Part shown: one piece after another, positions 1 to 57,910 of the stretch | Layout: every line of letters starts with the position of its first letter | How positions within the stretch are numbered: position 1 is the first letter of the stretch | NCBI GenBank assembly: GCA_043799385.1 | Contig: JAZDNV010000031.1 | Coordinates: forward strand, 1-57,910 | Direction of reading: 5' to 3' | Length of the DNA stretch: 57,910 nt | Origin: Candidatus Aenigmatarchaeota archaeon | GTDB taxonomy: Archaea > Aenigmatarchaeota > Aenigmatarchaeia > GW2011-AR5 | Notes under the pieces: model-generated | Told to the model about the DNA's origin: nothing | The model's database searches: none | What the model saw: the letters and a program-made list of their open reading frames with translations, nothing else | Position numbers and translations under genes: made by a program

Positions 1-3
1 GAT

Positions 4-531
4 ATGCTGGAGATAATCAAGAAGAGAAGAAGCATCCGCACATACAAGGGCAAGCCGCTCTCAAAGGAGATAATAGATTCTCTGCTGGAAGCTGCGAAGC
101 ATGCGCCTTCGGCAAGGAACTTGCAGCAGCTGGAATACAAAGTTATTACAAACAAGGCTCTAATCAGAAAAATGTCGGACAGAATCATTGCTATAGCAAA
201 AAAAGAGAACCCGAATATAGCATTGAGGGCTTTGCCCGACCCGATATTCTATAATGCCCCTTTACTGGTAGTAATCACAGGTTCGGCAGACAATGAGTGG
301 ATTAACTATGATGCGGCAATCGCAGCCGAGAATATGATGCTCTACGCAACATCTATAGATTTAGGGACATGCTTCATAGGAAGGTCCGTGCACATAAACA
401 AGGACAAAGAATTATTGGACGAACTCCGCGTCGCAGATGGCAAGAAAGTCGTGGCAGCTGTAGTTTGCGGGTACGCTGATGAAGAGCCACAAGAAAGAGA
501 GAAAAAAATGAGTGCAGAGTTCTTTAAGTAA
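4..531 (+). CDS. Nitroreductase family protein
   Basis: N-terminal KRRSIRTY, APSARNLQ and GTCFIG motifs typical of the FMN-dependent nitroreductase fold. Confidence 0.9.
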   Translation: MLEIIKKRRSIRTYKGKPLSKEIIDSLLEAAKHAPSARNLQQLEYKVITNKALIRKMSDRIIAIAKKENPNIALRALPDPIFYNAPLLVVITGSADNEWINYDAAIAAENMMLYATSIDLGTCFIGRSVHINKDKELLDELRVADGKKVVAAVVCGYADEEPQEREKKMSAEFFK

Positions 532-534
532 AAA

Positions 535-542
535 TTTATATT
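535..542 (+). promoter_or_regulatory. Putative TATA box, probable leaderless transcript of the Cys-rich protein
   Basis: TTTATATT about 22 nt upstream of ATG 564, no SD; same geometry as 5290-5297. Confidence 0.35.
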
Positions 543-563
543 ACCCTATGCAATAATAATAAC

Positions 564-3500
564 ATGAATAGGCTTGTGATTGCATTATTCTTTATGCTCC
601 TCGTTAATCTCTCCTTCGCCTGCGATTCGTGTTTGATAAGAAATGTTAAATGTCCGCCGACTGTTATGGCTGGCCAGAGCTTTTTAATCAATTTCGATTT
701 CTACGGAACAGGCCCGGACTTCGCTTATGAGACTCGTTCTTTGTGGATTGGCAACAAGAAGATTGATTGTCACTATGGCAGCGATGAAGCGAATTGCCAA
801 TGGAATTCTGATTCGTTCATCGCCACAGCGCCAACTAAACCAGGGACATATGAATACACGGTCAAGTGCTACGGCGCTGACTCTGCATCGAGCGAGTATT
901 GCAGCTACGCTCCGGACGATGCAAAGACGTGCACGGTGAAAGTTGTTTCTAATCTTGCTTCAATGATGTGCTGTTGTGACTTTGATTGCGTTGTATATGA
1001 TTCTGCTTGTTGTTATACACCTGCCCCAGAGCCACCGCCTTATGAGCCACCCCCTGCGCCTACGCCTTCACCATCACCAGATCCATATGACTGCGGTTCT
1101 TTTGGTATGGTTATGTGCCCAGACGGCCAGTGCCATAGCGTATGCCCTAGTCAACAGCCAGATCCATATGACTGCGGTTCTTTTGGTATGGTTATGTGCC
1201 CAGACGGCCAGTGTCATAGCGTGTGCCCTAGCAGTTGTGACCCGCTGTGCGGAATATATCCAAGCTGCCATGAATGCAGACCAATATCTTACTGCGGCGA
1301 CAGCAACTGCGATTCAGACGAGAACCAGTATTCATGTCCGTCAGATTGCAGAAGCAGCACATGCCAGTGGCAAGGATGCGAAAGCTGCTGCACAGCGAGC
1401 GCATGCGAGTGCAGCTTTGATGCGTGCTGGTGCAAAAGTACCTGCACACCTAACTGCGCAGGCAAGGCTTGCGGCGCCAGCGATGATTGTGGAGGAACGT
1501 GCGATAATGGTTATTGTTCTTCAGGAACTTGCTCGAACGGGAGATGCACAAGCGGTAGCAGCGAATGCAGCGGATGCTCTGATGCGTGCTGCGTCTGCGA
1601 TGACTGGGGTACAGGTGGGTGCTGGTGCGACACTACTCGGCAAGGATGTTCTGGAACCGACTGCGGCAACGGCAACTGCGAATCAGGAGAAAATACAGTC
1701 AACTGCCCGCAGGATTGCAAGAGCGGTTGCACCTACAGCTGGGAGTGCCCAGGAAGCCAAGTCTGCAGGAGCGGTCAATGCATAGACGAATGCACACCGC
1801 AATGCTCAGGAAAAGAATGCGGCGATGACGGTTGCGGCGGAAGTTGTGGAACATGCTCGTCAGGAACGTGTTCTTATGCTGGAAGATGTACTGGTGGCAC
1901 ATGCCAGTGGCAAGGATGCGAAAGCTGCTGCAATGCAAACGATTGCAAATGTGATTTTGATTCGTGCTATTGTAAAAGTAGCAGTGGCAGCGGATGCAGT
2001 AGTGACTGCCTTCCGGGTTGCTGCGAATACAACGACCCTATGTACGGCGGAGACGGAGGTTACGTTTGCGATACCTGGGCGAAAAAATGCAAACCAGGCG
2101 AAAGCGGCTATACGTGCGAAGAATTAGGCCAGTGCGGAACCCAGCCAAATTGTAAGCAATGCTGCACACCAAAATGCGATAACAAGGAATGCGGAGATGA
2201 CGGCTGCGGTGGCTTGTGCGGTTCGTGCAATTTTGGAACGTGTGATAGCAGCGGTAAGTGCAAGGAAGACGAAGACTGCGAAAAATGCAAAGGTACGAGT
2301 GGATTATGGTCAGAATTTGCAAGTATGGTATCCGGACCGTTGGAATTGCCAGAAGGTCAAACATGCCCAGTAAAGTGTGCCCCAGAAAAGTGCGTGACAA
2401 AAAACAATAAATGTGAGGACACTAAGGAATGCTGCGCTGGTTTGGAATGTCGTAGACTTTATCATCAATGCCTTGACCCAGACGAAAAGTCTTGCATACA
2501 CAAAGGCTATAGTTGTGATTCTGCTAGAGATAAATGTTGTAGCGGTCTTGAATGCGCTACAGGCGGTAAATATAAATATTCATGTTTGGAACCGACAGCC
2601 AATGTAAAGGACGATTGTACGCTTAAAGGGATGGATTATGACAAAGACAAAAATGAATGCATTCCTAAGAAAAATGAACCAGTCAAGTGCAAAGAAGACT
2701 GCAAAGCGAAAGGAGATATAGTCGGTTCAAACGGCCAGACGTACGGATATCGATGCTGTTCTGAATCTAATTGCGAAGACGCGACAGGGCAGTGCGTTCT
2801 GGACCTCAAAAGCCAGCACTGTGTTGATGCTGGTTGTGAAGCGGAGTGTAAATCAGACTACAAATCTGGAGGCAAATGCAATAAAGATACAAATGCATGC
2901 GTATGCACCGCGGGCACAACATCGTGCGCGCACGGAGGAAGCAAATATTCAAAGACAACTCCATGCTGTGCCGGTTTCAAGCCGTGCTCAAATGGCGAAT
3001 GTCTGATTGTATGCAAAGATGATGAGAAAACAATGGCTGCAAAGTGCGACCCGGCGTGTGGAGACGACCAGGAATGTAAAGAGGTCAGCAAAGGTATTTT
3101 CAAATGCGATAAAAAGGCGAAGGCCAAAGCACAATGCCAGAACGACGATGGTTGTCCAGAAGGTCAACGATGCATCCCGATAACAGGCGAGTGTGTAGCT
3201 CTGCCTAGAACAGGTACTGGCACTGGTGGAGGTGGCGGTACCGGAGGCGGCGGAACAGGAGGTGGAGGCACCCAACCAGCGTGCAACAACAACGGCCGCT
3301 GCGACACAGGAGAAACGACAGCAAATTGCCCGCGTGACTGCCCTGCAGCAGCTACGTGCGAAAGCAACAGTTGCAGTCCGTGCATTGCAGGCTCGACATG
3401 CGGTTGGTGCATGAGTGCAGGTCGCTGCATGGCAGGAGACAGGAACGGACCAAGCTCAGGCAGTTGCACTGGCTGGGTATGGAAAACAAAAGAGGAATGC

Positions 3501-5264
3501 GAAGCCGAGAAGCCAATAACTACAACATGCAACAAGCGAACCGTATCCAAGGACGAGGCTACGCTGACAATCGGCAAAGACTGGAAGAGCGCATCGGGCA
3601 CGCTGACTGCGACGGATACAAAGAGATACAAGTTCTTCGCATCAGGAGGCGTTCATAACTTTTCGTTCTGTTCCGATGACAAGGGAAGCGCTGAATTCAA
3701 TTCATACTTATGCCTGTTCGACAAGGACGGGAAAGAGCTGGTATCCAACGATGATTCATGCGACAAGAACGCCAAGATTTCATATGAAATACCTTCTTCT
3801 GGAACATATTACATACAGGTTTCCGGTGAAGGAACTGGAAAGTACGACTTGTCTTACAGGAATGATTTTGACTTTGGAATAGATGTTGATTCATCCACAG
3901 GAGCAGTCGCCCGTGACGGCATTACTGCTGTAGGCGTTACTGTGAAACTATTGAGCGGTGCCGCACAGCCAGTCAGTCTTTCATCGTCTGCTCCAGCTGG
4001 GTTGAATGTCAAGTTCACGGATGAGAAGTTAACCCCTACGGCTGAAGGCGCTAAGACAAACATGAATATAATGGCGTCAGACAAGGCGATATCAGGAACC
4101 ATCACAGTCAAGGCAAAGGCAGGGGACAATACTAAAGAAGTCAACTACAAGTTAGGGGTCGACAACTGTGACCTGTCTGACATCAGTTGTGAAAAGGCGT
4201 ATGACTTTGGCTCAAAGGGCGGGACCAAGGCAAGCATGTGCGGAAAGAACCAGCGGTATAAAGTTACTGTTGCAGGCGAGGGTTGCACACTGACGTGGGC
4301 ATTAGAGGACGACGACAAGTCGGATTATGACCTTTATGTTGAATGGACTGACAAGAATTGCATGTCAGAAGTGGTTAACTTTGACTGCAAACCAAACTCC
4401 AGGGGTGACAAGGAGGAATGCACCAAGGAGCTAGCGACAGGAACCTATTATGCATACGTGAAGTACAATTCAGGAACAGGAGCCTATAAAATAACGGCTA
4501 GCATGAAATGCTCTGCTGCCAAAAAGGCAATCTACAACGTTCCTATAGCCTCGCAATTCGATCCGATTGCCTATTCACTAGACCCATCAGATGCTAAGGA
4601 ATTGATGGTTAGCGAAGTCGATGTGAACGTGAATGAAATCATCAATGACGTGGAACTCGTAGTCATGGGAATATCTGCTCTGCCAGAGCACGTTAAAGAA
4701 CTGTCATACAAATATGTTGACATAGACACGAATATTTATCCTGAGAACATCGTTGGCGCAAAAATCAGATTCATTGTTGGCAAGAATTGGGTTAAGGAGA
4801 ATGACATCGATATAGATAAAATAGCCATGCAGAGATACGCTGACGGCAAATGGAATAAGCTACCTACAACGTTAGTGGGTGAGGATTACTTATTTTACTT
4901 CTTTGAGGCAGAGTCGCCTGGATTTTCAATCTTCGCGATAACAGCAGATGCAGAATCTGGTTTACCGTCAGATGAAGAACCTCCAGCTGAAGAATCAGCT
5001 GAAGAGCCATCGACAGAACTCGTATCGTGCCCGCACGAGTGTTGCATGTACGAAGTGAATTACGAGGACAAGTACTGCAACGACGGCTATGAATGCAGCG
5101 AGAACAAATGCGTAATTTCTGCCAGTAAAACAGAAGATTACACATTAATCGGCATCGTTGGTGCTTTTGTTGCAATCGCATTAGCAGCGATATACGTCTG
5201 GTTCAGGAAGAGCGAGGAAACTAGAATCAAAAGGATATCACGGCTGCATTCCTTCCGTATATAA
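564..5264 (+). CDS. Giant Cys-rich cell-surface protein (signal peptide, Cys-rich repeats, PSI-like, 2x PPC-like, PGF-pre-PGF-like domain, C-terminal TM anchor)
   Basis: Hydrophobic N-terminus; CTPxCxxKxCGxDxCGGxC and CGD/NGxCxxxExxxxCPxDC repeats; CGWC (PSI); DYDLYV...GTYYAYV (PPC); ESPGFSIFAIT (PGF-pre-PGF); TM followed by basic tail. Confidence 0.85.
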   Translation: MNRLVIALFFMLLVNLSFACDSCLIRNVKCPPTVMAGQSFLINFDFYGTGPDFAYETRSLWIGNKKIDCHYGSDEANCQWNSDSFIATAPTKPGTYEYTVKCYGADSASSEYCSYAPDDAKTCTVKVVSNLASMMCCCDFDCVVYDSACCYTPAPEPPPYEPPPAPTPSPSPDPYDCGSFGMVMCPDGQCHSVCPSQQPDPYDCGSFGMVMCPDGQCHSVCPSSCDPLCGIYPSCHECRPISYCGDSNCDSDENQYSCPSDCRSSTCQWQGCESCCTASACECSFDACWCKSTCTPNCAGKACGASDDCGGTCDNGYCSSGTCSNGRCTSGSSECSGCSDACCVCDDWGTGGCWCDTTRQGCSGTDCGNGNCESGENTVNCPQDCKSGCTYSWECPGSQVCRSGQCIDECTPQCSGKECGDDGCGGSCGTCSSGTCSYAGRCTGGTCQWQGCESCCNANDCKCDFDSCYCKSSSGSGCSSDCLPGCCEYNDPMYGGDGGYVCDTWAKKCKPGESGYTCEELGQCGTQPNCKQCCTPKCDNKECGDDGCGGLCGSCNFGTCDSSGKCKEDEDCEKCKGTSGLWSEFASMVSGPLELPEGQTCPVKCAPEKCVTKNNKCEDTKECCAGLECRRLYHQCLDPDEKSCIHKGYSCDSARDKCCSGLECATGGKYKYSCLEPTANVKDDCTLKGMDYDKDKNECIPKKNEPVKCKEDCKAKGDIVGSNGQTYGYRCCSESNCEDATGQCVLDLKSQHCVDAGCEAECKSDYKSGGKCNKDTNACVCTAGTTSCAHGGSKYSKTTPCCAGFKPCSNGECLIVCKDDEKTMAAKCDPACGDDQECKEVSKGIFKCDKKAKAKAQCQNDDGCPEGQRCIPITGECVALPRTGTGTGGGGGTGGGGTGGGGTQPACNNNGRCDTGETTANCPRDCPAAATCESNSCSPCIAGSTCGWCMSAGRCMAGDRNGPSSGSCTGWVWKTKEECEAEKPITTTCNKRTVSKDEATLTIGKDWKSASGTLTATDTKRYKFFASGGVHNFSFCSDDKGSAEFNSYLCLFDKDGKELVSNDDSCDKNAKISYEIPSSGTYYIQVSGEGTGKYDLSYRNDFDFGIDVDSSTGAVARDGITAVGVTVKLLSGAAQPVSLSSSAPAGLNVKFTDEKLTPTAEGAKTNMNIMASDKAISGTITVKAKAGDNTKEVNYKLGVDNCDLSDISCEKAYDFGSKGGTKASMCGKNQRYKVTVAGEGCTLTWALEDDDKSDYDLYVEWTDKNCMSEVVNFDCKPNSRGDKEECTKELATGTYYAYVKYNSGTGAYKITASMKCSAAKKAIYNVPIASQFDPIAYSLDPSDAKELMVSEVDVNVNEIINDVELVVMGISALPEHVKELSYKYVDIDTNIYPENIVGAKIRFIVGKNWVKENDIDIDKIAMQRYADGKWNKLPTTLVGEDYLFYFFEAESPGFSIFAITADAESGLPSDEEPPAEESAEEPSTELVSCPHECCMYEVNYEDKYCNDGYECSENKCVISASKTEDYTLIGIVGAFVAIALAAIYVWFRKSEETRIKRISRLHSFRI
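1077..1231 (+). repeat. Intragenic duplication, 74-bp unit, 81-bp period (PDPYDCGSFGMVMCPDGQCHSVCPS x2)
   Basis: 1077-1150 vs 1158-1231 differ at only 2 synonymous positions. Confidence 0.95.
1357..1932 (+). repeat. Dispersed 36-bp exact repeat (TCQWQGCESCC) at 1357-1392 and 1897-1932
   Basis: GCACATGCCAGTGGCAAGGATGCGAAAGCTGCTGCA occurs twice, 540 bp apart, in frame. Confidence 0.9.
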
Positions 5265-5289
5265 GTTATAGTGTTTAGTTCTCACAAAT

Positions 5290-5297
5290 TTTATATA
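5290..5297 (+). promoter_or_regulatory. Putative TATA box
   Basis: TTTATATA about 22 nt upstream of ATG 5320. Confidence 0.4.
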
Positions 5298-5319
5298 CAG
5301 TGCATTACAATAGAATTAC

Positions 5320-8300
5320 ATGAACAAGGCAATTCTGTTACTTGTTGCAGTACTTTACTCCCTCAGCATTGCAGCTGCGGTGCCCGTTGTGACGATAATG
5401 TCTCCGGCAAACACAACATACGTCGCTTCTTCAATAGATTTTAACGTTTCACTTAGCGAAGAAGGCAGCTCGTGCAGGTTCGTGTATGATAAAACGTGGT
5501 TTGAATCTTCCTTTCGTTACAGGAAACCGATAACAATAACGAATACGGCTGAGGACCTGACGAATTACCAGGTTGCGATAAACATAACAGAGGCATTGTA
5601 CAACAATAAGTTGCTAGTCGGAAGCTGGCATTTTTCTGAGGCTAGTGGAAATCGTTCAGTCGATCTATCAGGTTACGGCAACGATGGAATATGCACGAAC
5701 ATGCCGAACCTGAACTGCAATCGGATAGCAGGAAAGTCCGGCAACGGCGTTATGTTTGACGGCGAGAATGATTATGTTTACCTCAGCAATCCGGCGGCGC
5801 TCGCAATCAGCAACACATTCACAGTTGAGTTATGGCTAAAAGCGTTGCTCAATCAGGCCGATTATTTTTACCCAATTTCACACGGGCACACCAGTAAAGA
5901 GGGATGGGCGTTGCAGGGAAACGGCAGCACGGGAAAGATAACTGTTATCATGAACGGTGGTTGTTCAAAAACATTTTCAACGTCAGTTAGCGACAACATC
6001 TGGCACCATCTCGTCAGCGTAAAGAATACGACGGGAACATACCTGTTCATGGACGGCGTTCTTGACGGAAGCTGTGATGGCGGCGGCGATGTTGTGAATG
6101 TGACCAAATGGAACGTAACTATAGGAAACGACAAAACAACTGATAAAGATAGGCCTTTCAACGGTACAATGGATGAAGTCAGGATTTATAATCGTTCGCT
6201 GACCGCTCAGGAGATAGCGGATCGTTACAACGCAGTTAAGGGGCGTTTGGATTACGCTGATGTGAGGTTCAGTTATTATGTTTCATCGTCGGGCAGCGAA
6301 ACGCAGCTGAACTACTGGCTTGAAAACGAAAAACAGGTATGGCTCAACGTAACGTCGCTGCCAGGCAATAAAGAGACATTAGTATACATGTACTATGGGA
6401 ATCCGTCCGCAACTTCGCCATCCGATGTTGAAAAAACCTTCGAGTTCTTTGATGATTTTACCGGAACTACGATAAACACAGCAAAATGGAACGAGAATGA
6501 TGCAGGAGAGTATATTTCGCAAGGCAACATGATAATAATAACTAACGGCCAGGGAACATGGGACAGCACTACAATGTTCACTGACGCCGACTTCAGCTTC
6601 GGGAACATTGAATTGACGTTCAAGATAAAACCGATGTGCCAACGCGGCACGACGTACAAAGAAACCACGATGGTCGGCTGGAAAAACAAAGGAACAGGCA
6701 ATAGTTATACAGACATGCCCCATGCAATATACTTCACCGAGCAAGCGGGAGCAAACACCGTGAGCATATATGAAGACGGAATAAAAAAATGGAGCGGCGG
6801 AACTTTCGTCTGCGGTACTCAATATTGGGGAAAGATAAAATTGAAATCAGCCGGAGCTGACTACTACATCAGCACAGACGGCGCTAATTGGAATAATCTG
6901 TATACAGGAACATCTTCAAATGAAGCTCCGCTAAAGGTCGGTTTTACCCACTATCAGGGCGGTGACACTTATATTGATGATTTCTTAATACGCAAATATG
7001 CCTCAGCAGAGCCTTCTGTGGCAATTGGAAATGAGGAACAACTTATCCCGATGACAAAGTTCAATTTAACATATTTCAATCATACAGCGTCAGTTGGCGG
7101 CGGCTACCATCATGTAACGTTCTATTGCACCGACACAGGCGCAAATATTGTAAATACAGTCAAAAGATATTTCACGGTCAATCCGCCGTTCATAACAGTA
7201 ATATCGCCGGCTAATGCAACTCTTGGAGTATCAACGATAGACTTCAACCTCTCGCTTGGCGAAAAAGCGAACTGGTGCGACATAAGCATAGACGGGGTGT
7301 CAAGAACAAACATGACAAAGCTAAACAGCACCTACTTCACAATTATCAGGACGTTGCCAGACGGTTTTCACAACGTTACGTTCTACTGCAATGACACAAA
7401 CGGCATGGTTGACGTCACTAGGCGTTATTTCACCATAAATGCCAGATACCCGATGATATCGTACAACCCAGGCACCACTTTATCCGGAGGCCCTTTAAAC
7501 AATGTATTCATAAACGTGTCAGTCATCGATAATAATATAGATAAAGTCGGATACTCGTGGAACAACGTCAACTACACGGTGTGGGATGAAATAAAGGGAA
7601 CAGATTACTGGGTTTACAAGACGCTGGCGATGAACGGAACATACTCCTTCTATGCATGGGTCAACGACACTACTGGCAACATGAACATAACTGAAACCCG
7701 TTCAGTAACAAAGGGTCAGCTATGCAAAGGCGCGTCTATAAAAGTGACAGCGATTGACGTGGCATCAATCGAAAGGAAGGTAACAGTTACAGTGTACAAT
7801 GACGGAGAGTCAGACGGCTTGGAGATAAAATCTGCATACATTTACGACAATAACGGAAAAAAATTCTCTGCATCCGGTTTGCCGTTATACGGTTTTGACA
7901 GGCTGAAAAGCAAAGTTGTTGTCTTTGATGACGTTGAAATAATCAACTGCAACGATTTTTCAAAGATAGAGGTTACAACCAACTGCAAAGATATTTCCGT
8001 GTCATCCAAAGAAAATTGCATCGATAAAAAGCCTGATGTAAGAATTGAGATAAGCAACAAGGCGGTTGCAGGCGATGATATAATAGTCTCAATCAAGAAT
8101 CTTGGAAAAGAATCGCTGTCGTCAAAATGGGTGAAGGTTTACGTTGATGATGTTGAAAAAGAGTGCTCGCAGGAATTTACAATAGAGCCTGACAATAAAG
8201 CAGATTGCAGAATAACGCACAAATGCTCTGGGGTAGTTGCATTTAAGGTTGTCGGTCCGCAAAACCAGGACGAGACTGAAATAGAATGCGGGAATGCGAT

Positions 8301-8715
8301 AAAAATCGAGACAAAGATATGCAGCGACAAGAAATGCAGCCAAGAGTTAGCAATCGTTAACGTCGGTCAGTCGATATACATAAACGCTGAAACCGATGCC
8401 ACCGTAAAGGGCGCTACGATGAAAACGCCTGGCGGCGACAGCAGAACTGTGAATCTCGATTCACCGGTAACCCTTGATGCAGGTCCGGGCAGATATGAAA
8501 TAACTATAGATTTGGAGAAAGGAGAACTTAAGGACAAGAAAATAATTTCTATAGAAGCAGTTGAGTCTGCGGAAGGCTTTCTTAACCTGTTCAACTTCGT
8601 AGTGCTCGCAATAGTCGTCGCAGTATTGATAGTAGTCTACATTTGGTTCAGGAAGAATGAGGATGAGAAGATAATCGGGATAATATCGAAAAAGAAGATG
8701 GCACTTAAGAGGTAG
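5320..8715 (+). CDS. Large surface protein with DUF2341-like, LamG/ConA-like and Ig-like domains, C-terminal TM anchor
   Basis: Signal peptide; WHHLVSV...LFMDG and FNGTMDEVRIYNRSL (LamG); YRKPITI...VYMYYGNP (DUF2341); many NxT/S sequons; TM then WFRK tail. Confidence 0.85.
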   Translation: MNKAILLLVAVLYSLSIAAAVPVVTIMSPANTTYVASSIDFNVSLSEEGSSCRFVYDKTWFESSFRYRKPITITNTAEDLTNYQVAINITEALYNNKLLVGSWHFSEASGNRSVDLSGYGNDGICTNMPNLNCNRIAGKSGNGVMFDGENDYVYLSNPAALAISNTFTVELWLKALLNQADYFYPISHGHTSKEGWALQGNGSTGKITVIMNGGCSKTFSTSVSDNIWHHLVSVKNTTGTYLFMDGVLDGSCDGGGDVVNVTKWNVTIGNDKTTDKDRPFNGTMDEVRIYNRSLTAQEIADRYNAVKGRLDYADVRFSYYVSSSGSETQLNYWLENEKQVWLNVTSLPGNKETLVYMYYGNPSATSPSDVEKTFEFFDDFTGTTINTAKWNENDAGEYISQGNMIIITNGQGTWDSTTMFTDADFSFGNIELTFKIKPMCQRGTTYKETTMVGWKNKGTGNSYTDMPHAIYFTEQAGANTVSIYEDGIKKWSGGTFVCGTQYWGKIKLKSAGADYYISTDGANWNNLYTGTSSNEAPLKVGFTHYQGGDTYIDDFLIRKYASAEPSVAIGNEEQLIPMTKFNLTYFNHTASVGGGYHHVTFYCTDTGANIVNTVKRYFTVNPPFITVISPANATLGVSTIDFNLSLGEKANWCDISIDGVSRTNMTKLNSTYFTIIRTLPDGFHNVTFYCNDTNGMVDVTRRYFTINARYPMISYNPGTTLSGGPLNNVFINVSVIDNNIDKVGYSWNNVNYTVWDEIKGTDYWVYKTLAMNGTYSFYAWVNDTTGNMNITETRSVTKGQLCKGASIKVTAIDVASIERKVTVTVYNDGESDGLEIKSAYIYDNNGKKFSASGLPLYGFDRLKSKVVVFDDVEIINCNDFSKIEVTTNCKDISVSSKENCIDKKPDVRIEISNKAVAGDDIIVSIKNLGKESLSSKWVKVYVDDVEKECSQEFTIEPDNKADCRITHKCSGVVAFKVVGPQNQDETEIECGNAIKIETKICSDKKCSQELAIVNVGQSIYINAETDATVKGATMKTPGGDSRTVNLDSPVTLDAGPGRYEITIDLEKGELKDKKIISIEAVESAEGFLNLFNFVVLAIVVAVLIVVYIWFRKNEDEKIIGIISKKKMALKR

Positions 8716-8763
8716 CTGTTTTTTTAAAGCATATTAAAATTTAATGTTAATATCTTATGGTAA

Positions 8764-8848
8764 GGGCTGGTAGATCAACGGTACGAAAGCGCTATAGATC
8801 GCTTGCATGGCATGCAAGAAGTTGTGCGTTCAAATCGCGCCCAGTCCA
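8764..8848 (+). tRNA. tRNA-Ala(GGC) with ~13-nt D-loop insertion (probable non-canonical intron)
   Basis: Acceptor GGGCTGG/CCAGTCC with G3:U70 Ala determinant; anticodon arm CTTGC-ATGGCAT-GCAAG; T-arm GTGCG-TTCAAAT-CGCGC; extra CGAAAGCGCTATA (~8784-8796) in D-loop. Confidence 0.9.
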
Positions 8849-8877
8849 TTTTTAAAGTTTTGTTCCTTGGTTTTGGT

Positions 8878-9294
8878 ATGAAGCATGAAGATAAACTTAG
8901 TCTCGAAGAGGCGACATTCAGGGGCATGCCTGTTTCATTTGATGAAGCGCTGTCAGATGTACCTGATTTTGCAAAATTCTTAAGAGAAAAATATGCCGAC
9001 AGGATTACAGTCGGTAAATATCACAGAAGCGGCGCTTTCTGCTGCGGTGACGTTGAAACGACATTCCCGTTGCTGCTCGGTGCTGAACAGATTGGCATAT
9101 ATACCCGCATCTCGACTATTGACGGTCTTCAGGCAGAGTATAAAGGGAGAATCCCAGGAGTTTACGACGAAGAGATAGCATTGAAGGCGGACGATGACTT
9201 TGGAAGAATGGATAAATATACTGACATACCATTTAACACATCTCATTATATAAGAAAAATGGAAATTTTAAAAGATATAAAGCAAATTAATTAG
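8878..9294 (+). CDS. Hypothetical protein (start moved to ATG 8878)
   Basis: Track ORF 8803 overlaps tRNA-Ala; MKHEDKL start lies just downstream of the tRNA; no recognisable family. Confidence 0.6.
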   Translation: MKHEDKLSLEEATFRGMPVSFDEALSDVPDFAKFLREKYADRITVGKYHRSGAFCCGDVETTFPLLLGAEQIGIYTRISTIDGLQAEYKGRIPGVYDEEIALKADDDFGRMDKYTDIPFNTSHYIRKMEILKDIKQIN

Positions 9295-9306
9295 AATAGT
9301 GGTTAT

Positions 9307-10182
9307 ATGGCAAAAAAGAAGAAACACAAGCCGAAGCTTGACGTGCTTGTCGTGGCTAAGCAGAACAAAATCGGGCTGAAGATGGCCAAACGACTGGAGA
9401 AGATACTAGAGGATGAAATTGGCGAGATTCGTTTTGACCCATCAACTGCCGGAAAATTAAAGAAATTTGGAAGAAAGGGCACGGCAATAGACAAGTTTGA
9501 TGGAGACTTGATAATCACGTTGGGCGGCGATGGTACGCTGCTCTTCACCGCGACTCATGCAAAAGTTCCCATACTTCCTGTGCGAATCGAAGGCTACGGC
9601 TTTCTATGCACTGCCGAGTTCCGTGACATAGTGAAAAATATTGACAGGATAAAGAAAAAGGACTACACTATTATAAAAAGGATGCGTTTGAAATGCACAA
9701 AAATAAGGAAGGGCAAGATAGAGAAATACATCGAGAGGATACTTCACAGTTCCTATCCGTTGTCGATAAACGAGATTGTTTTCGCAAGAAAGCGTCCTTC
9801 GAAAATACTTGAGATAGAGTTCAAGATTGACAACACGTCGTTCAGCGTTTCTGGCGACGGGTTGATGATATACACGCCATCCGGTTCTACAGCGTATAGC
9901 GCATCTTCTGGAGGATCGCTGATAGACCAGCAGCTGGATGTCATCGGCATCGTTCCGCTGTATCCGTTCTTCTCGAAGCTGAAGCCGATGATAATTCCTG
10001 TTGACAAAAAGGTTGAGGTCAAGGTCAAGGGCGGCGACTGCGCCCTTATAATAGACGGCCATGGCGGCGAATACGTCAGGAACGGCGCAGAGTTCCTGAT
10101 TGAGAAGGGCGAGCCCGTCCGAATAATAACATTATCCGAGTTCAGCTTTTACGAGAAATTCAAGGAAAAGTTTTTAAGTTAA
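9307..10182 (+). CDS. nadK: NAD(+) kinase
   Basis: GGDGT motif, INE motif, GDG...TPSGSTAY..S.GG. Confidence 0.92.
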   Translation: MAKKKKHKPKLDVLVVAKQNKIGLKMAKRLEKILEDEIGEIRFDPSTAGKLKKFGRKGTAIDKFDGDLIITLGGDGTLLFTATHAKVPILPVRIEGYGFLCTAEFRDIVKNIDRIKKKDYTIIKRMRLKCTKIRKGKIEKYIERILHSSYPLSINEIVFARKRPSKILEIEFKIDNTSFSVSGDGLMIYTPSGSTAYSASSGGSLIDQQLDVIGIVPLYPFFSKLKPMIIPVDKKVEVKVKGGDCALIIDGHGGEYVRNGAEFLIEKGEPVRIITLSEFSFYEKFKEKFLS

Positions 10183-10236
10183 CCTGGTTCTATATAGATG
10201 AGGCAATTGACGCACGGAGTGCGTCATTCAGCGTGT

Positions 10237-10437
10237 GGGCGCGTAGCTCAGCCTGGTACAAACTTCTTTAAGAAAGAAGTTTGATCAAGAAAAACTGAAG
10301 AAGAATGCAGGAATGGAGCACCTGACTGATAATCAGGCGGTCGCCAGTTCAAAAAAGCCTTTTCTTTAAAAAAGAAAAGCCTTGGGAAAAGAAAGACTAA
10401 AAAATAAGGAAAGGCTTGGAACTTCTGGCCGCGCCCA
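10237..10437 (+). tRNA. tRNA-Ile(GAT) with two non-canonical introns (D-loop ~10259-10315; T-loop ~10354-10423)
   Basis: Removing both inserts gives GGGCGCG-TA-GCTC-AGCCTGGTA-GAGC-A-CCTGA-CT-GAT-AA-TCAGG-CGGTC-GCCAG-TTCAAAT-CTGGC-CGCGCCC-A, a perfect cloverleaf; exact junctions are approximate. Confidence 0.92.
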
Positions 10438-10456
10438 CTTTTTAATAATTAAGAAT

Positions 10457-11023
10457 TCAATATCGTTTTCTCTGCTTGCTGACGAAGATGTAGTGCTTTT
10501 CCTCGTCCTTCAATTCATCAAGAATTCTTCTGACTATTATCTTCACAGGGTCGGGAAATAGTCGCACCCTCTTTGACAAGTCCTGGAACGATTCAAAAGG
10601 TTTTTTTCTTTTTTCGTCCAGTATATCCGTCAGATGTTTTTTGCCAACGCCTGGCAGTAACTGAAATTGATGCATTCTCGGCGTGATTATGGTCCCGCTG
10701 TTGAAGAAATCAACGAATCTTTTCTCATTCGCCTTGACTATCTTTTCTACGACTTCGGCAAGAATGCTCATCGCAGCGTTTGTGAGGTTTTTGTAATCAA
10801 GCTGGCCCCTGATGAACTTCACATTGTCTCGTTTGCCGTCTCCGATGTAAACTTCCTCCTCGGCATTGAGCGAGACGTTCTCTCTTGGTACCACTTCGAG
10901 CAGCGTGAAGAAATTAGTGCCTATTATTTGCGCTATTGGCTCTGCGTGTCTCCTGTCAGCGTAGCCGCTTGGAAGGAAGTCTAGAACTATAGCATTTTCC
11001 TCTTTCATGGCCAACACCCGCAT
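10457..11023 (-). CDS. DUF655 family protein (RNA-binding, HhH)
   Basis: AIVLDFLP.G, AQ.IG..FTLLE, LLPGVGKKH, PFESF; conserved position after rpl21e-rpo4. Confidence 0.9.
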   Translation of the reverse strand: MRVLAMKEENAIVLDFLPSGYADRRHAEPIAQIIGTNFFTLLEVVPRENVSLNAEEEVYIGDGKRDNVKFIRGQLDYKNLTNAAMSILAEVVEKIVKANEKRFVDFFNSGTIITPRMHQFQLLPGVGKKHLTDILDEKRKKPFESFQDLSKRVRLFPDPVKIIVRRILDELKDEEKHYIFVSKQRKRY

Positions 11024-11350
11024 TTACATATACTTCTTTACTATGTCTATTATCTGCTTGATTTCTTCCTTCTTCAAATTCGTTCGTTCCTTGCTGAAAA
11101 GCATGTTCACTTCATCTTCAGTATCAGGCATCATGTTCAAAATCAATGATATATACCTTGATTTGAGTATCGCGATGCCGTTCAATTCCTCAATCATGGA
11201 CTTGAGCTTTGCCTGAGGTAATTTTGACACTTTTTCCAGGTATTCAAGGCATATCTTCTGCTCATAAACCAATTCCTTCTCGTCTTTCCTTTTTTCCATT
11301 ATATTCTTTGCATCGTGTATGCTAACTTCTTCTTCGTTCATTATTTCCAT
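11024..11350 (-). CDS. rpo4: DNA-directed RNA polymerase subunit Rpo4 (RpoF)
   Basis: HRDC-like pattern (YEQKICLEYL, MPDTEDEV) and synteny between rpl21e and DUF655. Confidence 0.85.
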   Translation of the reverse strand: MEIMNEEEVSIHDAKNIMEKRKDEKELVYEQKICLEYLEKVSKLPQAKLKSMIEELNGIAILKSRYISLILNMMPDTEDEVNMLFSKERTNLKKEEIKQIIDIVKKYM

Positions 11351-11351
11351 T

Positions 11352-11624
11352 CTATCGCCTCAGATGTTCTGGCTTAAGATATAATCTTTTCAGAGCCTTT
11401 TTATCCCTTACTTCGATTATGTATGTGTTCCCTTTCCTGTCAACGATTTTTCCCATCAAGCCCTGGAACTTAGGGTGCGGCATCTTGTGGGACGAGAAAT
11501 CAACATGAATCGTTTCACCGGTTTTGTATTCTTCCATGACATCGGCAATGCTCGCTTTCTTGCCGCTGAGCTTATGTCTCGAGCCCTTCATCTTTCCATA
11601 CGATTTTCTTACCATAACAATCAC
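11352..11624 (-). CDS. rpl21e: 50S ribosomal protein eL21
   Basis: KSYG...SRHKL, PHPKFQG..G, KPEHLR motifs. Confidence 0.9.
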   Translation of the reverse strand: MIVMVRKSYGKMKGSRHKLSGKKASIADVMEEYKTGETIHVDFSSHKMPHPKFQGLMGKIVDRKGNTYIIEVRDKKALKRLYLKPEHLRR

Positions 11625-11657
11625 AAATCATACATACATGATTATATTTAAATTCAT

Positions 11658-11749
11658 AGCTTTGTTTAAAAAATGATGGACATCTGTATGATGTCCATCG
11701 ATGGATAGGCTATCACGCCTACGTGATAGCCTAGTTTTTAAACAAAGCT
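11658..11749 (+). mobile_element. MITE copy 1 (15-bp TIR AGCTTTGTTTAAAAA, 9-bp TSD)
   Basis: Perfect TIRs; flanks TAAATTCAT / TAAATTCGT (8/9); two internal hairpins; near-identical to copy at 24521. Confidence 0.88.
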
Positions 11750-11776
11750 TAAATTCGTTGAAAGTGATGTTCAGTT

Positions 11777-12454
11777 ATGATAAAGGCAGTTCTCTTTGAT
11801 TTGGACCAAACGCTCATAGACTTCATAGGGATGAAAAAAATCGCCTCTAAAAAGGCTGCTTTTTCCATGGTCAAGGCCGGCCTGAAGATGGACCGCGGCG
11901 ATGCAGGCGAAATGCTTTTTGATTTCTACATCAAAGAAGGCATAGAATCGAATACCGCTTTCACGAGATTCCTTAAAAAGCACGGAAGCATGGACCACAA
12001 AATTCTTGCCGCAGGCATAAATGCATACACAAAGGCAAAATACGAGAGCATGAGAACTTACCCAAAAGCCAGAATCGTTCTAAGAAGACTAAAGAAAAAA
12101 GGGCTGAAGCTTGGCATAATAACCGACGCACCGAAGCTGAAGGCATGGCAGCGACTGCATATGATGGGTATGGAGGATTTTTTTGATATAGTTGTAGCGT
12201 TTGACGACACCAGAAAAAAGAAACCGCACGGTTCGCCGTTCAGCGTTGCGGTCACTAAACTAAAAATAGCTCCATGCGAAATATTGTTCGTTGGCGACCA
12301 GCCGCAGCGCGACATCAGGGGCGCAAAAAAGGCAGGAATGATTACCGTACTCGCAGGATACGGAATACAGGAAAAATTCAGGAAGCATCTGAAGAGATTT
12401 AAGCCGGATTACACGATAAATAGTCTTGAGGAACTAGTAAGGCTGATAAAATGA
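11777..12454 (+). CDS. HAD-superfamily hydrolase (TIGR02253-like)
   Basis: FDLDQTL motif I, KKKPH, VGD...DI.GAK.AGM. Confidence 0.9.
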   Translation: MIKAVLFDLDQTLIDFIGMKKIASKKAAFSMVKAGLKMDRGDAGEMLFDFYIKEGIESNTAFTRFLKKHGSMDHKILAAGINAYTKAKYESMRTYPKARIVLRRLKKKGLKLGIITDAPKLKAWQRLHMMGMEDFFDIVVAFDDTRKKKPHGSPFSVAVTKLKIAPCEILFVGDQPQRDIRGAKKAGMITVLAGYGIQEKFRKHLKRFKPDYTINSLEELVRLIK

Positions 12455-13911
12455 AATTGTCATTCTACGGAGGCGTAAATGAGATAGGAGGAAACAAATT
12501 TCTGCTAGAGGACAAAGAAACGAAAATATTTCTGGATTTTGGAAAAAACTTCATGATAGAGAACCGGTTTTTCGATTTCCCGTTAGTCCAGCCGTTCTAC
12601 ATACCTGACCTGGAAAAGACTGGCGCGATACCGGCTATTTCCAGTCTTTACCGAGATGCGAACGCTCCGTACAGAAAAGCCGGAACAAAGCCGGTCGACG
12701 GCATATTGTTAACGCATGCGCACATGGACCACTACGGCTATATACCATTGATTCGCGGCGACGTGCCAATCTTTCTAGGCAAAGCAACAGTCGATATTAT
12801 TAATATAAGGAGCGAGACATATGCGGCAACGTGGGGAAGCAAAACAGGGCACATAAAGCACGTTGAAACTTTTCACAGTAACGACCTGAAAGAATGCAAG
12901 AATATATCATTCAAGCCCGTGCATGTCGACCATTCGATACCCGCGTCGTATGCGTATATAATCTACGGAACGAAGACAGTCGCATACACGGGCGATCTGC
13001 GCCTGCACGGATACAAAAAAGAATTGACGAAAGACTTCATCGCTGAACTTGAAAAAAACGAAGTCGATGTATTGCTGTGCGAAGGCACGAACATCGTGTC
13101 AGAGCGGGATGATTTGTTCCTGAAAAATTTCGAGCAGGAGTTAATGCGAAGAAAGCAGAACCCGCCCAAGAGAACTTTATTACCGTGCAAATCAGAGGAC
13201 GAGGTTCTTGAAAAAATGAAGGGCATCGTGAATGACATGCGCGGCCTTGTCATAATAGAGACGAACCCTGCGGACATAGACAGGATAAGGACAATATTCA
13301 ATGTCGCATCGCTGACGAAAAGAAAGCTTGTCCTCACGCCGAAGCAATCGTACCTTGTCCACGCGCTGGAGGCGATTGGCGACATAAAAGAGCTGCCAAA
13401 ACTTAATGATTTTTGCCTTTATCTTGACCGCGTGAGAAAGAGGCAGGGCGAGGAGTGGGAAGAAGCTTTCAACGAGTCCTATCGCCAGGATTACCAGCGG
13501 ACTATGATAGATAAGTGCAAGGACGTTTTGCACGACGAAGAAGGCAGGGAAGAATTGCGCAAGAACGGTGATGAATATATAATCTGCACGGACAATGCGA
13601 CGAAGCGTTTCCAGGAACTGAAGCCCACGAGCGGAACGTTTCCGTGCAACTACATATTGAGCAAGTCAGAGCCGTTCACAGAGGAGATGATGATTACTTT
13701 CGATAAGCTTCTGAACTGGCTGATAATATCCGGAATAACCGAATACCACCAGCTGCACGTTTCAGGTCATGCATCTAAAGATGATTTGAAGAAAATAATC
13801 GACGCCGCTAACCCGAAGACGATTATTCCAATCCACACGGAGCACCCAGAGCTCTTCAAGAAATTCGGCAACGTCAGGATACCGACAATGAACGGCATGA
13901 TGGAGATATAA
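12451..13911 (+). CDS. MBL-fold / beta-CASP ribonuclease (RNase J-like)
   Basis: GG..EIGGN, THAHMDHYG, VDHSIP, YTGDLR, HVSGHA, PIHTEH. Confidence 0.85.
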   Translation: MKLSFYGGVNEIGGNKFLLEDKETKIFLDFGKNFMIENRFFDFPLVQPFYIPDLEKTGAIPAISSLYRDANAPYRKAGTKPVDGILLTHAHMDHYGYIPLIRGDVPIFLGKATVDIINIRSETYAATWGSKTGHIKHVETFHSNDLKECKNISFKPVHVDHSIPASYAYIIYGTKTVAYTGDLRLHGYKKELTKDFIAELEKNEVDVLLCEGTNIVSERDDLFLKNFEQELMRRKQNPPKRTLLPCKSEDEVLEKMKGIVNDMRGLVIIETNPADIDRIRTIFNVASLTKRKLVLTPKQSYLVHALEAIGDIKELPKLNDFCLYLDRVRKRQGEEWEEAFNESYRQDYQRTMIDKCKDVLHDEEGREELRKNGDEYIICTDNATKRFQELKPTSGTFPCNYILSKSEPFTEEMMITFDKLLNWLIISGITEYHQLHVSGHASKDDLKKIIDAANPKTIIPIHTEHPELFKKFGNVRIPTMNGMMEI

Positions 13912-13932
13912 TCTTTAAATTCTTTTCTATGT

Positions 13933-14271
13933 ATGTGTATCGATATGTCGATTAACAGACATATACCGGAAATCGAGCTTGGCTTATTGCAGATGCAGAT
14001 TCTGTGGCTGCTCAACAAGAAAGGAACGCACGGCTACGAGCTGATGAAGCGATTGAGCGACCTAAAGACTACGAAAATCACGCAGGGAACATTATACCCG
14101 ACGTTGCAGCGATTGGAGGAACTAAAGTTAATCAAGAGCAGGGAGGACGATCGCAGAAAGGTTTACATCCTCACTGACAAAGGCAAGAAAACGATGAAAG
14201 ATTCATGTGCTGATTTCTGCAAGACTTTTCATGGCATATTCGAGGATTTCATATGCGGAAAATGTAGGTGA
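13933..14271 (+). CDS. PadR-family transcriptional regulator with 4-Cys C-terminal tail
   Basis: IL.LL...HGYEL...GTLYPTLQRLEE...RRKVY.LT.KG; ends CADFCKTFHGIFEDFICGKCR. Confidence 0.88.
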   Translation: MCIDMSINRHIPEIELGLLQMQILWLLNKKGTHGYELMKRLSDLKTTKITQGTLYPTLQRLEELKLIKSREDDRRKVYILTDKGKKTMKDSCADFCKTFHGIFEDFICGKCR

Positions 14272-14276
14272 TAAAA

Positions 14277-14321
14277 ATGAAAAAGAATAAATGTTGCTGC
14301 TGCTGTTGCTGTAAGTGCTAG
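14277..14321 (+). CDS. Poly-cysteine micro-ORF MKKNKCCCCCCCKC (14 aa)
   Basis: AGGTGA SD 5 nt upstream; mixed TGT/TGC codons; stop TAG overlaps the AGGTGA SD of the next ORF; below ORF-track cutoff. Confidence 0.75.
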   Translation: MKKNKCCCCCCCKC

Positions 14322-14329
14322 GTGATTAA

Positions 14330-14500
14330 ATGAAAAAAGGAATCGGCGGACCTGTGGATATACTGCATAGCATAGTGATAATTATAGTAGCGCTGTTCAT
14401 GATAAAACACGGCATCGACGGCAACGGGTTAGGCCCGATGTTTGTCATATTGTTTGCTTTGTTTCTATTGATACTTGAAGTAGGTGCTATATTCCTATGA
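14330..14500 (+). CDS. Small 2-TM membrane protein (56 aa)
   Basis: SD AGGTGA upstream; two hydrophobic segments; ATGA overlap with iscS start. Confidence 0.7.
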   Translation: MKKGIGGPVDILHSIVIIIVALFMIKHGIDGNGLGPMFVILFALFLLILEVGAIFL

Positions 14501-15651
14501 GAAGAATCTATCTCGACCATGCGGCAACGACTCCAGTGAGAAAAGAAGTTGTTGAGGCAATGAAACCTTTTTTTGACAAGAAATACGGCAACGCATCCTC
14601 GCTTCATCGTTTTGGCCAGGATGCAAAAATTGCTTTGGACGAATCCAGGCACACGATTGCAAAGTTTCTAGGCGCTGGCGATAATGAGGTCATATTCACA
14701 TCAGGCGGCACTGAATCAGATAATCTAGCTTTGATTGGAACAGCTTTCGCAAATCGCAGCAAAGGAAAGCACATAGTAACATCAAAAATCGAGCACCATG
14801 CGGTTCTGCACACGTGCCAGTGGCTGGAAAAGAACGGTTTCGCGGTTACATATCTGCCGGTCGATAGATACGGTTTTGTTGACGCAGGCGACGTAGAGAA
14901 GTCGCTAAGGGACGATACGATTCTCGTGTCGATAATGCACGCGAACAACGAAATCGGGACGATAGAGCCAATAGAAGAAATCGGCAGAATCTGCAACGAG
15001 CACAACGTCTGCTTCCATACAGACGCTGTGCAGAGCTTCGGCAAGATACCGATAAACATGAAATACATCAATCTGCTATCTGTGTCAGGACATAAGGTTT
15101 ACGGGCCGAAGGGAATCGGATTGCTTTTTATCAGAAACGGAACAAGAATCGAACCAATACTTCATGGTGGTGGCCACGAAAAAAAGATGCGCTCGGGAAC
15201 AGAAAATATTCCAGGCATCGTAGGCTTCAGCAAGGCGGTTGAACTCGCTGGCAAAGAAATGAAATTAGAGTCAGGTCGAGAGATAAAACTGAGAGATAAG
15301 CTGATAAAGAACGTATTAAAAATTGATAACGCCTACCTGAGTGGCCATCCGAAAAAGCGGTTGCCGAACAATGCAGGGTTCTGGTTCAAATTCATCGAGG
15401 GCGAGTCGCTCGTCCTGCAGTTGGATAGTTATGGCATCGCAGCGTCCACAGGCAGCGCGTGCTCATCGAAATCGCTCGAACCTTCACATGTGTTAAAAGC
15501 AATCGGATTGAAGCATGAAGAATGCCATGGTTCGTTGCGGATGACGCTTGGCCGGCAAAACACTAGCAAGGATATAGATTATACGCTGGATGTTTTACCA
15601 AAAGTCGTTGAAAAGCTGAGGCAGATATCTCCGTTCAAAAAGAGGTGGTAA
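14497..15651 (+). CDS. iscS: Cysteine desulfurase, group I (IscS/NifS)
   Basis: YLDHAATTP, SGHKVYGPKG (PLP Lys), STGSACSS (catalytic Cys). Confidence 0.96.
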   Translation: MRRIYLDHAATTPVRKEVVEAMKPFFDKKYGNASSLHRFGQDAKIALDESRHTIAKFLGAGDNEVIFTSGGTESDNLALIGTAFANRSKGKHIVTSKIEHHAVLHTCQWLEKNGFAVTYLPVDRYGFVDAGDVEKSLRDDTILVSIMHANNEIGTIEPIEEIGRICNEHNVCFHTDAVQSFGKIPINMKYINLLSVSGHKVYGPKGIGLLFIRNGTRIEPILHGGGHEKKMRSGTENIPGIVGFSKAVELAGKEMKLESGREIKLRDKLIKNVLKIDNAYLSGHPKKRLPNNAGFWFKFIEGESLVLQLDSYGIAASTGSACSSKSLEPSHVLKAIGLKHEECHGSLRMTLGRQNTSKDIDYTLDVLPKVVEKLRQISPFKKRW

Positions 15652-16103
15652 TTATGTATTCAAAAAAAGTCATGAATCTTTTCACGAAACCGCACAATCT
15701 CGGAAGAATAGAGAACGCGGACGGCGTCGGAAAAGTAGGCAATATTATATGCGGAGACGTCATGCACCTTTACATAAAAATAAAGAATAATAAAATCGCT
15801 GACATAAAATTCGAGACATTCGGCTGCGCGGCAGCGATTGCGACGAGCAGCATGATCACTGATATTGCAAAAGGCAAGACGATAGAAGAGGCAATAAAAA
15901 TCGGCAGGAAGGACGTTGCTGACAATCTAGGCGGTCTGCCACCGATAAAGATGCACTGCTCGAACTTGGCAGCAGATGCATTGCACGAGGCAATATACGA
16001 CTACATGTCTAAAAATAAGATAAAAATACCTAAGGAGCTCCAGAAAGAGCATGAAAGGATAAAAAAAGAATTGTATACGACCGAGCACAAGTACATGCGT
16101 TAG
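15645..16103 (+). CDS. iscU: Fe-S cluster scaffold IscU/NifU-N
   Basis: GNIICGDVM, FGCAAAIATSS, LPPIKMHCS. Confidence 0.95.
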   Translation: MVIMYSKKVMNLFTKPHNLGRIENADGVGKVGNIICGDVMHLYIKIKNNKIADIKFETFGCAAAIATSSMITDIAKGKTIEEAIKIGRKDVADNLGGLPPIKMHCSNLAADALHEAIYDYMSKNKIKIPKELQKEHERIKKELYTTEHKYMR

Positions 16104-17020
16104 TCCTTCATCTTTGATAAGTAATCAGCTGCGGCTAAAGCGGCTTTCGCTCCTTCGCCTGCTGCCACGATTATCTGCTTTTCAGGTATGTCAGTCACAT
16201 CGCCAGCCGCGAATATGCCCGGAACGCTGGTCATGTTCTCCTTGAACATCTCCGTGCATCGCGAAATCATTATCTCGTTCCTCTTGTTCTTTTTCACGAT
16301 TTTTGCGAATTCGACATTTGGTATTGTTCCAATTTCGATGAAGACGCCAGAAACCGCAATTTTTTCTCGTCTGCCTTTTTTTTCTATTTCTACAGCACTT
16401 ACGAATTTGTCGCCAATTATCTTGGTTATGTTGGTTTCGTTCAGTATCTTTACTTTGTCATTTTTTTTCGCTTTTTCAATCATAACGTTATCGGCGGTTA
16501 ATTTTTTCCATCTGTTAAGAAGATAAATCTTGTTCGCGATTTTTGTCAACTGCAGAACTGCGTCCAATGCCGAATTTCCGCTGCCAACGACCGCTACGTT
16601 TTTTTCAGTGAATAATGGCGCATCGCACGTTGCGCAGTGGGTTACGCCACGGCCGAGGAATTCTTTTTCGCCTGATATCTCTAATCTTCTAGGCTTTTTT
16701 CCCGAAGCGATTACCAGCGTTTTGCATTCGTACTTTCCTTTATCGGTTACTACAGTTATTATTTTGCCCTTTTTCTTTATGTCGACGACTTCATCATTCC
16801 TGATTTTTATTTTATAATACTCCAAGTGTTCCTGGAACTTCTTTACAAGTTCTGCGCCTGATACAAGATGATAGCCAAGGTAATTTTCGACATCAGAAGA
16901 AAGCAATGCCTGCCCGCCGACATCCTTGGATATAAGCAGAAAATCAATTTTTTTTCTTGCAAGGTAGATTGATGCGGTTAATCCTGCCGGTCCTGCTCCT
17001 ATTATTATCGCATCATGCAT
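16100..17020 (-). CDS. trxB: Thioredoxin reductase-like FAD oxidoreductase (TrxB/AhpF-C type; start moved to ATG 17020)
   Basis: IIIGAGPAGL, HCATCDAP redox pair, VGSGNSA, FAAGDVT. Confidence 0.9.
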   Translation of the reverse strand: MHDAIIIGAGPAGLTASIYLARKKIDFLLISKDVGGQALLSSDVENYLGYHLVSGAELVKKFQEHLEYYKIKIRNDEVVDIKKKGKIITVVTDKGKYECKTLVIASGKKPRRLEISGEKEFLGRGVTHCATCDAPLFTEKNVAVVGSGNSALDAVLQLTKIANKIYLLNRWKKLTADNVMIEKAKKNDKVKILNETNITKIIGDKFVSAVEIEKKGRREKIAVSGVFIEIGTIPNVEFAKIVKKNKRNEIMISRCTEMFKENMTSVPGIFAAGDVTDIPEKQIIVAAGEGAKAALAAADYLSKMKD

Positions 17021-17021
17021 A

Positions 17022-17459
17022 CTAACCACAAGTTCCGCAGCCGTCAGTACAGTTGCAACTTCCATACGTAGTTGTTGCGTTGCAATCAGCACACGTGCAC
17101 ACCTGCTCAACGCCAAATATACAACCTTCGGGGTCCGAAGGGTCGCAAGAGCCATGCACAACGATGTTATATACCCCGTTTGCTGCAAAAACCAGGCTCA
17201 GGATTAATGTAATCATGAAAAACCAAGAGATTGGCTCAAAATATTTGTACGTGAATTTTGCTAATTTCTGGCTCCTCATCATAAGCTTGCTGATTATCTT
17301 TGATTTCATCTTTTGGTCGAATTGCGTGTCACACTTCCTGAGCGTCATTCTTCTAAAAATGCATCGCGACGCTTCCTTGAAATAATTCCTATATTTTACA
17401 GAGAACAACCCTAGGAATCCGAATACTATCATGGCAACTACGCATATCATGTGAATCAC
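17022..17459 (-). CDS. Hypothetical membrane protein with Cys-rich C-terminus
   Basis: Two hydrophobic segments, C-terminal C..C..CTCADC..CNC..CGTC; tightly coupled between sufS and trxB. Confidence 0.7.
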   Translation of the reverse strand: MIHMICVVAMIVFGFLGLFSVKYRNYFKEASRCIFRRMTLRKCDTQFDQKMKSKIISKLMMRSQKLAKFTYKYFEPISWFFMITLILSLVFAANGVYNIVVHGSCDPSDPEGCIFGVEQVCTCADCNATTTYGSCNCTDGCGTCG

Positions 17460-18649
17460 TTCAGTTTAATAATTTTACTTATGGTATCATTAAATACCTT
17501 ACACTCCTCTTCTGTATTGTATAAATACAGAGAGACGCGGGCAGAACCGTCTATCTTATGTGCGTTGAACCAGGAATGAACGCAGTGCTGTCCGGAACGA
17601 ATCATTATGTTTGCAAGCTCGTCAAGCATCAATGCGATTTCATGGTATCCGATGCCGTTTATATTGAATGATGTTATGCCGCTTCGCATTTCGACTGATG
17701 GCCCGATTATATCTGCTATTCCGAACAAGGAATCGGTAATAATCGTATTCAGTCTTTGCTCGTGCTTCTCAACGTTGTCAAGACCTATCTTATCAAGGTA
17801 ATTCAGGGCTTCGGCCAGACCTATTGCTCCAGCATAATTCTGCAACCCGGCTTCGAATTTTTCAGGCGGCTCCAAAAGCTTGTGCGTTTCATAAGTCGAG
17901 CTGGATACGGTGTCGCCGCCGAGCATGAAAGTGCCAAGCGTTTCAAGCAATTCATGTTTGCCGTACAAACAGCCGATGCCAGAAGGCCCAAGCGCCTTGT
18001 GTCCGGAAAAAGCAAGAAAATCGCAATCCATCTTCTTTACATTCATCTTCTTGTGCGGCACGCTCTGTGCGCCATCCAGCATCACCAATGCGCCAAAGTC
18101 GTGTGCAATTTTTATTATATCCTCCGCTGGTATCGTATAGCCATCAAGATTGGACGTATGGACCATTGAAACTAGTTTTACGTTTTTGTTCATCTTACTC
18201 TCGAATTCTTCCATGTTAAACGTGTTGTCGCGATTAGAGAAGACTATCTCATGCCTTATCCCACGATTGGTGAGGACTTGCCATGGCAGCAGGTTTGAGT
18301 TGTGCTCCTTGTCTGTTGTCAGGACGATATCGCCGTTATGCAGGTTTAGCGAATTCGCGACAAGGTTTATGCCCTCAGTCGTGTTCCTTGTGAATACAAT
18401 CTCATTTGTTTTTGCGTTCAAGAATTTGGCTATGTTTTCCCGGGATTTCTCATATTTTTCTGTGACCAATGCGCCCAATCGATAGCTGCTGCGGGTGCAT
18501 ACCGGAAAGTTTTCATAGTATTCGTTCATCGCGTTTATTACCTGCTTTGGCCGCAGCGTCACGCAGGCGTTGTCAAAGTATATCAGCGGCTTTCCGTTCC
18601 TAACCTGCTGGAGCAGTGGAAAATCCTTTCTTATGTTATCTACGTTCAT
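17456..18649 (-). CDS. sufS: Cysteine desulfurase, group II (SufS/Csd)
   Basis: IRKDFPLL, YFDNA, FSGHK..GPSG, EKFEAG, RSGQHC. Confidence 0.92.
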   Translation of the reverse strand: MNVDNIRKDFPLLQQVRNGKPLIYFDNACVTLRPKQVINAMNEYYENFPVCTRSSYRLGALVTEKYEKSRENIAKFLNAKTNEIVFTRNTTEGINLVANSLNLHNGDIVLTTDKEHNSNLLPWQVLTNRGIRHEIVFSNRDNTFNMEEFESKMNKNVKLVSMVHTSNLDGYTIPAEDIIKIAHDFGALVMLDGAQSVPHKKMNVKKMDCDFLAFSGHKALGPSGIGCLYGKHELLETLGTFMLGGDTVSSSTYETHKLLEPPEKFEAGLQNYAGAIGLAEALNYLDKIGLDNVEKHEQRLNTIITDSLFGIADIIGPSVEMRSGITSFNINGIGYHEIALMLDELANIMIRSGQHCVHSWFNAHKIDGSARVSLYLYNTEEECKVFNDTISKIIKLK

Positions 18650-18716
18650 AACGGTCAATTAAAAATACCTTTGACCTAAAAGTTTTAAAATGCCTAGGTA
18701 TTTCCCATAGGATAAA

Positions 18717-18833
18717 TTATCTCTTCTTCCTGAGCTTTTGCTTGCACGCGAAGCATATCCATTTCTCGTCAATCCTGTCAACTAGGCGCGTTCTGCTGCA
18801 TACAGAACATTTCTTTATGGACAGTTTCATCAT
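18717..18833 (-). CDS. Small zinc-finger protein (38 aa)
   Basis: MMKLSIKKCSVCSRTRLVDRIDEKWICFACKQKLRKKR: CxxC...CxxC; fills the gap between flanking co-oriented genes. Confidence 0.7.
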   Translation of the reverse strand: MMKLSIKKCSVCSRTRLVDRIDEKWICFACKQKLRKKR

Positions 18834-18838
18834 GTTTT

Positions 18839-19135
18839 CTACCTTTTTCTTATCTGGTACGTTCCGCCCTTAAGCGCGGTTTTTGCCTGCCTGATGCCGG
18901 ACATGACGTACCCGAACATGCGGCTTCGTTCGAACCTTGATATCCTTTGCTCTTCCAGCATGACCAGCGTTGGTTCGATGTTGTCAAGCATCCTTAATGC
19001 CGAACCCCTTTTTTCCGCATTTCTTTCCCTGTCGGCCTTCTCCCTTACCTTATCGTATCTTTTTCTGAGAAGATAAATCTTTCTTCTGTAGCTGAGCATG
19101 AATGATATAAATCCTGCAATCCTTCTGAAGACCAT
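18839..19135 (-). CDS. Hypothetical basic helical protein
   Basis: 98-aa ORF co-oriented with the downstream zinc finger; no family recognised. Confidence 0.6.
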   Translation of the reverse strand: MVFRRIAGFISFMLSYRRKIYLLRKRYDKVREKADRERNAEKRGSALRMLDNIEPTLVMLEEQRISRFERSRMFGYVMSGIRQAKTALKGGTYQIRKR

Positions 19136-19180
19136 AATAATTTTTATCCTTGCAAATATAAATATGATTAAGGGTTGTAA

Positions 19181-19810
19181 ATGAACCGCATTGGCGTTGA
19201 TGAATCAGGTAAAGGCGATTATTTCGGTTATCTTGTTGTCGCAGGCGTCTTCGTTGACGAAAAAAACGAATCAAAGCTAAAAGGATTGGGCGTAAAGGAT
19301 TCGAAGATGATAGGCGATGGCAGAATTATGGTTCTTGACAGGGAGATAAGAAAAATAGCCAAACACGAGATACTCAAGATATCTCCGGAAAAATACAATC
19401 AGTTGTACGGCAGGTTCGAATCGTTAAACACTTTGCTGGCTTGGGGCCATGCCAGGGTGATAGAGAACCTTCTCGCCGATGTTAAATGCGATCTAGTAAT
19501 AAGCGACAAGTTTGCGGACGAAAAGATACTCAATAACTCATTGTTTGAAAATGGGAGAAAGATAAAACTAATACAGAAGATACACGGAGAGAGCGATATT
19601 TCAGTCGCCGCTGCCTCTATTCTTGCAAGGGCTGAATTTCTGAGAACGCTGAAACGACTCAGCAGAGAGATTGGCTATAATCTGCCGAAGGGCGCAATCG
19701 TGGATAGCGCTGCAACGGAGATTGTAAAAAAATACGGCGAGAATATGTTATTTAGAGTAGCAAAGGTCCATTTCAAGATAACCAAAAGGGTTCTGAAAAA
19801 TCTGAAGTGA
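19181..19810 (+). CDS. rnhC: Ribonuclease HIII-like (catalytic domain only)
   Basis: IGVDESGKGDYFG, VKDSK, LN.LLAWGHA, VAAASILAR, LPKGA, AKVHF. Confidence 0.85.
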   Translation: MNRIGVDESGKGDYFGYLVVAGVFVDEKNESKLKGLGVKDSKMIGDGRIMVLDREIRKIAKHEILKISPEKYNQLYGRFESLNTLLAWGHARVIENLLADVKCDLVISDKFADEKILNNSLFENGRKIKLIQKIHGESDISVAAASILARAEFLRTLKRLSREIGYNLPKGAIVDSAATEIVKKYGENMLFRVAKVHFKITKRVLKNLK

Positions 19811-20335
19811 TTATCTCTTCATCTTCGGAACGTCCAAAAGCTCAGACGCGTCTAATAGTGCTATTCCTGCATTCTCTCCGATTATCTCCACTTTCACGAT
19901 TTTCTGCGGATTCTTTAAGTCGACCTTTGGCTTTGTTATGTTTTCAGTCAGTTTCATGATCAAGTCAGTCGTGCTTCCTTGATACTGCCTTTTGTTCAGG
20001 TCCATCTTCCAGCTTTCATCTGCGCCTATTTTTGCGTCAAACTTCTTCATCTCATTCGAAAGCGACGCTAAATCAGACGAGCACCACTTGTCTATCGGTG
20101 TCCACTTGAACGTGAGCTCGAATCTAGACGAATCGTCGTTGAACACTCCTATCAATTCCTTTACAGCCTTCTTGGCGTCCTTTACCTTCAGGAGCAGAAG
20201 CCCTTCGACATCGCTGTCAATGAACGTTGCCTTTTCTCCAGCATCTTTCAGAAGCGCTGTCACCTCGTCCTTGGCCTTTCCGCTGTGTGAAGGGTCGCAT
20301 GTTATCAAAAGGTTTGCATCCATCGTCCTCACCAA
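19811..20335 (-). CDS. Stand-alone THUMP-domain RNA-binding protein
   Basis: NLLITCD...G, PID.WC, KVDLKNP.KIV.VEII. Confidence 0.8.
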   Translation of the reverse strand: MVRTMDANLLITCDPSHSGKAKDEVTALLKDAGEKATFIDSDVEGLLLLKVKDAKKAVKELIGVFNDDSSRFELTFKWTPIDKWCSSDLASLSNEMKKFDAKIGADESWKMDLNKRQYQGSTTDLIMKLTENITKPKVDLKNPQKIVKVEIIGENAGIALLDASELLDVPKMKR

Positions 20336-20477
20336 AATTATTACAGTGACAATCTTTAAATGGCTAAGCTATCCCAAGGAGCTTTGCACAGAAAGTGTTC
20401 GCGCACGATGCATCAAAGTTGAAATCACTTCGCAGTGGTTCTACTGTTTTAAATACAACTTCTTATAAAATCTGCTA

Positions 20478-21899
20478 ATGCTTAAGGATGTCGCAAAATC
20501 CATACTCGTGAAGGGAAAGTACGAGAAGAAGGACTACGGTCTTGGCAAGAATCTGAGCAACCTGACCAATAGCGGCGTGCTAGATTCTTCCTCGTACAGC
20601 ATCGCGAACTCCTACATCACGCCTTACGCCCTGGCGCTGGGCGCGACGAACGCTGAGATAGGTTTTCTGAATGCGTTGAAGGGCATGGCCCAAGCGGTCG
20701 GGCAGTTGCCGGGCGCAAGGATGACCGACATGTTCAGCAGGAAGTTCGTCTTTATTTTTGCGATGATAGTTTCAAGGTTGTTCTGGATTCCTATAATAAT
20801 ATTGCCTTTTCTGCACCTGTCAAATACGGTTTTTTTGCTCATCGTTCTGTTCACAATAGCGACATTTGTTCTCAATTTCAACTCGCCTGCATGGGCAAGC
20901 CTTGCTGGCGACATCGTACCGGAAAGCATTCGTGGACGATATTTCGGCAAAAGGAATTTCATCACAGGCCTGTCGGGATTGATAGCAACGATGGCAGCGG
21001 GCGTTCTGGTGTATTACGGATTTCCGCTCATTTTCATCATATCCGTCGTACTAGGCTTGGCTTCGCTTATCTTGTTTGCGAGGATTGCAGAGCCGAAGAC
21101 CAGGCAGGCGTTCCATTATAAATACAGTTTTTCGTTTGACATGAAGGCAATAAAGAATGGCATACTCATAAACAAAGAATTAACGATGTTCACTATTTTT
21201 CTCGCATTCATGAACTTTGCTGTCAACGTGGCTTCGCCGTTCTTTGCAGTCTATCAGCTGAGAGACATGAATGTCGGTTACCTGTGGTTCGGAGCGCTAC
21301 TTTCATTCGGTGCGCTGACAACAATAATATTCCAGCCGTACTGGGGACGTTTGAGCGACCGCTTTGGCAACAAGAAGATAGTTGCAGCCAACGGCATTCT
21401 GGTGTGCTTCGTTCCGTTCCTTTACCTGTTCGTTTCATCGCCGTGGCACATTCTTGGTGTAGAAGTGTTCTCCAGTTTTGCCTGGTCCGGGTTTGACATG
21501 GCGACATTCAATTTCATGCTCGCGCTTACGCCGCAGGGTAAGCGTTCGCAGTATATAGCCAACCACAGGTTTTTCATCGGCATTGGCGCAATAGCAGGCG
21601 CACTTCTCGGTGGAATAGCAGCCGAATCGCTGAAGAACTCAAGCTTCCTTTTCTGGCACGGCTTGCAGCTGATATTCCTGTTATCGTTCGTATTGCGCGT
21701 TGCTTCGCTTGCGTTCATAACAAAGATGCCAGGCGTCGAGAAAAAGCCGGTCGAATACTTTTTATACCGTTCAATCGCCATCGAACCCGTGAGGAGCATA
21801 ACGCACACCGTCTACACATTCCGCTTTGAGAATGTAGAGAAAATCATAATCAACTTTTTCAACAGAATTTACTATAAAATAAAGATGCTTAGTGCTTAA
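20478..21899 (+). CDS. MFS transporter
   Basis: About 12 TM segments; WGRLSDRFG.K motif A; RGRYFG.R. Confidence 0.9.
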   Translation: MLKDVAKSILVKGKYEKKDYGLGKNLSNLTNSGVLDSSSYSIANSYITPYALALGATNAEIGFLNALKGMAQAVGQLPGARMTDMFSRKFVFIFAMIVSRLFWIPIIILPFLHLSNTVFLLIVLFTIATFVLNFNSPAWASLAGDIVPESIRGRYFGKRNFITGLSGLIATMAAGVLVYYGFPLIFIISVVLGLASLILFARIAEPKTRQAFHYKYSFSFDMKAIKNGILINKELTMFTIFLAFMNFAVNVASPFFAVYQLRDMNVGYLWFGALLSFGALTTIIFQPYWGRLSDRFGNKKIVAANGILVCFVPFLYLFVSSPWHILGVEVFSSFAWSGFDMATFNFMLALTPQGKRSQYIANHRFFIGIGAIAGALLGGIAAESLKNSSFLFWHGLQLIFLLSFVLRVASLAFITKMPGVEKKPVEYFLYRSIAIEPVRSITHTVYTFRFENVEKIIINFFNRIYYKIKMLSA

Positions 21900-22032
21900 T
21901 GGTTTTTTTCTTCTTGCGTATAGCAAGCTTGTCCTTGCATATGTTGCACATATTTCCGAGATTAGCTCGTTCGATGTTTGAGCCGCACATTATGCATTTG
22001 TTTCTCGTCAATCGTCCCTCAACCAGCGCCAT
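21889..22032 (-). CDS. Small zinc-finger protein (47 aa)
   Basis: MALVEGRLTRNKCIMCGSNIERANLGNMCNICKDK: CxxC...CxxC with basic tail. Confidence 0.6.
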   Translation of the reverse strand: MALVEGRLTRNKCIMCGSNIERANLGNMCNICKDKLAIRKKKKTIKH

Positions 22033-22108
22033 GCAATCACTATTTAAGCCTTCTTTAGTTTTTCTTATGTTTGAAAACTTTTTAAGTTTAGTATCATTAA
22101 TAGATAAC

Positions 22109-22441
22109 ATGAAATTCCCATTTTTCGGCAAGAAGAAAGAAGTCGAAGGAACAGTAGAGGAATACACAGAGCTTCCGCTCGAGGGAGAGGAATTGGAGAA
22201 GCTTAAGATAATCATAGACAAGGTCGACGATTACATGAGCATCGACAGGATAATAAGAAACGTCCGCGAGGGAAACATAGTGATTGCAAGGATAAAGCAG
22301 CTGAAAGAGGAGAATGCCGAAGAGCTGAAGCATGCCATATCCAAGATAAAGACAGCGACTGTGAATTTTGATGGCGATATCGCCGGTGCAGGCGACGAGT
22401 GGCTGATTGTCACTCCGAGAAACGTGAGGATTGCAAGGTAG
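22109..22441 (+). CDS. sepF: Cell division protein SepF
   Basis: VREGNIVIARI, LKHAI.KIK, DGDIAG...WLIVTP..V.I; start moved to MKFPFFG. Confidence 0.88.
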   Translation: MKFPFFGKKKEVEGTVEEYTELPLEGEELEKLKIIIDKVDDYMSIDRIIRNVREGNIVIARIKQLKEENAEELKHAISKIKTATVNFDGDIAGAGDEWLIVTPRNVRIAR

Positions 22442-22509
22442 CCGTTTTCTGAATTAGTTATTTGCTGATAATCGAAAGAATCGAACAAATATAAAAACGA
22501 GGTGAAAAA

Positions 22510-22776
22510 ATGAGCGGAGGAATAAATGGAGAATTAAAAGGGTTCTATTTTGGAGGAATCGACCCGACAATGAGAAAGGAGATTGAGGATATTTTAAATA
22601 TGGTCAGAAAAGTTGATGGAATCGTAACAGTAGATCCGGTGACAGGGCCATATGATTTTATTGCAACAGGAAAAGCATACGGTATCGACGGTGTCAATGC
22701 TTTAAAAACTTCAATACAATGTGTAAAAGGAGTAACAAACTGCCTGCAATGTTATAGCATATCAGCAAAACAGTAA
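22510..22776 (+). CDS. Lrp/AsnC ligand-binding (RAM) domain protein
   Basis: GI..V..VTGPYDFIA pattern, no HTH; SD AGGTGA. Confidence 0.65.
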   Translation: MSGGINGELKGFYFGGIDPTMRKEIEDILNMVRKVDGIVTVDPVTGPYDFIATGKAYGIDGVNALKTSIQCVKGVTNCLQCYSISAKQ

Positions 22777-22866
22777 TGTTTGATTTTGCTGGCAGAAATC
22801 CAAACCTTTAAAAAGATTTTAAAGTATGAAAATGATGAGAGATTATTCTCTTAGAAGGTGTTAAAA

Positions 22867-24135
22867 ATGGCAGAAAAGAAACCACATCTTAACTTAGTAA
22901 CAATAGGCCACGTAGACCATGGAAAGTCTACCCTAGTAGGAAGACTGCTCTACGACACAGGAGCAATCAGAGACGATGCACTGAGAAAACTAAAGGACTT
23001 GGCAAAGGAGCTGAAAAAGGAAACGTTCGAGTTCGCTTTTGTCATGGACAGACTGAAGGAAGAGAGAGAACGTGGTGTAACGATAGATATAATGCACCAG
23101 AGGTTCGACACGCAGAAATTCTATTTCACCATTATTGACTGCCCAGGCCACAGAGATTTTGTCAAAAACATGATCACTGGTACAAGCCAGGCAGACGGAG
23201 CAATTCTGGTTGTTTCTGCGAAAGAAGGCGTTCAGGACCAGACAAAAGAGCACGCATACCTTGCAAAGGTTCTTGGAGTCAATCAGATGATTGTAGCGAT
23301 AAACAAGATGGATGCAGTGAATTACGACGAGAAGAAATACACAGAGACAAAGGAAAATGCAGAGAAGCTGCTGAAGGGTGTCGGGTTCAAGGTAGAAGAG
23401 ATACCTTTCATTGCGTTGTCAGGTTACATTGGCGACAACATAGTCAAGAAATCCGACAAGATGCAATGGTATAAAGGTCCGACACTTGTGGAGGCATTGG
23501 ATGGCTTCAAGGTTCCGGAACACCCGGTCGACAAGCCGTTGAGATTGCCTGTCCAGGATGTGTATTCTATTACAGGCGTCGGTACTGTACCGGTCGGAAG
23601 AGTGGAAACAGGCATCTTGAGAATAAACGACAAGATTGTTTTCATGCCTTCCAACGCAGTAGGCGAGGTCAAGTCAATAGAGATGCATCATGAACAGTAT
23701 CAGGAGGCAAAGCCCGGTGACAACATCGGGTTCAACGTCCGTGGTGTCGAGAAGAAGTCAATCAAGAGGGGCGACATAGTTTGTCATGCGGACAAGCCGG
23801 CAAAACCGGTTAAAGAGTTCACAGCACAGATAATCGTGCTGAACCACCCGAGCGTCATAAGCAAGGGTTATACGCCAGTTTTCCATGTCCACACTGCACA
23901 AATTGCCTGCACGGTCATAGAGATTGTGAAGAAAATCGACCCAAAGACAGGTGCTGTTTCGCAGGAACATCCTGATTTCATAAAAACAGGAGACGCAGCC
24001 ATCATAAAAGTTAAACCAACAAAGCCTCTGATAATAGAGAAGCAGTCAGAAATACCAGAGATGGCAAGATTTGCTATTAGGGACATGGGCCAGACAGTGG
24101 CAGCAGGAATATGCATAGATACGGTTCCTGAATAA
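22867..24135 (+). CDS. tuf: Translation elongation factor aEF-1 alpha
   Basis: [30 protein letters not shown]; archaeal-type three-domain EF-1a. Confidence 0.99.
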
Positions 24136-24165
24136 ATTTTTTGTTCTTGTTTTTGTTTTTCTATT

Positions 24166-24240
24166 AATTTCAAAACATCTTAGCTAAAGCTATAATGTTG
24201 TTTTGAATTGAGATGTCTGGACATACAGAAATCTCATTTT
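24166..24240. repeat. Palindromic intergenic element, family B copy 1
   Basis: TTCAAAACA...TGTTTTGAA stem enclosing TAGCT-AA-AGCTA; shares TTTCAAAACAT and ATCTCATT blocks with 26906-26985. Confidence 0.5.
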
Positions 24241-24266
24241 TAATATTTAGCCATTGCAATAATTTT

Positions 24267-24521
24267 ATGGAAATCGAGGTAAAGGAAATCTTTCTGGACG
24301 AGTGGGTAAAGCTGCACACGTTCATCAGCAGGAACTATGACAGGAAGGCGAAAAAGCACCTAGTTTTTGTGACAGGCGTGAGCTTTGCCGGCCTTACAGA
24401 TGTATACAAAGGCAAGCGTGGAGACGTACACCAGGTCTATCGTGGCGTCACGCTGTACGTAAGGGACGGCATACCGAAAAAGAAGCGAGACGAATTGAAA
24501 TCGATAATCGGAGATTTCTGA
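24267..24521 (+). CDS. Hypothetical protein (84 aa)
   Basis: ATG 24267 more plausible than track start; stop codon completed by first base of MITE copy 2. Confidence 0.6.
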   Translation: MEIEVKEIFLDEWVKLHTFISRNYDRKAKKHLVFVTGVSFAGLTDVYKGKRGDVHQVYRGVTLYVRDGIPKKKRDELKSIIGDF

Positions 24522-24619
24522 GCTTTGTTTAAAAACTAGGCTATCATCCTGCTATTAGCGATGATAGCCTATCCATCGATGGACATCATACAGATGTCCA
24601 TCACTTTTTAAACAAAGCT
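24521..24619 (-). mobile_element. MITE copy 2
   Basis: Perfect 15-bp TIRs; perfect 9-bp TSD AGATTTCTG (24512-24520 / 24620-24628); reverse complement of copy 1 except one base and the loop of hairpin 2. Confidence 0.92.
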
Positions 24620-24684
24620 AGATTTCTGAAAACGTTTTAATACTTAATCATTAATTTAATAGGAATAGTGTTTGAGTGGTATTT

Positions 24685-25011
24685 ATGCAAATCGCAAGAA
24701 TAAAACTGGCGGGCAAGGACCCGAGGCAGCTGGATGATTTATGCAGTGAAATCAAGGACATGTCCGAGAAATTGGGCGTTGCAGTGAATGGTCCGATACC
24801 GCTGCCGACAAAGAAGTTGAAGATACCTGTGATGAAGACGCCTTGCGGGGACGGCATGCACCGCGGCGGAGGCGGCGGTGGCTGGGAAAGATGGGAGATG
24901 CGCATTCACAAACGAATTCTGGACGTCGGCGCTAACGAGCGCGTTTTAAGGCAGATTACACGAATCCGCATTCCGCGGGACGTCAACATCGAGATTGAGT
25001 TAAGAGATTAA
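24685..25011 (+). CDS. rps10: 30S ribosomal protein uS10
   Basis: ARIKL.G, GPIPLPTK, TPCGDG, WEMRIHKR. Confidence 0.96.
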   Translation: MQIARIKLAGKDPRQLDDLCSEIKDMSEKLGVAVNGPIPLPTKKLKIPVMKTPCGDGMHRGGGGGGWERWEMRIHKRILDVGANERVLRQITRIRIPRDVNIEIELRD

Positions 25012-25047
25012 AAATAGCAAGATATTCGGTTTTGTTGTTACTATAGT

Positions 25048-25701
25048 TTATTTTACAAGCTTGAGTTCCTTCAATTTTTCCGATATCTTATTTACCATTA
25101 TTTCTGGCGGTATATCAATCTGAGTGCATTCGATGTCAACAACAAGGCCTTTTTTCTTGTAGAAATCTATCAACGGAGACGTGTTTTTATAATATTCTTC
25201 CAACCTTTTCTTAACTCCTTCATGCGTTTCATCGTCTCTTTGAATCAATTCACCGCCGCACTTGTCGCAAATTCCGGCTTTTTTCGGCTTCAGGGTCTTT
25301 GTGTTGTAGATGGTTTTGCATTTGCTGCAAGTAATTCTGGTAGACAATCTTTCCAGTAAAATCCATTCCGGAACTTTCAGATTTATCACAGCATCCAAAC
25401 CGGATATATTTTCCAGCGCTTCTGCCTGGGCTAATGTTCTTGGAAAGCCGTCAAAAATAAAACCTTTTTTACAATCAGGTTTTTTCAGCCTAATCTTGAT
25501 TAATTTCATGATAATTTCGTCTGATACAAGAATCCCTGCGTTTATTGTTGATTCAACTTTTTCTCCAATCTCAGTCTTTTTTGCTATTTCTTCCCTCAGT
25601 ATATCTCCGGTAGATATATGGGCAATGTTTAGCTTTGGAGCAAGCCTGGAAGCATAGGTTCCTTTTCCAGAGCCCTGTGGTCCTATTATAATTAGGTTCA
25701 T
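25048..25701 (-). CDS. adk: Adenylate kinase (bacterial-type, Zn lid)
   Basis: GPQGSGKGT, STGDILR, DGFPRT, CSKC...CDKC lid, QRDDE. Confidence 0.93.
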   Translation of the reverse strand: MNLIIIGPQGSGKGTYASRLAPKLNIAHISTGDILREEIAKKTEIGEKVESTINAGILVSDEIIMKLIKIRLKKPDCKKGFIFDGFPRTLAQAEALENISGLDAVINLKVPEWILLERLSTRITCSKCKTIYNTKTLKPKKAGICDKCGGELIQRDDETHEGVKKRLEEYYKNTSPLIDFYKKKGLVVDIECTQIDIPPEIMVNKISEKLKELKLVK

Positions 25702-25794
25702 CTTATCACTTTCTTCTACCTTGATTCCTTTAATTTAAATTCTTAACGAAAGTTTACAGCACTGTTTTTATACCTTTGTTATTATATTATATTT

Positions 25795-26253
25795 ATGAAA
25801 TTGAAGGGCGAGGTTGTTTCTGGCGTTCACCGCGGCAAGCCGCTGATAAGGATATACCATCTCCGCTTGACAGGAATACTCGGTTTTGAGCCGTTCAAGG
25901 GAACGCTGGACATAAAGATGGAAAAGCCGATAGACATCAGACCATATTCAACGAAGGCAATAGAACAGGTGCTTCTAGACGGTACAAAAAAAGTGGATGC
26001 CTATCTCGCGCCAGTTATACTGTCGTTCAAAGGACAGAGCCACATCTGTTGGGCGATGCGGCACGAAACAATCTACAGCAGCGATACAATCGAAATCGTG
26101 TCAAAAGATAAATTAAAGGAGAAAATGTCTCTGAAAGACGGAGACGAAGTCGAGATAACCTTCACCGAGGAGAAGAAGAAAGAAAAGAGTATCCCCGGCA
26201 TGGAGATAATGAAAAGGCTCTATGGCCGCGAGACGCATCTAATGAAGTCTTGA
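25795..26253 (+). CDS. CTP-dependent riboflavin kinase-like (DUF120), divergent
   Basis: GEVVSG, LGFEPFKGTLD, IEIVS...L...GDEVEI. Confidence 0.7.
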   Translation: MKLKGEVVSGVHRGKPLIRIYHLRLTGILGFEPFKGTLDIKMEKPIDIRPYSTKAIEQVLLDGTKKVDAYLAPVILSFKGQSHICWAMRHETIYSSDTIEIVSKDKLKEKMSLKDGDEVEITFTEEKKKEKSIPGMEIMKRLYGRETHLMKS

Positions 26254-26258
26254 TTGCT

Positions 26259-26906
26259 ATGGAATTAATGACAACAAATTTTTTTGGAGACAGGAATCTT
26301 GGTTTATACGGCTTTGCGACTGACGAATACTGCTTTCTCGGCTTCAAATCAAAGCTCACTAAAAAGATATCCAAAATCCTTCGCGTGAAGGTTTTCAGCT
26401 CAACGATACTTGATACGTACTTAGCAGGAATATTCGTTACCGGCAACTCACGCGGTATCGTTCTTCCAAAGATTCTTGAAGAATATGAGCTCAAGGCGAT
26501 AGACGTCGATGTAGTCAAGTTAGAGAGCAGATACACCGCGTTAGGCAATTTAATCCTGATGAACGACAGCGGGATAATATTATCTCCGCTGCTGAGGAAC
26601 AAGAAACCACAGATAGAGAATTTTTTCAAGATTCCGTGCAGAATAACGACCATTGCTGGGATGAACATGGTCGGCAGCCTTGCGATTGCGACAAATAAAG
26701 GATGCCTGACTGCTCCAAAGATAACAGAAACCGAGAAAAAAATTCTTGAAGAGACGCTACGAGTTCCGATAGATATAGGAACGGTGAGCTTTGGCACCCA
26801 GTTCGTTAAGTCAGGGATAATCGCAAATTCAAACGGTTTTCTGGCATCTGACACATCGTCCGGGCCCGAACTGGGACGGATAAACGAGGCATTGGGTTTT
26901 TTGTGA
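26259..26906 (+). CDS. eif6: Translation initiation factor 6 (aIF6)
   Basis: G..NLG, GN.IL.ND.G, VGS...TNKG, GTVSFG..FV.SG..ANSNG, T.GPEL.RI.EAL. Confidence 0.92.
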   Translation: MELMTTNFFGDRNLGLYGFATDEYCFLGFKSKLTKKISKILRVKVFSSTILDTYLAGIFVTGNSRGIVLPKILEEYELKAIDVDVVKLESRYTALGNLILMNDSGIILSPLLRNKKPQIENFFKIPCRITTIAGMNMVGSLAIATNKGCLTAPKITETEKKILEETLRVPIDIGTVSFGTQFVKSGIIANSNGFLASDTSSGPELGRINEALGFL

Positions 26907-26985
26907 TTTTCAAAACATATCATAGACTTATCTATGATGTCTTTGAAAAGTCATGTTAGATGACATTTTCAAAACATCTCATTCT
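26906..26985. repeat. Palindromic intergenic element, family B copy 2
   Basis: TTTTCAAA...TTTGAAAA stem with ATCATAGA/TCTATGAT core, GTCAT/ATGAC hairpin, 13-bp direct repeat ATTTTCAAAACAT (26906-26918, 26965-26977). Confidence 0.55.
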
Positions 26986-27017
26986 TTAATATCTTTCTAA
27001 TAAAATGTATTGTGTGA

Positions 27018-27431
27018 TTGTCTATGGAAAAAGAGCTCCAGAGAAAATATCTTCAGTTGCAGCTATTCAAGCAGCAATTGAACGCTATGGCTGAGGAAAA
27101 GGCGATGATAGATGAGCGTATGTCAGAGCTCTTTATTACGATAGACGCGATAAGCAAGCTTGGAAAGATAAAACAGGGAGAGGAGATTTGGTCTTCGCTC
27201 GGTTCCGGAGCGTTCGTAAGAAGCGGTATAAAGGATACTGAAAATGTTTTGGTCAGCATAGGCGCGGGCGTTGTTGTCAGCGAAACAAAGGAAAAAACAA
27301 TGGAAATACTAAAAAGCCGCGTAGATGAGCTCATGAAAATAGACAGCGATATGGTCGCGGAGATAAACAAACTCTCAAAAGAAGTTTATGAACTTGAGTC
27401 AGAGATACAACAGCTTGCTGAAAAAAAGTAG
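27018..27431 (+). CDS. pfdA: Prefoldin alpha subunit
   Basis: Coiled coil-beta-coiled coil; LGSGAFV, VLVSIGAGVVV; eIF6-pfdA-ftsY synteny. Confidence 0.92.
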   Translation: MSMEKELQRKYLQLQLFKQQLNAMAEEKAMIDERMSELFITIDAISKLGKIKQGEEIWSSLGSGAFVRSGIKDTENVLVSIGAGVVVSETKEKTMEILKSRVDELMKIDSDMVAEINKLSKEVYELESEIQQLAEKK

Positions 27432-27440
27432 AAGATTATT

Positions 27441-28835
27441 ATGTTTGATTCTCTAAAGAAACGGCTAAAAGAAGTTTTCAAAAAGGCGACTGCGATTGTT
27501 GAAAAGCCGGAAGAGATTAGAGAAGAAAAAAAGGAGATAAAGGAAGAGGCAATCGAGGAAAAAGTTGAAAAATACAAAGAGATTGAAGAGAAGGAAGAGC
27601 GTGTAAAAGAATTCGAGGAAGTTGAAGGGAAAGAAGAAATCACCGCAACTGAAGAAAAAGATGATGACCTTATAGCGGAAGTTGAGAAGGAGGTCGTGAA
27701 AGAGGAACTGCCAGAAGAGTTTGCGGCAAAGGAGAAAGAAATCGAAGAAGAGATACCCAAGATAAAGAAGGAATTGGCTGAGCTGGAAGATGATGTAGGA
27801 ATAGAGAAAGAAAAAAATATAGAAATAGTTGAGGCAGAATTGGCGGTTCTGAAGCCAAAGTTGGAATTCGAGAAAGAACTAAAAGAGGAGCCGATTGGCA
27901 AGAAAGAACGGGAAGAAGAGATTAAAGTTGAGATTCGCGAAGAAAAGAAAGAGAAAAAAGGCTTGTTCTCCCGTCTGCTTCCGGGCATTGTCAAGAAAGT
28001 CACTGAAAAAAAGCTTTCGGTCGGCGATGTTGATACGATATTGAACGAACTAAAAACTGCGTTGCTTGAAAATGACGTTGCATTTGCCGTAGCCGAGAAG
28101 ATATGCAACGACGTGAAAAGCGATTTAGTCGATAAATCCGTGAAGCGCGGCAGCGTTGAGGAGATAATTAAAGCGTCGCTTCATAGCGCAATGCTCGATG
28201 TCATGAGTCAGGAAAAAATAGATTTGGAGAAGATGATTGAAAAAAAGCAGCCGTTCACTATAATATTTCTCGGCTTTAATGGAACTGGAAAGACGACAAC
28301 GATGGCAAAGCTTGCGCACAAGTTCAAGAAACACAAGCCGGTAATCGCCGCTGCTGACACGTTCCGTGCAGCGAGCATCGAGCAACTGGAGGAGCATGCA
28401 TCACGGCTAAAAGTCGATTTAGTCAAACATAAGTATGGTTCTGATTCCGCAGCCGTGATATTCGACGCAAAGAAGCACGCGGAAGCGGTCGGAGCAGGAA
28501 TCGTTCTTGCCGATACAGCCGGAAGAAGCCATGCCAACGCAAACCTGATGGACGAGCTAAAGAAGATATGCAAAGTCAACAACCCCGATATGAAGATTCT
28601 GGTCCTTGATTCGCTGACTGGCAACGATATCTACGAGCAGTCGCGTTTATTCAACGACGCTGTAGGCGTTGATGGAATAATACTCACGAAAGCCGACGTA
28701 TACGAAAAAGGCGGAGCGGCGCTATCAGCTTCTTATACAATAAAGAAGCCGATTCTCTATCTTGGCGTCGGCCAGAACTATGACGACCTGAAAGAGTTCA
28801 ATCCACAGGATATCGCGGATAAGCTGCTGAAATAA
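27441..28835 (+). CDS. ftsY: SRP receptor FtsY
   Basis: Acidic N-terminal region; GFNGTGKTTT, DTFRAA, DTAGR, TKAD, GVGQ.Y.DL. Confidence 0.96.
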   Translation: MFDSLKKRLKEVFKKATAIVEKPEEIREEKKEIKEEAIEEKVEKYKEIEEKEERVKEFEEVEGKEEITATEEKDDDLIAEVEKEVVKEELPEEFAAKEKEIEEEIPKIKKELAELEDDVGIEKEKNIEIVEAELAVLKPKLEFEKELKEEPIGKKEREEEIKVEIREEKKEKKGLFSRLLPGIVKKVTEKKLSVGDVDTILNELKTALLENDVAFAVAEKICNDVKSDLVDKSVKRGSVEEIIKASLHSAMLDVMSQEKIDLEKMIEKKQPFTIIFLGFNGTGKTTTMAKLAHKFKKHKPVIAAADTFRAASIEQLEEHASRLKVDLVKHKYGSDSAAVIFDAKKHAEAVGAGIVLADTAGRSHANANLMDELKKICKVNNPDMKILVLDSLTGNDIYEQSRLFNDAVGVDGIILTKADVYEKGGAALSASYTIKKPILYLGVGQNYDDLKEFNPQDIADKLLK

Positions 28836-28836
28836 A

Positions 28837-29388
28837 TCACAGCAAGAAGAACGATAAACCTATCAATATAAAAATTATTCCCGCAACTTTTGAGATTAAT
28901 TTCTTGTCGATCCTTTCGGAAATAATTTTTCCAAGATAGATTGCCAATGCTGAAAGAATCGCTAGTGCAACGATTGCGCCAATGAGCACTGATAATGCAT
29001 CGTACTGAGTCGCCAATAAACCGGAAGCGATTTGAGTTTTGTCACCCATCTCAGCGATAAATATGAGCATAAACCCCGACAGAAACGAGTTTTTTGAATA
29101 CAGTTTTCCCTCGTCTTTTTCCCTCTTGTCGAGGAGTATCATCAAGCCGAAGGCTATGAACAATGCGCCTGAGACCGTTCTGATTATCTGCATTGGCATA
29201 ATTTCCGCAAACCATGATCCGGCTAAAATTGCTATGCCGTCAACTATAACGTATGCGATTATTATTCCAAGCAGAAGTTGCAGATGCTTCTTTGTTTTTG
29301 ATGAAATAAGAAGTATCGCCAGCTGCGTCTTGTCGCCTAATTCTGCTAGCGCTATTGCAATAAAAGAAAGAAATACCTCCGTTATCAT
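28837..29388 (-). CDS. TMEM165/GDT1 (UPF0016) Ca/Mn transporter family
   Basis: Two E(L/M)GDKTQ motifs. Confidence 0.92.
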   Translation of the reverse strand: MITEVFLSFIAIALAELGDKTQLAILLISSKTKKHLQLLLGIIIAYVIVDGIAILAGSWFAEIMPMQIIRTVSGALFIAFGLMILLDKREKDEGKLYSKNSFLSGFMLIFIAEMGDKTQIASGLLATQYDALSVLIGAIVALAILSALAIYLGKIISERIDKKLISKVAGIIFILIGLSFFLL

Positions 29389-29400
29389 TGCCGATCAGGA

Positions 29401-30189
29401 CTACTTCAACAATTCACGAAGTTCGTTGCCCTTTTCAATCGCAAGGGCAATCATTTCGTCTATCTCTTCCAGCGTTAATCCCGTTGAGCCGCCCTTCTGC
29501 ATCGAGCACATATAAACGCCGTCTTTCTTTTCGACTGTTCCCACTGTCAGGCGCGAATCCAATGCCTCGAATTCTACAAGACAAGGATCGACTAAAAGCT
29601 TGCCGTCTATCTTTGCAACTGTTGTTGACACTGGTATGCCTTCTATCGGCAGCGGTTTTGTTTTCTTCTCATAATTTATTTTAAACTCCTCGCCGATTTC
29701 AGGTATTCTCGCATTCATCAACGCGGCTATTGCGGCTAGCCCTGATGCATCAATAAGGTTGCCATCATCGTCAAGGATGTCTATGTCAACAAAAACCATC
29801 CATACGTGCTCCTTGTCGATTGCAAGTTTCTTGAAGTCTATGCATTTTGATTCGCGTATTGCGCGGTCAACTACTCGCGCTAATTCAATCGCTGCTGCGC
29901 CTGGCGGACCGGACTCAAATTCCGGTGACGCTAGTGGCACAAATTCTGCACCGACGGACATAACTCCCTCGTCAGGCGTATCAGAATACGGTTCGCCTAT
30001 GTCCATCTTTATTCCGGCGATAACTTTTGTGTTGCCTATCTCAACTCTTGCCGAGCCTTCGGCTGACGATATTACGCCTTTCTCTATCTTTATTTTCCTG
30101 TATAAATCGAACTTACGGTTATCAATCCTTACGCCCTTTTCGGCCATCTCTCTTATAAGGTCAGAATCTATTGTTATCATTTTTATCAC
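29401..30189 (-). CDS. rrp42: Exosome complex component Rrp42
   Basis: RIDNR, AEGSA.V.IG.TKV, FESGPP, ELARVVDRAIRES, DDDGNLIDA. Confidence 0.95.
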   Translation of the reverse strand: MIKMITIDSDLIREMAEKGVRIDNRKFDLYRKIKIEKGVISSAEGSARVEIGNTKVIAGIKMDIGEPYSDTPDEGVMSVGAEFVPLASPEFESGPPGAAAIELARVVDRAIRESKCIDFKKLAIDKEHVWMVFVDIDILDDDGNLIDASGLAAIAALMNARIPEIGEEFKINYEKKTKPLPIEGIPVSTTVAKIDGKLLVDPCLVEFEALDSRLTVGTVEKKDGVYMCSMQKGGSTGLTLEEIDEMIALAIEKGNELRELLK

Positions 30190-30908
30190 TCCTCCATTTC
30201 CTCAATCATATATTTCTTCTTCAAAGCATCCTTCTGCTTTTCATATACCTCTTCAGCGCCCTTCACTGCGAGCGCGATTATCTTTTTCACATTCTCGCTT
30301 TTCGCCAAGCCGTCCATCTGCAGAAGCGTTATCTGCCTCTTTCTCGGATAGTAAGCGATTGGCAGGTCCAAGTCGCCGGTCGTATCCTCTTTGCCAGCTA
30401 TGTCAAGGACGATGTTGCCTTCGACGATTCCTGCAGAGCAGCTGGCAATTAAATCTTTCATCGGTATTCCTGCGTCCGCTAAAGCAAGAGCCGCTGCGTT
30501 TATTCCTGTGCATCGCGTTGATGCATCTGCTTGCAATACTTCAATATGCACGTCAATCGCAGTTTTTGGGAATTCGTCAAGAAGTATGACTGATTCCAAT
30601 GACTGCCTTGTCACATACGATATCTCAATGCTTCTACGGTTGACGCCTGGACGGTTGCGTGTTTCCGTGGAAAACGGCGCCATGTTGTATTTTGTCCTGA
30701 GTATCGCCCGTTCCGCTTTTTCCTCATGTTTTGGAAAGACCTTTCTTGGCCCGTATACGCCTGCTATTGCAGTAGTATTGCCAATTCTGAATAACGCAGA
30801 GCCGTCTGCCTTTTTCAAGACGCCGACTTTAGCTTCTATCGGCCTTAATTCATCCAACTTGCGTCCGTCGATTCTTATCCCGTTCTTTATCAATTGTTTT
30901 TTTATCAT
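30186..30908 (-). CDS. rrp41: Exosome complex exonuclease Rrp41
   Basis: RIDGRK.DELRP, ADGSA, YNMAPFS, RRSIEIS, QADASTR, EDTTG. Confidence 0.96.
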   Translation of the reverse strand: MIKKQLIKNGIRIDGRKLDELRPIEAKVGVLKKADGSALFRIGNTTAIAGVYGPRKVFPKHEEKAERAILRTKYNMAPFSTETRNRPGVNRRSIEISYVTRQSLESVILLDEFPKTAIDVHIEVLQADASTRCTGINAAALALADAGIPMKDLIASCSAGIVEGNIVLDIAGKEDTTGDLDLPIAYYPRKRQITLLQMDGLAKSENVKKIIALAVKGAEEVYEKQKDALKKKYMIEEMEE

Positions 30909-30912
30909 ACAA

Positions 30913-31581
30913 TCACTTCCCTCCCATTTTTTCCTCCAGCACTGATTTGATGTGTTCTGTCAGGCCGGATATGTGCGATTTTTCCTCTATTATCAATACT
31001 GCTTCGGCAGCGATGCCCTCGTTGTCGCCTTTGACCCACACCAAGCCGTTCTGGCCCACGACTATCTGGGTGCCGGTCAAATCTTTTATCATCTCCACCA
31101 TGCTTCCACCTTTTCCTATTATTCTCGGTACTTTTGCCGGCGTAACCCTTATCAGGCGACCGCCCTTGAGCTTTCTGCATTTCCTGTTCCTCATGGATAA
31201 CTGCACGTTTTTTGTTTTAGTTACCGTAGATATCTCTGCAAATATCAGGTCCTCGTAATCGAAATATTTCGTAAGCTCGACTTTCGTCATGTCTATGAAC
31301 TCATCAGTCGCTTCGCTCAGCGGCAACACAGCCTGATATGGCGAGTTTATGTCGACAATCCATTTCGAGAATATGACATCTTCTATGCGGCCGATAACTC
31401 CGTCGCCGCGCTTAGGATTGTATATCCCGCTCAAAGGTATTACAAAATGTAACCCTTCCTTTTCTTCAGCAAGGCCGACTACCTTTGAGATTATCTTTCC
31501 GTCCTCCTCGAACGTGCCATGACCGGAGTGACCTTCGCCTAAAAGCTCGCCCGGTATCACGACTCTTCTTTTATCTTCCAT
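30913..31581 (-). CDS. rrp4: Exosome complex RNA-binding protein Rrp4
   Basis: VIPGE, Y.P..GD.VIG (S1), KVPRIIGKGGSM, VGQNG (KH). Confidence 0.94.
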   Translation of the reverse strand: MEDKRRVVIPGELLGEGHSGHGTFEEDGKIISKVVGLAEEKEGLHFVIPLSGIYNPKRGDGVIGRIEDVIFSKWIVDINSPYQAVLPLSEATDEFIDMTKVELTKYFDYEDLIFAEISTVTKTKNVQLSMRNRKCRKLKGGRLIRVTPAKVPRIIGKGGSMVEMIKDLTGTQIVVGQNGLVWVKGDNEGIAAEAVLIIEEKSHISGLTEHIKSVLEEKMGGK

Positions 31582-32270
31582 TATTTCACCTCTTCTATTC
31601 TTGCATTGCCTTCGCAGATTGCATTCAATTTCCTGAAAAGATTTTCCTTCATGCCGGCCGGTATCCTCACGCTCGCGCTCAGCGAGCCGTCTGACAGATA
31701 CTGCGATTTTGCATTGAACTCTTTCATCACGCCGTAGCAGCGTGACGAATAAGCTGCAGGAATCTCGACGTTGAACGTCAATTCGTCGAAGGATATCGGC
31801 ATTATCTCCTTCAGCGCTTTTACAACGTTCTCTACTTGCTGCTCAGCTGGTTTGAAAGGGTCGATAGACACTTTTGCATTCTCGAGCGCAGAAAGTATTC
31901 TGTCCGGAGGGTGCGGCAATCGCGTCTGCGGGTTTATCGCATTCCTTGATATAAACGTTGCAATCTGTTTTTTCTTCTCCTCGACCTTCTTTCTTCTGAA
32001 CTCGGTCGTCAGCTGAATTTCGCCCTTCTTCACAATTGTTTCTGCAATCTTTTCAATATCATACGAGTCGAATCCTTTCTGCAAGTCAGCTTCGCTTGAT
32101 TTCGTCCCTTTCTTTGCGTCTGTGAATATTATATTCGCTGCTAACATCCTACTGAGAGAAATAATCTTTCCTTCCTTCAGGTCATAAGCTAGGTCAGGGT
32201 CAACAAGAACTTCAAAATGTTTTCCGTCCCTGTCAAACTTAGCTATTATCGCTTCATCGACTGTAACCAT
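31581..32270 (-). CDS. Ribosome maturation factor SBDS/Sdo1
   Basis: [35 protein letters not shown]; start moved to MVTVDE. Confidence 0.95.
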
Positions 32271-32375
32271 TTTCTCACCAGTAACCAACCCCTTCTCGTA
32301 ATGTAAAAACGGTAAACAAGGGGTTTTCCGTAACTCCAAATTTACTTTACTTATTATGAACAGAAATGTTTTTAA

Positions 32376-32603
32376 ATGGATTTCGGGATAATCAACATTC
32401 AGGTGAAATCCGTGAATTTTATCAGCAGATTTATTGCAAGATGCGCGGCTGAAGCAGTTCTGTCAGAAACGGCTGAGGATCATCATGAAAAGCTGGAAAG
32501 ACTTCAACAAAGAATAACACAGTACGGTTATCCAAAGCCTAAATCAGAAAAAGAGGGTATTTTCTGGCAAGAGTATAGAACAAGGTTTGGATCATATATT
32601 TAA
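32376..32603 (+). CDS. Hypothetical protein (75 aa)
   Basis: AT-rich ORF antisense to and interrupting the psmA-SBDS cluster. Confidence 0.45.
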
Positions 32604-32614
32604 CAGGCAGAGAT

Positions 32615-32779
32615 ATGGACTACGCGAACGGTTTCAAAAAACAGTACGAAAAAATTAGTCGATATGGTGAGATTGTTTCTACAAACAGCTATTCGGTCAG
32701 TTCCCATTACGCGCACATATCGACCGTGCAATGCTCTGGTGGATGCTGCAATCAGAGAAAACGATACGAATTCTTCTAG
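32615..32779 (+). CDS. Possible small ORF (54 aa)
   Basis: MDYANGFKKQYEKISRYGEIVST...RYEFF fills the gap exactly up to the psmA stop; no homology recognised. Confidence 0.3.
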   Translation: MDYANGFKKQYEKISRYGEIVSTNSYSVSSHYAHISTVQCSGGCCNQRKRYEFF

Positions 32780-32782
32780 AAA

Positions 32783-33505
32783 TCACACGTACTTCTTCGT
32801 TAACTCCTTTGTCGTGTTCCTGTCGATTATGCTGAATTTTCCGTTCTCGATTATGCCTATTTCGACTGACCTAGATGCCAGCTTTTTCTCGCCAGACTTT
32901 AACGACTTTAGCGCTAAATCAATCGCCCTGTCCTTTGACATGCCTTCTTTGTATTCATCTATCAACACTTTGCGTGCGTCTTTTGAGCCGCGGCCAATTG
33001 CGTGCGCCTTCCATTCGCGCAACGTTCCTGATGGATCGGTTTCGAACAGATGCGGACCCTCATTCACGCCTGCTATCAGCATTCCTACGCCGTAAGGCCG
33101 CAAGCCGCCCATCTGCGTAAATCGCTGCTCGCGATCGCAGATATCCTTCACCAGAGCGGAAATTTCTATCGGCTCGTTGTACGTTATACGGTTGACTTGG
33201 CAACGGGTCCTGGCGTAATCGACTAAAACGCGGCAGTCAGCGAGAATGCCGCAAGTCGCAGAGCCGATGTGCTCGTCAATTTTCGAAACTTTCTCGATGC
33301 TCTCAGGCACGAGCAATTTCTGCATTGACCTTGTCGCGACCAGAGCGACGCCGTTTGCAAACACAATACCTACTGCTGTAGTCGCCTTTTCCACGGCTTT
33401 TCTGGCATATTCGATTTGATACATCCTTCCTTCAGGAGAGAAAACGATCATCGCACGATCATAACCCATTTGTTTCATTGGAGGAGCTATTTCCACAATC
33501 ATCAC
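32783..33505 (-). CDS. psmA: Proteasome alpha subunit
   Basis: GYDRA...FSP.GR.YQIEYA, RPYGV..LIAG, LFETDPSG, AIGRG; real start probably GTG 33496. Confidence 0.96.
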   Translation of the reverse strand: MMIVEIAPPMKQMGYDRAMIVFSPEGRMYQIEYARKAVEKATTAVGIVFANGVALVATRSMQKLLVPESIEKVSKIDEHIGSATCGILADCRVLVDYARTRCQVNRITYNEPIEISALVKDICDREQRFTQMGGLRPYGVGMLIAGVNEGPHLFETDPSGTLREWKAHAIGRGSKDARKVLIDEYKEGMSKDRAIDLALKSLKSGEKKLASRSVEIGIIENGKFSIIDRNTTKELTKKYV

Positions 33506-33719
33506 CGAGAATACTAATTAAATAATTTGATAAGCTTAAATAATTTCATAAACCGCCCAAAGAAAAACTATTTAATATTTTAAAATCATTTCAGATGATT
33601 TTAATATTAAATACAAAAGGTATTTAATATTTTAATTACATGATTTAAGTCTGATTAGAGCGAAATCTTTTGCTTTAATGAGTTTAAAAAAGTAATCAAA
33701 TAAATAGGCAAGGATACTT

Positions 33720-34145
33720 ATGGCAGGAGAATTTGGAGCAAGGAAATTGAAGAAGGATAGGCAAAAGTTTAGGTGGAAAAAATCAAAATATCGCATAAGG
33801 AAATTGCACCTAAAGGAGAAGAAAGACCCGCTTGGCGGAGCGCCGCAGGCACGAGGAATCGTCCTAGAGAAGCGTGTTGTCGAGCAAAAGCAGCCGCATT
33901 CCGGGCTTATCAAATGCGTTCGTGTACGTCTAGTGAAAAACGGCAAGCAGATAACAGCTTTTGTCCCGAAAACAAAGGCAATTGATTGCATTGCTGAACA
34001 TGACCGTGTTGTCGTCGAAGGGTTGGGCGGCTCGCAGGGCGGTGCTGTCGGCTCGATATCCGGCGTCAAATGGAGGGTCTCGAAAGTCAATGACGTCGCG
34101 CTAGAGCAGGTAAGGATAGGCAAAAAACAAAAACCAGTGAAGTAG
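33720..34145 (+). CDS. rps12: 30S ribosomal protein uS12
   Basis: [38 protein letters not shown]. Confidence 0.95.
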
Positions 34146-34146
34146 C

Positions 34147-34848
34147 ATGGCAGAAGAAAAAATCACCGCAACTGAAGAAAAAGCAGCCGTCAAAGTCAAG
34201 AAGGAGAAGAAGTTGCAGAAGGAGAAGAAGCCGACGATAAAAAAAGATGTTGTGCTGCCGCCGATAAAGTTATTCGGCAAGTGGGACAGCAGCGTTGATG
34301 TTAACGACGCCGGTCTAAAAAAATATATTAATCTGAAGCCAAGAATACTACCGCGTTCTGCCGGCATTTTCAGAAAGAGGTTCCACAAATCAAAAATGCA
34401 TATAGTTGAAAGGTTTGCGTTGCACATGCTTGTTCCCGGACACATGGGCAAAAAGCATAGATTGACGTCTGGTCACATGGCTGGAAATGTCGCCAAGATT
34501 ATGAAAAATATCGAGAGTGCCTTTGACGTAATCGAAGCGAAAGAAAAGAAATCGCCTGTTGAAGTCTTGGTGAGGGCGATAGAAAACGCCGCGGTAAGGG
34601 AGGAAGTGATGTCATATCAGATCGGCAGCATAACAGCCCGAGATGCGGTTATATCATCCCCGCAAAGAAGAATTGACAAGACGCTTGAAAACTTTGCCCG
34701 TGGCATCTACAGGAGGACGTTCAAAAAGAACAAGACGCTTTCAGACGTAATCGCAGAAGAGCTGATTGCAGCGTCTCACAATTCTGCTGACAGCTTCGCG
34801 ATAAAGGAGAAGGAAAGGATAGAGAGAGAAGCGACCGGCTCTCGTTAA
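34147..34848 (+). CDS. rps7: 30S ribosomal protein uS7
   Basis: KLFGKWD, F.KSKMHIVER, LVRAIENAA.REE, SPQRRID. Confidence 0.95.
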   Translation: MAEEKITATEEKAAVKVKKEKKLQKEKKPTIKKDVVLPPIKLFGKWDSSVDVNDAGLKKYINLKPRILPRSAGIFRKRFHKSKMHIVERFALHMLVPGHMGKKHRLTSGHMAGNVAKIMKNIESAFDVIEAKEKKSPVEVLVRAIENAAVREEVMSYQIGSITARDAVISSPQRRIDKTLENFARGIYRRTFKKNKTLSDVIAEELIAASHNSADSFAIKEKERIEREATGSR

Positions 34849-34895
34849 TCTTCTTATCCGAATATTTAATATATTCAAAAAAATAAGATGATAGT

Positions 34896-37067
34896 ATGGC
34901 AAAAGAAAAAATGGAATTGATTCAGGAACTCATGCACAAGCCTGACCATATTCGCAATATGGGCATAGCTGCGCATATCGACCATGGCAAGACCACGCTT
35001 TCCGACAACCTGCTTGCAGGTGCAGGCATGACTTCCGAAGAGCTTGCTGGTACGCAGCTTTTCATGGATTCCGACAAGCAGGAGCAGGAACGAGGAATAA
35101 CGATATTCTCTGCCAATGCGAGCATGGTCCACAACGTTGACGGAAAAGACTATCTCGTCAACCTGATTGATACGCCAGGTCACGTCGATTTCGGTGGCGA
35201 CGTCACGCGCGCAATGCGCGCAGTTGACGGCGCGGTTATCGTTGCATGCGCAGTCGAGGGCGTCATGCCTCAGACAGAGACAGTGATAAGGCAGGCGTTG
35301 CACGAGCGAGTCAAGCCGGTTCTATTCATAAATAAGGTTGACCGTTTGATAAGGGAATTGAAGTTCACGCCGGAGCAGATGCAGGAGAGATTTTTCAAGA
35401 TAATAACCCATGTCAACAGGCTGATACAAAAATACGCGGAGAAGGAGTTTGCTGAAAAATGGCTGGTGAACGTGGAGAACGGTTCGGTCGCTTTTGGCTC
35501 AGCATACAGGAAATGGGCTATTTCTGCCGCATACATGAAAAAGGAGAAGATATCCTTCAAGGATATCATCGATTACTGCTCTACGGAACGCGACAAAGAA
35601 TTATCAAAGCGCGTTCCTTTGCACAAAGTGCTTCTGAATATGGTTACGCATCATCTGCCGAGTCCTGCGGAGTCGCAGAAATACAGGATACCTAAAATCT
35701 GGCACGGAGACATGGAATCAGCTGATGCAAAAGACATGATTAACATGAATGAGAACGGACCGATGATTGCGATAATAACAAAGGTTATCCCTGATCCGCA
35801 TGCAGGGTTGGTCGCGACCGCTCGTCTATTTTCTGGCGTCATAAAGAGGGGCCAGGAGATAAAGATGATAGGCCAGCACCGGACTGCACGCATACAACAG
35901 GTATCGATTTATAAAGGACCGCAAAGAATTACCATGGAAGAAATACCAGCAGGAAATATTGTAGGTATCGTCGGCTTGCCAGACGCATTTTCCGGAGAGA
36001 CGATATCAGAGAAAGATATAGAGCCGTTCGAGGCGATAAAACATCTTTTCGAGCCGGTCGTCACGAAAAGCGTTGAATGCCCACCGAATGATTTACCAAA
36101 GATGATAATGTTTTTGAAGCAGATAGCAAGGGAAGACCCTACGTTCAACATCAAAATAAACGAGGAAACCGGTGAATACCTGATTTCAGGATTAGGCGAG
36201 TTGCACATAGACGCAAAAATCGAGCGTCCGCTTCGCGATAAGGGAATAGAAATCAGAACGTCCCAACCGCTCGTCATCTACCGCGAGACCGTGCAGTCGC
36301 TAAGTCCGGAAGTCGAAGGAAAATCGTCCAACAAGCACAACCGCTTCTTCATCAAGGTCGAGCCTCTGGAGCAAAGCGTTTTTCAGGCATTTGCCGAAGG
36401 AAAGATAGAGGAAAATAACATAAGGAAGGTTTTGAAGCAGGTCATACAAAAACTAGTTGAGTACGGCATGAGCAGAGACGAAGCAAAGAAGTTGGTAGAT
36501 ATCCATAATAGGAATATGCTTCTGGACGTTTCTAAAGGAGCGCAATATCTGAACGAAACGATTGAACTAGTTACAGAGGGTTTCAGAAACGTAATGGATT
36601 CCGGACCTCTATGTGGTGAGCCGTGCACATCGATAAAGGTCAAATTGACAGACGCAAAGCTGCACGAAGACGCGATTCATCGCGGGCCGGCACAGGTATT
36701 GCCTGCAATAAACGATGCAATCAAATCTGCGATGTTCCACGCAAGACCGACATTGCTCGAACCGATACAAACAATACGCATAGACGCGCCAGAGGAATTA
36801 ATAAGCGATGCTATGAACGTAATACAGAACAGGCGCGGTCAAATAATTAATACTGAAGTCGAATTAGGCACTGCAAAAGTCCTTGCTAAATTGCCGGTCG
36901 CCGAGATGTTTGGCTTTGAAGCAATACTCAAGTCTGCAACAGGCGGACGCGGTTTCTACTCGCTAATCGATGTGACGTTTGAAAGGATTCCTGAGGAGTT
37001 GAAGAACAACGTAGTGATGAAAATCCGCGAGAGAAAGGGTTTGTCGAAGGATATTGCTGGCATTTAG
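34896..37067 (+). CDS. fusA: Translation elongation factor aEF-2
   Basis: AHIDHGKTT, RGITI, DTPGHVDF, NKVD; diphthamide loop LHEDAIHRGPAQ intact. Confidence 0.99.
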   Translation: MAKEKMELIQELMHKPDHIRNMGIAAHIDHGKTTLSDNLLAGAGMTSEELAGTQLFMDSDKQEQERGITIFSANASMVHNVDGKDYLVNLIDTPGHVDFGGDVTRAMRAVDGAVIVACAVEGVMPQTETVIRQALHERVKPVLFINKVDRLIRELKFTPEQMQERFFKIITHVNRLIQKYAEKEFAEKWLVNVENGSVAFGSAYRKWAISAAYMKKEKISFKDIIDYCSTERDKELSKRVPLHKVLLNMVTHHLPSPAESQKYRIPKIWHGDMESADAKDMINMNENGPMIAIITKVIPDPHAGLVATARLFSGVIKRGQEIKMIGQHRTARIQQVSIYKGPQRITMEEIPAGNIVGIVGLPDAFSGETISEKDIEPFEAIKHLFEPVVTKSVECPPNDLPKMIMFLKQIAREDPTFNIKINEETGEYLISGLGELHIDAKIERPLRDKGIEIRTSQPLVIYRETVQSLSPEVEGKSSNKHNRFFIKVEPLEQSVFQAFAEGKIEENNIRKVLKQVIQKLVEYGMSRDEAKKLVDIHNRNMLLDVSKGAQYLNETIELVTEGFRNVMDSGPLCGEPCTSIKVKLTDAKLHEDAIHRGPAQVLPAINDAIKSAMFHARPTLLEPIQTIRIDAPEELISDAMNVIQNRRGQIINTEVELGTAKVLAKLPVAEMFGFEAILKSATGGRGFYSLIDVTFERIPEELKNNVVMKIRERKGLSKDIAGI

Positions 37068-37690
37068 ATTATCTTCCCCAATTCTGACAATGAATTTAAA
37101 ATCAACTCCGGGTTTTCTTTTTCAAGAATCGCTTTTGCATGATAGCCAGTGCAAACTGCAGCTGATTTCACTCCTGCTAATTTAGCGGACCTGATGTCAT
37201 AAATCATGTCGCCTACGTATAATGCAGAAGCGGAATCAATGCGAAAATGCCTGCAGACATTCAAAAGGCCTTCCACCTTGTTTCTGGAACTGCCGGAGAT
37301 GAAATCTATCAGCTGGATTAAATTGTAGTGCTCGGCTTCTCTCCTGACGTTTTTTGCAGGATGGCTGCTCAATATCGCAATTTTCTTTCCTTTGTTTTTC
37401 AGATTCTGAAGAATTTCATGTGCGTCAGGATAAACCTGTGGAGCGATGCCTGAGTCATGGACTTCTGTGTAGAGTTTTTCATACAGCAAAAACAGTTCAT
37501 CATGGTTTTTGTCGATGCCAATGCTGTCAAAAAAGTCCAGAATGGTCATCTTCACTTTCGGCAGCCACTCTTCAAAAGAAAGCACGGGTTTGTTAAAATG
37601 CTTCATCAGCCTGATGTTTGTTTCATAAACTGGTTTCCTGTCGTCGCTGATAGTTCCGCTCCAGTCAAAGATGAAGAGTTCTATTTCCAT
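37064..37690 (-). CDS. HAD-family phosphatase (Gph-like)
   Basis: FDWSGTISD, YVGD..YDI.SA..AGV; start moved to MEIELF. Confidence 0.85.
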   Translation of the reverse strand: MEIELFIFDWSGTISDDRKPVYETNIRLMKHFNKPVLSFEEWLPKVKMTILDFFDSIGIDKNHDELFLLYEKLYTEVHDSGIAPQVYPDAHEILQNLKNKGKKIAILSSHPAKNVRREAEHYNLIQLIDFISGSSRNKVEGLLNVCRHFRIDSASALYVGDMIYDIRSAKLAGVKSAAVCTGYHAKAILEKENPELILNSLSELGKII

Positions 37691-38334
37691 TTCAATTCCC
37701 TCAACGCGTCGTTTGCAACCCATTTCGCTGATTTTGAATTGATTTTCTGAATCTCTTTTGCAGTTTTTATAGCCGCTTTTTTCAGTTTCGCATTCCGTTT
37801 GCCAATCTGTCGTAGAGACCAGTTGACGGCTTTCTTTACGAAGTTTCTTTCATCAGTCGAACATATTTTTATTATAGGCAGGAACTTCAGGAATTTTTCA
37901 TTCCCTGCTTTTTTGTCATGCACGGCTAGGCATGCCATGAGCGCAAAGCCTGCGCGTTTTTCAAACTCCTCGGTTCTTGACGACCATTCAACTGCCTTGT
38001 CGTACGCAAAAGCTGTCTTGTCAAAGAGGTTCATGCATACCTGGTCGCAGACATCCCAGGAATCGAAATCCCTTATCCACGAATCCATCTGCTTCTCCGT
38101 TACTAATGCAGTGTCATCAATCATTCCTGCAAGAATTCGCGCTTCGTGTATTCCGGATGACCATAATCGTTGAGCAAGAGCATGGTCTTTTCCAAGCTCT
38201 TTGGCCATCTTCCGCAAAATCGGCATCGATATTCCGTACGCATTTTTAGGTTTGATGCCGAATCGAGCCATGCCCTCGACGTTCTTAGGGTTAGAAAGAG
38301 ATTCCAGTTTTTTGAGAACTTCCTTATGCTGCAT
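37681..38334 (-). CDS. DNA alkylation repair protein (AlkD-like HEAT repeat)
   Basis: LWSSG.HEARILA, SWDVCD, R.FVKKAVNW.LRQIGKR. Confidence 0.88.
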   Translation of the reverse strand: MQHKEVLKKLESLSNPKNVEGMARFGIKPKNAYGISMPILRKMAKELGKDHALAQRLWSSGIHEARILAGMIDDTALVTEKQMDSWIRDFDSWDVCDQVCMNLFDKTAFAYDKAVEWSSRTEEFEKRAGFALMACLAVHDKKAGNEKFLKFLPIIKICSTDERNFVKKAVNWSLRQIGKRNAKLKKAAIKTAKEIQKINSKSAKWVANDALRELKWK

Positions 38335-38765
38335 TACCAAGGCCTTCCGTAATCTTTCTTTTCCTCCCTAAGCTTTTCATGTATTTCATTTAGGTCCTTT
38401 TCGCTGAGCTCGACTCGCCTGTAGGAAAAGATTACTTTGTCATTTTCAAATCTGGGTATTATGTGGAAATGTATGTGGTTGACTATTTGGCCGGAAATGC
38501 GGCCGTTGTTTTGTATTATGTTCATGCTATCGGTACCCATCTTTATCCTGACGTGCTCTGCTATCTTCTTCACGACCACTATCATGTCCTGCAGCTCTTT
38601 TTCGCTGACGTCAAAAATTGCATCGCTATGCTTCTTTGGTATCACCAGTACGTGGCCCGGATTCGCGGGATTTATGTCCAGGAACGCCAGAACCGAGTTA
38701 TCTTCATAAACCTTTTTTGAGGGAATCTCGCCTTTCACAATCTTGCAAAATATGCAGTCATTCAT
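38334..38765 (-). CDS. HIT family nucleotide hydrolase
   Basis: CIFCKI, FLDINP..PGH.LVIPK, HIHFHIIPR. Confidence 0.95.
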   Translation of the reverse strand: MNDCIFCKIVKGEIPSKKVYEDNSVLAFLDINPANPGHVLVIPKKHSDAIFDVSEKELQDMIVVVKKIAEHVRIKMGTDSMNIIQNNGRISGQIVNHIHFHIIPRFENDKVIFSYRRVELSEKDLNEIHEKLREEKKDYGRPW

Positions 38766-39049
38766 GCTATCGCCACTGATAATATCATGGTTATGGATAT
38801 AATCAGGGCAATGGTTATAAAGATTGCCGTGACGAGACTAAGAATTCTTTCATATTTTTTGAAGCGCAGTGAAATGAACAACAATACTAATGGCAACAGA
38901 ATCAGAGCCAGGATGAGAAAGAAAAACGGGTTTGTGTACAAACCAAAGCTTATCGCAGGAACTATAAAGTATGCAGCGTCGACCATCAAAAAAGCCACGT
39001 AAACGATGACTGCGAATAGAAGATACATCTGCATAAATCTAATTGTCAC
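38762..39049 (-). CDS. Hypothetical membrane protein
   Basis: About 3 hydrophobic segments; 4-bp overlap with the HIT gene. Confidence 0.55.
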   Translation of the reverse strand: MTIRFMQMYLLFAVIVYVAFLMVDAAYFIVPAISFGLYTNPFFFLILALILLPLVLLFISLRFKKYERILSLVTAIFITIALIISITMILSVAIA

Positions 39050-39068
39050 CGCAGTTTTTAAATAAACT

Positions 39069-39443
39069 TTACTTCTTCTTGTACGCGGCTGCTATAGGAA
39101 CGACCAACGCCAGCAGGTAGCTGAGCATTATCGACCAGGACGTGAAATAGTTCCACCCCTGCGTGCTAGCGAAGCCGTAGACCATTACTGGCACTTCAAT
39201 CACAAAGGTCACTACCGCAAAAACGACGCCAAGCATCAAGCCCTCGTTTATCGGCTTAACGATTTTCATCGACTTGAAATAGTAGTACTTTGCCACGATG
39301 AAGGTCAGCAATGCTCCTGACACCAGCATCGCTACGCTGAACGCATCGCCGGTCATCTTCGCGACGAACATCAGTATGCTCGCCCACAAGAAAATCAGCG
39401 CATACAAGATAACTGCGGATATCAGCGCTTTCTTTATGTTCAT
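39069..39443 (-). CDS. Hypothetical 4-TM membrane protein
   Basis: Four hydrophobic helices; directly downstream of tRNA-Trp. Confidence 0.65.
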   Translation of the reverse strand: MNIKKALISAVILYALIFLWASILMFVAKMTGDAFSVAMLVSGALLTFIVAKYYYFKSMKIVKPINEGLMLGVVFAVVTFVIEVPVMVYGFASTQGWNYFTSWSIMLSYLLALVVPIAAAYKKK

Positions 39444-39484
39444 GAGAATAATTATGCAAGGCGTTATTTAAAGAATTTATGATA

Positions 39485-39697
39485 TGGGGCCAGGAGGATT
39501 CGAACCCCCGTCAACGCGTTTCTTCAGAAGAGTAGAAACCTACGGTTTCTCTCTTTCTAATCTCATTTCCCTTTTCTACTTTTTCATCGCCTACTAAAGG
39601 CTCAAGTCTCCAGTTCTTTGGGGTAAACCCTAGACCTTTCTTCTTAAGAAAGGGCTTGGGACTGGAGCGCGCCGTGATACCACTACACCATGGCCCC
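39485..39697 (-). tRNA. tRNA-Trp(CCA) with 142-nt canonical 37/38 intron (39520-39661)
   Basis: GGGGCCA/TGGCCCC acceptor; GCGCG-CT-CCA-G|intron|A-CGCGT; GGGGG-TTCGAAT-CCTCC T-arm. Confidence 0.93.
39520..39661 (-). ncRNA. Probable intron-encoded box C/D guide RNA (Cm34 of tRNA-Trp)
   Basis: ACTGGAG antisense to CTCCAGT followed by AC-TTGA; the +5 rule lands on C34; C'-like GCGATGA and terminal CTGA; 5' box C not recognisable. Confidence 0.55.
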
Positions 39698-39761
39698 GTT
39701 GTATAGATAAATACAGGGTTAGAAATTAAAAGGCTTTATTCTTTTCGGAGATAGTTTCTGC

Positions 39762-40943
39762 ATGGCTGACAAAAGAGGATACGTAGGTCTGAAAACAGCA
39801 CAGCCGCTTAGCAGGACGTATGGAATAACGCCTGCAGGAGAAGGGTTGCGACCCGTTTACTCGTTCAGCAGGTACGCAGAAGGGCTTTTCGCTACCATAC
39901 CACCAAAAGAAAAGGAGAAGATGCTACCGCAATTCCAGCAGCATCTGGTCTCTCTGCTTGAAAAAGGAGAGCTGAAAGCGCAGTTTCAAATCCCTTTTCC
40001 GTTCTTTTTGCAGTACCAAATGCTTGAAGGAATCAAAGAGGCCACGAAAACCAAGACACAGGAAGGCACGACAAAGCTTTGGTACGCTGCAAGGGATGTC
40101 GAAGGAGAGGCAGACGACTATAAGGCAGAAGGCAAGGTGCCTTCAAGGCGCTCTGGCCGTGGGTCTGACGTACTCAAGAGATGGGATGTGAAGCATAGAT
40201 ACGGTAAGTTTGCATGGTGCGGTTCCACTGGCTGCAAGCACGATGCTGAAAACATGATAGTATGCTTTCATAATGCAGAGCTGGCTTTTAAACTCGGCAA
40301 ACCGACACCGTTTGTAATAAGCTCCCTAAAGTCAATGGAGGTTGCCTACAGGAAGTATGTTCTCGGAGAGGATATGAACGACATTGATTACAGGGAGATG
40401 GACAGGAGAGAAAATTACAATCAGGCATACGTGAGTAAAATAGAAAGGGGCAAGATGATTTTTGTAGCACCGTTATCAAGATTCAAGAAAATAAGAATCA
40501 AGCAGGAAAAGGTCGCTGCTAAAAACAGGTGGGTAAAGGCGCAAAGGAGCCTTGTAAACGATTACCTTAGGCCGAATCTCGAACAGCGCGGATTCAAGGA
40601 GGTTGGATATGCATTTGAGGGAAGGGGAACACGCTGGGAAACTGTTTGCAGGACCTATCAGAACGGCAATGTAATATACCGGCCCATAATAAGGGCTGAC
40701 ATGCCGCCTGTAATCTCCCGCTGGGTGCTTACAGATAAGTCAGAGTTCTCCCCTGTGCGGCTGACAGACAATATGTTTGCCAATATCGGAGACCCTGTGA
40801 TGGAGGTAGATGACTCAACAAGGAGGTGGGGAGAGCATACATTTTTCATCCCTGGCTCTGAAATGCCTGATGGCTTACCCAAGGTAGAGATGCTTGAGAC
40901 GTGGAAGCAAGATTACCGAAAGCTTCTGGAGAAGAGCAAGTAA
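39762..40943 (+). CDS. Hypothetical protein, possible SWIM-like Zn site
   Basis: 393-aa ORF; C-x4-C...C-x-H (WCGSTGCKH...VCFH); no family recognised. Confidence 0.7.
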   Translation: MADKRGYVGLKTAQPLSRTYGITPAGEGLRPVYSFSRYAEGLFATIPPKEKEKMLPQFQQHLVSLLEKGELKAQFQIPFPFFLQYQMLEGIKEATKTKTQEGTTKLWYAARDVEGEADDYKAEGKVPSRRSGRGSDVLKRWDVKHRYGKFAWCGSTGCKHDAENMIVCFHNAELAFKLGKPTPFVISSLKSMEVAYRKYVLGEDMNDIDYREMDRRENYNQAYVSKIERGKMIFVAPLSRFKKIRIKQEKVAAKNRWVKAQRSLVNDYLRPNLEQRGFKEVGYAFEGRGTRWETVCRTYQNGNVIYRPIIRADMPPVISRWVLTDKSEFSPVRLTDNMFANIGDPVMEVDDSTRRWGEHTFFIPGSEMPDGLPKVEMLETWKQDYRKLLEKSK

Positions 40944-41089
40944 AACTACCCTAACTAAGGTCAGCTGCTGCGCGAGTTAGGCCTTGGCAGCTAGTTCGGC
41001 AGAAGCCCGCCAGGAGCTGTATTTAAGTCTTTCAAAGTGGCGAAAACCTTAAATACAGGGATTTCTATAGTTAGTTTAGGTGAATAAAA

Positions 41090-41449
41090 ATGGAAATGAC
41101 AAAGATAGGAGAATACCTATTCTTACTAGGAGCAATAGTAGCAGTACTTACAGGATTGGGATCCAGTTATGTCGTAGGCGCTACAGGAGCTTGGATTGTA
41201 GCATTGCTAGTATTGATAGGTATTGTCGTAGGTTTTCTGAACGTTACTGAGAAAGAGTTCACAGCATTCCTGGTTGCGGCTATCGCGCTGGGAATCGCAG
41301 GCACAGCAGCTTTCACAGCAATCGACGCAGTCTTATCACCTATAGGAACGATGATAACAGCGATTGTGAAGAATCTTGCAATACTTGTCGCACCTGCTGC
41401 AGTTATTGTAGCAGTCAAGCAAGTAATGGCAATGGCTAGCAAGAAATAA
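41090..41449 (+). CDS. Small hydrophobic membrane protein (LNVxxxExxxFL family)
   Basis: SD AGGTGA, TATA-like upstream, poly-T terminator; four Ala/Gly-rich TM helices. Confidence 0.8.
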   Translation: MEMTKIGEYLFLLGAIVAVLTGLGSSYVVGATGAWIVALLVLIGIVVGFLNVTEKEFTAFLVAAIALGIAGTAAFTAIDAVLSPIGTMITAIVKNLAILVAPAAVIVAVKQVMAMASKK

Positions 41450-41490
41450 ACTCTTTCTGACTTTTTTTTCTTTTATTTTATTATTTACTA
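41450..41490 (+). terminator. Oligo-T archaeal terminator
   Basis: CTCTTTCTGACTTTTTTTTCTTTTATTTTATTATTT directly after the stop. Confidence 0.5.
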
Positions 41491-41494
41491 CGCT

Positions 41495-41818
41495 TTATGC
41501 TCTCGGTTCGATAACCAGTTCGCAGGACTTTCCTGTGTCCTTTTTCATAAGCATTAACGAGGCATCGACAACGCCCTTCAGAAAATTGTGGATTTCAACG
41601 TCCTTTCCGTTGCCTTTTGTCTTGAGCTCAAAGCCGAAGTACGCTTTGTTGTCGCTGCCTTCAGTGTACGCTACCTCAAAAGAAGGGGTGGTACGCGTTG
41701 CATCGTCAAAGACAAAATCAACCGTAGTGCCTATAGTTTTTGGTATTATGCCCTTCAAGTACGCTCTTACCTCAGGGTCACCACTTTTTCCTATAATACA
41801 ATAGTCCGGCATACGCAC
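41495..41818 (-). CDS. Hypothetical protein
   Basis: 107-aa ORF with globular-type composition. Confidence 0.55.
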   Translation of the reverse strand: MRMPDYCIIGKSGDPEVRAYLKGIIPKTIGTTVDFVFDDATRTTPSFEVAYTEGSDNKAYFGFELKTKGNGKDVEIHNFLKGVVDASLMLMKKDTGKSCELVIEPRA

Positions 41819-41857
41819 ACTATAGTCAAAACCGTCTTAAAACCTTCAGAAACAGCG

Positions 41858-42037
41858 TCAGAGGTGCGGAGGCGGTATCAGCTCCTTGCGCGTCTCCTGG
41901 ATCTTCTTGCCGCATGGGCATTTCCAGGTTATATAGAATATCGTGTTGTTCATCTCCTTCTCTTCTATGGTCGCCACAGGAACAAAAGCCTGCTTGCAGC
42001 TAGCGCATTTTGGCGCTTCAGTTACCTTTATCTCCAT
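41858..42037 (-). CDS. Small zinc-ribbon protein (59 aa)
   Basis: MEIKVTEAPKCASCKQAF...WKCPCGKKIQETRKELIPPPHL; CxxC...CxC; below track cutoff. Confidence 0.7.
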   Translation of the reverse strand: MEIKVTEAPKCASCKQAFVPVATIEEKEMNNTIFYITWKCPCGKKIQETRKELIPPPHL

Positions 42038-42082
42038 AGGTGAATATTTGCCGCGATTCTATAAAAAGCTTGAAGAAGCAGC

Positions 42083-42180
42083 AGCTTTATTTAAAAAGTC
42101 GGCTATCATCTGCTTCTAGCGATGATAGCCTATCCGTCAATGGGCATCATATAGATGCCCATTACTTTTTAAACAAAGCT
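42083..42180 (-). mobile_element. MITE copy 3
   Basis: TIRs with one mismatch; perfect 9-bp TSD AGAAGCAGC (42074-42082 / 42181-42189); compensatory changes in hairpin 1. Confidence 0.9.
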
Positions 42181-42196
42181 AGAAGCAGCAAGGAGC

Positions 42197-42457
42197 TCAA
42201 AAGATATAGTTACCCAGCAGGAAACCTATGGTCATGTACACAGCCATCAGGATCAGGCAGTGCAAGTGCCTGCCGGCAACTATCTTCAGGGCAACGCCAA
42301 GGCAAACGACAGCTGGCAAAAAGAATGAAAGGCTAATGGACGCACCAGCAACCATGCCGATGGCTATGTCAAGAATCATCCTCAATTGACCGTGAATAAC
42401 CGTCTGGATAACAAACCCAAAGACTGCCGCAGCCAGATACAATGCAATCGCATCCAT
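42197..42457 (-). CDS. Hypothetical small membrane protein
   Basis: 86 aa, 3 hydrophobic segments; starts 8 nt after tRNA-Thr 3' end. Confidence 0.6.
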   Translation of the reverse strand: MDAIALYLAAAVFGFVIQTVIHGQLRMILDIAIGMVAGASISLSFFLPAVVCLGVALKIVAGRHLHCLILMAVYMTIGFLLGNYIF

Positions 42458-42464
42458 TGAATCA

Positions 42465-42571
42465 AGCCCCGACCGAGGATTGAACTCGGGACCTTCACCT
42501 TACCAAGGTGACGCTCTACCAATCTCACAAGCCCTTTCTTCTAAGAAAGGGATGTACTGAGCCATCGGGGC
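42465..42571 (-). tRNA. tRNA-Thr(GGT) with ~33-nt D-loop intron (~42523-42555)
   Basis: GCCCCGA/TCGGGGC acceptor; TCACC-TT-GGT-AA-GGTGA; CCGAG-TTCAATC-CTCGG; insert between GCTCAGT and TGGTAGAGC. Confidence 0.92.
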
Positions 42572-42616
42572 ATCATTGTCAATTATGATGTTCATAGTTT
42601 AATATCTTTGCAGCAA

Positions 42617-42704
42617 AACTTTGTTGAAAAAGTGATGGATATCTGTAATATCCATCTGTGGTAGGCACGTCAGCATGATGATAGCCTAGTTTTTCAACAA
42701 AGCT
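42617..42704 (+). mobile_element. MITE copy 4 (degenerate)
   Basis: TIR variant CTTTGTTGAAAAA/TTTTTCAACAAAG (compensatory); hairpin 1 GATGGATAT/ATATCCATC; hairpin 2 and TSD eroded. Confidence 0.8.
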
Positions 42705-42797
42705 CAACAAATACAACATCGATGAATGTAATTGTCGTGCATTACTCAAAAAAACATAGTTTTATATAGTAGGCTGGAAAATAATTTAATTGATACG

Positions 42798-44183
42798 ATG
42801 AGGCTATCAATTATTCTGATGTTTCTCATGCTAGCAAATGTTAGCCTTGCCTTTACAGTGAATGTTTCCAAGGAGGCGATAAACGTTCCGATAAAGAGCA
42901 GTAGGACGATTGACGTAAGCGTCTACAGCCCAGTCAGTGAAAAGATAACATTCAGCATTATCGGCGCGGAGTCATGGATGCTTCTCGCTGAGTCGCAGCT
43001 GGCAATAAACGCTGGCGAGACGAAAAAAACCACGCTCTATCTCGAACCGAAGGAAACTATAGTGATGAACAAACAGATAACACTTAGCGCGAAGTCAAAC
43101 ACCGGCGAAAAGGTAGAAAAGACCATATACATCTCGGTCGTGAAGTCAGAAGGCATTGATTTTGACAAGCTTGTTGTCACAGGCAATCTTGAGCCCAACG
43201 GCGACATAACCATACAGGCAGACGTGAAAAACTACGGCGACGTGACAAAGCAGAACATAATTGTCGACATCACTGTATTTACGAAGACCGATGCAGTCTA
43301 CGAGGAGAAAGATGTTATAGGAAAGCTTGACCCGGGCAGGGACGAGACTGTAGAAAAGTCATTTACCCTAAAGAAATACGCTGGCGCTGGCGAATATACA
43401 GTATCGGCGAGCGTTGACGGGAAGACGATGCAGCAGAAGTTCGTTGTCCCAAGCATTGCTGTATGGGACCAGGACGTCAAGGTCGTGCAATCGCTACTTG
43501 GCTATGAAAAGACTATAAAGATATTCAATTATGGTAACAAGGAAGATAAACTCTTGATAAGTGAGGATATCTCCGGGCTCGAGTCTTTGTTCTACTACGG
43601 CACAAAACCCGACCATACAGAAGATGTGTTCGGCTGGGATGTGAGGCTGAACCCAGGCGACACTGCAGTAATATCATATAAAATAGACTACTCCCTCATG
43701 ATATCGTTCCTCATTGTCATGCTACTGGCGTCTTGGATTGCATTCTACCGGGTCAACACAGTGCGGATGAAGAAATACATAATGCAGAAAAAAACCATAG
43801 AGAAGGACGAGGAATACACGGTCGGAATCAACCTGAATAACGGCACAGGGTCGAAGGCCGAGCATGTCGTTGTCAAAGACTTCGTGCCGTCTGTGTTCGA
43901 GGTCAGGACTGATACTGCCGGACCTAAGCCCGAGAAAAAGAAATCAGAACACGGAACGGAATTGACGTGGAAGTTGAATGATTTGGTCAACAAGGAAGAG
44001 AGGATATTCACATATAAAATAGTGCCCATATTCGGCGTATCCGGACACATATTTCTGCCTACGGCGAGCGTGAAGTTCGTGAGCAATGGCAAGGAGCTGG
44101 AAAACAAATCAGCTGTGACAAAAGTCGGCATAAAGCGGATAAAGGAAACGACGCTAGAAGACATATTCGGCAAGAAGAAGTAA
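42798..44183 (+). CDS. Membrane-anchored Ig/CARDB-like domain protein
   Basis: Signal peptide, beta-sandwich repeats (V.NYG, GEYTV), internal TM, cytoplasmic Ig-like domain; start moved to MRLSII. Confidence 0.7.
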   Translation: MRLSIILMFLMLANVSLAFTVNVSKEAINVPIKSSRTIDVSVYSPVSEKITFSIIGAESWMLLAESQLAINAGETKKTTLYLEPKETIVMNKQITLSAKSNTGEKVEKTIYISVVKSEGIDFDKLVVTGNLEPNGDITIQADVKNYGDVTKQNIIVDITVFTKTDAVYEEKDVIGKLDPGRDETVEKSFTLKKYAGAGEYTVSASVDGKTMQQKFVVPSIAVWDQDVKVVQSLLGYEKTIKIFNYGNKEDKLLISEDISGLESLFYYGTKPDHTEDVFGWDVRLNPGDTAVISYKIDYSLMISFLIVMLLASWIAFYRVNTVRMKKYIMQKKTIEKDEEYTVGINLNNGTGSKAEHVVVKDFVPSVFEVRTDTAGPKPEKKKSEHGTELTWKLNDLVNKEERIFTYKIVPIFGVSGHIFLPTASVKFVSNGKELENKSAVTKVGIKRIKETTLEDIFGKKK

Positions 44184-44831
44184 TCATCGAAGTTTTTCTA
44201 TTGCTTCATCAATCTTTCTTATTTCCTCGTATCTTTCGTTGCAAATCATGAAGCACCTCTCCAGATACAAGCGAGTCAACTCTTTGCCAGCATCGCCATT
44301 CATTTTAACAGCTTCTGCTATTTCATTTAGCCTGTACTTGCTGGTGTCTAGATAATTACTCATGTTCAAAACAGCGCTTTCACACTGTTCGACAAATTTT
44401 TTTTCGCCGGTGTTAACGGCGTCGCTCATTCTGCCAACAAGACCTGTCAGATGATGCAGTCTCTCTTTTTCGCTGCTGACGCTCAACAATAGCTCGTCAA
44501 TATCAATCTTTATAGATTCACGACCAGACGTAGAAACGTAAGCCATGTATTTTTCGGTATAATCAAGCAAGGACTCGGTCATGTAATGCTGAGAAAAAGA
44601 TAATAATCTGAGCATGTCATCTCCGCGTAACTTTGCCGTTGTTTTTAGGTTTTCGAAATCAACGACAGGGACAGGTGACTGTATGAAACAGGGCTTTGAA
44701 ATGTAATCTCCTATTAATCTTCCCGTCGGAGACAATGCAAAATACGTCATGTAGTATTTGCCTGACTCCTGCCAGTAGATTATCGCGTGGCCTTTCGGTT
44801 TCTCTTTGTTGCCTAGCTCGAACTCAAACAT
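44184..44831 (-). CDS. Hypothetical protein, possible C-terminal UVR-like helix
   Basis: 215-aa ORF ending ERYEEIRKIDEAIEKLR. Confidence 0.6.
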   Translation of the reverse strand: MFEFELGNKEKPKGHAIIYWQESGKYYMTYFALSPTGRLIGDYISKPCFIQSPVPVVDFENLKTTAKLRGDDMLRLLSFSQHYMTESLLDYTEKYMAYVSTSGRESIKIDIDELLLSVSSEKERLHHLTGLVGRMSDAVNTGEKKFVEQCESAVLNMSNYLDTSKYRLNEIAEAVKMNGDAGKELTRLYLERCFMICNERYEEIRKIDEAIEKLR

Positions 44832-44886
44832 GCTAAAACTAAATTTAAAAAGGATTTAAATTCAAGCTAGATAAAGTATTTGACAA

Positions 44887-45008
44887 CCCCTGATAGCTCA
44901 ACGGCAGAGCGCTCGGCTGTAGCCCAGTACTGCTTTCAAAAAGCCGTATTGTAATTCAGCAAGTGTTCGGAAACCGAGAGGTTCTGAGTTCAAATCTCAG
45001 CCAGGGGA
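44887..45008 (+). tRNA. tRNA-Tyr(GTA) with 50-nt canonical intron (44923-44972)
   Basis: C1:G72 and A73 archaeal Tyr identity; CTCGG-CT-GTA-G|intron|A-CCGAG; CTGAG-TTCAAAT-CTCAG. Confidence 0.93.
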
Positions 45009-45106
45009 TTTTTATTTTTTTACTCGGCTAAAGATATGCAACAATTGATGGTTATAATTGATGGTTTTATTAAGTAATGAAACCATACAAAAGTAAAGGT
45101 GAAAAC

Positions 45107-45160
45107 ATGGTGCTTTGGGGTACAGGCTCAAGAAAATACAAGAAGAAGAGAAGAAATTGA
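45107..45160 (+). CDS. Possible 17-aa basic peptide MVLWGTGSRKYKKKRRN
   Basis: AGGTGA SD just upstream of ATG; lies 43 nt before the DEAD-box helicase start. Confidence 0.45.
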   Translation: MVLWGTGSRKYKKKRRN

Positions 45161-45203
45161 TAATCATTCTTAAGCATTATTGTGCATATGATAACGGATT
45201 GAC

Positions 45204-46400
45204 ATGAAGTTTTCAGAACTAAATATTGATAAATGGATTGTAAAATCATTAGCCGATATTGGGTTCAGCGAGATGACTGACATACAGGAGAAATCGCTGA
45301 CAGTCGCATTAGAAGGTAAGGACCTAATCGCACAGGCGATGACAGGTTCTGGAAAGACTGCCGTGTTTGGCATTTCAATTGTCCAGAGAACCGAGCAAAA
45401 AAACGGAATACAGGCGTTAGTTGTTACGCCAACGAGAGAGCTTGCCTGCCAGGTGGCTGAAGAGATAACTAAGTTTTCAAAGTACTCTTCGCTGAACGTT
45501 GCCGCGGTTTACGGTGGCGTTTCAATAGAGCCACAGATGAAAAAGCTGCGCTACGCTGAAGTCGTCGTAGGAACACCTGGCCGTCTTCTGGACCATATGC
45601 AGCGAGGAACGCTGAAATTCAGAAACATAAAGATACTTGTTCTCGACGAAGCTGACCGCATGCTCGATATGGGATTCATCGACGACATAAGGAAAATAAT
45701 ATCAGCATTGCCACTGAGCAGGCAGACCATGCTCTTTTCCGCGACGATGCCAGAGGAAATCGTATATATCGCGAAAAAATACATGAAAGATCCAGTACGC
45801 ATCAAGACGCAGACGCAGATTAGCAAGCACCTGCTAAAGCATTACTATTATGATGTTCAGCATGACAAAAAACTTTCAGCGCTGGCAGGAGTGATTGAAA
45901 GGGAAAAACCATCACTGGCGATAGTCTTCTGCTCTACAAGAGGAGCGACGATGACCGTTGACAGGTATCTCAGAAATGAAAATATCGAATCAAAGGCTAT
46001 ACACGGCGGCATAACGCAATACGAAAGAACGCATATTCTTGAAGGTTTTCACCGCGGTCGTCCGCACATACTTGTCGCGACAGATGTCGCTGCACGCGGG
46101 CTGGACATAAAAAACGTTTCGCACATCTTCAATTTCGATGTGCCAAAAACGCCTGATGATTATACGCACAGAACGGGCAGGACTGCAAGATTAGGCGAGA
46201 AGGGAAAAGCGATAACGCTTCTTAGCAGGGAAGATCATCCTGCTTTCCAGAAGATAATGAGGTACGTGGAGGTAGAGAAGGCAATCCTGGGATTTGAGCC
46301 GAAACCTGTCAAGTTCTTTAAAGAAGAACGAGAGCGGGGAAGATTTTCCCGCTGGCGATCCCGTGAGCAACCGCACAGACAAAGATTTAGAAGACGCTAG
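45204..46400 (+). CDS. DEAD-box RNA helicase
   Basis: Q motif, TGSGKT, PTRELA, TPGR, DEAD, SAT, ARGLD, HRTGRTAR. Confidence 0.96.
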   Translation: MKFSELNIDKWIVKSLADIGFSEMTDIQEKSLTVALEGKDLIAQAMTGSGKTAVFGISIVQRTEQKNGIQALVVTPTRELACQVAEEITKFSKYSSLNVAAVYGGVSIEPQMKKLRYAEVVVGTPGRLLDHMQRGTLKFRNIKILVLDEADRMLDMGFIDDIRKIISALPLSRQTMLFSATMPEEIVYIAKKYMKDPVRIKTQTQISKHLLKHYYYDVQHDKKLSALAGVIEREKPSLAIVFCSTRGATMTVDRYLRNENIESKAIHGGITQYERTHILEGFHRGRPHILVATDVAARGLDIKNVSHIFNFDVPKTPDDYTHRTGRTARLGEKGKAITLLSREDHPAFQKIMRYVEVEKAILGFEPKPVKFFKEERERGRFSRWRSREQPHRQRFRRR

Positions 46401-47097
46401 GGAAGCCGATAAAGCCAAAAACGTACAGAAGCGTAATTATTATCGGCAAATGCATAAAATAAATAAATAAAGAATGTCTTCCCAACAGGCTAAGCAGCTT
46501 TATTGGATAAAATTTTATTTCAGGAACGTTTATTCTTCTTCTATGGTTTGGATACAGCATATCGCCAAAGAATATTCCGATTAAAACCAGACCGAACCAT
46601 GGCAGTAGCGGGAAGTAGTCGAGCGTGTAGAAGCGCGGCTCAAACCCGAGCCACAACAAATATGGAAAATCAAGTTCAACGTTTTGTATATACAATCCAA
46701 TAATTATCAGAAATATGCCTATCAGAATATTCAGTCGTCGCCTGAAGAAGAAATAAGACAGAATTATTGATAATCCTATCAGATGAAGTACGCCAAAAAC
46801 GACGAAACCTGATTTCAAAAAAATAAACGTAACAGCTGTTATCACCAATCCGTATGAAAATATTTTCAGACCCCTCTTGAGATATTTGCTAAAATCTGCA
46901 TGCGCTCTTGAGTAGCTGAGACTCAGGGATATGCCGACAAGAAGGATGAACATTATAGCAGCCAAAAATCCGAATAAACGGAAACCGTCAACAGTATAAT
47001 TTCCAAAGTAATTCAGAGTAAAAACAACGTGGTATGTTATCATCAATAAAACCGCAAGACCGCGAAGAAAATCTATTTCCCAAAACCGTTCTTTCAT
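46387..47097 (-). CDS. DUF1624 / heparan-alpha-glucosaminide N-acetyltransferase-like membrane protein
   Basis: R..EID.LRG.A..LM..YH, DYFPLLPW.G, GRHSL.IY..H. Confidence 0.88.
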   Translation of the reverse strand: MKERFWEIDFLRGLAVLLMITYHVVFTLNYFGNYTVDGFRLFGFLAAIMFILLVGISLSLSYSRAHADFSKYLKRGLKIFSYGLVITAVTFIFLKSGFVVFGVLHLIGLSIILSYFFFRRRLNILIGIFLIIIGLYIQNVELDFPYLLWLGFEPRFYTLDYFPLLPWFGLVLIGIFFGDMLYPNHRRRINVPEIKFYPIKLLSLLGRHSLFIYFMHLPIIITLLYVFGFIGFPSVF

Positions 47098-47138
47098 TAA
47101 AATAAATAATGAGCCAGATAATATTTAAGTGATGCCAG

Positions 47139-47510
47139 ATGATACGCTACGAAAAGGCTGATGACATAAATCAAAGAATGGTAACCATTGCCAACAAACT
47201 TGGAATGAAGCATGACCTGTCAAGAGTCGTGTGCGTGCGCAGCCACGGCTCATCAGCGAGAAGAACGCTGGCACGGTGCCATGCGCTTCCGCGGATAATG
47301 CAATTGGCGTTAGGCACGAGAGCAGTTTACGTAGTCGAAGTCATCGCAGAAAAGTTCGACAAGCTTTCGGGAGAGGAACAGGACAAGACGATAATCCACG
47401 AATTAATGCACATACCAAAAAGTTTTGGAGGCGGCTTCAGGAACCATTCTCAATACGTTACAAGGGAAAAAGTAGAGCGGATGTACAGGAAGTTTTTGAG
47501 TAATGTGTAA
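47139..47510 (+). CDS. Putative metallopeptidase (HExxH)
   Basis: ARCH, FDKL...Q.KTIIHELMHIP...G.R.H. Confidence 0.8.
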   Translation: MIRYEKADDINQRMVTIANKLGMKHDLSRVVCVRSHGSSARRTLARCHALPRIMQLALGTRAVYVVEVIAEKFDKLSGEEQDKTIIHELMHIPKSFGGGFRNHSQYVTREKVERMYRKFLSNV

Positions 47511-47540
47511 CTTAAAAGATTTTCCTGAATAGTAATTATA

Positions 47541-47822
47541 ATGGCATCTATGTGGAACGGCAAATCTATTTTGTTGATCGCTGTTCTAGGAATTGTCGTG
47601 TTTGCATGTGGTTGCATATCAGACACGAAAACTAATGCAACGGGTTCTGATGTGCAGATAGCAAACCCGGCTTCTGCTTACTGCATTGAGCAAGGCTACA
47701 CATTAGATATCAGGACAGATTCTTCTGGAGGCCAATACGGCGTATGCGTATTCCCAGACGGCAGCGAGTGCGAAGAATGGAAATACTTCAGGAGCGAGTG
47801 CAAGCCAGGAGATAATAAATGA
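47541..47822 (+). CDS. DUF333 domain secreted/lipoprotein
   Basis: ACGC lipobox-like; IANPASAYC...G...G.C.FPDG..CEEW.YFR.EC. Confidence 0.88.
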   Translation: MASMWNGKSILLIAVLGIVVFACGCISDTKTNATGSDVQIANPASAYCIEQGYTLDIRTDSSGGQYGVCVFPDGSECEEWKYFRSECKPGDNK

Positions 47823-50800
47823 GACTAGTATCAGCCGCCTTGATTTTAATTATTGTATTCACCACGGTTGCTTTTGCACAGGACGACACAGAGGTTATTT
47901 ATGATGATAATTCAGATATATCCGTAGAAAACACAATAAACCATATAAATGAGATTATTTCTGAAAAAAGCCTTGACTGGATTGCCGGCAAGACGAGCAT
48001 GTCCAATCTGTCAAAAGAAGAGAGAAGAGCCAGGCTTGTTCCAATACGGCAAACTGATAAGAGCACGGCAAGTCCGCTTGAATTTATAAGAGAGTCTTAT
48101 CCTTCCTCGCTCGACTGGAGAAACAAGGACGGCAAAAACTGGGTGACACCTGTAAAAGACCAGGACGGCTGCGGAAGCTGCTGGGCTTTTTCTGCTGTTG
48201 GCGTTGTCGAATCGAGAATTAACATAGCCCTGAACAATCCGGATTACGATATCGATCTATCTGAGCAGGACGTTGTTTCATGCAGTGGCACAGGAAGCTG
48301 TTCCGGCGGTCTTGAAGGCAACGCCCTGTCGTACATGAAATCAAGCGGCACTGTAATAGAAACTTGTTTTCCTTACGCTGCTGCCGACAGTTCTTGCTCT
48401 GACAAATGCTCTAACGGCCAGTTGGTTAAGGTTCTTGACTACAACGCTATCCCTGCATCAGCAGATGCAATAAAGCAGGCGGTAAGCGATTACGGTCCTG
48501 TGACAGCGTACATGGCAGTTTTTACTGATTTCTACTTTTATAATAATGGCACATATACCTCGGTATGGGGCGATTATGAGGGAACGCACGCCATTTCAAT
48601 CGTAGGATACAACGATGCAGAAGAATACTGGATTTGCAAAAACAGCTGGGGCATCAATTGGGGCGAATCCGGATTCTTTAGAATCGCCTATTCAGAAAAC
48701 GTTTTTGATTATAATGCATGGCTCAATGACCCAAACGACTTCAGGACATTGTTCTTGGATGAAAGTTATGCAGTTACTAGTACGGACATCGATAATGACA
48801 ACGTTGCTGATGAGAGTGATAACTGTCCGTACACTGCTAATGCTGACCAAACAGACAACGATGGTGACAGGATCGGCAACGTATGTGACACAGACATAGA
48901 TGGTGATGGTTTAGGCAATGAAAACGACAACTGCCCGAATAACGCCAATTCATGGCAAGAAGATAACGACAATGATGGATTAGGCGATGTCTGCGACGAC
49001 GATGACGACAACGACAGCATCACTGCTGATAACGATGCATGCCCCTTCACACTAGGAATTGCTTATTATAAAGGCTGCCCTGACACAATTCCGCCGATAA
49101 TCAGTTTTGGTGCACCAACACCAGAAAACAATTCAGTAACAATAAACAACAAAGAAACGATTAACGTCAGCGTAATCGATGCGAGTGGAATAGCTTCCTG
49201 CACACTCGAATGGAACGGAATGAATGAGTCGATGATAAAAGCAACGGGTTATTGCTACAGTACAAAGAATACGACAGATGGATTGAATTATACTTTCAGG
49301 GTTTACGTAAATGATTCCTATGGAAGCGTGAATGCTACAGACAGGAGAGCGTTTACAGAGAGCTCGACCACGTTCATCGTGGATGTAAATTACAAAGCGT
49401 CACTCTGTATGTACAATGAAACGCAGGTTATAGGGTTCAAATCAAAAAATATCACCGAAGCGTATGCAACGATAATCTTGCCAGATGCAGCAAATATTAC
49501 AGTCAACTGCTCATCCAGCGAATGTGATCATTACACGCCGCTCGACCCTGGCAATTATTCATTCTTTATCACCATAAAGAATTCTCTGAACAATACAAAT
49601 ACGTCAGAGATTTATAATTTCACTGCTTTGCTCAGAGAGCCAGAAATATATTATTTTGATTTATCTAGTGCGTATTCTACTTATTACATGATATTTCTAA
49701 ATGCATCCGATACAGAGACTTTTACAATAAATCCTAAAATTTGCATTGAAGGCAGTGTTGATGTGAATGACGTAAATGTCACTATCAACGGTGTGACATT
49801 TGTCAATTTCAGTAACCCGCCTATATATGACACCGGAGCATTACGATGTTATGGGGGGTGTCATCCATTGCCCGTTGGTTCGGGATGCACGTCGGAAGAT
49901 ATAGAGAAAACTAAAGTGAATTTCAATTTATCTTCATTTCTATTTGAACATAACATATCTCTAAATAAAGAATTCAACATTACAATAAAAATAAAGGACA
50001 AGTATAGTGAAGTAACTGAGAATATACTAACTAAAATATGGAATTGGTCTGACATTAAACAGATGGAATACTATCAGTTTGACAATGACACAGTTGTAAT
50101 CAATTCAACAAAAACGAATATTTTTATAAAAATTAAATTAAATTCAAGTGTTTTGAATCCGTATATTACGGTAATTTTCTTAACAAATAACCCAACTCAA
50201 GTAAATTTTTCATATAATTTAAATTATTATTATGAAATCTTCCCGACACAAAGTGTTAGAGAAAACTTGGATTGGATGTTAATAAAAATTTATTATAATA
50301 AGAGTGATATCACTGTCAATGAATCTGACTTGAGGTTGTATTGGTTTAACGAATCAATCGGTCAGTGGCAGGCAGTTATAAATAGCACGGTAAACGAAAC
50401 TGAAGGTTATGTCTGGGCGAACCTGACACACTTCTCATATTTCTCTATACAACAAAAATACTGTGGCGACGGCATCTGTGATTCCGGAGAAACCTGTTCT
50501 TTATGTTCGCAAGATTGCGGAACATGCTCCCCTAGTTGCGGCGATGGTTCTTGTAATAATGGAGAAACCTGCTCTTCTTGCTCAAATGATTGTGGTTCTT
50601 GCCCTGTTCAGCAAACAGGTGGTGGCGGAGGCGGCGGAGGCGGCGGTTTTCTGCAAGCGTGCAAAGAGAACTGGACTTGTAATGACTGGTCAATATGCAT
50701 TGATGGCAATCAGTCAAGAACATGCATAGACAATAACAAATGCGGAACAATGAAAAATAAACCAGCTGAGAATCAATCATGTGTCGTTGAAAAACCGTCA

Positions 50801-51010
50801 ACCGAACAGACGAAAAACCTGACAAAAAATATTACAGAGATTGTGACAGAGAAAAACACAACAGAAGTAATTCGCACAGTATCGCCAACAGGATTCGCGG
50901 CACTGTCGCCAACAGATTTGGCAGTCGGCGGAACAGTTATTGCGATTTTAGTTGTGGCTGGGATATTGTACTGGAAAAGGAAAATACTATTTAAAAAGAA
51001 AAAATACTGA
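47819..51010 (+). CDS. Surface papain-like (C1A) cysteine protease with TSP type-3 repeats, Ig-like, PGF-pre-PGF-like, Cys-rich modules and TM anchor
   Basis: DWR..., QDGCGSCWAFS, HAISIVGY, KNSWG catalytic motifs; DxDxDGxGxxxDNCP repeats; CGDGxC repeats; C-terminal TM plus lysines. Confidence 0.9.
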   Translation: MRLVSAALILIIVFTTVAFAQDDTEVIYDDNSDISVENTINHINEIISEKSLDWIAGKTSMSNLSKEERRARLVPIRQTDKSTASPLEFIRESYPSSLDWRNKDGKNWVTPVKDQDGCGSCWAFSAVGVVESRINIALNNPDYDIDLSEQDVVSCSGTGSCSGGLEGNALSYMKSSGTVIETCFPYAAADSSCSDKCSNGQLVKVLDYNAIPASADAIKQAVSDYGPVTAYMAVFTDFYFYNNGTYTSVWGDYEGTHAISIVGYNDAEEYWICKNSWGINWGESGFFRIAYSENVFDYNAWLNDPNDFRTLFLDESYAVTSTDIDNDNVADESDNCPYTANADQTDNDGDRIGNVCDTDIDGDGLGNENDNCPNNANSWQEDNDNDGLGDVCDDDDDNDSITADNDACPFTLGIAYYKGCPDTIPPIISFGAPTPENNSVTINNKETINVSVIDASGIASCTLEWNGMNESMIKATGYCYSTKNTTDGLNYTFRVYVNDSYGSVNATDRRAFTESSTTFIVDVNYKASLCMYNETQVIGFKSKNITEAYATIILPDAANITVNCSSSECDHYTPLDPGNYSFFITIKNSLNNTNTSEIYNFTALLREPEIYYFDLSSAYSTYYMIFLNASDTETFTINPKICIEGSVDVNDVNVTINGVTFVNFSNPPIYDTGALRCYGGCHPLPVGSGCTSEDIEKTKVNFNLSSFLFEHNISLNKEFNITIKIKDKYSEVTENILTKIWNWSDIKQMEYYQFDNDTVVINSTKTNIFIKIKLNSSVLNPYITVIFLTNNPTQVNFSYNLNYYYEIFPTQSVRENLDWMLIKIYYNKSDITVNESDLRLYWFNESIGQWQAVINSTVNETEGYVWANLTHFSYFSIQQKYCGDGICDSGETCSLCSQDCGTCSPSCGDGSCNNGETCSSCSNDCGSCPVQQTGGGGGGGGGGFLQACKENWTCNDWSICIDGNQSRTCIDNNKCGTMKNKPAENQSCVVEKPSTEQTKNLTKNITEIVTEKNTTEVIRTVSPTGFAALSPTDLAVGGTVIAILVVAGILYWKRKILFKKKKY

Positions 51011-51011
51011 A

Positions 51012-51641
51012 TTATAAAATCATCCCTAAGTCTGCGATGCTGAACTTCGTGTTGGCGCAGCCGTTCCTTAAGAGAGGCATGCCCTGGTATGGTATTCCAA
51101 TCTCGCTCAGATAATTGTTCGCCATTTTTATTTCATCGCAGCATGCGATGCCGACGATGCCTTCATAACGCCTCTTGCTCAATATCTTTCGGACGCATGA
51201 TCCGCCTGGCAAAACGTAGACATCGTAATTTTTTTCTTCTGCGATTTTCGTCGCCCTGTTGATTAAGCAATCTTTTGAGCAGTGAGCGCAAACATAAGAA
51301 GAAATTTTTTTGTTGAAGCTGGCTTTGCATTTTTCGTCCATATTTTTTCTTGAGCAGTGCTGCAGAAACAGCGCCCGCTTCTTTGTTTTAATGAACGATT
51401 CTCTGTTGGAAAGATTTTTGATGTATATGTCCATCAAATCCTCGACAATTGTTATCGCATCGGATACAGGCAATCCGGTCAAATCATGCACTCTGAATTT
51501 TTGGACAAGATTCCTTGATATGTTGCCTATTTTCCTGTGCACCTTGTTCCTGTCTGAAAATTTGGCTACGTCCATGAAAAATGATTTCGATACTCTGGAT
51601 AAATCAAAGTTGAATTTGTACGGCATTTCAATCCCACGCAT
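51012..51641 (-). CDS. DUF116 family protein
   Basis: LFLQHC.R, C.HC..C.I, V.PGGS, GIVGIAC, PL..NGC.NT. Confidence 0.88.
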   Translation of the reverse strand: MRGIEMPYKFNFDLSRVSKSFFMDVAKFSDRNKVHRKIGNISRNLVQKFRVHDLTGLPVSDAITIVEDLMDIYIKNLSNRESFIKTKKRALFLQHCSRKNMDEKCKASFNKKISSYVCAHCSKDCLINRATKIAEEKNYDVYVLPGGSCVRKILSKRRYEGIVGIACCDEIKMANNYLSEIGIPYQGMPLLRNGCANTKFSIADLGMIL

Positions 51642-51834
51642 GCTTGGGGTTCCTAGGCACGATTATCCAGGCTATTATATATAGAAGGATTCCGAATCCC
51701 CAAGCGAGCGACAACAGGATCCATAAAAGCCGGATTACCACAGGGTCGACATTCAGATATTCTGCGACACCGCCGCAAACGCCGCCAAGTATTTTATCCT
51801 TTCCAGAGCGGTACAAGCGCTTGATTTTGGACAT
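51628..51834 (-). CDS. PspC-domain protein
   Basis: KRLYRS..DK.LGGVCGG.AEY..VDP..IRL, YIIAWIIVP. Confidence 0.92.
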   Translation of the reverse strand: MSKIKRLYRSGKDKILGGVCGGVAEYLNVDPVVIRLLWILLSLAWGFGILLYIIAWIIVPRNPKHAWD

Positions 51835-51860
51835 ATCTATAACTATTATCTTTTCACTTT

Positions 51861-52613
51861 TTATGCTTCGCTTTTTTCGAACAGGTAAGTTCCTAAAAAT
51901 ATCATAGCTGTGCAGAAAGCCAAAAGCACTGAAAAATCGACAAAAATCGGGTAGGTCGATATTCCGATGAGAGAGCCGCGTAAACCGTCAACACCGTAGA
52001 ACAACGGATCAATGTGCGCAATCGACTGCATCCAGACGGGAGTATTTTCTATCGGGAATAGCGCTCCGGATAATAAGAACATAGGCATTATAAGGAAGTT
52101 CATTATCATATGAAAACCGCTCGTGTCGGTCATCCTCGATGATATTGCGACGCCAAGCGAAACGAAGCTCATCGTTATCAAAAGCATGAATGCCAATGAA
52201 AACAGTATTCCGAAGAAACTGATAATTTTTATCCCTATTGCCAAACCAAGGATTAGCATTATTATCCCATTCATCATCGAAGAGGTCGAACCGCCCAAGG
52301 TTTTACCGAGCATTATCGATAATCGTGAGATGGGCGCAACCATTATCTCTTTCATGAAGCCAAATTGTTTGTCTACGAGAACAGAAAGGCCGGAGAACAT
52401 CGAAGAAAAAAGCAAAGTCATTCCAATTATCCCTGGCATCATAAATGTCAGATAATTTGTTCCGCCAACGTTCGGAACAATGCTGCTGAATCCTGATCCC
52501 ATTATGGCAAGCCAGAAGAACGGCATGGCTAGACTGCCGATGACCCGCGACTTTGCGCGCCAGAATCTTATCACTTCCCTAAGCCATATGGTAAAAATGT
52601 CGTTTATCATCAT
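51861..52613 (-). CDS. ABC-2 type exporter permease
   Basis: 6 TM; PGIIGM, D...G...EI.VAP.SR, FLSGA.FP, DPL.YGVDG.R. Confidence 0.92.
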   Translation of the reverse strand: MMINDIFTIWLREVIRFWRAKSRVIGSLAMPFFWLAIMGSGFSSIVPNVGGTNYLTFMMPGIIGMTLLFSSMFSGLSVLVDKQFGFMKEIMVAPISRLSIMLGKTLGGSTSSMMNGIIMLILGLAIGIKIISFFGILFSLAFMLLITMSFVSLGVAISSRMTDTSGFHMIMNFLIMPMFLLSGALFPIENTPVWMQSIAHIDPLFYGVDGLRGSLIGISTYPIFVDFSVLLAFCTAMIFLGTYLFEKSEA

Positions 52614-52618
52614 AACAC

Positions 52619-53398
52619 CTAGTGTCCAAACCTCATTTTCATCCTGTCAATAGGATTTGCTTCCTCATCCCTTATGCGCCTTCCGGTGTAGTAAAGGAAA
52701 ACATCCTCAAGACTTTTCGCTTTCCTCTTTCTTTTTAGGTTTTTCGGCGTATCGAGTGCGATTATCTTTCCATGGTCTATTATTGCTATCCTGTCGCAAA
52801 GATAATCTGCCTCCTCCATGTAGTGAGTTGTCAATATTATAGTTACTCCATCCTCTTTCAGCTTTTTGATGAAGTCCCAGATATTCCTTCTCGTTTGCGG
52901 GTCCAGTCCCAAGGTCGGTTCGTCAAGAAACAGAACTCTAGGTTTGTGCATTAATCCGCGAGCTATTTCTAATCTACGTTTCATTCCACCTGAATATTTT
53001 TTTACCTGCACATCCGCTTTATCAGTCAGATCGACAAGCTTTAGAACAAGAGTTATTCTTCCTTCTCTTTCAACCCTATCTATATGATACAGCCGACCAT
53101 GCATATCCAGGTTTTCTTTTCCAGTCAACTCGTCATCCAATGTCGATGTTTGAAAAACAATCCCTATACATTTCCTCACGTCACCCTGATTCTTCATAAC
53201 ATCATAATCGCATAATTTGGCTGTCCCGGCTGTAGGTTTCAATATAGTGGAGAGCATTGAGATGGTTGTCGTCTTTCCAGCGCCGTTAGGTCCGAGAAGA
53301 CCGAATAGCTCGCCCTGCTTCACGTCAAAGGATACACTATCAACGGCTGTGAAACCATTGAATTTTTTTGTCAGGTTCTCAATTTTTATCGCGTCCAT
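52619..53398 (-). CDS. ABC exporter ATP-binding protein (DrrA-like)
   Basis: GPNGAGKTT, YSGGMKRRL, FLDEPT, TTHY. Confidence 0.95.
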   Translation of the reverse strand: MDAIKIENLTKKFNGFTAVDSVSFDVKQGELFGLLGPNGAGKTTTISMLSTILKPTAGTAKLCDYDVMKNQGDVRKCIGIVFQTSTLDDELTGKENLDMHGRLYHIDRVEREGRITLVLKLVDLTDKADVQVKKYSGGMKRRLEIARGLMHKPRVLFLDEPTLGLDPQTRRNIWDFIKKLKEDGVTIILTTHYMEEADYLCDRIAIIDHGKIIALDTPKNLKRKRKAKSLEDVFLYYTGRRIRDEEANPIDRMKMRFGH

Positions 53399-53447
53399 AC
53401 TATCGCTTCATGATTAGTCGTGCGTCAGATATTTAAAATTACGATTT

Positions 53448-54656
53448 TTATTCGTACCTCAGCGCCTCCACGGGTTGCAATTTCGCAGCTCGCCTTGAAG
53501 GAAGATAACCGGAAACAAGGCCGATGATAAATGAAAATAGTAGAGCTCCTATAATCAACTCTGGAGTTACAGACGCTTTCAATATGGCAAAATCTTTCTG
53601 CACGGCAATTTCAACACCCTTGGCCATCGCTATACCCAGACTGCAACCGATTGCACCGCCAAATAATCCGAGAAGACCGCTTTCTATCAGAAATATTAGT
53701 GATACCTCACGGTCAGAAGCGCCTATTGCCTTCATCACGCCTATCTCGCGCGTGCGCTCGAGAATAGACATGTACATAGTGTTCATGATGCCAACGCCAC
53801 CAACTATCAATGATATTCCTGCTATACCAACAACTACTGTGAATACTAAAGCAAATATCGTGGAAAACATTGCAAGTAATTGCTCTGACGTTTGGACAGT
53901 GAAATCTTCCTCACCCTCCTTAATGCCGCGATCCTTCCTCATCGCCTTCTCGATGTCATCAGCAACCTTGCTTGTATTATACTCGGCCTTTGACTGCGCA
54001 ATGATTGCATCTAATGCATCAGGCTCTTCGAATAGCTTTCTTGCGCTGTCGAGCGGAATCAGCAGCTGGCTGTCGTCCTGGCTGTTGCCTATCTTGTCCA
54101 TGATACCGATTATGTTGAACTTAGTTCCTTCTACGGTTATCTTGTCGCCGACATAAGCCTTTTTGCCAAAAAAATCTCCTGTGCCAATCAGATATCCGAC
54201 AACAGCAACGTTTCCATCGCCATCTTTAAGGTTCCTACCATCTATTATTTTGAAGCTCTGCATGCTGTCGATTATTTCTGCTGTTTCGTCAGTAGGTATG
54301 CCGCTAACGAAAGTGTATTTGTCTTCGTTCCTGAATTCTACTCTCGAAACCTTGTAAACCATGCCGCCTGCCAGTTTGACGCCATTAACACCCTGTATAA
54401 CATCTATATCATGTTCTGTTAATCCTGAACTACCGCCTATGCCGAACATAGAGCCGCTGGGCATTATCATTAATTTATCAGTTCCCATCATCTCGAACTG
54501 CTCGTTTATCGTGTCCTGCAATCCGTACCCCAACGAGATAAGGGCGACAACGGCAGAGACGCCTATTACTATCGCTATGATTGTCAAGAGGCTTCGTTTC
54601 TTTCTCTTGGCAAGATTGCTTGTTGTCAATTTTATATATTCTGCAAACATTCCCAT
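53448..54656 (-). CDS. MacB/FtsX-like ABC permease
   Basis: R..LT...I.IGV, GGVGIMNTM..SI.ERTREIG..KAIGA, PS.RAA.L.PVEALRYE. Confidence 0.92.
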   Translation of the reverse strand: MGMFAEYIKLTTSNLAKRKKRSLLTIIAIVIGVSAVVALISLGYGLQDTINEQFEMMGTDKLMIMPSGSMFGIGGSSGLTEHDIDVIQGVNGVKLAGGMVYKVSRVEFRNEDKYTFVSGIPTDETAEIIDSMQSFKIIDGRNLKDGDGNVAVVGYLIGTGDFFGKKAYVGDKITVEGTKFNIIGIMDKIGNSQDDSQLLIPLDSARKLFEEPDALDAIIAQSKAEYNTSKVADDIEKAMRKDRGIKEGEEDFTVQTSEQLLAMFSTIFALVFTVVVGIAGISLIVGGVGIMNTMYMSILERTREIGVMKAIGASDREVSLIFLIESGLLGLFGGAIGCSLGIAMAKGVEIAVQKDFAILKASVTPELIIGALLFSFIIGLVSGYLPSRRAAKLQPVEALRYE

Positions 54657-54657
54657 G

Positions 54658-55893
54658 TTATCTATACCTCAACGCCTCGACTGGATCAAGTTTAGATGCA
54701 TGACGTGCAGGAAGCAAGCCTGATATTGTGCCGATAATAAATGAAAAAGCTAAAGCCCCTGCAACCAATTCTGGTGTCACGATTGCCTTGAATATATCAA
54801 CTCCAGCGCCCACAGCGACTATCTCGACTATCTTTCCTAATACAGCACCAAAGCAGACGCCTACAATGCCACCAATCAAGCCGACCAAACCTGATTCTAG
54901 TATGAATAAAATCATTATGTCATGGCTTCTTGCGCCTACTGCTTTCATCAGGCCAATGTTACTAGTCTGTTCCATGACAGAAGTATACATTGTGTTCATT
55001 ATGCCGACGCCGCCAACGAGCAGCGATATCGCCGCTATTCCTATAAGCACGGCTTGAACCGCGCCTAATATTGCATTAACGCCTGAGATTATCTGCTCGG
55101 ATGAAGAAACAGTAAAATCTTCTTTGCCTTTTTCAAGATTCCTATCATTTCTCATATCCTTCTCTACGTCAAGAGCGACCTTGCTCGGTGAGAGCCCGTT
55201 CTTTACCTGGGCAAAAATCGTACCGACCTCTTCTGACTTATTGAATAGTTCCCGAGCTGCATCAATATTTATGGCAACCATCCTATCGTAAATAGGCGAG
55301 CCGCTTTTTTTGAATATGCCAACAACCGTGAATTCGACGTCATCTATGAGTATATCATCACCGACTTTGACGTCTTTATCGAAAACACTGTCAGCAATTC
55401 TGTTGCCTATAACAACTTTGTAACGGTCGTTTTCTTCAATACTTCTGCCCTGCTGGATCTTGAACATCTCTATATTTTCTGTCATCGCTTTTGTTTTGCT
55501 GTCTGCGGGAACGCCATAAACGCTCAGATATTTGGTTTCACCGCCGAATTTTAATTTTGCAGTATCAGTGACCATACCAAATGCATACTCGATCCCGGAA
55601 ACACCATTAATGATATCCACATCATGCTCATACAATTTGGACGCAGAAAGACCGGAAGTGGCAGGAGTTATCCCAGAACTAAACCCGCCGCCAGGTGATA
55701 TTATCAACTTGTCAGAGCCCATGCTTTCAAACATCTTGTTGATGCTCATCTGCATTCCCTGTCCGACGGATATTAACGCCACGACCGCTGAGACGCCGAT
55801 GATTATTCCAAGTAATGTTAATGCGGTCCTAAGTTTCCTGCGCCTCATGCTGTTGTAGGACATCGAGAGAAGTTCGCTAATCATTACAATCAA
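54658..55893 (-). CDS. MacB/FtsX-like ABC permease (paralog)
   Basis: Same MacB motifs; tandem paralog of 53448-54656. Confidence 0.92.
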   Translation of the reverse strand: MIVMISELLSMSYNSMRRRKLRTALTLLGIIIGVSAVVALISVGQGMQMSINKMFESMGSDKLIISPGGGFSSGITPATSGLSASKLYEHDVDIINGVSGIEYAFGMVTDTAKLKFGGETKYLSVYGVPADSKTKAMTENIEMFKIQQGRSIEENDRYKVVIGNRIADSVFDKDVKVGDDILIDDVEFTVVGIFKKSGSPIYDRMVAINIDAARELFNKSEEVGTIFAQVKNGLSPSKVALDVEKDMRNDRNLEKGKEDFTVSSSEQIISGVNAILGAVQAVLIGIAAISLLVGGVGIMNTMYTSVMEQTSNIGLMKAVGARSHDIMILFILESGLVGLIGGIVGVCFGAVLGKIVEIVAVGAGVDIFKAIVTPELVAGALAFSFIIGTISGLLPARHASKLDPVEALRYR

Positions 55894-55934
55894 TTATAAT
55901 CATTGAGAAATGCTTTTATTCCTTGAATAAGAAT

Positions 55935-57128
55935 TCATTTCTTCTTTTTTATGATTTTTCTATAAAGCAGATATGCAACTATTGCAAGTATTACTATGTA
56001 CAAGAATAAATTTGAACTTCCGCCTTGTGCGGCCTCATCCTTGGTGCTTACGGTTATATCAATATCATGTTTTTCGGAATACGGGTTGCCATAGACATCT
56101 TTATATGAAATCTCGATGTCTATCGGGTAATCGCCAGTGGCCACGTTAGCGACGCTGAACGTTAATGTTTCTGTGTCGTAATCGTCTGACTTGATATTTC
56201 CAACGTAGATCTCGCTCGGTTTTATATTCGTTATAACATCCGAACTCAGAACGTTTACGGTCAGAAATAACGCCTCCTGTGTTCCGGCATTTGCGATTTT
56301 TATATCAGCTTTGCCTTCCATTCCAGGAGCGACAATATCCTGTGAATCAAGAGAAACTATGAAATCAAAGTCACCGACTACCTTCAACCCCACTGTAGAG
56401 TTTATGCTCTGCTTCGTGCCGGTCTGGTCGTCGTATTCAATACTTACGACAAGAGAGTATATGCCCGGAGATGAACCTGGTTTGGTTATGATGTCTATCG
56501 GAACTGCTGCCTCTACGTTTTCAGCTATGCTTGATACGAATTTCTTGTTGTCCGAGCCTAGCGGCAGGATTGTATCAGCCGGGTCGTCCCATGATATCTT
56601 TACATTGTTGACAGTTGTCTTGCCAGAATTTTTCAGGGTAAATGTTATTTTTGTGCTCTCACCGGCTTTCAATGAAGACGGGCTTACATCAACTATCTCC
56701 AGCGAAGTCGGCGACTGGACTTTTATCAGTGCGTTCTTGACATAGCTGTCGCACGTGCCTGTCGTCGTGCAGGCGTCTATCAGAAACTCCACTGTGTAGA
56801 AACCAGATGGCGCATTCAGAGGCACGTTGAACTTATACACCACAGACATCGCCTTGCTCACTCCAAGACCACCAAGATTTTCAAGGTATGACGTTGTCTT
56901 TAGTGCAATAGGGGAGTCAATTTTTATGGACCTAACTTTTATGCTGTCTATTGATGTCGTTCCTGCGTTCGTAAGCGTCAGCGTTATATAACCATCGTTC
57001 CCTGATGCTACCGTAGCAGGTGACGTTGATGCGTCTACCTGCAGTATATAAGTTAAAGCACTGGCTGTATATAATAATATAGACAATAAAATGGCTGAAA
57101 TCAAAAATGTAGATTTTTTAATGCGCAT
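55935..57128 (-). CDS. COG1361 S-layer-like Ig-repeat protein
   Basis: Signal peptide, repeated Ig-like units (L.N.G, G.Y...I.Y.D..G), C-terminal TM; usual partner of archaeal MacB operons. Confidence 0.8.
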   Translation of the reverse strand: MRIKKSTFLISAILLSILLYTASALTYILQVDASTSPATVASGNDGYITLTLTNAGTTSIDSIKVRSIKIDSPIALKTTSYLENLGGLGVSKAMSVVYKFNVPLNAPSGFYTVEFLIDACTTTGTCDSYVKNALIKVQSPTSLEIVDVSPSSLKAGESTKITFTLKNSGKTTVNNVKISWDDPADTILPLGSDNKKFVSSIAENVEAAVPIDIITKPGSSPGIYSLVVSIEYDDQTGTKQSINSTVGLKVVGDFDFIVSLDSQDIVAPGMEGKADIKIANAGTQEALFLTVNVLSSDVITNIKPSEIYVGNIKSDDYDTETLTFSVANVATGDYPIDIEISYKDVYGNPYSEKHDIDITVSTKDEAAQGGSSNLFLYIVILAIVAYLLYRKIIKKKK

Positions 57129-57141
57129 ATTTCTACCTTTT

Positions 57142-57447
57142 CTAGTTAAGTATTAAAAACTTTTTTGCGATTGGAGCGGATGCCGGGAACACCATAATCA
57201 ACATCAATGCAAAAAGTTCTGGCATGTGTTCGGGGTGTTTTTCCAGATATTTCAACAGTATACTGGTATAATATGACGGAGCTTCCTTAGGATTGTCAAC
57301 CAATCGTTTCAACCAGTCAATATGAACGAAAGGATAGATAGATTTTGGATAATTTCTAGTGATGAGTGTGTAACCGAAGAGTTTCGTATTATTATTAGTG
57401 TTATACCTTTTTCTCACACATGTTATTTCATCCTTTTCTTCTGCCAT
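57142..57447 (-). CDS. Hypothetical protein
   Basis: AT-rich 101-aa ORF between the ABC ATPase and the COG1361 gene; 20-nt overlap with the ATPase. Confidence 0.45.
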   Translation of the reverse strand: MAEEKDEITCVRKRYNTNNNTKLFGYTLITRNYPKSIYPFVHIDWLKRLVDNPKEAPSYYTSILLKYLEKHPEHMPELFALMLIMVFPASAPIAKKFLILN

Positions 57448-57910
57448 TTTTACACCCCCGTATTATCTTTCCATCCTTTAAATGAACAATTCTGTCAGCC
57501 TTTTTTGCAATGTTCATGTCGTGAGTAACCATAACGACGGTTAACCCCTTTTTATTCAAATCCATTAAAATATTTATGATTTCCTGCCCTGTTTTAGAAT
57601 CAAGGTTACCAGTCGGCTCGTCCGCAAGTATTATTTTAGGATTATTTGCCAATGCACGGGCAATCGCTACTCGCTGCATCTCGCCGCCTGATAGCTGCGA
57701 AGGACGATGATTTTTTCTTTCCTTGAGCCCGACGATATCCAAGAGATGCCCTGCCCTCTCCTTATCGACACTTCCGCGGAATATCATAGGTAGAAGGACG
57801 TTTTTGTACGTTGTCAGCGAAGGGAGCAAATAAAAGAACTGGAAGATAAACCCGATTTTGTCCCCACGAACATCGGCTAATTCGTTGTCGCTCAGCTTTG
57901 AAACGTCCTC
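57428..57910 (-). CDS. MacB/LolD-type ABC ATP-binding protein (5' end outside window)
   Basis: [44 protein letters not shown]. Confidence 0.93.

Follow-up and report, generated by a model that had tools for sequence, protein, structure and literature searches.

A hairpin cassette recurring in tRNA introns of an Aenigmatarchaeota archaeon and in stable-RNA genes of its relatives

By what route do endonuclease-type introns reach archaeal tRNA genes? For Asgard archaea, a preprint of 2026 found none that is general (10.64898/2026.10.13.758758). The question takes a concrete form in a tiny uncultured archaeon, an aenigmatarchaeote of the DPANN group, where introns of unrelated tRNA genes carry similar hairpins. 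The window, meaning the whole stretch of DNA that was analysed, is 57,910 nucleotides long and encodes an EF-2 that is 67-76% identical to that of Aenigmatarchaeota MAGs. A sequence-only reading of the window had proposed that the hairpins belong to a selfish element, present in both orientations and neutralised by splicing. Are the hairpins one family, and by what route could such a family have come to lie in so many genes?

tRNA genes and predicted introns of the window

Standard tools recover none or one of the five tRNA genes in the window: ARAGORN at default settings called no tRNA there, and Rfam at the gathering threshold recovered tRNA-Tyr alone. In intron mode, ARAGORN called three tRNAs in the window and miscalled tRNA-Thr(GGT) as Ser. 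The tRNA sets of DPANN genomes are therefore badly under-called, a consequence for their annotation. A stricter acceptor/T-arm filter combined with an intron-tolerant cloverleaf fit gave a genome catalogue of about 41 tRNA genes, the majority with one to three intervening sequences. These interrupt the D-loop, the V-arm and the T-loop (59/60) as well as positions 30/31, 31/32, 37/38 and 40/41; intron boundaries outside the window are approximate. By the cloverleaf fit, the genes that host the hairpins are real tRNAs for Ile, Trp and Thr, and all four hairpins quoted in the sequence-only reading lie inside their predicted introns (Table 1).

Table 1. Positions of cassette-bearing tRNA genes in the window, with their predicted introns and cassette parts
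Feature	Position	Strand	Details
tRNA-Ile(GAT), two introns	10237-10437	+	cloverleaf fit 10237-10436; discriminator base 10437
tRNA-Ile(GAT) exons	10237-10257, 10314-10353, 10424-10436	+
Ile intron 1, D-loop, 56 nt	10258-10313	+	predicted junction, MFE fold
Class-B cassette, Ile intron 1	10259-10295	+	hairpin CAAACTTCTTT-aag-AAAGAAGTTTG 10259-10283; purine tail ATCAAGAAAAAC
Ile intron 2, T-loop 59/60, 70 nt	10354-10423	+	cloverleaf fit, MFE fold
Type-A cassette, Ile intron 2	10355-10394	+	flank AAGC, hairpin, turn, mirror tail
Type-A hairpin, Ile intron 2	10359-10379	+	Y arm CTTTTCTTT 10359-10367, loop AAA, R arm AAAGAAAAG 10371-10379
Type-A turn and tail, Ile intron 2	10380-10394	+	turn CCTTGG 10380-10385; mirror tail GAAAAGAAA 10386-10394
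Distal arm AAGGAAAGGCTT, Ile intron 2	10406-10417	+	pairs with AAGCCTTTTCTT
tRNA-Trp(CCA)	39485-39697	-	cloverleaf fit 39486-39697
Trp predicted canonical 37/38 intron, 142 nt	39520-39661	-	splice sites assumed from the canonical 37/38 position
Trp intron cassette	39613-39658	-	flank CAAGC, hairpin, GGGTTTACCC mini-hairpin, tail
Trp hairpin and tail		-	hairpin CCTTTCTT-aag-AAGAAAGG 39635-39653; tail CCAAAGAAC 39613-39621
tRNA-Thr(GGT)	42465-42571	-	exons 42571-42556, 42521-42466; cloverleaf fit
Thr D-loop intron, 34 nt	42522-42555	-	essentially bare hairpin, 3' flank CTTG
Thr hairpin CCCTTTCTT-ag-AAGAAAGGG	42532-42551	-

In tRNA-Ile, CAAACTTCTTTAAGAAAGAAGTTTG occurs at 10259-10283, with 0 expected, and intron 2 contains AAGCCTTTTCTTTAAAAAAGAAAAGCCTTGG at 10355-10385 and AAAGGCTTGG at 10410-10419. 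The window has exactly two matches to the pattern CTTTCTT-N2-3-AAGAAAG, one at 39636 and one at 42534, against 0 in 100 shuffles; read on the minus strand, the two sites give the quoted Trp and Thr transcript strings. As had been claimed, the motif was found nowhere else in the window than in tRNA introns.

Removal of the cassette-bearing segments, which have BHB-like junctions, restores normal tRNAs in the cloverleaf fits, with the extra length confined to the D, anticodon and T loops; splicing and the splice sites are predictions. The MFE fold of the tRNA-Ile precursor forms the acceptor, D, anticodon and T stems. After the predicted splicing, its D-loop (AGCCTGGTTGGAGC) and T-loop (TTCAAAT) are identical to those of the Ile orthologs in relatives G009 and G017, which are uninterrupted at those sites. 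Two junctions combine a 4-bp helix with two 3-nt bulges: Ile intron 1 has the helix CCUG/CAGG and 3-nt bulges GU/A and AA/U beside the hairpin (MFE fold), and Thr has the helix CUCA/UGAG with 3-nt bulges on either side (fold and sequence). Several junctions are relaxed, among them that of the Ile T-loop, whose central helix is UUC/GAA, 3 bp only, plus a mismatch; there GGCTT-GGAA-CT at the intron 3' end forms pairs both with AAGCC at the 5' end and with the TTC of the T-loop, and a 12-bp pairing of AAGGAAAGGCTT with AAGCCTTTTCTT closes the helix beside the splice sites in the MFE fold.

The genome encodes one splicing endonuclease, an EndA of the alpha type (PF01974 match of 93 bits; ORF of about 219 aa). 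Relaxed BHB motifs (hBH, HBh', BHL) are known to be cut by broad-specificity archaeal EndA, and DPANN lineages with an insert-bearing alpha-type EndA show heavy disruption of tRNA genes (PMC3239211, PMC5829648). The present introns resemble these in lying in the D-loop, T-loop and stems, in having one good 4-bp helix with 3-nt bulges, and in the hairpin on their intron side. The intron-side helix h' is of arbitrary sequence in the known motifs, whereas here it is a conserved sequence family with a tail. Separately, a C/D-box sRNA was considered for the Trp intron, which contains a box C-like GCGATGA and a terminal CTGA; this was rejected given that the intron is without a clear D' box, a tRNA-Trp guide match or an Rfam match.

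Anatomy, homology and orientation of the cassette

The cassette is about 40-45 nt long and is shared across the Aenigmatarchaeota lineage. It consists of a hairpin with a pyrimidine (Y) arm and a purine (R) arm, a short turn, and a purine tail that mirrors the purine arm. The lower stem is short and of mixed sequence, and the upper stem of 7-9 bp has the pyrimidine arm 5' and the purine arm 3'. Placement is constant, as the hairpin starts 1-9 nt from the intron 5' end in 17/17 introns (Fisher combined p = 1e-5). In the type-A cassette of Ile intron 2, the tail matches the R arm at 9/9 positions in mirror and 7/9 in direct order. Across copies there are 28 perfect mirror tails against 4 direct ones, whereas permuting the tails among copies (2000 permutations) yields 7.5 perfect mirrors on average and 15 at most, and the perfect mirror occurs with 17 distinct arm sequences. 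Purine arm, turn and tail together form a homopurine mirror repeat of 7-10 nt per arm.

Several sub-types can be told apart. The class-B hairpin of Ile intron 1 has a perfect 11-bp stem, class-B members occur in eight introns of the genome (nhmmer), and tRNA-Lys(TTT) on contig C14 has a homologous intron at the same D-loop site. The T-loop 59/60 intron occurs in eight tRNAs, six of which carry the cassette. The Trp sub-type, a hairpin followed by CCCAAAGAAC, is also present at locus L023 of a relative.

All four window introns carry the cassette, and they fall in one similarity cluster of 20 among the 46 catalogued introns. Its members come from about 15 tRNA genes and occupy one of three positions, the D-loop, 37/38 or T-loop 59/60. 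Similarity reaches z-scores of 18-28 against mononucleotide shuffles. Low sequence complexity inflates such scores, which is addressed by a reversed-sequence null in which composition and run structure are preserved; 30 intron pairs lie above its maximum, and above that maximum the 20 introns link into the cluster. The claim that introns of unrelated tRNAs share one cassette at differing positions is upheld by the cluster and its z-scores. tRNA genes account for 0.68% of the genome but contain 18/34 of its perfect Y/R hairpins (binomial p = 2e-30). The significant nhmmer matches (E < 0.01) are all in tRNA introns of this genome; about 4-6 copies lie outside introns, all of them weak-scoring or beside RNA genes.

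It might be argued that unrelated introns converged on A/U-rich Y/R hairpins, any stable hairpin being sufficient and composition being biased, since the stems are of low complexity and h' is formed by different hairpins in other introns of the genome. Against this, the AAGCC/CAAGCC flanks, the CCTTGG turn and the ATCAAGAAAA and GGAAAGAAA tails are conserved outside the stem, scores exceed the complexity-preserving null, and a cassette with both ends is also found in an SRP RNA. Y-first hairpins also outnumber R-first ones, by 17 to 2 for TTTCTT..AAGAAA and 7 to 2 for TTCTTT..AAAGAA. Convergence is disfavoured and very improbable.

The hairpin had also been described as occurring in both orientations, as the Trp transcript has CAAGCCCTTTCTT in common with the Thr transcript in reverse complement. 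The inference does not hold, since a near-perfect palindrome such as this hairpin reads much the same either way. The family consensus has both flanks (CAAGCC...GGCTTG), of which Trp keeps the 5' and Thr the 3' one; Trp and Thr align with a score of 20 in the same sense, with matching loops, and of 18 as reverse complements. The Thr hairpin is without a tail and therefore has no definable orientation, and all 18 of the 18 copies that the tail orients in this genome's tRNAs are in sense. Opposite orientation thus falls away as an argument for a step at the DNA level.

Conservation and placement in relatives

The cassette occurs in 29 of 41 relatives, in several families and with up to 11 BLAST matches per genome. 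Stretches of about 40 nt are 88-97% identical across genera in which EF-2 is only about 70% identical. Here the sequence-only reading, which had the element confined to tRNA genes, does not hold: relatives also have copies in introns of rRNA, within and next to SRP RNA, following RNase P RNA and between protein genes, with several such spacer copies in G003 and G012. The cloverleaf fit is spurious on relatives' loci, and these were not classified by it; Infernal, applied to 40 loci, detects rRNA, SRP RNA and RNase P RNA and few multi-intron tRNAs, so that the classification covers about half of them. Open-frame analysis suggests that many of the unclassified loci are gene spacers. Deep conservation and structural covariation could also mean functional maintenance rather than spread.

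Comparison of congeners provides filled and empty sites, seen in relatives rather than in this genome. In G012, the SRP RNA contains 85 nt of inserted sequence that has the 5' and 3' ends of the family and is exactly absent in the congener G041, and a 79-nt gene spacer with the cassette in G012 corresponds to a 7-nt spacer in G041. These pairs show gain as a unit among close relatives. Comparison of tRNA locus L053 of G012 with its congeners gave no clean empty site, and Ile orthologs across genera differ in intron positions and content.

An unlikely reading is that the cassette is a very small selfish element of DNA that is restricted to tRNA genes, inserts either way round and is tolerated since it is spliced out. 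It would account for the recurrence at varied positions in unrelated tRNAs, for the filled and empty sites, and for an LSU rRNA intron of G003 with two cassettes in inverted relative orientation, one at each end; four cassette-like hairpins that adjoin RNA genes in the present genome, two of them antisense to a neighbouring tRNA-Leu, also speak for it. However, the orientation evidence is an artefact of the palindrome, the orientable tRNA-intron copies are all in sense, placement at the intron 5' end is non-random, and the cassette also occurs outside tRNA genes. A purely selfish element is doubtful because the cassette is conserved across families and its tail shows mirror covariation, which imply selection on structure. 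A search of this genome, which is 91% complete, for Y1/IS200 transposases found no PF01797 match and no transposase-like gene. Bacterial REP and MITE-like repeats are likewise short multi-copy palindromes in transcribed non-coding spacers, co-oriented with genes and polymorphic among close relatives. The present case differs from them in that no RAYT/Y1 transposase was found, that copies in this genome lie almost only in tRNA introns, and that the mirror purine tail is without a REP counterpart.

Alternatively, the cassette may be a selected cis-acting RNA or DNA module, a compact and possibly triple-stranded hairpin with mirror tail whose copies persist by working rather than by spreading; this is a serious possibility, if short of an even chance. 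It would mark, or else insulate, operon spacers and those segments of stable-RNA precursors that are discarded, namely introns and trailers. Its possible roles are those of a portable helix at splice sites, a signal for processing, or an element for stability or termination. Mirror covariation across the arm variants, the cross-genus identity and the constant site within introns favour it, as does the position of copies directly after the 3' ends of 5S rRNA, SRP RNA and RNase P RNA and in spacers, where they are co-oriented with the flanking genes. Copies outside introns have unbroken T5-T7 runs, like archaeal terminators, and T runs are of 4 or fewer in most intron copies, the Cys intron (T6) being the exception. 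Against it, many introns of the same genome are without the cassette and must still be spliced, and orthologous tRNAs in relatives manage without it. All-RNA purine-motif triplexes, moreover, are reportedly unstable, according to work by Semerad and Maher in 1994. Apart from this, a role of the ATCAAGAAAA tail as a reverse-complement promoter, BRE or terminator was set aside for leaving the mirror covariation unexplained; it is possible for copies outside introns.

A proposed route of spread

The four hairpins are probably descent-related copies of the lineage-wide cassette, spread into stable-RNA genes by intron transposition. The sequences show the recurrence, the place within the intron, the mirror symmetry, the conservation, the filled and empty sites and the return of a normal tRNA on removal; from these we infer splicing, the helper role of the hairpin, any triplex and the copying mechanism. 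At the extreme 5' end of an endonuclease-type (BHB) intron, the cassette would supply the intron-side helix h' adjoining the 5' splice-site bulge, and the intron 3' end would contribute a short site-specific CAGG, GGAA or UGAG that pairs with the exon to form the central 4-bp helix. The single alpha-type endonuclease would then excise the whole segment, and the exons would be ligated. The family would have been copied into many stable-RNA genes at differing positions, by intron transposition as described for Thermoproteales; copying is placed at the level of DNA, since genomes carry the copies in fixed form, with filled and empty sites.

Intron transposition in Thermoproteales is the closest precedent (Fujishima et al. 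2010, Mol Biol Evol 27:2233, as summarised in PMC4033280 and PMC4090602). Those intron families are of the BHB type, genes with more than one intron are common, and gain is believed to be a DNA-level event, transposition having been proposed there without a mechanism. The present family likewise is shared across isoacceptors and positions beyond chance and shows gain or loss among relatives. It differs in its host, a DPANN aenigmatarchaeote with a single alpha-type EndA gene, in its defined unit of hairpin and mirror tail fixed at the intron 5' end, in its presence in rRNA and SRP RNA, next to the genes for 5S and RNase P RNA and in spacers between genes, and in the clean filled and empty sites between congeners. 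Because the EF-2 relatives are Aenigmatarchaeota, the family is an analogue rather than a Thermoproteales member. The moving unit is recognisable and structurally defined, with a fixed place in the intron, several classes of RNA gene and filled and empty sites, and so makes the question of intron arrival testable; the cassette is a concrete handle on the spread of archaeal tRNA introns.

A bolder and more tentative version, rather unlikely as it stands, is that the cassette is a self-contained "intron seed", in which the purine tail would act as a third strand that stiffens the hairpin into a triple helix within one molecule, be it RNA, single-stranded DNA or supercoiled DNA, and so provides a ready-made intron-side helix. 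Landing beside a few complementary bases, such a seed could make a site in any stable-RNA gene cleavable by a broad-specificity endonuclease. If true, it would yield new introns in tRNA, rRNA and SRP RNA and explain the proliferation of archaeal tRNA introns. The mirrored purine tail is compatible with a triplex, and the cassette is a candidate natural purine-type triplex. As in H-DNA and purine-motif triplex motifs (PMC11667243), the homopurine mirror repeat sets A facing A and G facing G. In the cassette the purine tracts covary in mirror symmetry; the present arms differ in being only 7-10 nt long and in being coupled to an inverted repeat on the same strand.

Recurrence of the cassette in tRNA introns

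The cassette, a hairpin with a pyrimidine 5' arm and a purine 3' arm followed by a turn and a purine tail, was traced through 46 intervening sequences of the source genome (G000; 786 kb in 31 contigs, of which the window is C21), of which those outside the window have approximate boundaries. All-against-all local alignment shows that introns of differing isotypes and positions are strongly alike. Under a stricter null, in which each intron is aligned to the reversed sequence of its partner such that composition and the purine and pyrimidine runs are kept, 30 intron pairs score above the maximum, and these link 20 of the 46 introns, including all four window introns, into one cluster. The sequence-only reading had proposed that one cassette recurs in introns of unrelated tRNAs, and the cluster supports this beyond the reversed-sequence null; the strings it quoted are all present where it placed them, and the number expected for each is zero when the window is shuffled with its dinucleotides preserved.

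Perfect pyrimidine-arm/purine-arm hairpins fall inside tRNA genes, 0.68% of the sequence, in 18 of 34 cases (p = 2e-30), and profile searches of the genome return significant cassette copies in tRNA introns only. Four related T/A-rich hairpins with ATCAAAAA tails stand outside introns, beside RNA genes. One is directly 3' of 5S rRNA, one precedes tRNA-Asp, with the palindromic TTTTTATAAAAAA, likely a TATA box, about 28 nt upstream of that gene, and two abut tRNA-Leu 5' ends, promoter-proximal and antisense.

Candidatus Aenigmatarchaeota MAGs from groundwater have EF-2 proteins with 67-76% identity to the one encoded here, which identifies the source organism as a DPANN archaeon. ARAGORN finds no tRNA in the window at default settings and three tRNA genes in intron mode, with Thr miscalled as Ser; at the Rfam gathering threshold, tRNA is the sole family in the window, matched at tRNA-Tyr only. 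Five window genes were placed by an intron-tolerant cloverleaf fit. The D-loop insert of tRNA-Ala is very short, about 11-12 nt, and this gene is below threshold in every standard tool (RF00005 E = 0.35). The genome carries about 41 tRNA genes in total, the majority with one to three interruptions each; the sites are the D-loop, positions 30/31, 31/32, 37/38 and 40/41, the variable arm and T-loop position 59/60. A tandem tRNA-Pro pair has homologous introns in the 3' strand of the anticodon stem, at about 40/41, and one of the two genes has AGG as its anticodon, an unusual one in archaea.

Coordinates of tRNA genes, introns and related elements (window positions unless a contig is named)
Feature	Location	Strand	Basis or remark
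tRNA-Ala-GGC	8764-8847	+	cloverleaf fit
tRNA-Ile-GAT	10237-10436	+	cloverleaf fit
tRNA-Ile 5' leader hairpin	10208-10226		
Ile T-loop intron	10354-10423	+	closed by AAGCC.../...GGCTT, then GGAA pairing with T-loop UUC
tRNA-Trp-CCA	39486-39697	-	cloverleaf fit
Trp intron, 3' part	39520-39600	-	
tRNA-Thr-GGT	42466-42571	-	cloverleaf fit
Thr intron	42555-42522	-	perfect CUCA/UGAG helix and two 3-nt bulges
tRNA-Tyr-GTA	44887-45008		cloverleaf fit
TTTGCACAAAAA...ggTTTTTGTGCAAA repeat	11675-11733, 24578-24602, 42139-42163, 42634-42656		>20 sites on other contigs
Cassette-like hairpins outside introns	C14 20385-20411, C14 20512-20539, C10 36602-36624, C20 4855-4878		
Tandem tRNA-Pro pair	C13 3878-4129	-	
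tRNA-Lys-TTT	C14 20006-20217		
tRNA-Ser-TGA	C10 34885-35048		
Two tRNA-Leu genes	C25 66949-67063, C10 36625-36802		
SRP RNA gene with 85-nt insert	G012 contig C1 122889-123309 (L052 / L098)		compared with G041
Permuted tRNA-Ile-GAT (L084)	G017 contig C40 ~5270		

Anatomy, orientation and the mirror tail

The cassette has two main forms in the source genome. Type A runs from AAGCC through the pyrimidine arm, loop and purine arm to a CCTTGG-like turn and the purine tail; it is found in six T-loop introns, with a variant form in the introns of Thr-TGT, Trp, Arg-TCT and Thr-GGT. Class B is the hairpin followed by (A/T)ATCAAGAAAA, hosted in the D-loop by Ile, Lys-TTT and Ser-GGA and at 37/38 by Gly-CCC, Gly-TCC, Cys, Leu-TAA, Arg-TCG and Met, and the Ile D-loop intron is almost identical to the Met 37/38 intron (CAAACTTTCTTAGAAAGAAAGTTTGACCAAAGAAGG). 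In every one of 17 introns, the hairpin begins 1-9 nt from the 5' end (combined p = 1e-5, with uniform placement as the null), a zone that coincides with the required place of h', the intron-side helix of the bulge-helix-bulge motif. On the best-supported reading, the cassette hairpin would act as the intron-side helix at the predicted 5' splice site, and the cassette-bearing intron would be removed by the splicing endonuclease, EndA.

Folding of the whole Ile precursor to its minimum free energy recovers all four tRNA stems, and places a CCUG/CAGG helix with 3-nt bulges directly beside the cassette hairpin. The predicted cuts, at 10257|10258 and 10313|10314, leave the D-loop AGCCTGGTTGGAGC, which is also found in the Ile genes of two relatives (G009 and G017), both uninterrupted at that site. 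Removal of the T-loop intron leaves TTCAAAT, matching orthologs. The Trp intron site is assumed to be 37/38. The 3' part of this intron has a GCGATGA that resembles box C and, at its end, a CTGA, which together recall the C/D-box sRNA of euryarchaeal tRNA-Trp introns; it yields no clear D' box, tRNA-Trp guide complementarity or Rfam match.

The earlier argument from opposite orientations does not hold, given that a palindrome of pyrimidine and purine arms is identical on both strands. The consensus bears both flanks (CAAGCC...GGCTTG), complete in Thr-TGT and the T-loop copies, and Trp and Thr-GGT, which had appeared opposed, each kept one, the 5' flank in Trp and the 3' flank in Thr-GGT. These two introns align equally well either way, with a score of 20 in the same sense, loops matching too, and 18 as reverse complements. 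Orientation is readable only from the tail, which Thr-GGT is without, and 18 of 18 orientable tRNA-intron copies in the source genome are sense. An antisense cassette would bring T5-T6 runs, which serve as terminators in archaea, into the precursor, and this could explain the sense bias. True inverted copies occur in an LSU rRNA intron of the relative G003, with a cassette at either end in opposite orientation.

The purine tail is a mirror of the purine arm, neither a direct nor an inverted repeat, and changes in the two go together (AAAGAAAAG...GAAAAGAAA, AGAAAGAAAA...AAAAGAAAGA, GAGAAAG...GAAAGAG and AAGAAAG...GAAAGAA). Among 82 non-redundant hairpins with asymmetric arms, drawn from the source genome and the relatives' loci, a perfect mirror copy lies within 30 nt downstream in 28, and a perfect direct copy in four. 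When tails were re-dealt among copies (2000 trials), mirror copies averaged 7.5 and reached a maximum of 15, versus the 28 observed, and 17 distinct arm sequences stand behind the perfect mirror tails. Homopurine mirror symmetry is the signature of like-with-like third-strand pairing (purine-motif triplex, H-DNA). The symmetry of arm and tail makes a cassette triplex a candidate, and the antisense strand would make a U.A-U / C+.G-C triplex.

Filled and empty sites in relatives

The Ile precursor has BLAST matches in 29 of 41 relatives, from several families of the order, mostly on intron hairpins rather than exons, with up to 11 per genome at 83-97% identity over about 40 nt. Secure classification was possible for about half of the loci in relatives; the contexts include T-loop, anticodon-loop and D-loop tRNA introns, SSU and LSU rRNA introns, the inside of one SRP RNA gene, sites that directly follow SRP RNA or RNase P RNA genes, and short spacers of co-oriented protein genes.

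The 85-nt insert in the SRP RNA gene of G012 starts with AAGCC-hairpin-CCTTGG and finishes with AAAAGGCTGGGGAAT, which are both ends of the T-loop intron family. The SRP RNA of its congener G041 is contiguous exactly at the insert point, and those of two other genera (G003 and G014) appear insert-free there, as judged by Rfam match lengths. The insert is a candidate endonuclease-type intron in SRP RNA. A 79-nt spacer of G012 has a class B cassette at its start, and its counterpart in G041 is 7 nt. These filled/empty pairs come from relatives, and the relatives compared include none of the source organism's genus.

The introns of tRNA-Ile vary by genus, with a single unrelated intron near 9/10 in G009, and D-loop and T-loop introns of differing cassette content in G003. 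In the G003 gene (L081), the cassette tail of the D-loop intron is four tandem TGCACGGAAAGAAAAAGAA. The tRNA-Ile(GAT) gene of G017 is circularly permuted, with the 3' half (CTGATAA...CCAGCCCA), CTCAC (5 nt) and the 5' half (GGGCTGG...GAGCATCCGA) in that order and with complementary outer flanks. Such permutation has precedents in Thermofilum and in algae, and is not known to occur in DPANN.

A probably disseminated family and other modules

A disseminated intron/cassette family is the best-supported reading of these sequences. The depth of its conservation, the covariation of arm and mirror tail and its constant position speak for selection on the structure, and the filled and empty sites speak for ongoing copying; persistence by spreading and persistence by function are compatible. 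A Y1/IS200-type transposase is absent from the source genome, as assembled to 91% completeness. Its EndA is encoded by one gene (contig C11, region 18471-18743) and consists of one alpha unit, about 190-219 aa long, consistent with the published pattern in which alpha-type EndA with an insert goes with heavy tRNA disruption in DPANN (PMC5829648). A literature search found no description of the cassette or of tRNA introns of Aenigmatarchaeota, and the nearest precedent comes from Thermoproteales, whose introns were inferred to transpose (Fujishima 2010, as summarised in PMC4033280 and PMC4090602).

Other modules recur in the source genome. The second abundant repeat, TTTGCACAAAAA-(GATGGACATC-tgtat-GATGTCCATC)-gatggt-(AGGCTATCGTC-gcaaa-GACGATAGCCT)-ggTTTTTGTGCAAA, is a double hairpin within an outer inverted repeat; it often adjoins tRNA genes, for example immediately upstream of tRNA-Thr, and may be a terminator or a REP/MITE-like element. 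The hairpin ATGACGNN...NNCGTC(C)AT sits within the loop of the D-loop cassette of tRNA-Lys, and is also found in the intron of tRNA-Ser-TGA and in two tRNA-Leu genes, there in the variable-arm introns; the 5' leader of the window tRNA-Ile has a hairpin much like it, TGACGCAC-gga-GTGCGTCA. A third recurring module is GCGTTGACGGAAA.

Follow-up and report, generated by a model that had tools for sequence, protein, structure and literature searches.

Four copies of a mobile, non-coding MITE of about 99 bp with IS903-like ends and covarying hairpins in an Aenigmatarchaeota genome

The window analyzed here is a 57,910-nucleotide stretch of DNA from an Aenigmatarchaeota (DPANN) genome. It contains four short repeats, c1 to c4 (Table 1), which were all found where a preliminary description of this DNA had placed them and which all have 15-nt terminal inverted repeats. 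The same description held that the copies are intergenic or at a stop codon, with two in divergent regions. All four are intergenic, and c1 and c4 are the divergent cases. c1 lies between divergent genes for L21e and a HAD hydrolase, and its target-site duplication overlaps the AT-rich TATA region common to both. The first base of c2 is the last base of the TGA stop codon of an orphan ORF (24267-24521). The S10 gene is downstream of c2, and its TATA-like sequence TTTTAATA lies 6 nt past the right duplication. c3 occupies a tandem minus-strand spacer, with the preceding gene 16 nt away and the following one 45 nt away. c4 is located between a tRNA gene and a divergent surface-protein gene.

Table 1. 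Coordinates of the four repeats in the window and of their parts.
Feature	Position	Strand	Details
Copy c1	11658-11749	+	92 bp; covariance-model score 97.7 bits
c1 terminal repeats	11658-11672 and 11735-11749
c1 hairpin B	11675-11699
c1 hairpin C	11706-11733
c1 target-site duplication	left 11649-11657, right 11750-11758		left TAAATTCAT, right TAAATTCGT; 8/9
Copy c2	24521-24619	-	99 bp, the canonical length; covariance-model score 109.4 bits, the best match
c2 terminal repeats	24521-24535 and 24605-24619
c2 hairpin C	24537-24571
c2 hairpin B	24578-24602
c2 target-site duplication	left 24512-24520, right 24620-24628		AGATTTCTG; 9/9, perfect
Copy c3	42083-42180	-	98 bp; covariance-model score 101.5 bits
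c3 hairpin C	42101-42130
c3 hairpin B	42139-42163
c3 target-site duplication	left 42074-42082, right 42181-42189		AGAAGCAGC; 9/9, perfect
Copy c4	42617-42704	+	88 bp, old and degenerate; covariance-model score 60.9 bits
c4 hairpin B	42634-42656		retained with compensated changes

The ends of these copies are nearly unique within the window. The motif AGCTTTGTTTAAAAA occurs there eight times at 0-2 mismatches, all as the paired ends of the four copies, and allowing 3 mismatches adds a single site. A covariance model identified no further copies in the window. One end of c3 carries a G-to-A change (AGCTTTATTT), the ends of c4 are the variants AACTTTGTTGAAAAA and AGCTTTGTTGAAAAA, and loop C of c1 is 7 nt shorter than in the 99-bp form. 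The 9-bp target-site duplications described previously are present at c1, c2, and c3. That of c4 has been lost; its flanks match at 3/9 positions, and no duplication is recognizable.

We compared the repeats to IS903. The family end, GGCTTTGTT[T/G]AAAAA(GT), is 15-17 nt long and matches the true IS903 end at 15/17 positions (GGCTTTGTTGAAAAAGT against GGCTTTGTTGAATAAAT), with the first 12 identical. The IS903 end quoted in the preliminary description, GGCTTTGTTGAATAAATC, is indeed present on an annotated copy of IS903. IS903 and IS102 (IS5 family, IS903 group; Enterobacteria) resemble the archaeal element in a terminal repeat starting GGCTTTGTTGAA (12/12 of the first nt, 15/17 overall), although the window copies begin with AGC or AAC and IS903-like ends start with GGC. 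The target duplication of IS903 is 9 bp, as in the archaeal element. In family copies of 83-99 bp, the two ends are 98.5% complementary over 15-17 bp, and positions 1 and 10 co-vary between them, which fits one transposase reading both ends. IS903 itself is a 1057-bp autonomous element of bacteria with a DDE transposase gene, whereas the archaeal family has a 99-bp non-coding core; protein-coding capacity is excluded by its shortness. A partner transposase was not found for the 99-bp family. Searches with the IS903 transposase (tblastn and phmmer) gave no credible hit, either in the window or across about 400 kb of related archaeal loci, and the viral contigs we checked contained only chance matches to the element ends. 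Since neither the window nor the related loci yielded a transposase with matching ends, we infer mobilization in trans. These comparisons bear out the earlier view that the element is non-autonomous and has IS903-type ends together with 9-bp duplications.

The proposed multi-copy family is spread over many DPANN genomes. Collection scans recovered about 17 more independent insertions at unrelated loci in DPANN MAGs and metagenomes, most of them exactly 99 bp long and flanked by perfect 9-bp duplications. Flanking sequences are unrelated between insertions, both at the four window loci and at the loci in other genomes. Across about 20 insertions, the 9-bp duplications are perfect in 11 and match at 8/9 positions in 4. 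The four repeats are genuine copies of a mobile, non-coding MITE of about 99 bp with IS903-like ends that occurs across Aenigmatarchaeota genomes. No strict empty site was found in the relatives compared at the S10 and HAD loci; the nearest relative by S10 (89% identity) has no element upstream of S10, but the spacer is unalignable, and gene order near the HAD gene is not the same in relatives. Some DPANN genomes are reported to have high MITE densities (PMC10969869, PMC11602168). Known archaeal MITEs, from Sulfolobus (SM1-4), Halobacterium, Haloquadratum, and a census of DPANN MITEs, are likewise non-autonomous derivatives of archaeal insertion sequences, but their ends are unlike those of the 99-bp family. 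We found no earlier account in the literature of a 99-bp family from Aenigmatarchaeota with IS903-type ends and two hairpins. The family is apparently undescribed and a well-defined addition to DPANN MITEs. REP/RAYT-type palindromic repeats (IS200/IS605-related; single palindromes without terminal repeats or duplication) are ruled out by the terminal inverted repeats and 9-bp duplications.

Folding predictions confirmed the proposed A-BB'-CC'-A' three-way junction. This arrangement of an outer stem and two hairpins is the minimum-free-energy fold on both strands, with energies of -46 to -51.5 kcal/mol for c1-c3 (z -9.6 to -12.3) and -32 kcal/mol for c4 (z -5 to -7). RNAalifold returned the same junction from 22 copies with no structure supplied, and the cores are predicted to be stable as single-stranded DNA as well (z -7 to -9). 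The compensatory double changes quoted in the preliminary description are all present, and hairpin B of c3 differs from that of c1 and c2 by two compensated pairs. In the alignment, 94.6% of cells are paired. Double changes occur in 19/37 pairs and cover 89 cells, compared with only 12 cells in which a one-sided change keeps a standard pair. The alignment has a covariation score of 0.313; shuffles score 0.131, with 0/500 reaching the observed value, and slid controls score about 0.04. Over all copy pairs, 830 stem changes are compensated and 405 are single-sided, and differences between sites are mainly compensated pairs. Subfamilies with near-identical stems differ from each other at 40-60% of their unpaired positions. 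Compensatory change far above both controls supports the claim that the internal hairpins are under maintenance.

The preliminary description suggested selection on the internal fold, which might act as a structured RNA or regulatory module. We considered this in the form of a strand-specific RNA or a module serving the host, for example a cis-regulatory or small RNA. The strong covariation, the very stable predicted RNA folds, and the position of copies next to promoters and gene ends are in keeping with this proposal, but other properties of the family make it very improbable. Pairing is about 96% Watson-Crick, and the reference strand contains 11 G·T and 16 A·C cells. The similar frequency of the two mispairs indicates that the constraint is strand-symmetric. 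Orientation is unbiased both toward genes (9 vs 9) and relative to read-through transcription (8 vs 6-7). Rfam gave no match at the gathering score and only noise at E up to 10. Neighboring genes are unrelated from site to site. They keep native TATA boxes on their side of the element and so do not need it as a promoter. Strong covariation alone, when seen in a repeat, does not indicate a functional RNA.

The fate of resident copies also argues against a structured RNA or host regulatory module. Hairpins have been lost in the old, degenerate copies c4, L039, and L001; c4 retains hairpin B, and its hairpin C is partly deleted or mismatched. Where samples share an insertion site, the copies there differ by single stem changes with no compensation. 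Together, these observations indicate that the constraint acts on the transposing lineage and not on each resident copy. They also bear on a model without any function, in which template switching within a strand during replication rewrites one hairpin arm from the other and creates double changes in one step without selection. Template switching is documented for hairpins (PMC8794818, PMC5453318), and it would account for the strand-symmetric pattern, the near absence of wobble intermediates (the 12 one-sided against 89 two-sided cells), and arm shifts that keep the length, with loop B plus spacer constant. We nevertheless consider it unlikely, since old resident copies decay under the same replication machinery and copies diverging in place show single mismatches left uncorrected. 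Template switching also leaves unexplained the fixed places of the hairpins, their conserved ATC/GAT cores, the 99-bp total across subfamilies in different genomes, and stems that change much less than loops.

The length of the element is itself conserved. Exactly 99 bp is found in 14/22 copies, representing at least six subfamilies whose hairpins differ in sequence, and in 9/11 copies with perfect duplications versus 1/5 with decayed duplications. The lengths of loop B and the spacer trade off as (5,6), (4,7), and (6,5), which keeps their sum constant. This exact conservation points to a DNA-level, element-level constraint, though common descent and infrequent indels could explain part of it. 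Palindromes B and C are kept by base-pair covariation that is strand-symmetric, coupled to a fixed length, and seen along the transposing lineage only.

The explanation we favor, in which our confidence is evenly balanced, is that the repeats are a new IS5/IS903-type MITE family whose hairpins are a DNA-level feature for the element's own spread or tolerance, and not a strand-specific structured RNA. The ends and duplications suggest that a DDE transposase acting in trans recognizes the 15-17-bp ends and inserts the element by a 9-bp staggered cut. Insertions are seen preferentially in the short interval, a few nucleotides long, that separates an upstream stop codon from the BRE/TATA promoter of the following gene. 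The hairpins may be a cis-acting, DNA-level feature required for propagation, most likely extrudable or bendable DNA that lets the transposase pair two ends separated by just 69 bp. Extrusion of the palindromes would leave a linker of 4 to 16 nt, which is awkward for a single geometric model.

A 90-bp MITE from Nitrososphaera (L005, L014, and L023) has the same 17-nt ends. Two of its copies are identical at different loci, and its 9-bp duplications are perfect at L005 and L023; the flanks at L014 do not agree in register. Its core is unrelated to the 99-bp family and is unstructured (z +0.3 to +0.9). Because this element is unstructured yet mobile, hairpins are not a general requirement for this end type. 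The earlier assertion that DDE transposition requires no fold is consistent with the Nitrososphaera element, but the exact 99-bp length of the Aenigmatarchaeota family suggests an element-level constraint on the DNA.

Most insertions are directly behind a stop codon and just upstream of an archaeal BRE/TATA promoter, with a gap of 4-7 nt from the edge of the duplication to the BRE/TATA. Insertion of IS5-family elements just upstream of promoter elements has a parallel in E. coli, where IS5 is found at destabilized or bent DNA (PMC5493358, PMC11894529), but there the IS is full-length, the duplications are 4 bp, and the promoters are of the bacterial sigma-70 type. The 4-7-nt gap could reflect a promoter-targeting transposon whose transposase keeps a constant spacing to the TATA box and integrates right beside the BRE, perhaps guided by DNA bent by TBP/TFB; the length-locked double hairpin would then be a hinge or insulator. 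We think this improbable. If true, it would be the first promoter-directed integration described in Archaea.

The same placement could also suit a transcript end that is portable and works in both directions. On either strand, only 0-3 nt separate a hairpin from the T5-6 run of the terminal repeat behind it, and transcripts arriving from either side would stop or gain a protected 3' end. An element lying behind a stop codon and ahead of the following promoter would thereby do no harm, and hairpins would be kept since only well-behaved insertions persist. This possibility, which we regard as doubtful, accounts for the presence of exactly two hairpins, each abutting an end, for the unbiased orientation, and for the prevalence of insertions behind stop codons and before promoters. 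A hairpin with a T-run was scored on both strands of c1 and once in each of c2-c4, where the second is visible in the sequence, and these modules are at or near the top among the terminator-like sites listed for the window. However, archaeal RNA polymerases terminate at oligo-T and do not need hairpins to do so, and the T-run belongs to the transposase-binding end and would be conserved anyway. Hairpin and T-run sites elsewhere in the window are not enriched relative to shuffles (17 vs 20 expected, 27 vs 19.7, and 23 vs 15.3). A terminator has no use in divergent spacers, which hold four of the insertions; only one insertion is in a convergent spacer. The exact 99-bp length also goes unexplained, and old copies lose their hairpins. 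A bacterial precedent for such a transcript end is provided by the pneumococcal SPRITE elements, which have a similar terminator-like hairpin and T-run (PMC10969869).

Correia elements of Neisseria, ERIC, and BOX/RUP/SPRITE of Streptococcus pneumoniae resemble the archaeal family in being short, intergenic, and multicopy, with terminal repeats and stable internal stem-loops. They are all bacterial, however, and have other ends, duplications, and parent IS families. RNA-level effects have been shown or proposed for them, whereas the constraint in the archaeal family is strand-symmetric, length-coupled, and lost in resident copies. Mobile elements of DPANN archaea are barely characterized, and the 99-bp family extends them. 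Its combination of covarying palindromes, exact length, and BRE/TATA-adjacent insertion offers a compact test case for the internal needs of a very short DNA transposon. The family also ties DPANN to the otherwise mainly bacterial IS903 group, and the presence of the same ends in Nitrososphaera and Legionella hints at cross-domain spread of this transposase type. The Legionella elements (L013 and L015) have the 15-17-nt ends in common with the 99-bp family, but their cores lack the B/C pair: L013 has one hairpin (z -6.2), and L015 has a weak, short one (z -2.7).

Four copies (c1 to c4) of a non-coding element of about 99 bp, consisting of two terminal inverted repeats (the ends) and two internal hairpins (B and C), lie at exactly the positions assigned to them in the preliminary description (table), a density of four in 58 kb. 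With 0-2 mismatches allowed, every occurrence of the 15-mer AGCTTTGTTTAAAAA in the window is one of the eight ends of these copies. Direct repeats of 9 bp flank c2 and c3 perfectly and c1 at 8/9 positions. Comparison of the c4 flanks revealed no 9-bp direct repeats; in this copy the ends are variant and hairpin C is damaged as well. Re-examination of the sequence thus upheld the ends and target-site duplications described earlier. On both strands, each copy folds into two hairpins and a 15-bp outer stem in which the two ends pair. The folding energies, about -46 to -51 kcal/mol, compare with about -14 to -19 kcal/mol for shuffled sequences (z = -9.6 to -12.3); c4 gives z = -5 to -7. A 22-copy covariance model detected no extra copies in the window or in any locus fetched for comparison (loci numbered with the prefix L).

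Coordinates of the element copies, related elements and other features; locations without a locus number are in the window
Feature	Location	Strand	Remarks
Element copy c1	11658-11749	+	strand on which hairpin B comes first
Element copy c2	24521-24619	-	strand on which hairpin B comes first
Element copy c3	42083-42180	-	strand on which hairpin B comes first
Element copy c4	42617-42704	+	strand on which hairpin B comes first
Promoter-adjoining insertions, window	11649-11657, 24620-24642, 42037-42082		target/BRE-like/TATA-like layout
Promoter-adjoining insertions, other loci	L006, L012, L017, L019, L022, L027, L029, L035, L038, L043, L044		
Nitrososphaera MITE	L005:7867-7956, L023:4271-4360, L014:461-550		90 bp
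Legionella sp. PATHC038 elements	L013:1195-1298, L015:3375-3457		
Orphan ORF	24267-24521	+	between probable EF-1α gene and S10 gene
1566-aa ORF	564-5264	+	repeats at 1077-1231 and 1357-1980
Very large protein, probably secreted	5320-8715		Laminin_G_3/DUF2341
Very large protein, probably secreted	47819-51010		papain-like protease with thrombospondin type-3 repeats
Intron-containing tRNA gene	~42465-42571	-	looks like tRNA-Thr(GGU); extra insertion in D-arm region
Intron-containing tRNA gene	44887-45008	+	53-nt intron
30-nt repeat	27631-27660, 34154-34183		97% identical

A pattern requiring both ends was used to scan one genome per species and then metagenome contigs. These scans recovered elements of this kind from about 17 additional, unrelated loci: in Aenigmatarchaeota MAGs (L011, L012, L017, L019 and L021), in archaeon GW2011_AR5 (L016), and otherwise in other unclassified archaeal MAGs and groundwater or sediment contigs. 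The majority of these copies are exactly 99 bp long and have perfect 9-bp duplications. The 1-3 pattern-matching copies per genome are a lower bound, because an exact match was required at both ends. Other pattern matches, including bacterial ones (L002, L003, L007-L010, L018, L020, L024, L030, L032 and L045), have unrelated cores without 9-bp duplications and were taken as chance matches or other elements. One copy (L031:2816-2834) has the same left flank as L038, but its right end is followed by GC and the end-like sequence GGCTTCGTTGAAAAG, after which the contig stops. This may be a second element, or the assembly may have broken at a repeat.

The archaeal ends read GGCTTTGTT[T/G]AAAAA(GT). 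Against the ends of an annotated IS903 (GGCTTTGTTGAATAAATC), they agree at 15 of 17 positions, with no difference in the first 12. Duplication of 9 bp is a hallmark of the IS903 group. The end match and the duplication length together place the element as an IS5/IS903-type MITE, as was first proposed, and we hold this identity to be very probable. Among archaea, MITEs have been described in Sulfolobus, Halobacterium and Haloquadratum (PMC10969869), and a MITE census reported high densities in some DPANN genomes without describing the present family (PMC11602168). Our literature search found nothing on archaeal IS903-type MITEs or Aenigmatarchaeota transposons. We conclude that the element is a real, mobile and apparently undescribed MITE family of the IS5/IS903 type.

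When the window and about 400 kb of related loci were searched with tblastn and phmmer, no IS903-like transposase was detected. A tblastn match to the IS903 transposase (E = 0.1) that starts inside the L001/L037 copy runs antisense to a proteasome subunit gene and was dismissed as chance. The two-end pattern scan for an autonomous element gave 0 matches. A single-end pattern applied to viral contigs returned at least 120 single chance matches and no transposase, and plasmid searches with a window copy and a Legionella copy found nothing. We compared the neighborhoods of the HAD hydrolase gene beside c1 and the S10 gene beside c2 among relatives and found no strict empty site. The HAD hydrolase and the orphan ORF product encoded beside c2 are not on record elsewhere; homologs of the former reach at most 62% identity and have different neighbors. 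The best named relatives of S10 (74-86% identity) are all from Aenigmatarchaeota. The gene order of the window (inferred EF-1α, small ORF, S10) recurs in the closest relative by S10 (89% identity), where the 126-bp spacer lacks the element and does not align with the window's. Without the element and one duplication, the c1 spacer would be 51 bp (measured from the longest L21e ORF, with GTG at 11624), compared with about 50 bp for the equivalent compact spacers of relatives.

Covariation of the internal hairpins, noted earlier from the window copies, was confirmed on an alignment of 22 copies. Standard pairs occupy 94.6% of cells in the three-helix structure, and both partners have changed in 19 of 37 pairs (89 cells). 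The covariation score was 0.313, compared with 0.131 in shuffled alignments (0 of 500 shuffles reached 0.313) and about 0.04 when partners were slid by 1-3 columns. RNAalifold predicted the same structure when none was supplied. Hairpin C differs almost completely between subfamilies (e.g., TAGGCTATCA.., AACCCATTGG.. and CCTATCATCG..) and keeps its pairing throughout. Co-variation extends to positions 1 and 10 of the terminal repeats, which shows that a symmetric constraint on the element need not come from RNA. On the ends, it reflects one transposase reading both.

We found no support for the proposal that the internal fold acts as a structured RNA or a regulatory module of the host: mismatches are symmetric, orientation is unbiased and resident copies lose their hairpins. 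Non-Watson-Crick cells are rare (11 G·T and 16 A·C on the reference strand). The downstream gene start is faced by the B side nine times and by the C side nine times, and read-through from the upstream gene meets the element in sense in eight cases and in antisense in six to seven. One hairpin is lost or damaged in the copies with decayed duplications (c4, L039 and L001). Where copies at a single insertion site differ between samples (L028/L035 and L031/L035), only single, uncompensated stem changes are seen; copies at different insertion sites differ mainly by compensated pairs. Length is also constrained. Exactly 99 bp is found in 14 of 22 copies, which represent six or more subfamilies whose hairpin sequences differ, and the lengths of loop B and the spacer between identical stems, (5,6), (4,7) and (6,5), have a constant sum. 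The 99-bp length occurs in 9 of 11 copies with perfect duplications versus 1 of 5 with decayed duplications. By arithmetic, the centers of the two 15-bp ends of a 99-bp element are 84 bp apart, or about eight helical turns, a spacing that may be meaningful. Element cores are also stable as single-stranded DNA (z = -7 to -9). Taken together, the symmetric mismatches, unbiased orientation, hairpin decay, fixed length and single-stranded DNA stability favor a constraint on the mobile DNA over a strand-specific RNA. They point to a hairpin constraint that acts at the DNA level, on the element. In our preferred reading, which we give an even chance of being correct, the hairpins would aid transposition of a very short element. 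Alternatively, template switching, which is able to form and preserve hairpins in the absence of selection (PMC8794818), may have produced and kept them here. MITE transcripts in general fold into stable stem-loops (PMC10969869). A C/D-box sRNA or other known RNA was rejected because the box spacing is wrong and Rfam returned only noise.

Terminator-like repeats are also known, such as SPRITE of pneumococcus (PMC10969869), and we keep alive the rival model that the element is a two-way transcript end. On either strand of the element, the T5-6 run of the end begins 0-3 nt after a hairpin, and these modules rank at or near the top among the terminator-like sites listed for the window. Terminator-like sites elsewhere in the window show no enrichment over shuffles. 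This model leaves the length constraint unexplained, however, and archaeal termination requires only oligo-T.

The same ends occur outside this family. A MITE in a Nitrososphaera MAG shares 17-nt ends (GGCTTTGTTTAAAAAGT) with the archaeal double-hairpin element and has perfect 9-bp duplications at L005 and L023, though not at L014. The L005 and L023 copies are identical and occupy different loci, indicating that this MITE was recently mobile and implying a matching transposase in the Nitrososphaera genome. Its core is unrelated to that of the window element and unstructured (z = +0.3 to +0.9). Hairpins are thus not universally required by this end type. The Legionella elements share the first 15 nt of the end (GGCTTTGTTGAAAAA) with the archaeal element; L013 has one clear internal hairpin and L015 only a weak, short one. 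Judged from these shared ends, the end type appears to cross domains.

All insertions are intergenic, with genes within tens of nucleotides, and only one lies in a convergent spacer. The reconstructed empty sites show a recurring order of 9-bp target, 4-7 A-rich nt (BRE-like), TATA-like octamer, about 21-24 nt and ATG. This TATA-to-ATG distance would fit leaderless or short-leader mRNAs. We defined a strict TATA-like octamer as eight A/T bases containing TA. A gap of 3-7 nt to such an octamer was found for 9 of 20 insertions, versus 7.5% of intergenic control positions (p ~6e-6). Of the 16 insertions located between -9 and +20 nt relative to an octamer, 9 had a 3-7-nt gap, versus 5 of 30 expected (p ~4e-4). 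The pattern could reflect targeting or a selection filter. The ends contain a TATA-like TTTTTAAA, and we considered whether the element supplies a promoter. Almost all insertions have a native TATA box on the start-codon side of the element, some 21-24 nt from the ATG; with start codons corrected, even the closest cases are no exception. An element-supplied promoter is therefore unneeded, and we dropped the idea.

The orphan ORF beside c2 has no homolog among 5.8 billion proteins. Its TGA stop consists of the last two duplication bases and the first base of c2, and the ORF would have ended in the same stop before the insertion. The window encodes L21e, S10, EF-2 and intron-containing tRNAs, which identify it as archaeal. 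ARAGORN in bacterial mode found neither intron-containing tRNA gene, and the tRNA-Thr(GGU)-like gene scores under the Rfam threshold. Within the 1566-aa ORF, a stretch of 81 bp is duplicated in tandem (97% identical), and there are additional internal repeats; the two very large, probably secreted proteins of the table are encoded nearby. Finally, the 30-nt repeat lies in the 5' regions of two different genes.

Follow-up and report, generated by a model that had tools for sequence, protein, structure and literature searches.

The locus described here is located in a window of 57,910 nucleotides, the whole stretch of DNA that was analysed, from Candidatus Aenigmatarchaeota archaeon. It contains an operon of the organization padR-sORF-(TM56)-nifS/iscS-iscU, whose second cistron is a poly-Cys micro-ORF (sORF; Table 1). 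The first-pass annotation had assigned this micro-ORF the position of a leader, but the 5' end of the transcript is instead occupied by padR. It had also referred to the two enzymes of the operon as IscS and IscU, which holds for their identity as desulfurase and scaffold, whereas their best scores were obtained with the NifS-type model TIGR03402 and the clostridial NifU-type model TIGR03419.

Table 1. Coordinates of genes and sequence signals of the operon in the window.
Feature	Position	Strand	Remarks
Promoter TATA box of the padR operon, TTTAAAT	13914..13920	+	-31 to -25 from the padR ATG; offset shared by 21 related loci
Conserved box cTATGTATat, then ACCGAT, ATGTC and ACAT; candidate PadR operator	13927..13962	+	Spans transcription/translation start
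padR, 108-aa PadR-family winged-helix regulator	13945..14271	+	First cistron; PF03551, E 4.8e-18
Shine-Dalgarno (SD) sequence AGGTGA of the micro-ORF	14266..14271	+	Overlaps padR stop TGA (14269-14271)
Poly-Cys micro-ORF, MKKNKCCCCCCCKC	14277..14321	+	14 codons; ATG at 14277, TAG at 14319-14321
Run of seven Cys codons	14292..14312	+	TGT, three TGC, TGT, TGC, TGT
SD sequence AGGTGA of TM56	14320..14325	+	Overlaps micro-ORF stop TAG; duplex -9.9 kcal/mol
TM56, 56-aa predicted two-helix membrane protein	14330..14500	+	Starts 8 nt after the micro-ORF stop
Cysteine desulfurase (NifS/IscS type)	14497..15651	+	PF00266, 1.2e-85; TIGR03402, 560.7 bits (cut-off 530.75)
Fe-S scaffold (NifU/IscU type)	15654..16103	+	PF01592, 1.3e-46; TIGR03419, 190.9 bits (cut-off 187.9)

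In the micro-ORF, the start codon is followed by AAA, AAG, AAT and AAA, by the seven-codon Cys run, in which variation is confined to third codon positions, and by AAG and an eighth Cys codon (TGC, 14316-14318) that immediately precedes the stop, so that Cys accounts for eight of 14 residues. Its SD is placed 5 nt ahead of the ATG, with a predicted duplex energy of -9.7 kcal/mol with a generic anti-SD, and the distance from the padR stop to the start is equally 5 nt. The composition of the ORF, its strong SD and the overlap of its stop with the SD of the next gene, as described in the first-pass annotation, were all confirmed from the window sequence. A run of five TGY codons is unique to the micro-ORF within the window and did not occur in any of 100 dinucleotide-preserving shuffles of the window. 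Among SD-led short ORFs of the window, it is the only one with a Cys run and the sole carrier of a homopolymer run outside a longer ORF; a search for others yielded no credible candidate, with runs of Leu5 and Lys4 residing inside longer ORFs. Besides the window form MKKNKCCCCCCCKC, a second form of the peptide is MKKKKVTKGCMCCHCNPCEC. The description of the ORF as unannotated also stands, as seven homologous peptide forms of at least 20 aa were all absent in an exact look-up in a collection of 15 billion proteins; the minimum length of 20 aa left forms of 14 and 17 aa outside this look-up.

The PadR-family regulator, whose AF2 model displays a pLDDT of 83, contains the invariant residues His6, Cys88, Cys104 and Cys107. 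It has 133 homologues, many of them labelled Aenigmatarchaeota, and in many archaeal loci its gene is linked to iscS-iscU or suf genes. In the alignment of 21 loci with otherwise diverged flanks, columns of at least 80% identity at positions -18 to -9, -6 to -1, +1 to +5 and +15 to +18 define a box that is a candidate for a PadR operator acting in autoregulation, and the padR operon is probably autoregulated. Because padR is not preceded by an SD (anti-SD duplex of about 0 to -4.8 kcal/mol), its mRNA appears, from the archaeal promoter geometry, to be leaderless or nearly so. With padR lacking an SD and starting 25-31 nt from the TATA box, the SD of the micro-ORF would thus offer ribosomes their first entry site behind a leaderless cistron. 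The arrangement resembles the bacterial iscR-iscSUA operon, which also starts with a gene for a small winged-helix regulator, followed by desulfurase and scaffold. The likeness extends to the candidate operator overlapping the start of the regulator and to the three invariant Cys and one His of PadR, which are the same kinds of ligands as in IscR. The bacterial regulator is, however, of the Rrf2 rather than the PadR family, and binding of an Fe-S cluster by PadR is putative. We know of no poly-Cys ORF in bacterial isc operons.

On its 3' side, the micro-ORF is followed by TM56, for which a membrane topology is predicted from its sequence and which did not match any family in Pfam or NCBIfam; the same databases contained no family for a 145-aa Cys-tailed protein. 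A single-sequence search with TM56 retrieved only itself and a profile search 10 relatives, in whose contexts no further poly-Cys sORF was found. Homologues of TM56, with the invariant residues K3, G4, G6, G7, D10, G28, G31, P36, L49 and E50, adjoin IscS irrespective of the presence of the sORF, which makes the protein a recurrent partner of iscS in the lineage. The desulfurase, whose SD is weak and distant (-6.1 kcal/mol), initiates at 14497 in an ATGA overlap with the TGA of TM56, and the scaffold starts 2 nt 3' of the desulfurase stop, resulting in spacings of +5, +8, -4 and +2 nt along the chain from padR to iscU.

Homologous Cys-rich micro-ORFs were identified at eight distinct loci, all within a single subclade of Aenigmatarchaeota/Woesearchaeota (the window, L001, L002, L082, L161, L162/163, L169 and L170/171), and all start 1-15 nt 3' of the gene of the same PadR-family regulator. 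L001, L002, L082 and L170 originate from samples of groundwater and sediment. The encoded peptides share a Lys-rich N-terminus, contain 5-10 Cys each (29-57% of residues; 63 Cys codons in sum, 26 TGT and 37 TGC) and end on Cys-stop in all eight cases. Runs of consecutive Cys range from two to eight; four loci have seven or eight and two further loci five, while in L161 and L162 the run has shrunk to C-x-C-C-H-C. Six of the eight peptides carry the C-terminal motif C-[SN]-[PTA]-C-[KE]-C-stop, in arrangements such as CxCCHCNPCxC and C7xCSPCxC, whereas the window and L170 have lost the motif and retained the run. The N-terminal half is hypervariable and the Cys codons are fixed; Phe, Trp and Tyr are absent from the ATG-initiated forms. 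At the nucleotide level, an ATG is found in 8/8 loci and a strong SD at a distance of 5-9 nt in 7/8 (-9.5 to -13.2 kcal/mol), with the copy in L161 lacking a well-placed SD/ATG. The first-pass annotation had made its proposal dependent on a conservation of Cys run, frame and SD in relatives, and such conservation is found across the eight loci.

The mode of divergence provides a view on what is conserved. Between L161 and L162, the Cys-rich tail (11 codons, 82% amino acid identity) has diverged by 0.14 at codon positions 1 and 2 compared to 0.64 at position 3, and the same values were obtained for L001 and L169 (14 codons, amino acid identity 0.79). For padR in the same pairs of loci, the respective divergence is 0.13-0.17 and 0.5-0.6. 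The Cys-rich part thus evolves in the manner of a coding gene, which upholds the proposal, initially drawn from third-position variation in the window, of selection on the peptide. Judged from these comparisons, the micro-ORF is a real gene subject to purifying selection in its Cys frame. A chance or microsatellite origin was rejected on the basis of the shuffles, the coding-type substitutions and the conserved SD, ATG and stop. We also regard it as highly unlikely that the stretch acts as a nucleic-acid element, be it a (UGY)n protein site, a DNA operator or a slippage microsatellite, or as a C-terminal extension of PadR generated by readthrough or frameshifting, without an independent ORF. 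Between L002 and L082, the run differs by a single TGT unit (seven versus eight Cys), as would result from slippage, and in L002, L082 and L169 the sORF resides in the padR frame behind a single stop. A nucleic-acid element would, however, not account for the start codons and SDs described above, for the open Cys frame and stop kept in 8/8 loci where the other two frames are broken, for Cys codons that vary at their third position only, or for non-repeat codons (His, Pro, Ser, Asn) that are conserved at the amino acid level. The extension of PadR was rejected since the sORF occupies other frames relative to padR in the window, L001, L162 and L170, which excludes a conserved fusion. Finally, the sORF might be translated as a lineage-specific feature that is functionally neutral or decaying, in line with its patchy distribution (it is missing from the close relatives L164, L167, L081/L172, L086 and L090) and with the lack of a well-placed SD/ATG in L161. 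This we consider quite improbable, as Cys codons were kept where synonymous sites have diverged by about 50-60% and a neutral run of rare codons would decay, and as the SD is strong in seven of eight loci.

A possible function of the micro-ORF is related to its coupling to the genes downstream. In archaea, termination-reinitiation coupling takes place at short spacings, which are typical of complex partners, and little or no coupling is found past about 30 nt; the associated polarity has been attributed to FttA (PMC12548453). The stop-to-start distances of about 10 nt or less that characterize coupled cistrons are restricted to the window (+8), L001 (+8) and L170 (+5), where the next gene is TM56. 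In these three loci, the SD of iscS is consistently weak (-5.9 to -6.6 kcal/mol), and that of TM56 is weak or absent in L001 (-6.0 kcal/mol) and L170 (-2.4 kcal/mol), where the SD of the sORF is strong. With spacings between -4 and +8 nt and weak downstream SDs, they resemble the coupled archaeal genes characterized in work of 2019 and 2023 (via PMC12548453), for which a role as amino-acid sensor is undescribed. Conversely, TM56 (-10.1 kcal/mol) and iscS (-8.6 kcal/mol) are equipped with their own SDs in L164, a locus without the sORF. The distance to the next gene increases to +20 nt in L161, the closest relative, where the sORF precedes sufC instead of the desulfurase, and to +29 to +36 nt in L002 (+33), L082, L162 and L169, where it precedes iscS, different from the described cases of coupling. 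In L002 and L082, iscS in addition carries its own strong SD, and coupling to the sORF would thus be weak. The coupled chain into iscS proposed in the first-pass annotation is tight in the window, with looser spacers in other loci. Its assumption of an organism that scavenges cysteine is undercut by cysK at the end of the operon in L170.

We did not find features of an RNA-based control element. The minimum free energy folds of the region between sORF and next start have z-scores of -1.9 to +1.7 in the eight loci and share no helix, the SD of the next gene is unpaired in most of them, and no Rfam family matched between positions 13700 and 14700. An RNA switch or attenuator was rejected for lack of a significant or common fold and in view of the blank Rfam search. 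Termination in archaea proceeds at U-tracts and via FttA and not at hairpins. No tract of at least five T is found within 55 nt of any sORF stop, which speaks against a terminator behind the sORF; the nearest one is located at +55 in L170, with none before +100 in the other loci and none ahead of iscS in the window. A run of T6-7 at the 5' end of iscS, encoding Pro-Phe-Phe, was dismissed as conditional terminator since its length is unrelated to the sORF (mean of 4.4 versus 4.0).

The closest precedent is found in mycobacteria, where leaderless polycysteine sORFs sense Cys by ribosome pausing (Canestrari et al., bioRxiv 10.1101/834739). Like attenuators of the Ms5788A type, the archaeal sORF is a tiny ORF with consecutive Cys codons (seven plus one in the window) that is located 5' of genes of a cysteine/sulfur operon and was missed by annotation pipelines, and for both the charging of tRNA-Cys is proposed to be read out by ribosomes pausing on these codons. 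Besides their occurrence in a different domain of life, the archaeal sORFs differ by their longer Cys runs (5-8 compared to 2-4) and by being SD-led second cistrons instead of leaderless first ORFs, and the SD-sequestering duplex of the mycobacterial systems was not found in any of the eight folds. The mycobacterial mechanism invoked in the first-pass annotation could thus not be carried over, as the sORF is internal and SD-led and lacks an SD-sequestering duplex, an Rfam family and a U-tract terminator. As the archaeal targets are mainly consumers of cysteine (NifS/IscS, Suf) rather than biosynthetic genes, the predicted sign of the response is opposite.

A second precedent is provided by hisL, pheL and thrL of enterobacteria, which are classical cases of transcription attenuation, with hisL containing seven cognate codons in a row. 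The archaeal sORF resembles these leaders in the design of the peptide, which comprises 14-30 codons and in which a short head, basic or variable in sequence, leads into a homopolymeric stretch of the amino acid that is sensed. It has neither the mutually exclusive terminator and antiterminator hairpins with their U-tract nor the location in a 5' leader. In the literature, searches for archaeal metallothioneins and for poly-Cys or Cys-rich archaeal sORFs in the vicinity of isc/suf genes returned nothing relevant, and no amino-acid-sensing leader ORF of an archaeon was found either, in agreement with the initial statement that no described archaeal equivalent is known.

As the best explanation, though with less than even confidence, we propose that the micro-ORF serves as a cis-acting sensor of tRNA-Cys charging and as a translational gate for the Fe-S assembly genes. 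Not only the stalling and the coupling but also the translation of the sORF and the sign of the response are inferred. Ribosomes would enter at the strong SD, read eight Cys codons in 14 and end at the stop overlapping the SD of TM56, and the tight chain (+8 nt, ATGA, +2 nt) suggests that TM56, iscS and iscU would largely be translated by termination-reinitiation handover. At ample Cys-tRNA, ribosomes would pass through the sORF, whereas at scarce Cys-tRNA they would stall or fall off within the Cys run, with those halted on the last Cys codons covering the SD and start of TM56. As fewer ribosomes are handed on, uncoupled RNA polymerase would be exposed to FttA-type polarity, and low Cys-tRNA would result in less of the cysteine-consuming Fe-S machinery. 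The PadR-type regulator would provide a second input at the promoter.

This gauge would match the architecture of an SD-led ORF of 14-30 codons with 5-8 identical rare codons, which by analogy is that of amino-acid leader peptides and atypical of metal sites. It is supported by downstream genes that all relate to cysteine or sulfur, namely NifS/IscS, SufC (L161) and cysK (L170), by the short spacings in the window, by the SD of the sORF as first entry site behind padR, by the weak iscS SDs in loci with sORF and TM56 compared to L164 and by the contrast between the variable N-terminal half and the fixed Cys codons. Against it stand the distance of iscS in four of eight loci and its own strong SD in L002/L082, the lack of a conserved or unusually stable RNA structure and of a terminator U-tract, and the missing association of the U-tract in iscS with the sORF. 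Further arguments against it are the conserved His, Asn/Ser and Pro, which a pure codon counter would not need, the reduced run in L161/L162, the position of the sORF behind another cistron, the counter-intuitive lowering of cysK in L170 under Cys starvation and the lack of any known amino-acid-sensing leader ORF in archaea. The proposal in its full form is conceivable though somewhat doubtful: a first archaeal ORF of the amino-acid-sensing leader type, in which a poly-Cys gate would, without an RNA switch, throttle a translationally chained Fe-S operon via loss of reinitiation, SD occlusion and FttA polarity, adding a cysteine input to a PadR-type, Fe-S-sensing autoregulator.

The alternative already mentioned in the first-pass annotation, a minimal thiolate-rich peptide, appears about as likely. 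There is a serious though less than even chance that the product is a trans-acting micropeptide with a Lys-rich head and a thiolate-rich tail, which would work alongside the proteins of Fe-S assembly and bind persulfide sulfur, Fe-S fragments, or iron or some other soft metal. Its role might be that of a buffer, a carrier or a protectant, perhaps in concert with the membrane protein TM56, at 5-8 nt from which it is found in three loci, a spacing typical of complex partners. The retention of His, Asn/Ser and Pro of the C-terminal motif despite synonymous changes favours a constraint on the peptide itself, and the tail diverges like a conserved protein, as does padR. The motif in 6/8 and the Cys ending in 8/8 peptides point in the same direction, as do the different 58-aa Cys-rich ORF that occupies the slot between padR and iscS in L004/L083/L085 and the fact that a peptide suits all eight loci regardless of spacer or next gene (TM56, IscS, SufC). 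Its high Cys content, CC and CxC motifs, variable non-Cys positions and lack of aromatic residues are also shared with metallothioneins and phytochelatin-like peptides. Known prokaryotic metallothioneins are, however, far longer, the sORFs belong to an Fe-S assembly and not to a metal-stress operon, and no match to metallothioneins or any other family was found in Pfam (E up to 10) or NCBIfam (E up to 1). An uninterrupted run of Cys7-8, of which we know no example in metallothioneins, is sterically poor for the chelation of a single metal ion, and with 14-21 aa the peptide is below the size of any prokaryotic metal-binding protein we are aware of. The very fast divergence of the N-terminus and the run-only forms of the window and L170 also speak against such a micropeptide.

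A combination of both roles, in which the sORF would act as Cys gauge in cis and as thiolate peptide or would have shifted its role between lineages, is improbable. It would accommodate the run-only (window, L170) and motif-only (L161, L162) extremes with intermediates containing both, and the tight coupling at some loci with loose spacers at others, but it is less parsimonious.

Amino-acid-sensing leader ORFs are a textbook device of bacteria without an established counterpart in archaea. If the sORF were indeed a gate, archaea could employ the transit of ribosomes as metabolite sensor, sensing would be possible by plain translational coupling or polarity instead of RNA switches, and cysteine supply would be wired straight to Fe-S biogenesis in genome-reduced DPANN archaea. 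If it instead acts as thiolate peptide, it would with its 14-21 residues rank among the smallest metal- or sulfur-binding products of the ribosome and define a new accessory factor of a minimal NifS/NifU-type system. On either reading, the locus exposes a conserved gene family that is invisible to annotation pipelines and a candidate Fe-S regulator of the PadR family with sharply conserved promoter and operator.

Between padR, the gene of a PadR-family regulator, and the Fe-S assembly genes iscS and iscU, the window contains a micro-ORF that opens with atg aaa aag aat aaa, continues through TGT TGC TGC TGC TGT TGC TGT and ends in aag TGC tag. An AGGTGA sequence (14266-14271) is placed 5 nt ahead of its ATG and overlaps the stop of the gene in front, while a second AGGTGA (14320-14325), overlapped by the TAG of the micro-ORF, provides the Shine-Dalgarno sequence (SD) for the ATG at 14330 of a 56-aa ORF (TM56), which in turn overlaps the 384-aa class-V aminotransferase gene iscS by ATGA; the first-pass annotation describes the element correctly throughout. 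The resulting spacings are +5 (padR to micro-ORF), +8 (micro-ORF to TM56), -4 (TM56 to iscS) and +2 (iscS to iscU). The micro-ORF is the sole run of at least five TGY codons in the window, with none found in 100 dinucleotide-preserving shuffles, and no other short ORF with an SD carries a run of Cys there; other SD-led homopolymer matches, Leu5 (16969/16972) and Lys4 (22011), both reside within longer ORFs. The remainder of the window encodes archaeal housekeeping proteins such as aEF-1A, SepF, RNase HII, the SRP receptor and adenylate kinase, and since regulator homologues carry the name Aenigmatarchaeota, and now and then Woesearchaeota, the DNA originates from a DPANN archaeon. Further downstream, the gene of a 145-aa Cys-tailed membrane protein without family match shares 4 nt with the SufS stop; a weak homologue (25% identity) is found downstream of IscS in the retrieved locus L082.

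Features of the window and of retrieved homologous loci (L numbers)
Feature	Position	Strand	Description
HAD hydrolase gene	11777-12454		4-nt overlap with next gene
Metallo-beta-lactamase/RMMBL protein	12451-13911	+	486 aa, beta-CASP-like RNase; directly upstream of padR promoter
padR	13945-14271	+	108-aa winged-helix regulator; PF03551, 4.8e-18
Regulator with Fe-S linkage	13914-14271; L001-L043, L081-L144		
Micro-ORF, window	14277-14321	+	MKKNKCCCCCCCKC
Micro-ORF, L001			MKNVKKINRTDKKNADCCCCCCCNCSPCEC
Micro-ORF, L002			MVKKIKSECCCCCCCSTCKC
Micro-ORF, L082			MKKKMTNECCCCCCCCSACKC
Micro-ORF, L169			MNKTKGCKCCCCCECSPCKC
Micro-ORF, L162/163			MKKKKVTKGCMCCHCNPCEC
Micro-ORF, L161	L161 860-1683 (region)		..MRNLCPCCHCNPCKC
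Micro-ORF, L170/171			MAKTKKKEDKKSCCCCC
TM56 family	14330-14500; L001 923-1093; L164 1675-1842; L170 3395-3562; L090 1045-1230; L175-L179	+ (window)	55-67 aa
iscS	14497-15651	+	NifS-type desulfurase; TIGR03402, 560.7 bits, above cut-off
T7 run	14568-14574		72 nt into iscS (Pro-Phe-Phe codons)
iscU	15654-16103	+	NifU_N scaffold, clostridial NifU-type; TIGR03419, 190.9 bits, above cut-off
Flavoprotein	16100-17188	opposite to micro-ORF	thioredoxin-reductase-like
145-aa membrane protein	17022-17459	-	Cys-rich C-terminal tail (..CTCADCNATTTYGSCNCTDGCGTCG)
SufS-type desulfurase	17456-18658	opposite to micro-ORF	
cysK	L170 5201-6100; L171 5134-6033		TIGR01139, 376 bits
121-aa HTH-like protein	L090 1304-1669; L175 2-250; L176 1073-1438; L177 413-778		C-terminal C-x2-C...C motif (..LLCILCKKYNKGIIKICSMEP..)
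58-61-aa Cys-rich ORF	L004 396-572; L083 1630-1815; L085		annotated HLD49535.1 hypothetical protein
451-aa ORF	L084 2828-4183; L136		repeated W/Y-containing segments
Divergent short ORF	L086 2344-2430	-	ends ..KSTSCSCCCCQ

Retrieval with a profile of the regulator yielded 80 genome loci, 43 of them from archaeal relatives, and 80 metagenome loci, and an exact look-up of its closest homologues added a further 14. In eight distinct loci, a Cys-rich micro-ORF starts 1-15 nt past the padR stop. All eight peptides combine a head rich in Lys with 5-10 Cys and a final Cys, and six share the ending C-[SN]-[PTA]-C-[KE]-C-stop; the 63 Cys codons comprise 26 TGT and 37 TGC. Seven of the eight ORFs have a strong SD, with duplex energies of -9.5 to -13.2 kcal/mol when paired to a generic anti-SD. 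The conservation in relatives on which the first-pass annotation had staked its proposal is found, with frame and Cys retained in all eight. In L161, whose regulator is the closest relative of that of the window (83% identity), the Cys-rich ORF (CPCCHCNPCKC) is followed by sufC (TIGR01978, 222 bits) and not iscS; its ATG has no well-placed SD, and directly against the SD lies a TTG in the same frame. The Cys-containing ORF upstream of padR in L086 may have arisen by chance. In the regulator tree, all eight loci belong to a single subclade, whose PadR proteins share at least 70% identity with that of the window and which also includes members devoid of the micro-ORF (L164, L167, L081/172, L086, L090, L009), a distribution that suggests a single gain and several losses. 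In distant relatives (Aenigmatarchaeota, Hydrothermarchaeota, Micrarchaeota), padR either abuts iscS-iscU or precedes sufS by about 3.3 kb. Since none of seven peptide forms of at least 20 aa is present in a collection of 15 billion protein sequences, the family is unannotated everywhere, extending what had been noted for the window.

In locus pairs whose padR third positions differ by 50-60%, the Cys-rich tail carries the same coding signature as padR. Divergence at positions 1+2 and position 3 amounts to 0.14 and 0.64 both in L161 versus L162 (11 codons, 82% amino-acid identity) and in L001 versus L169 (14 codons, 0.79 identity), compared to 0.13-0.17 and 0.5-0.6 in padR of these pairs, and His, Asn, Ser and Pro codons of the tail change synonymously with residues kept. 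Between L002 and L082, which are 94% identical, no part of the entire region has diverged more than the N-terminus of the peptide, whereas the Cys block differs by nothing but one additional TGT. Neither of the other two frames is open, and the reading frame with respect to padR differs between loci. Together, these features argue that the element is an independent protein-coding ORF. The type of divergence, the synonymously kept residues and the closed frames rule out a microsatellite or RNA motif, as the varying frame does for an extension of PadR; readings as a nucleic-acid element, a fusion or a neutral sequence are unlikely.

Upstream of padR, 21 loci share TTTAAAT (-31..-25), cTATGTATat (-18..-9) and ACCGAT (-6..-1), followed by ATGTC (+1..+5) and ACAT (+15..+18) in its start region. 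As padR has no SD, we infer a leaderless mRNA with a putative operator over the start site, consistent with autoregulation; the micro-ORF would consequently come second among the cistrons and offer the first ribosome entry site with an SD. Across Aenigmatarchaeota, Hydrothermarchaeota and Micrarchaeota, the regulator gene is linked either immediately to iscS-iscU or to a suf cluster located about 3.3 kb downstream of it. It has a sharply conserved promoter/start region, and its product contains the invariant residues His6, Cys88, Cys104 and Cys107, of which an AF2 model (pLDDT 83) puts the Cys in a long C-terminal helix. These three Cys and one His match in kind the ligands of the IscR cluster, and by analogy the protein is a candidate archaeal Fe-S-sensing autoregulator.

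The first-pass annotation had drawn on cysteine-responsive attenuation in mycobacteria, a model that depends on an sORF both leaderless and first and on a duplex that sequesters the SD (bioRxiv 10.1101/834739). This mechanism does not hold here, where the micro-ORF is neither leaderless nor first and folds of eight loci (z-scores -1.9 to +1.7, no helix in common) contain no such duplex; an Rfam search gave no match, and no U-tract was found behind the micro-ORF. The T6-7 run in iscS (T7 in the window) could be an internal archaeal termination signal; as an element linked to the micro-ORF it was rejected, because its length across 45 loci is unrelated to micro-ORF presence. What the window does contain is a tight cistron chain behind a strongly initiated ORF made mostly of Cys codons, and archaeal termination-reinitiation coupling works at such short spacings, fading past about 30 nt, with FttA as the credited cause of polarity (PMC12548453). 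We thus favour, tentatively, a gate dependent on Cys-tRNA. TM56, iscS and iscU would receive ribosomes only after transit of the Cys run, and those halted at the final Cys codons would also sit on the TM56 SD, whose start lies 2 nt beyond the last of these codons. With little charged tRNA-Cys, expression of the machinery that consumes cysteine would then fall. In all three loci with micro-ORF and TM56, the iscS SD is weak (-5.9 to -6.6), as is the TM56 SD, or absent, in L001 and L170; L164, without micro-ORF, has strong SDs on both genes. Against a gate stand four loci with long spacers (iscS follows 29-36 nt after the micro-ORF in L002, L082, L162 and L169, with a strong iscS SD in L002 and L082), the conserved non-Cys residues, the lack of archaeal precedent and cysK, located 20 nt after iscU and closing the operon in L170, a relative that is predicted to make cysteine.

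The main rival, in our view only slightly less likely, is a trans-acting thiolate-rich micropeptide binding Fe, Fe-S, persulfide or metal, akin to the minimal metallothionein or carrier proposed before. It agrees with all loci and with constraint at the peptide level, and is echoed by a different Cys-rich ORF (MRCMVCGSP...CSSCDNC..., 9 Cys) occupying the same slot in L004, L083 and L085, although unbroken runs of Cys7-8 are unusual in metal sites, no family matches and the likeness to metallothioneins is in composition only. A dual role as gate and micropeptide is possible. In L084 and L136, the slot holds a 451-aa ORF that, by eye, looks like a PQQ-type beta-propeller. TM56 belongs to a family of predicted two-helix membrane proteins (invariant K3, G4, G6, G7, D10, G28, G31, P36, L49, E50; no match in Pfam or NCBIfam), often found just upstream of NifS/IscS both with and without padR and the poly-Cys ORF. 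In loci without the latter, a 121-aa HTH-like protein, with no NCBIfam match, adjoins TM56 and IscS and may be a second regulator of the Fe-S operon.

For the gate, the sensing principle of mycobacterial poly-Cys sORFs and hisL-type leaders is the nearest likeness, yet their leaderless or first position and RNA switch are absent, and the termination-reinitiation architecture is matched in only part of the family. Literature searches revealed no archaeal equivalent, in line with the initial claim. The micro-ORF is a real and conserved gene missed by annotation, whose function, as read from sequence, would fall under two testable readings, each interesting alone.
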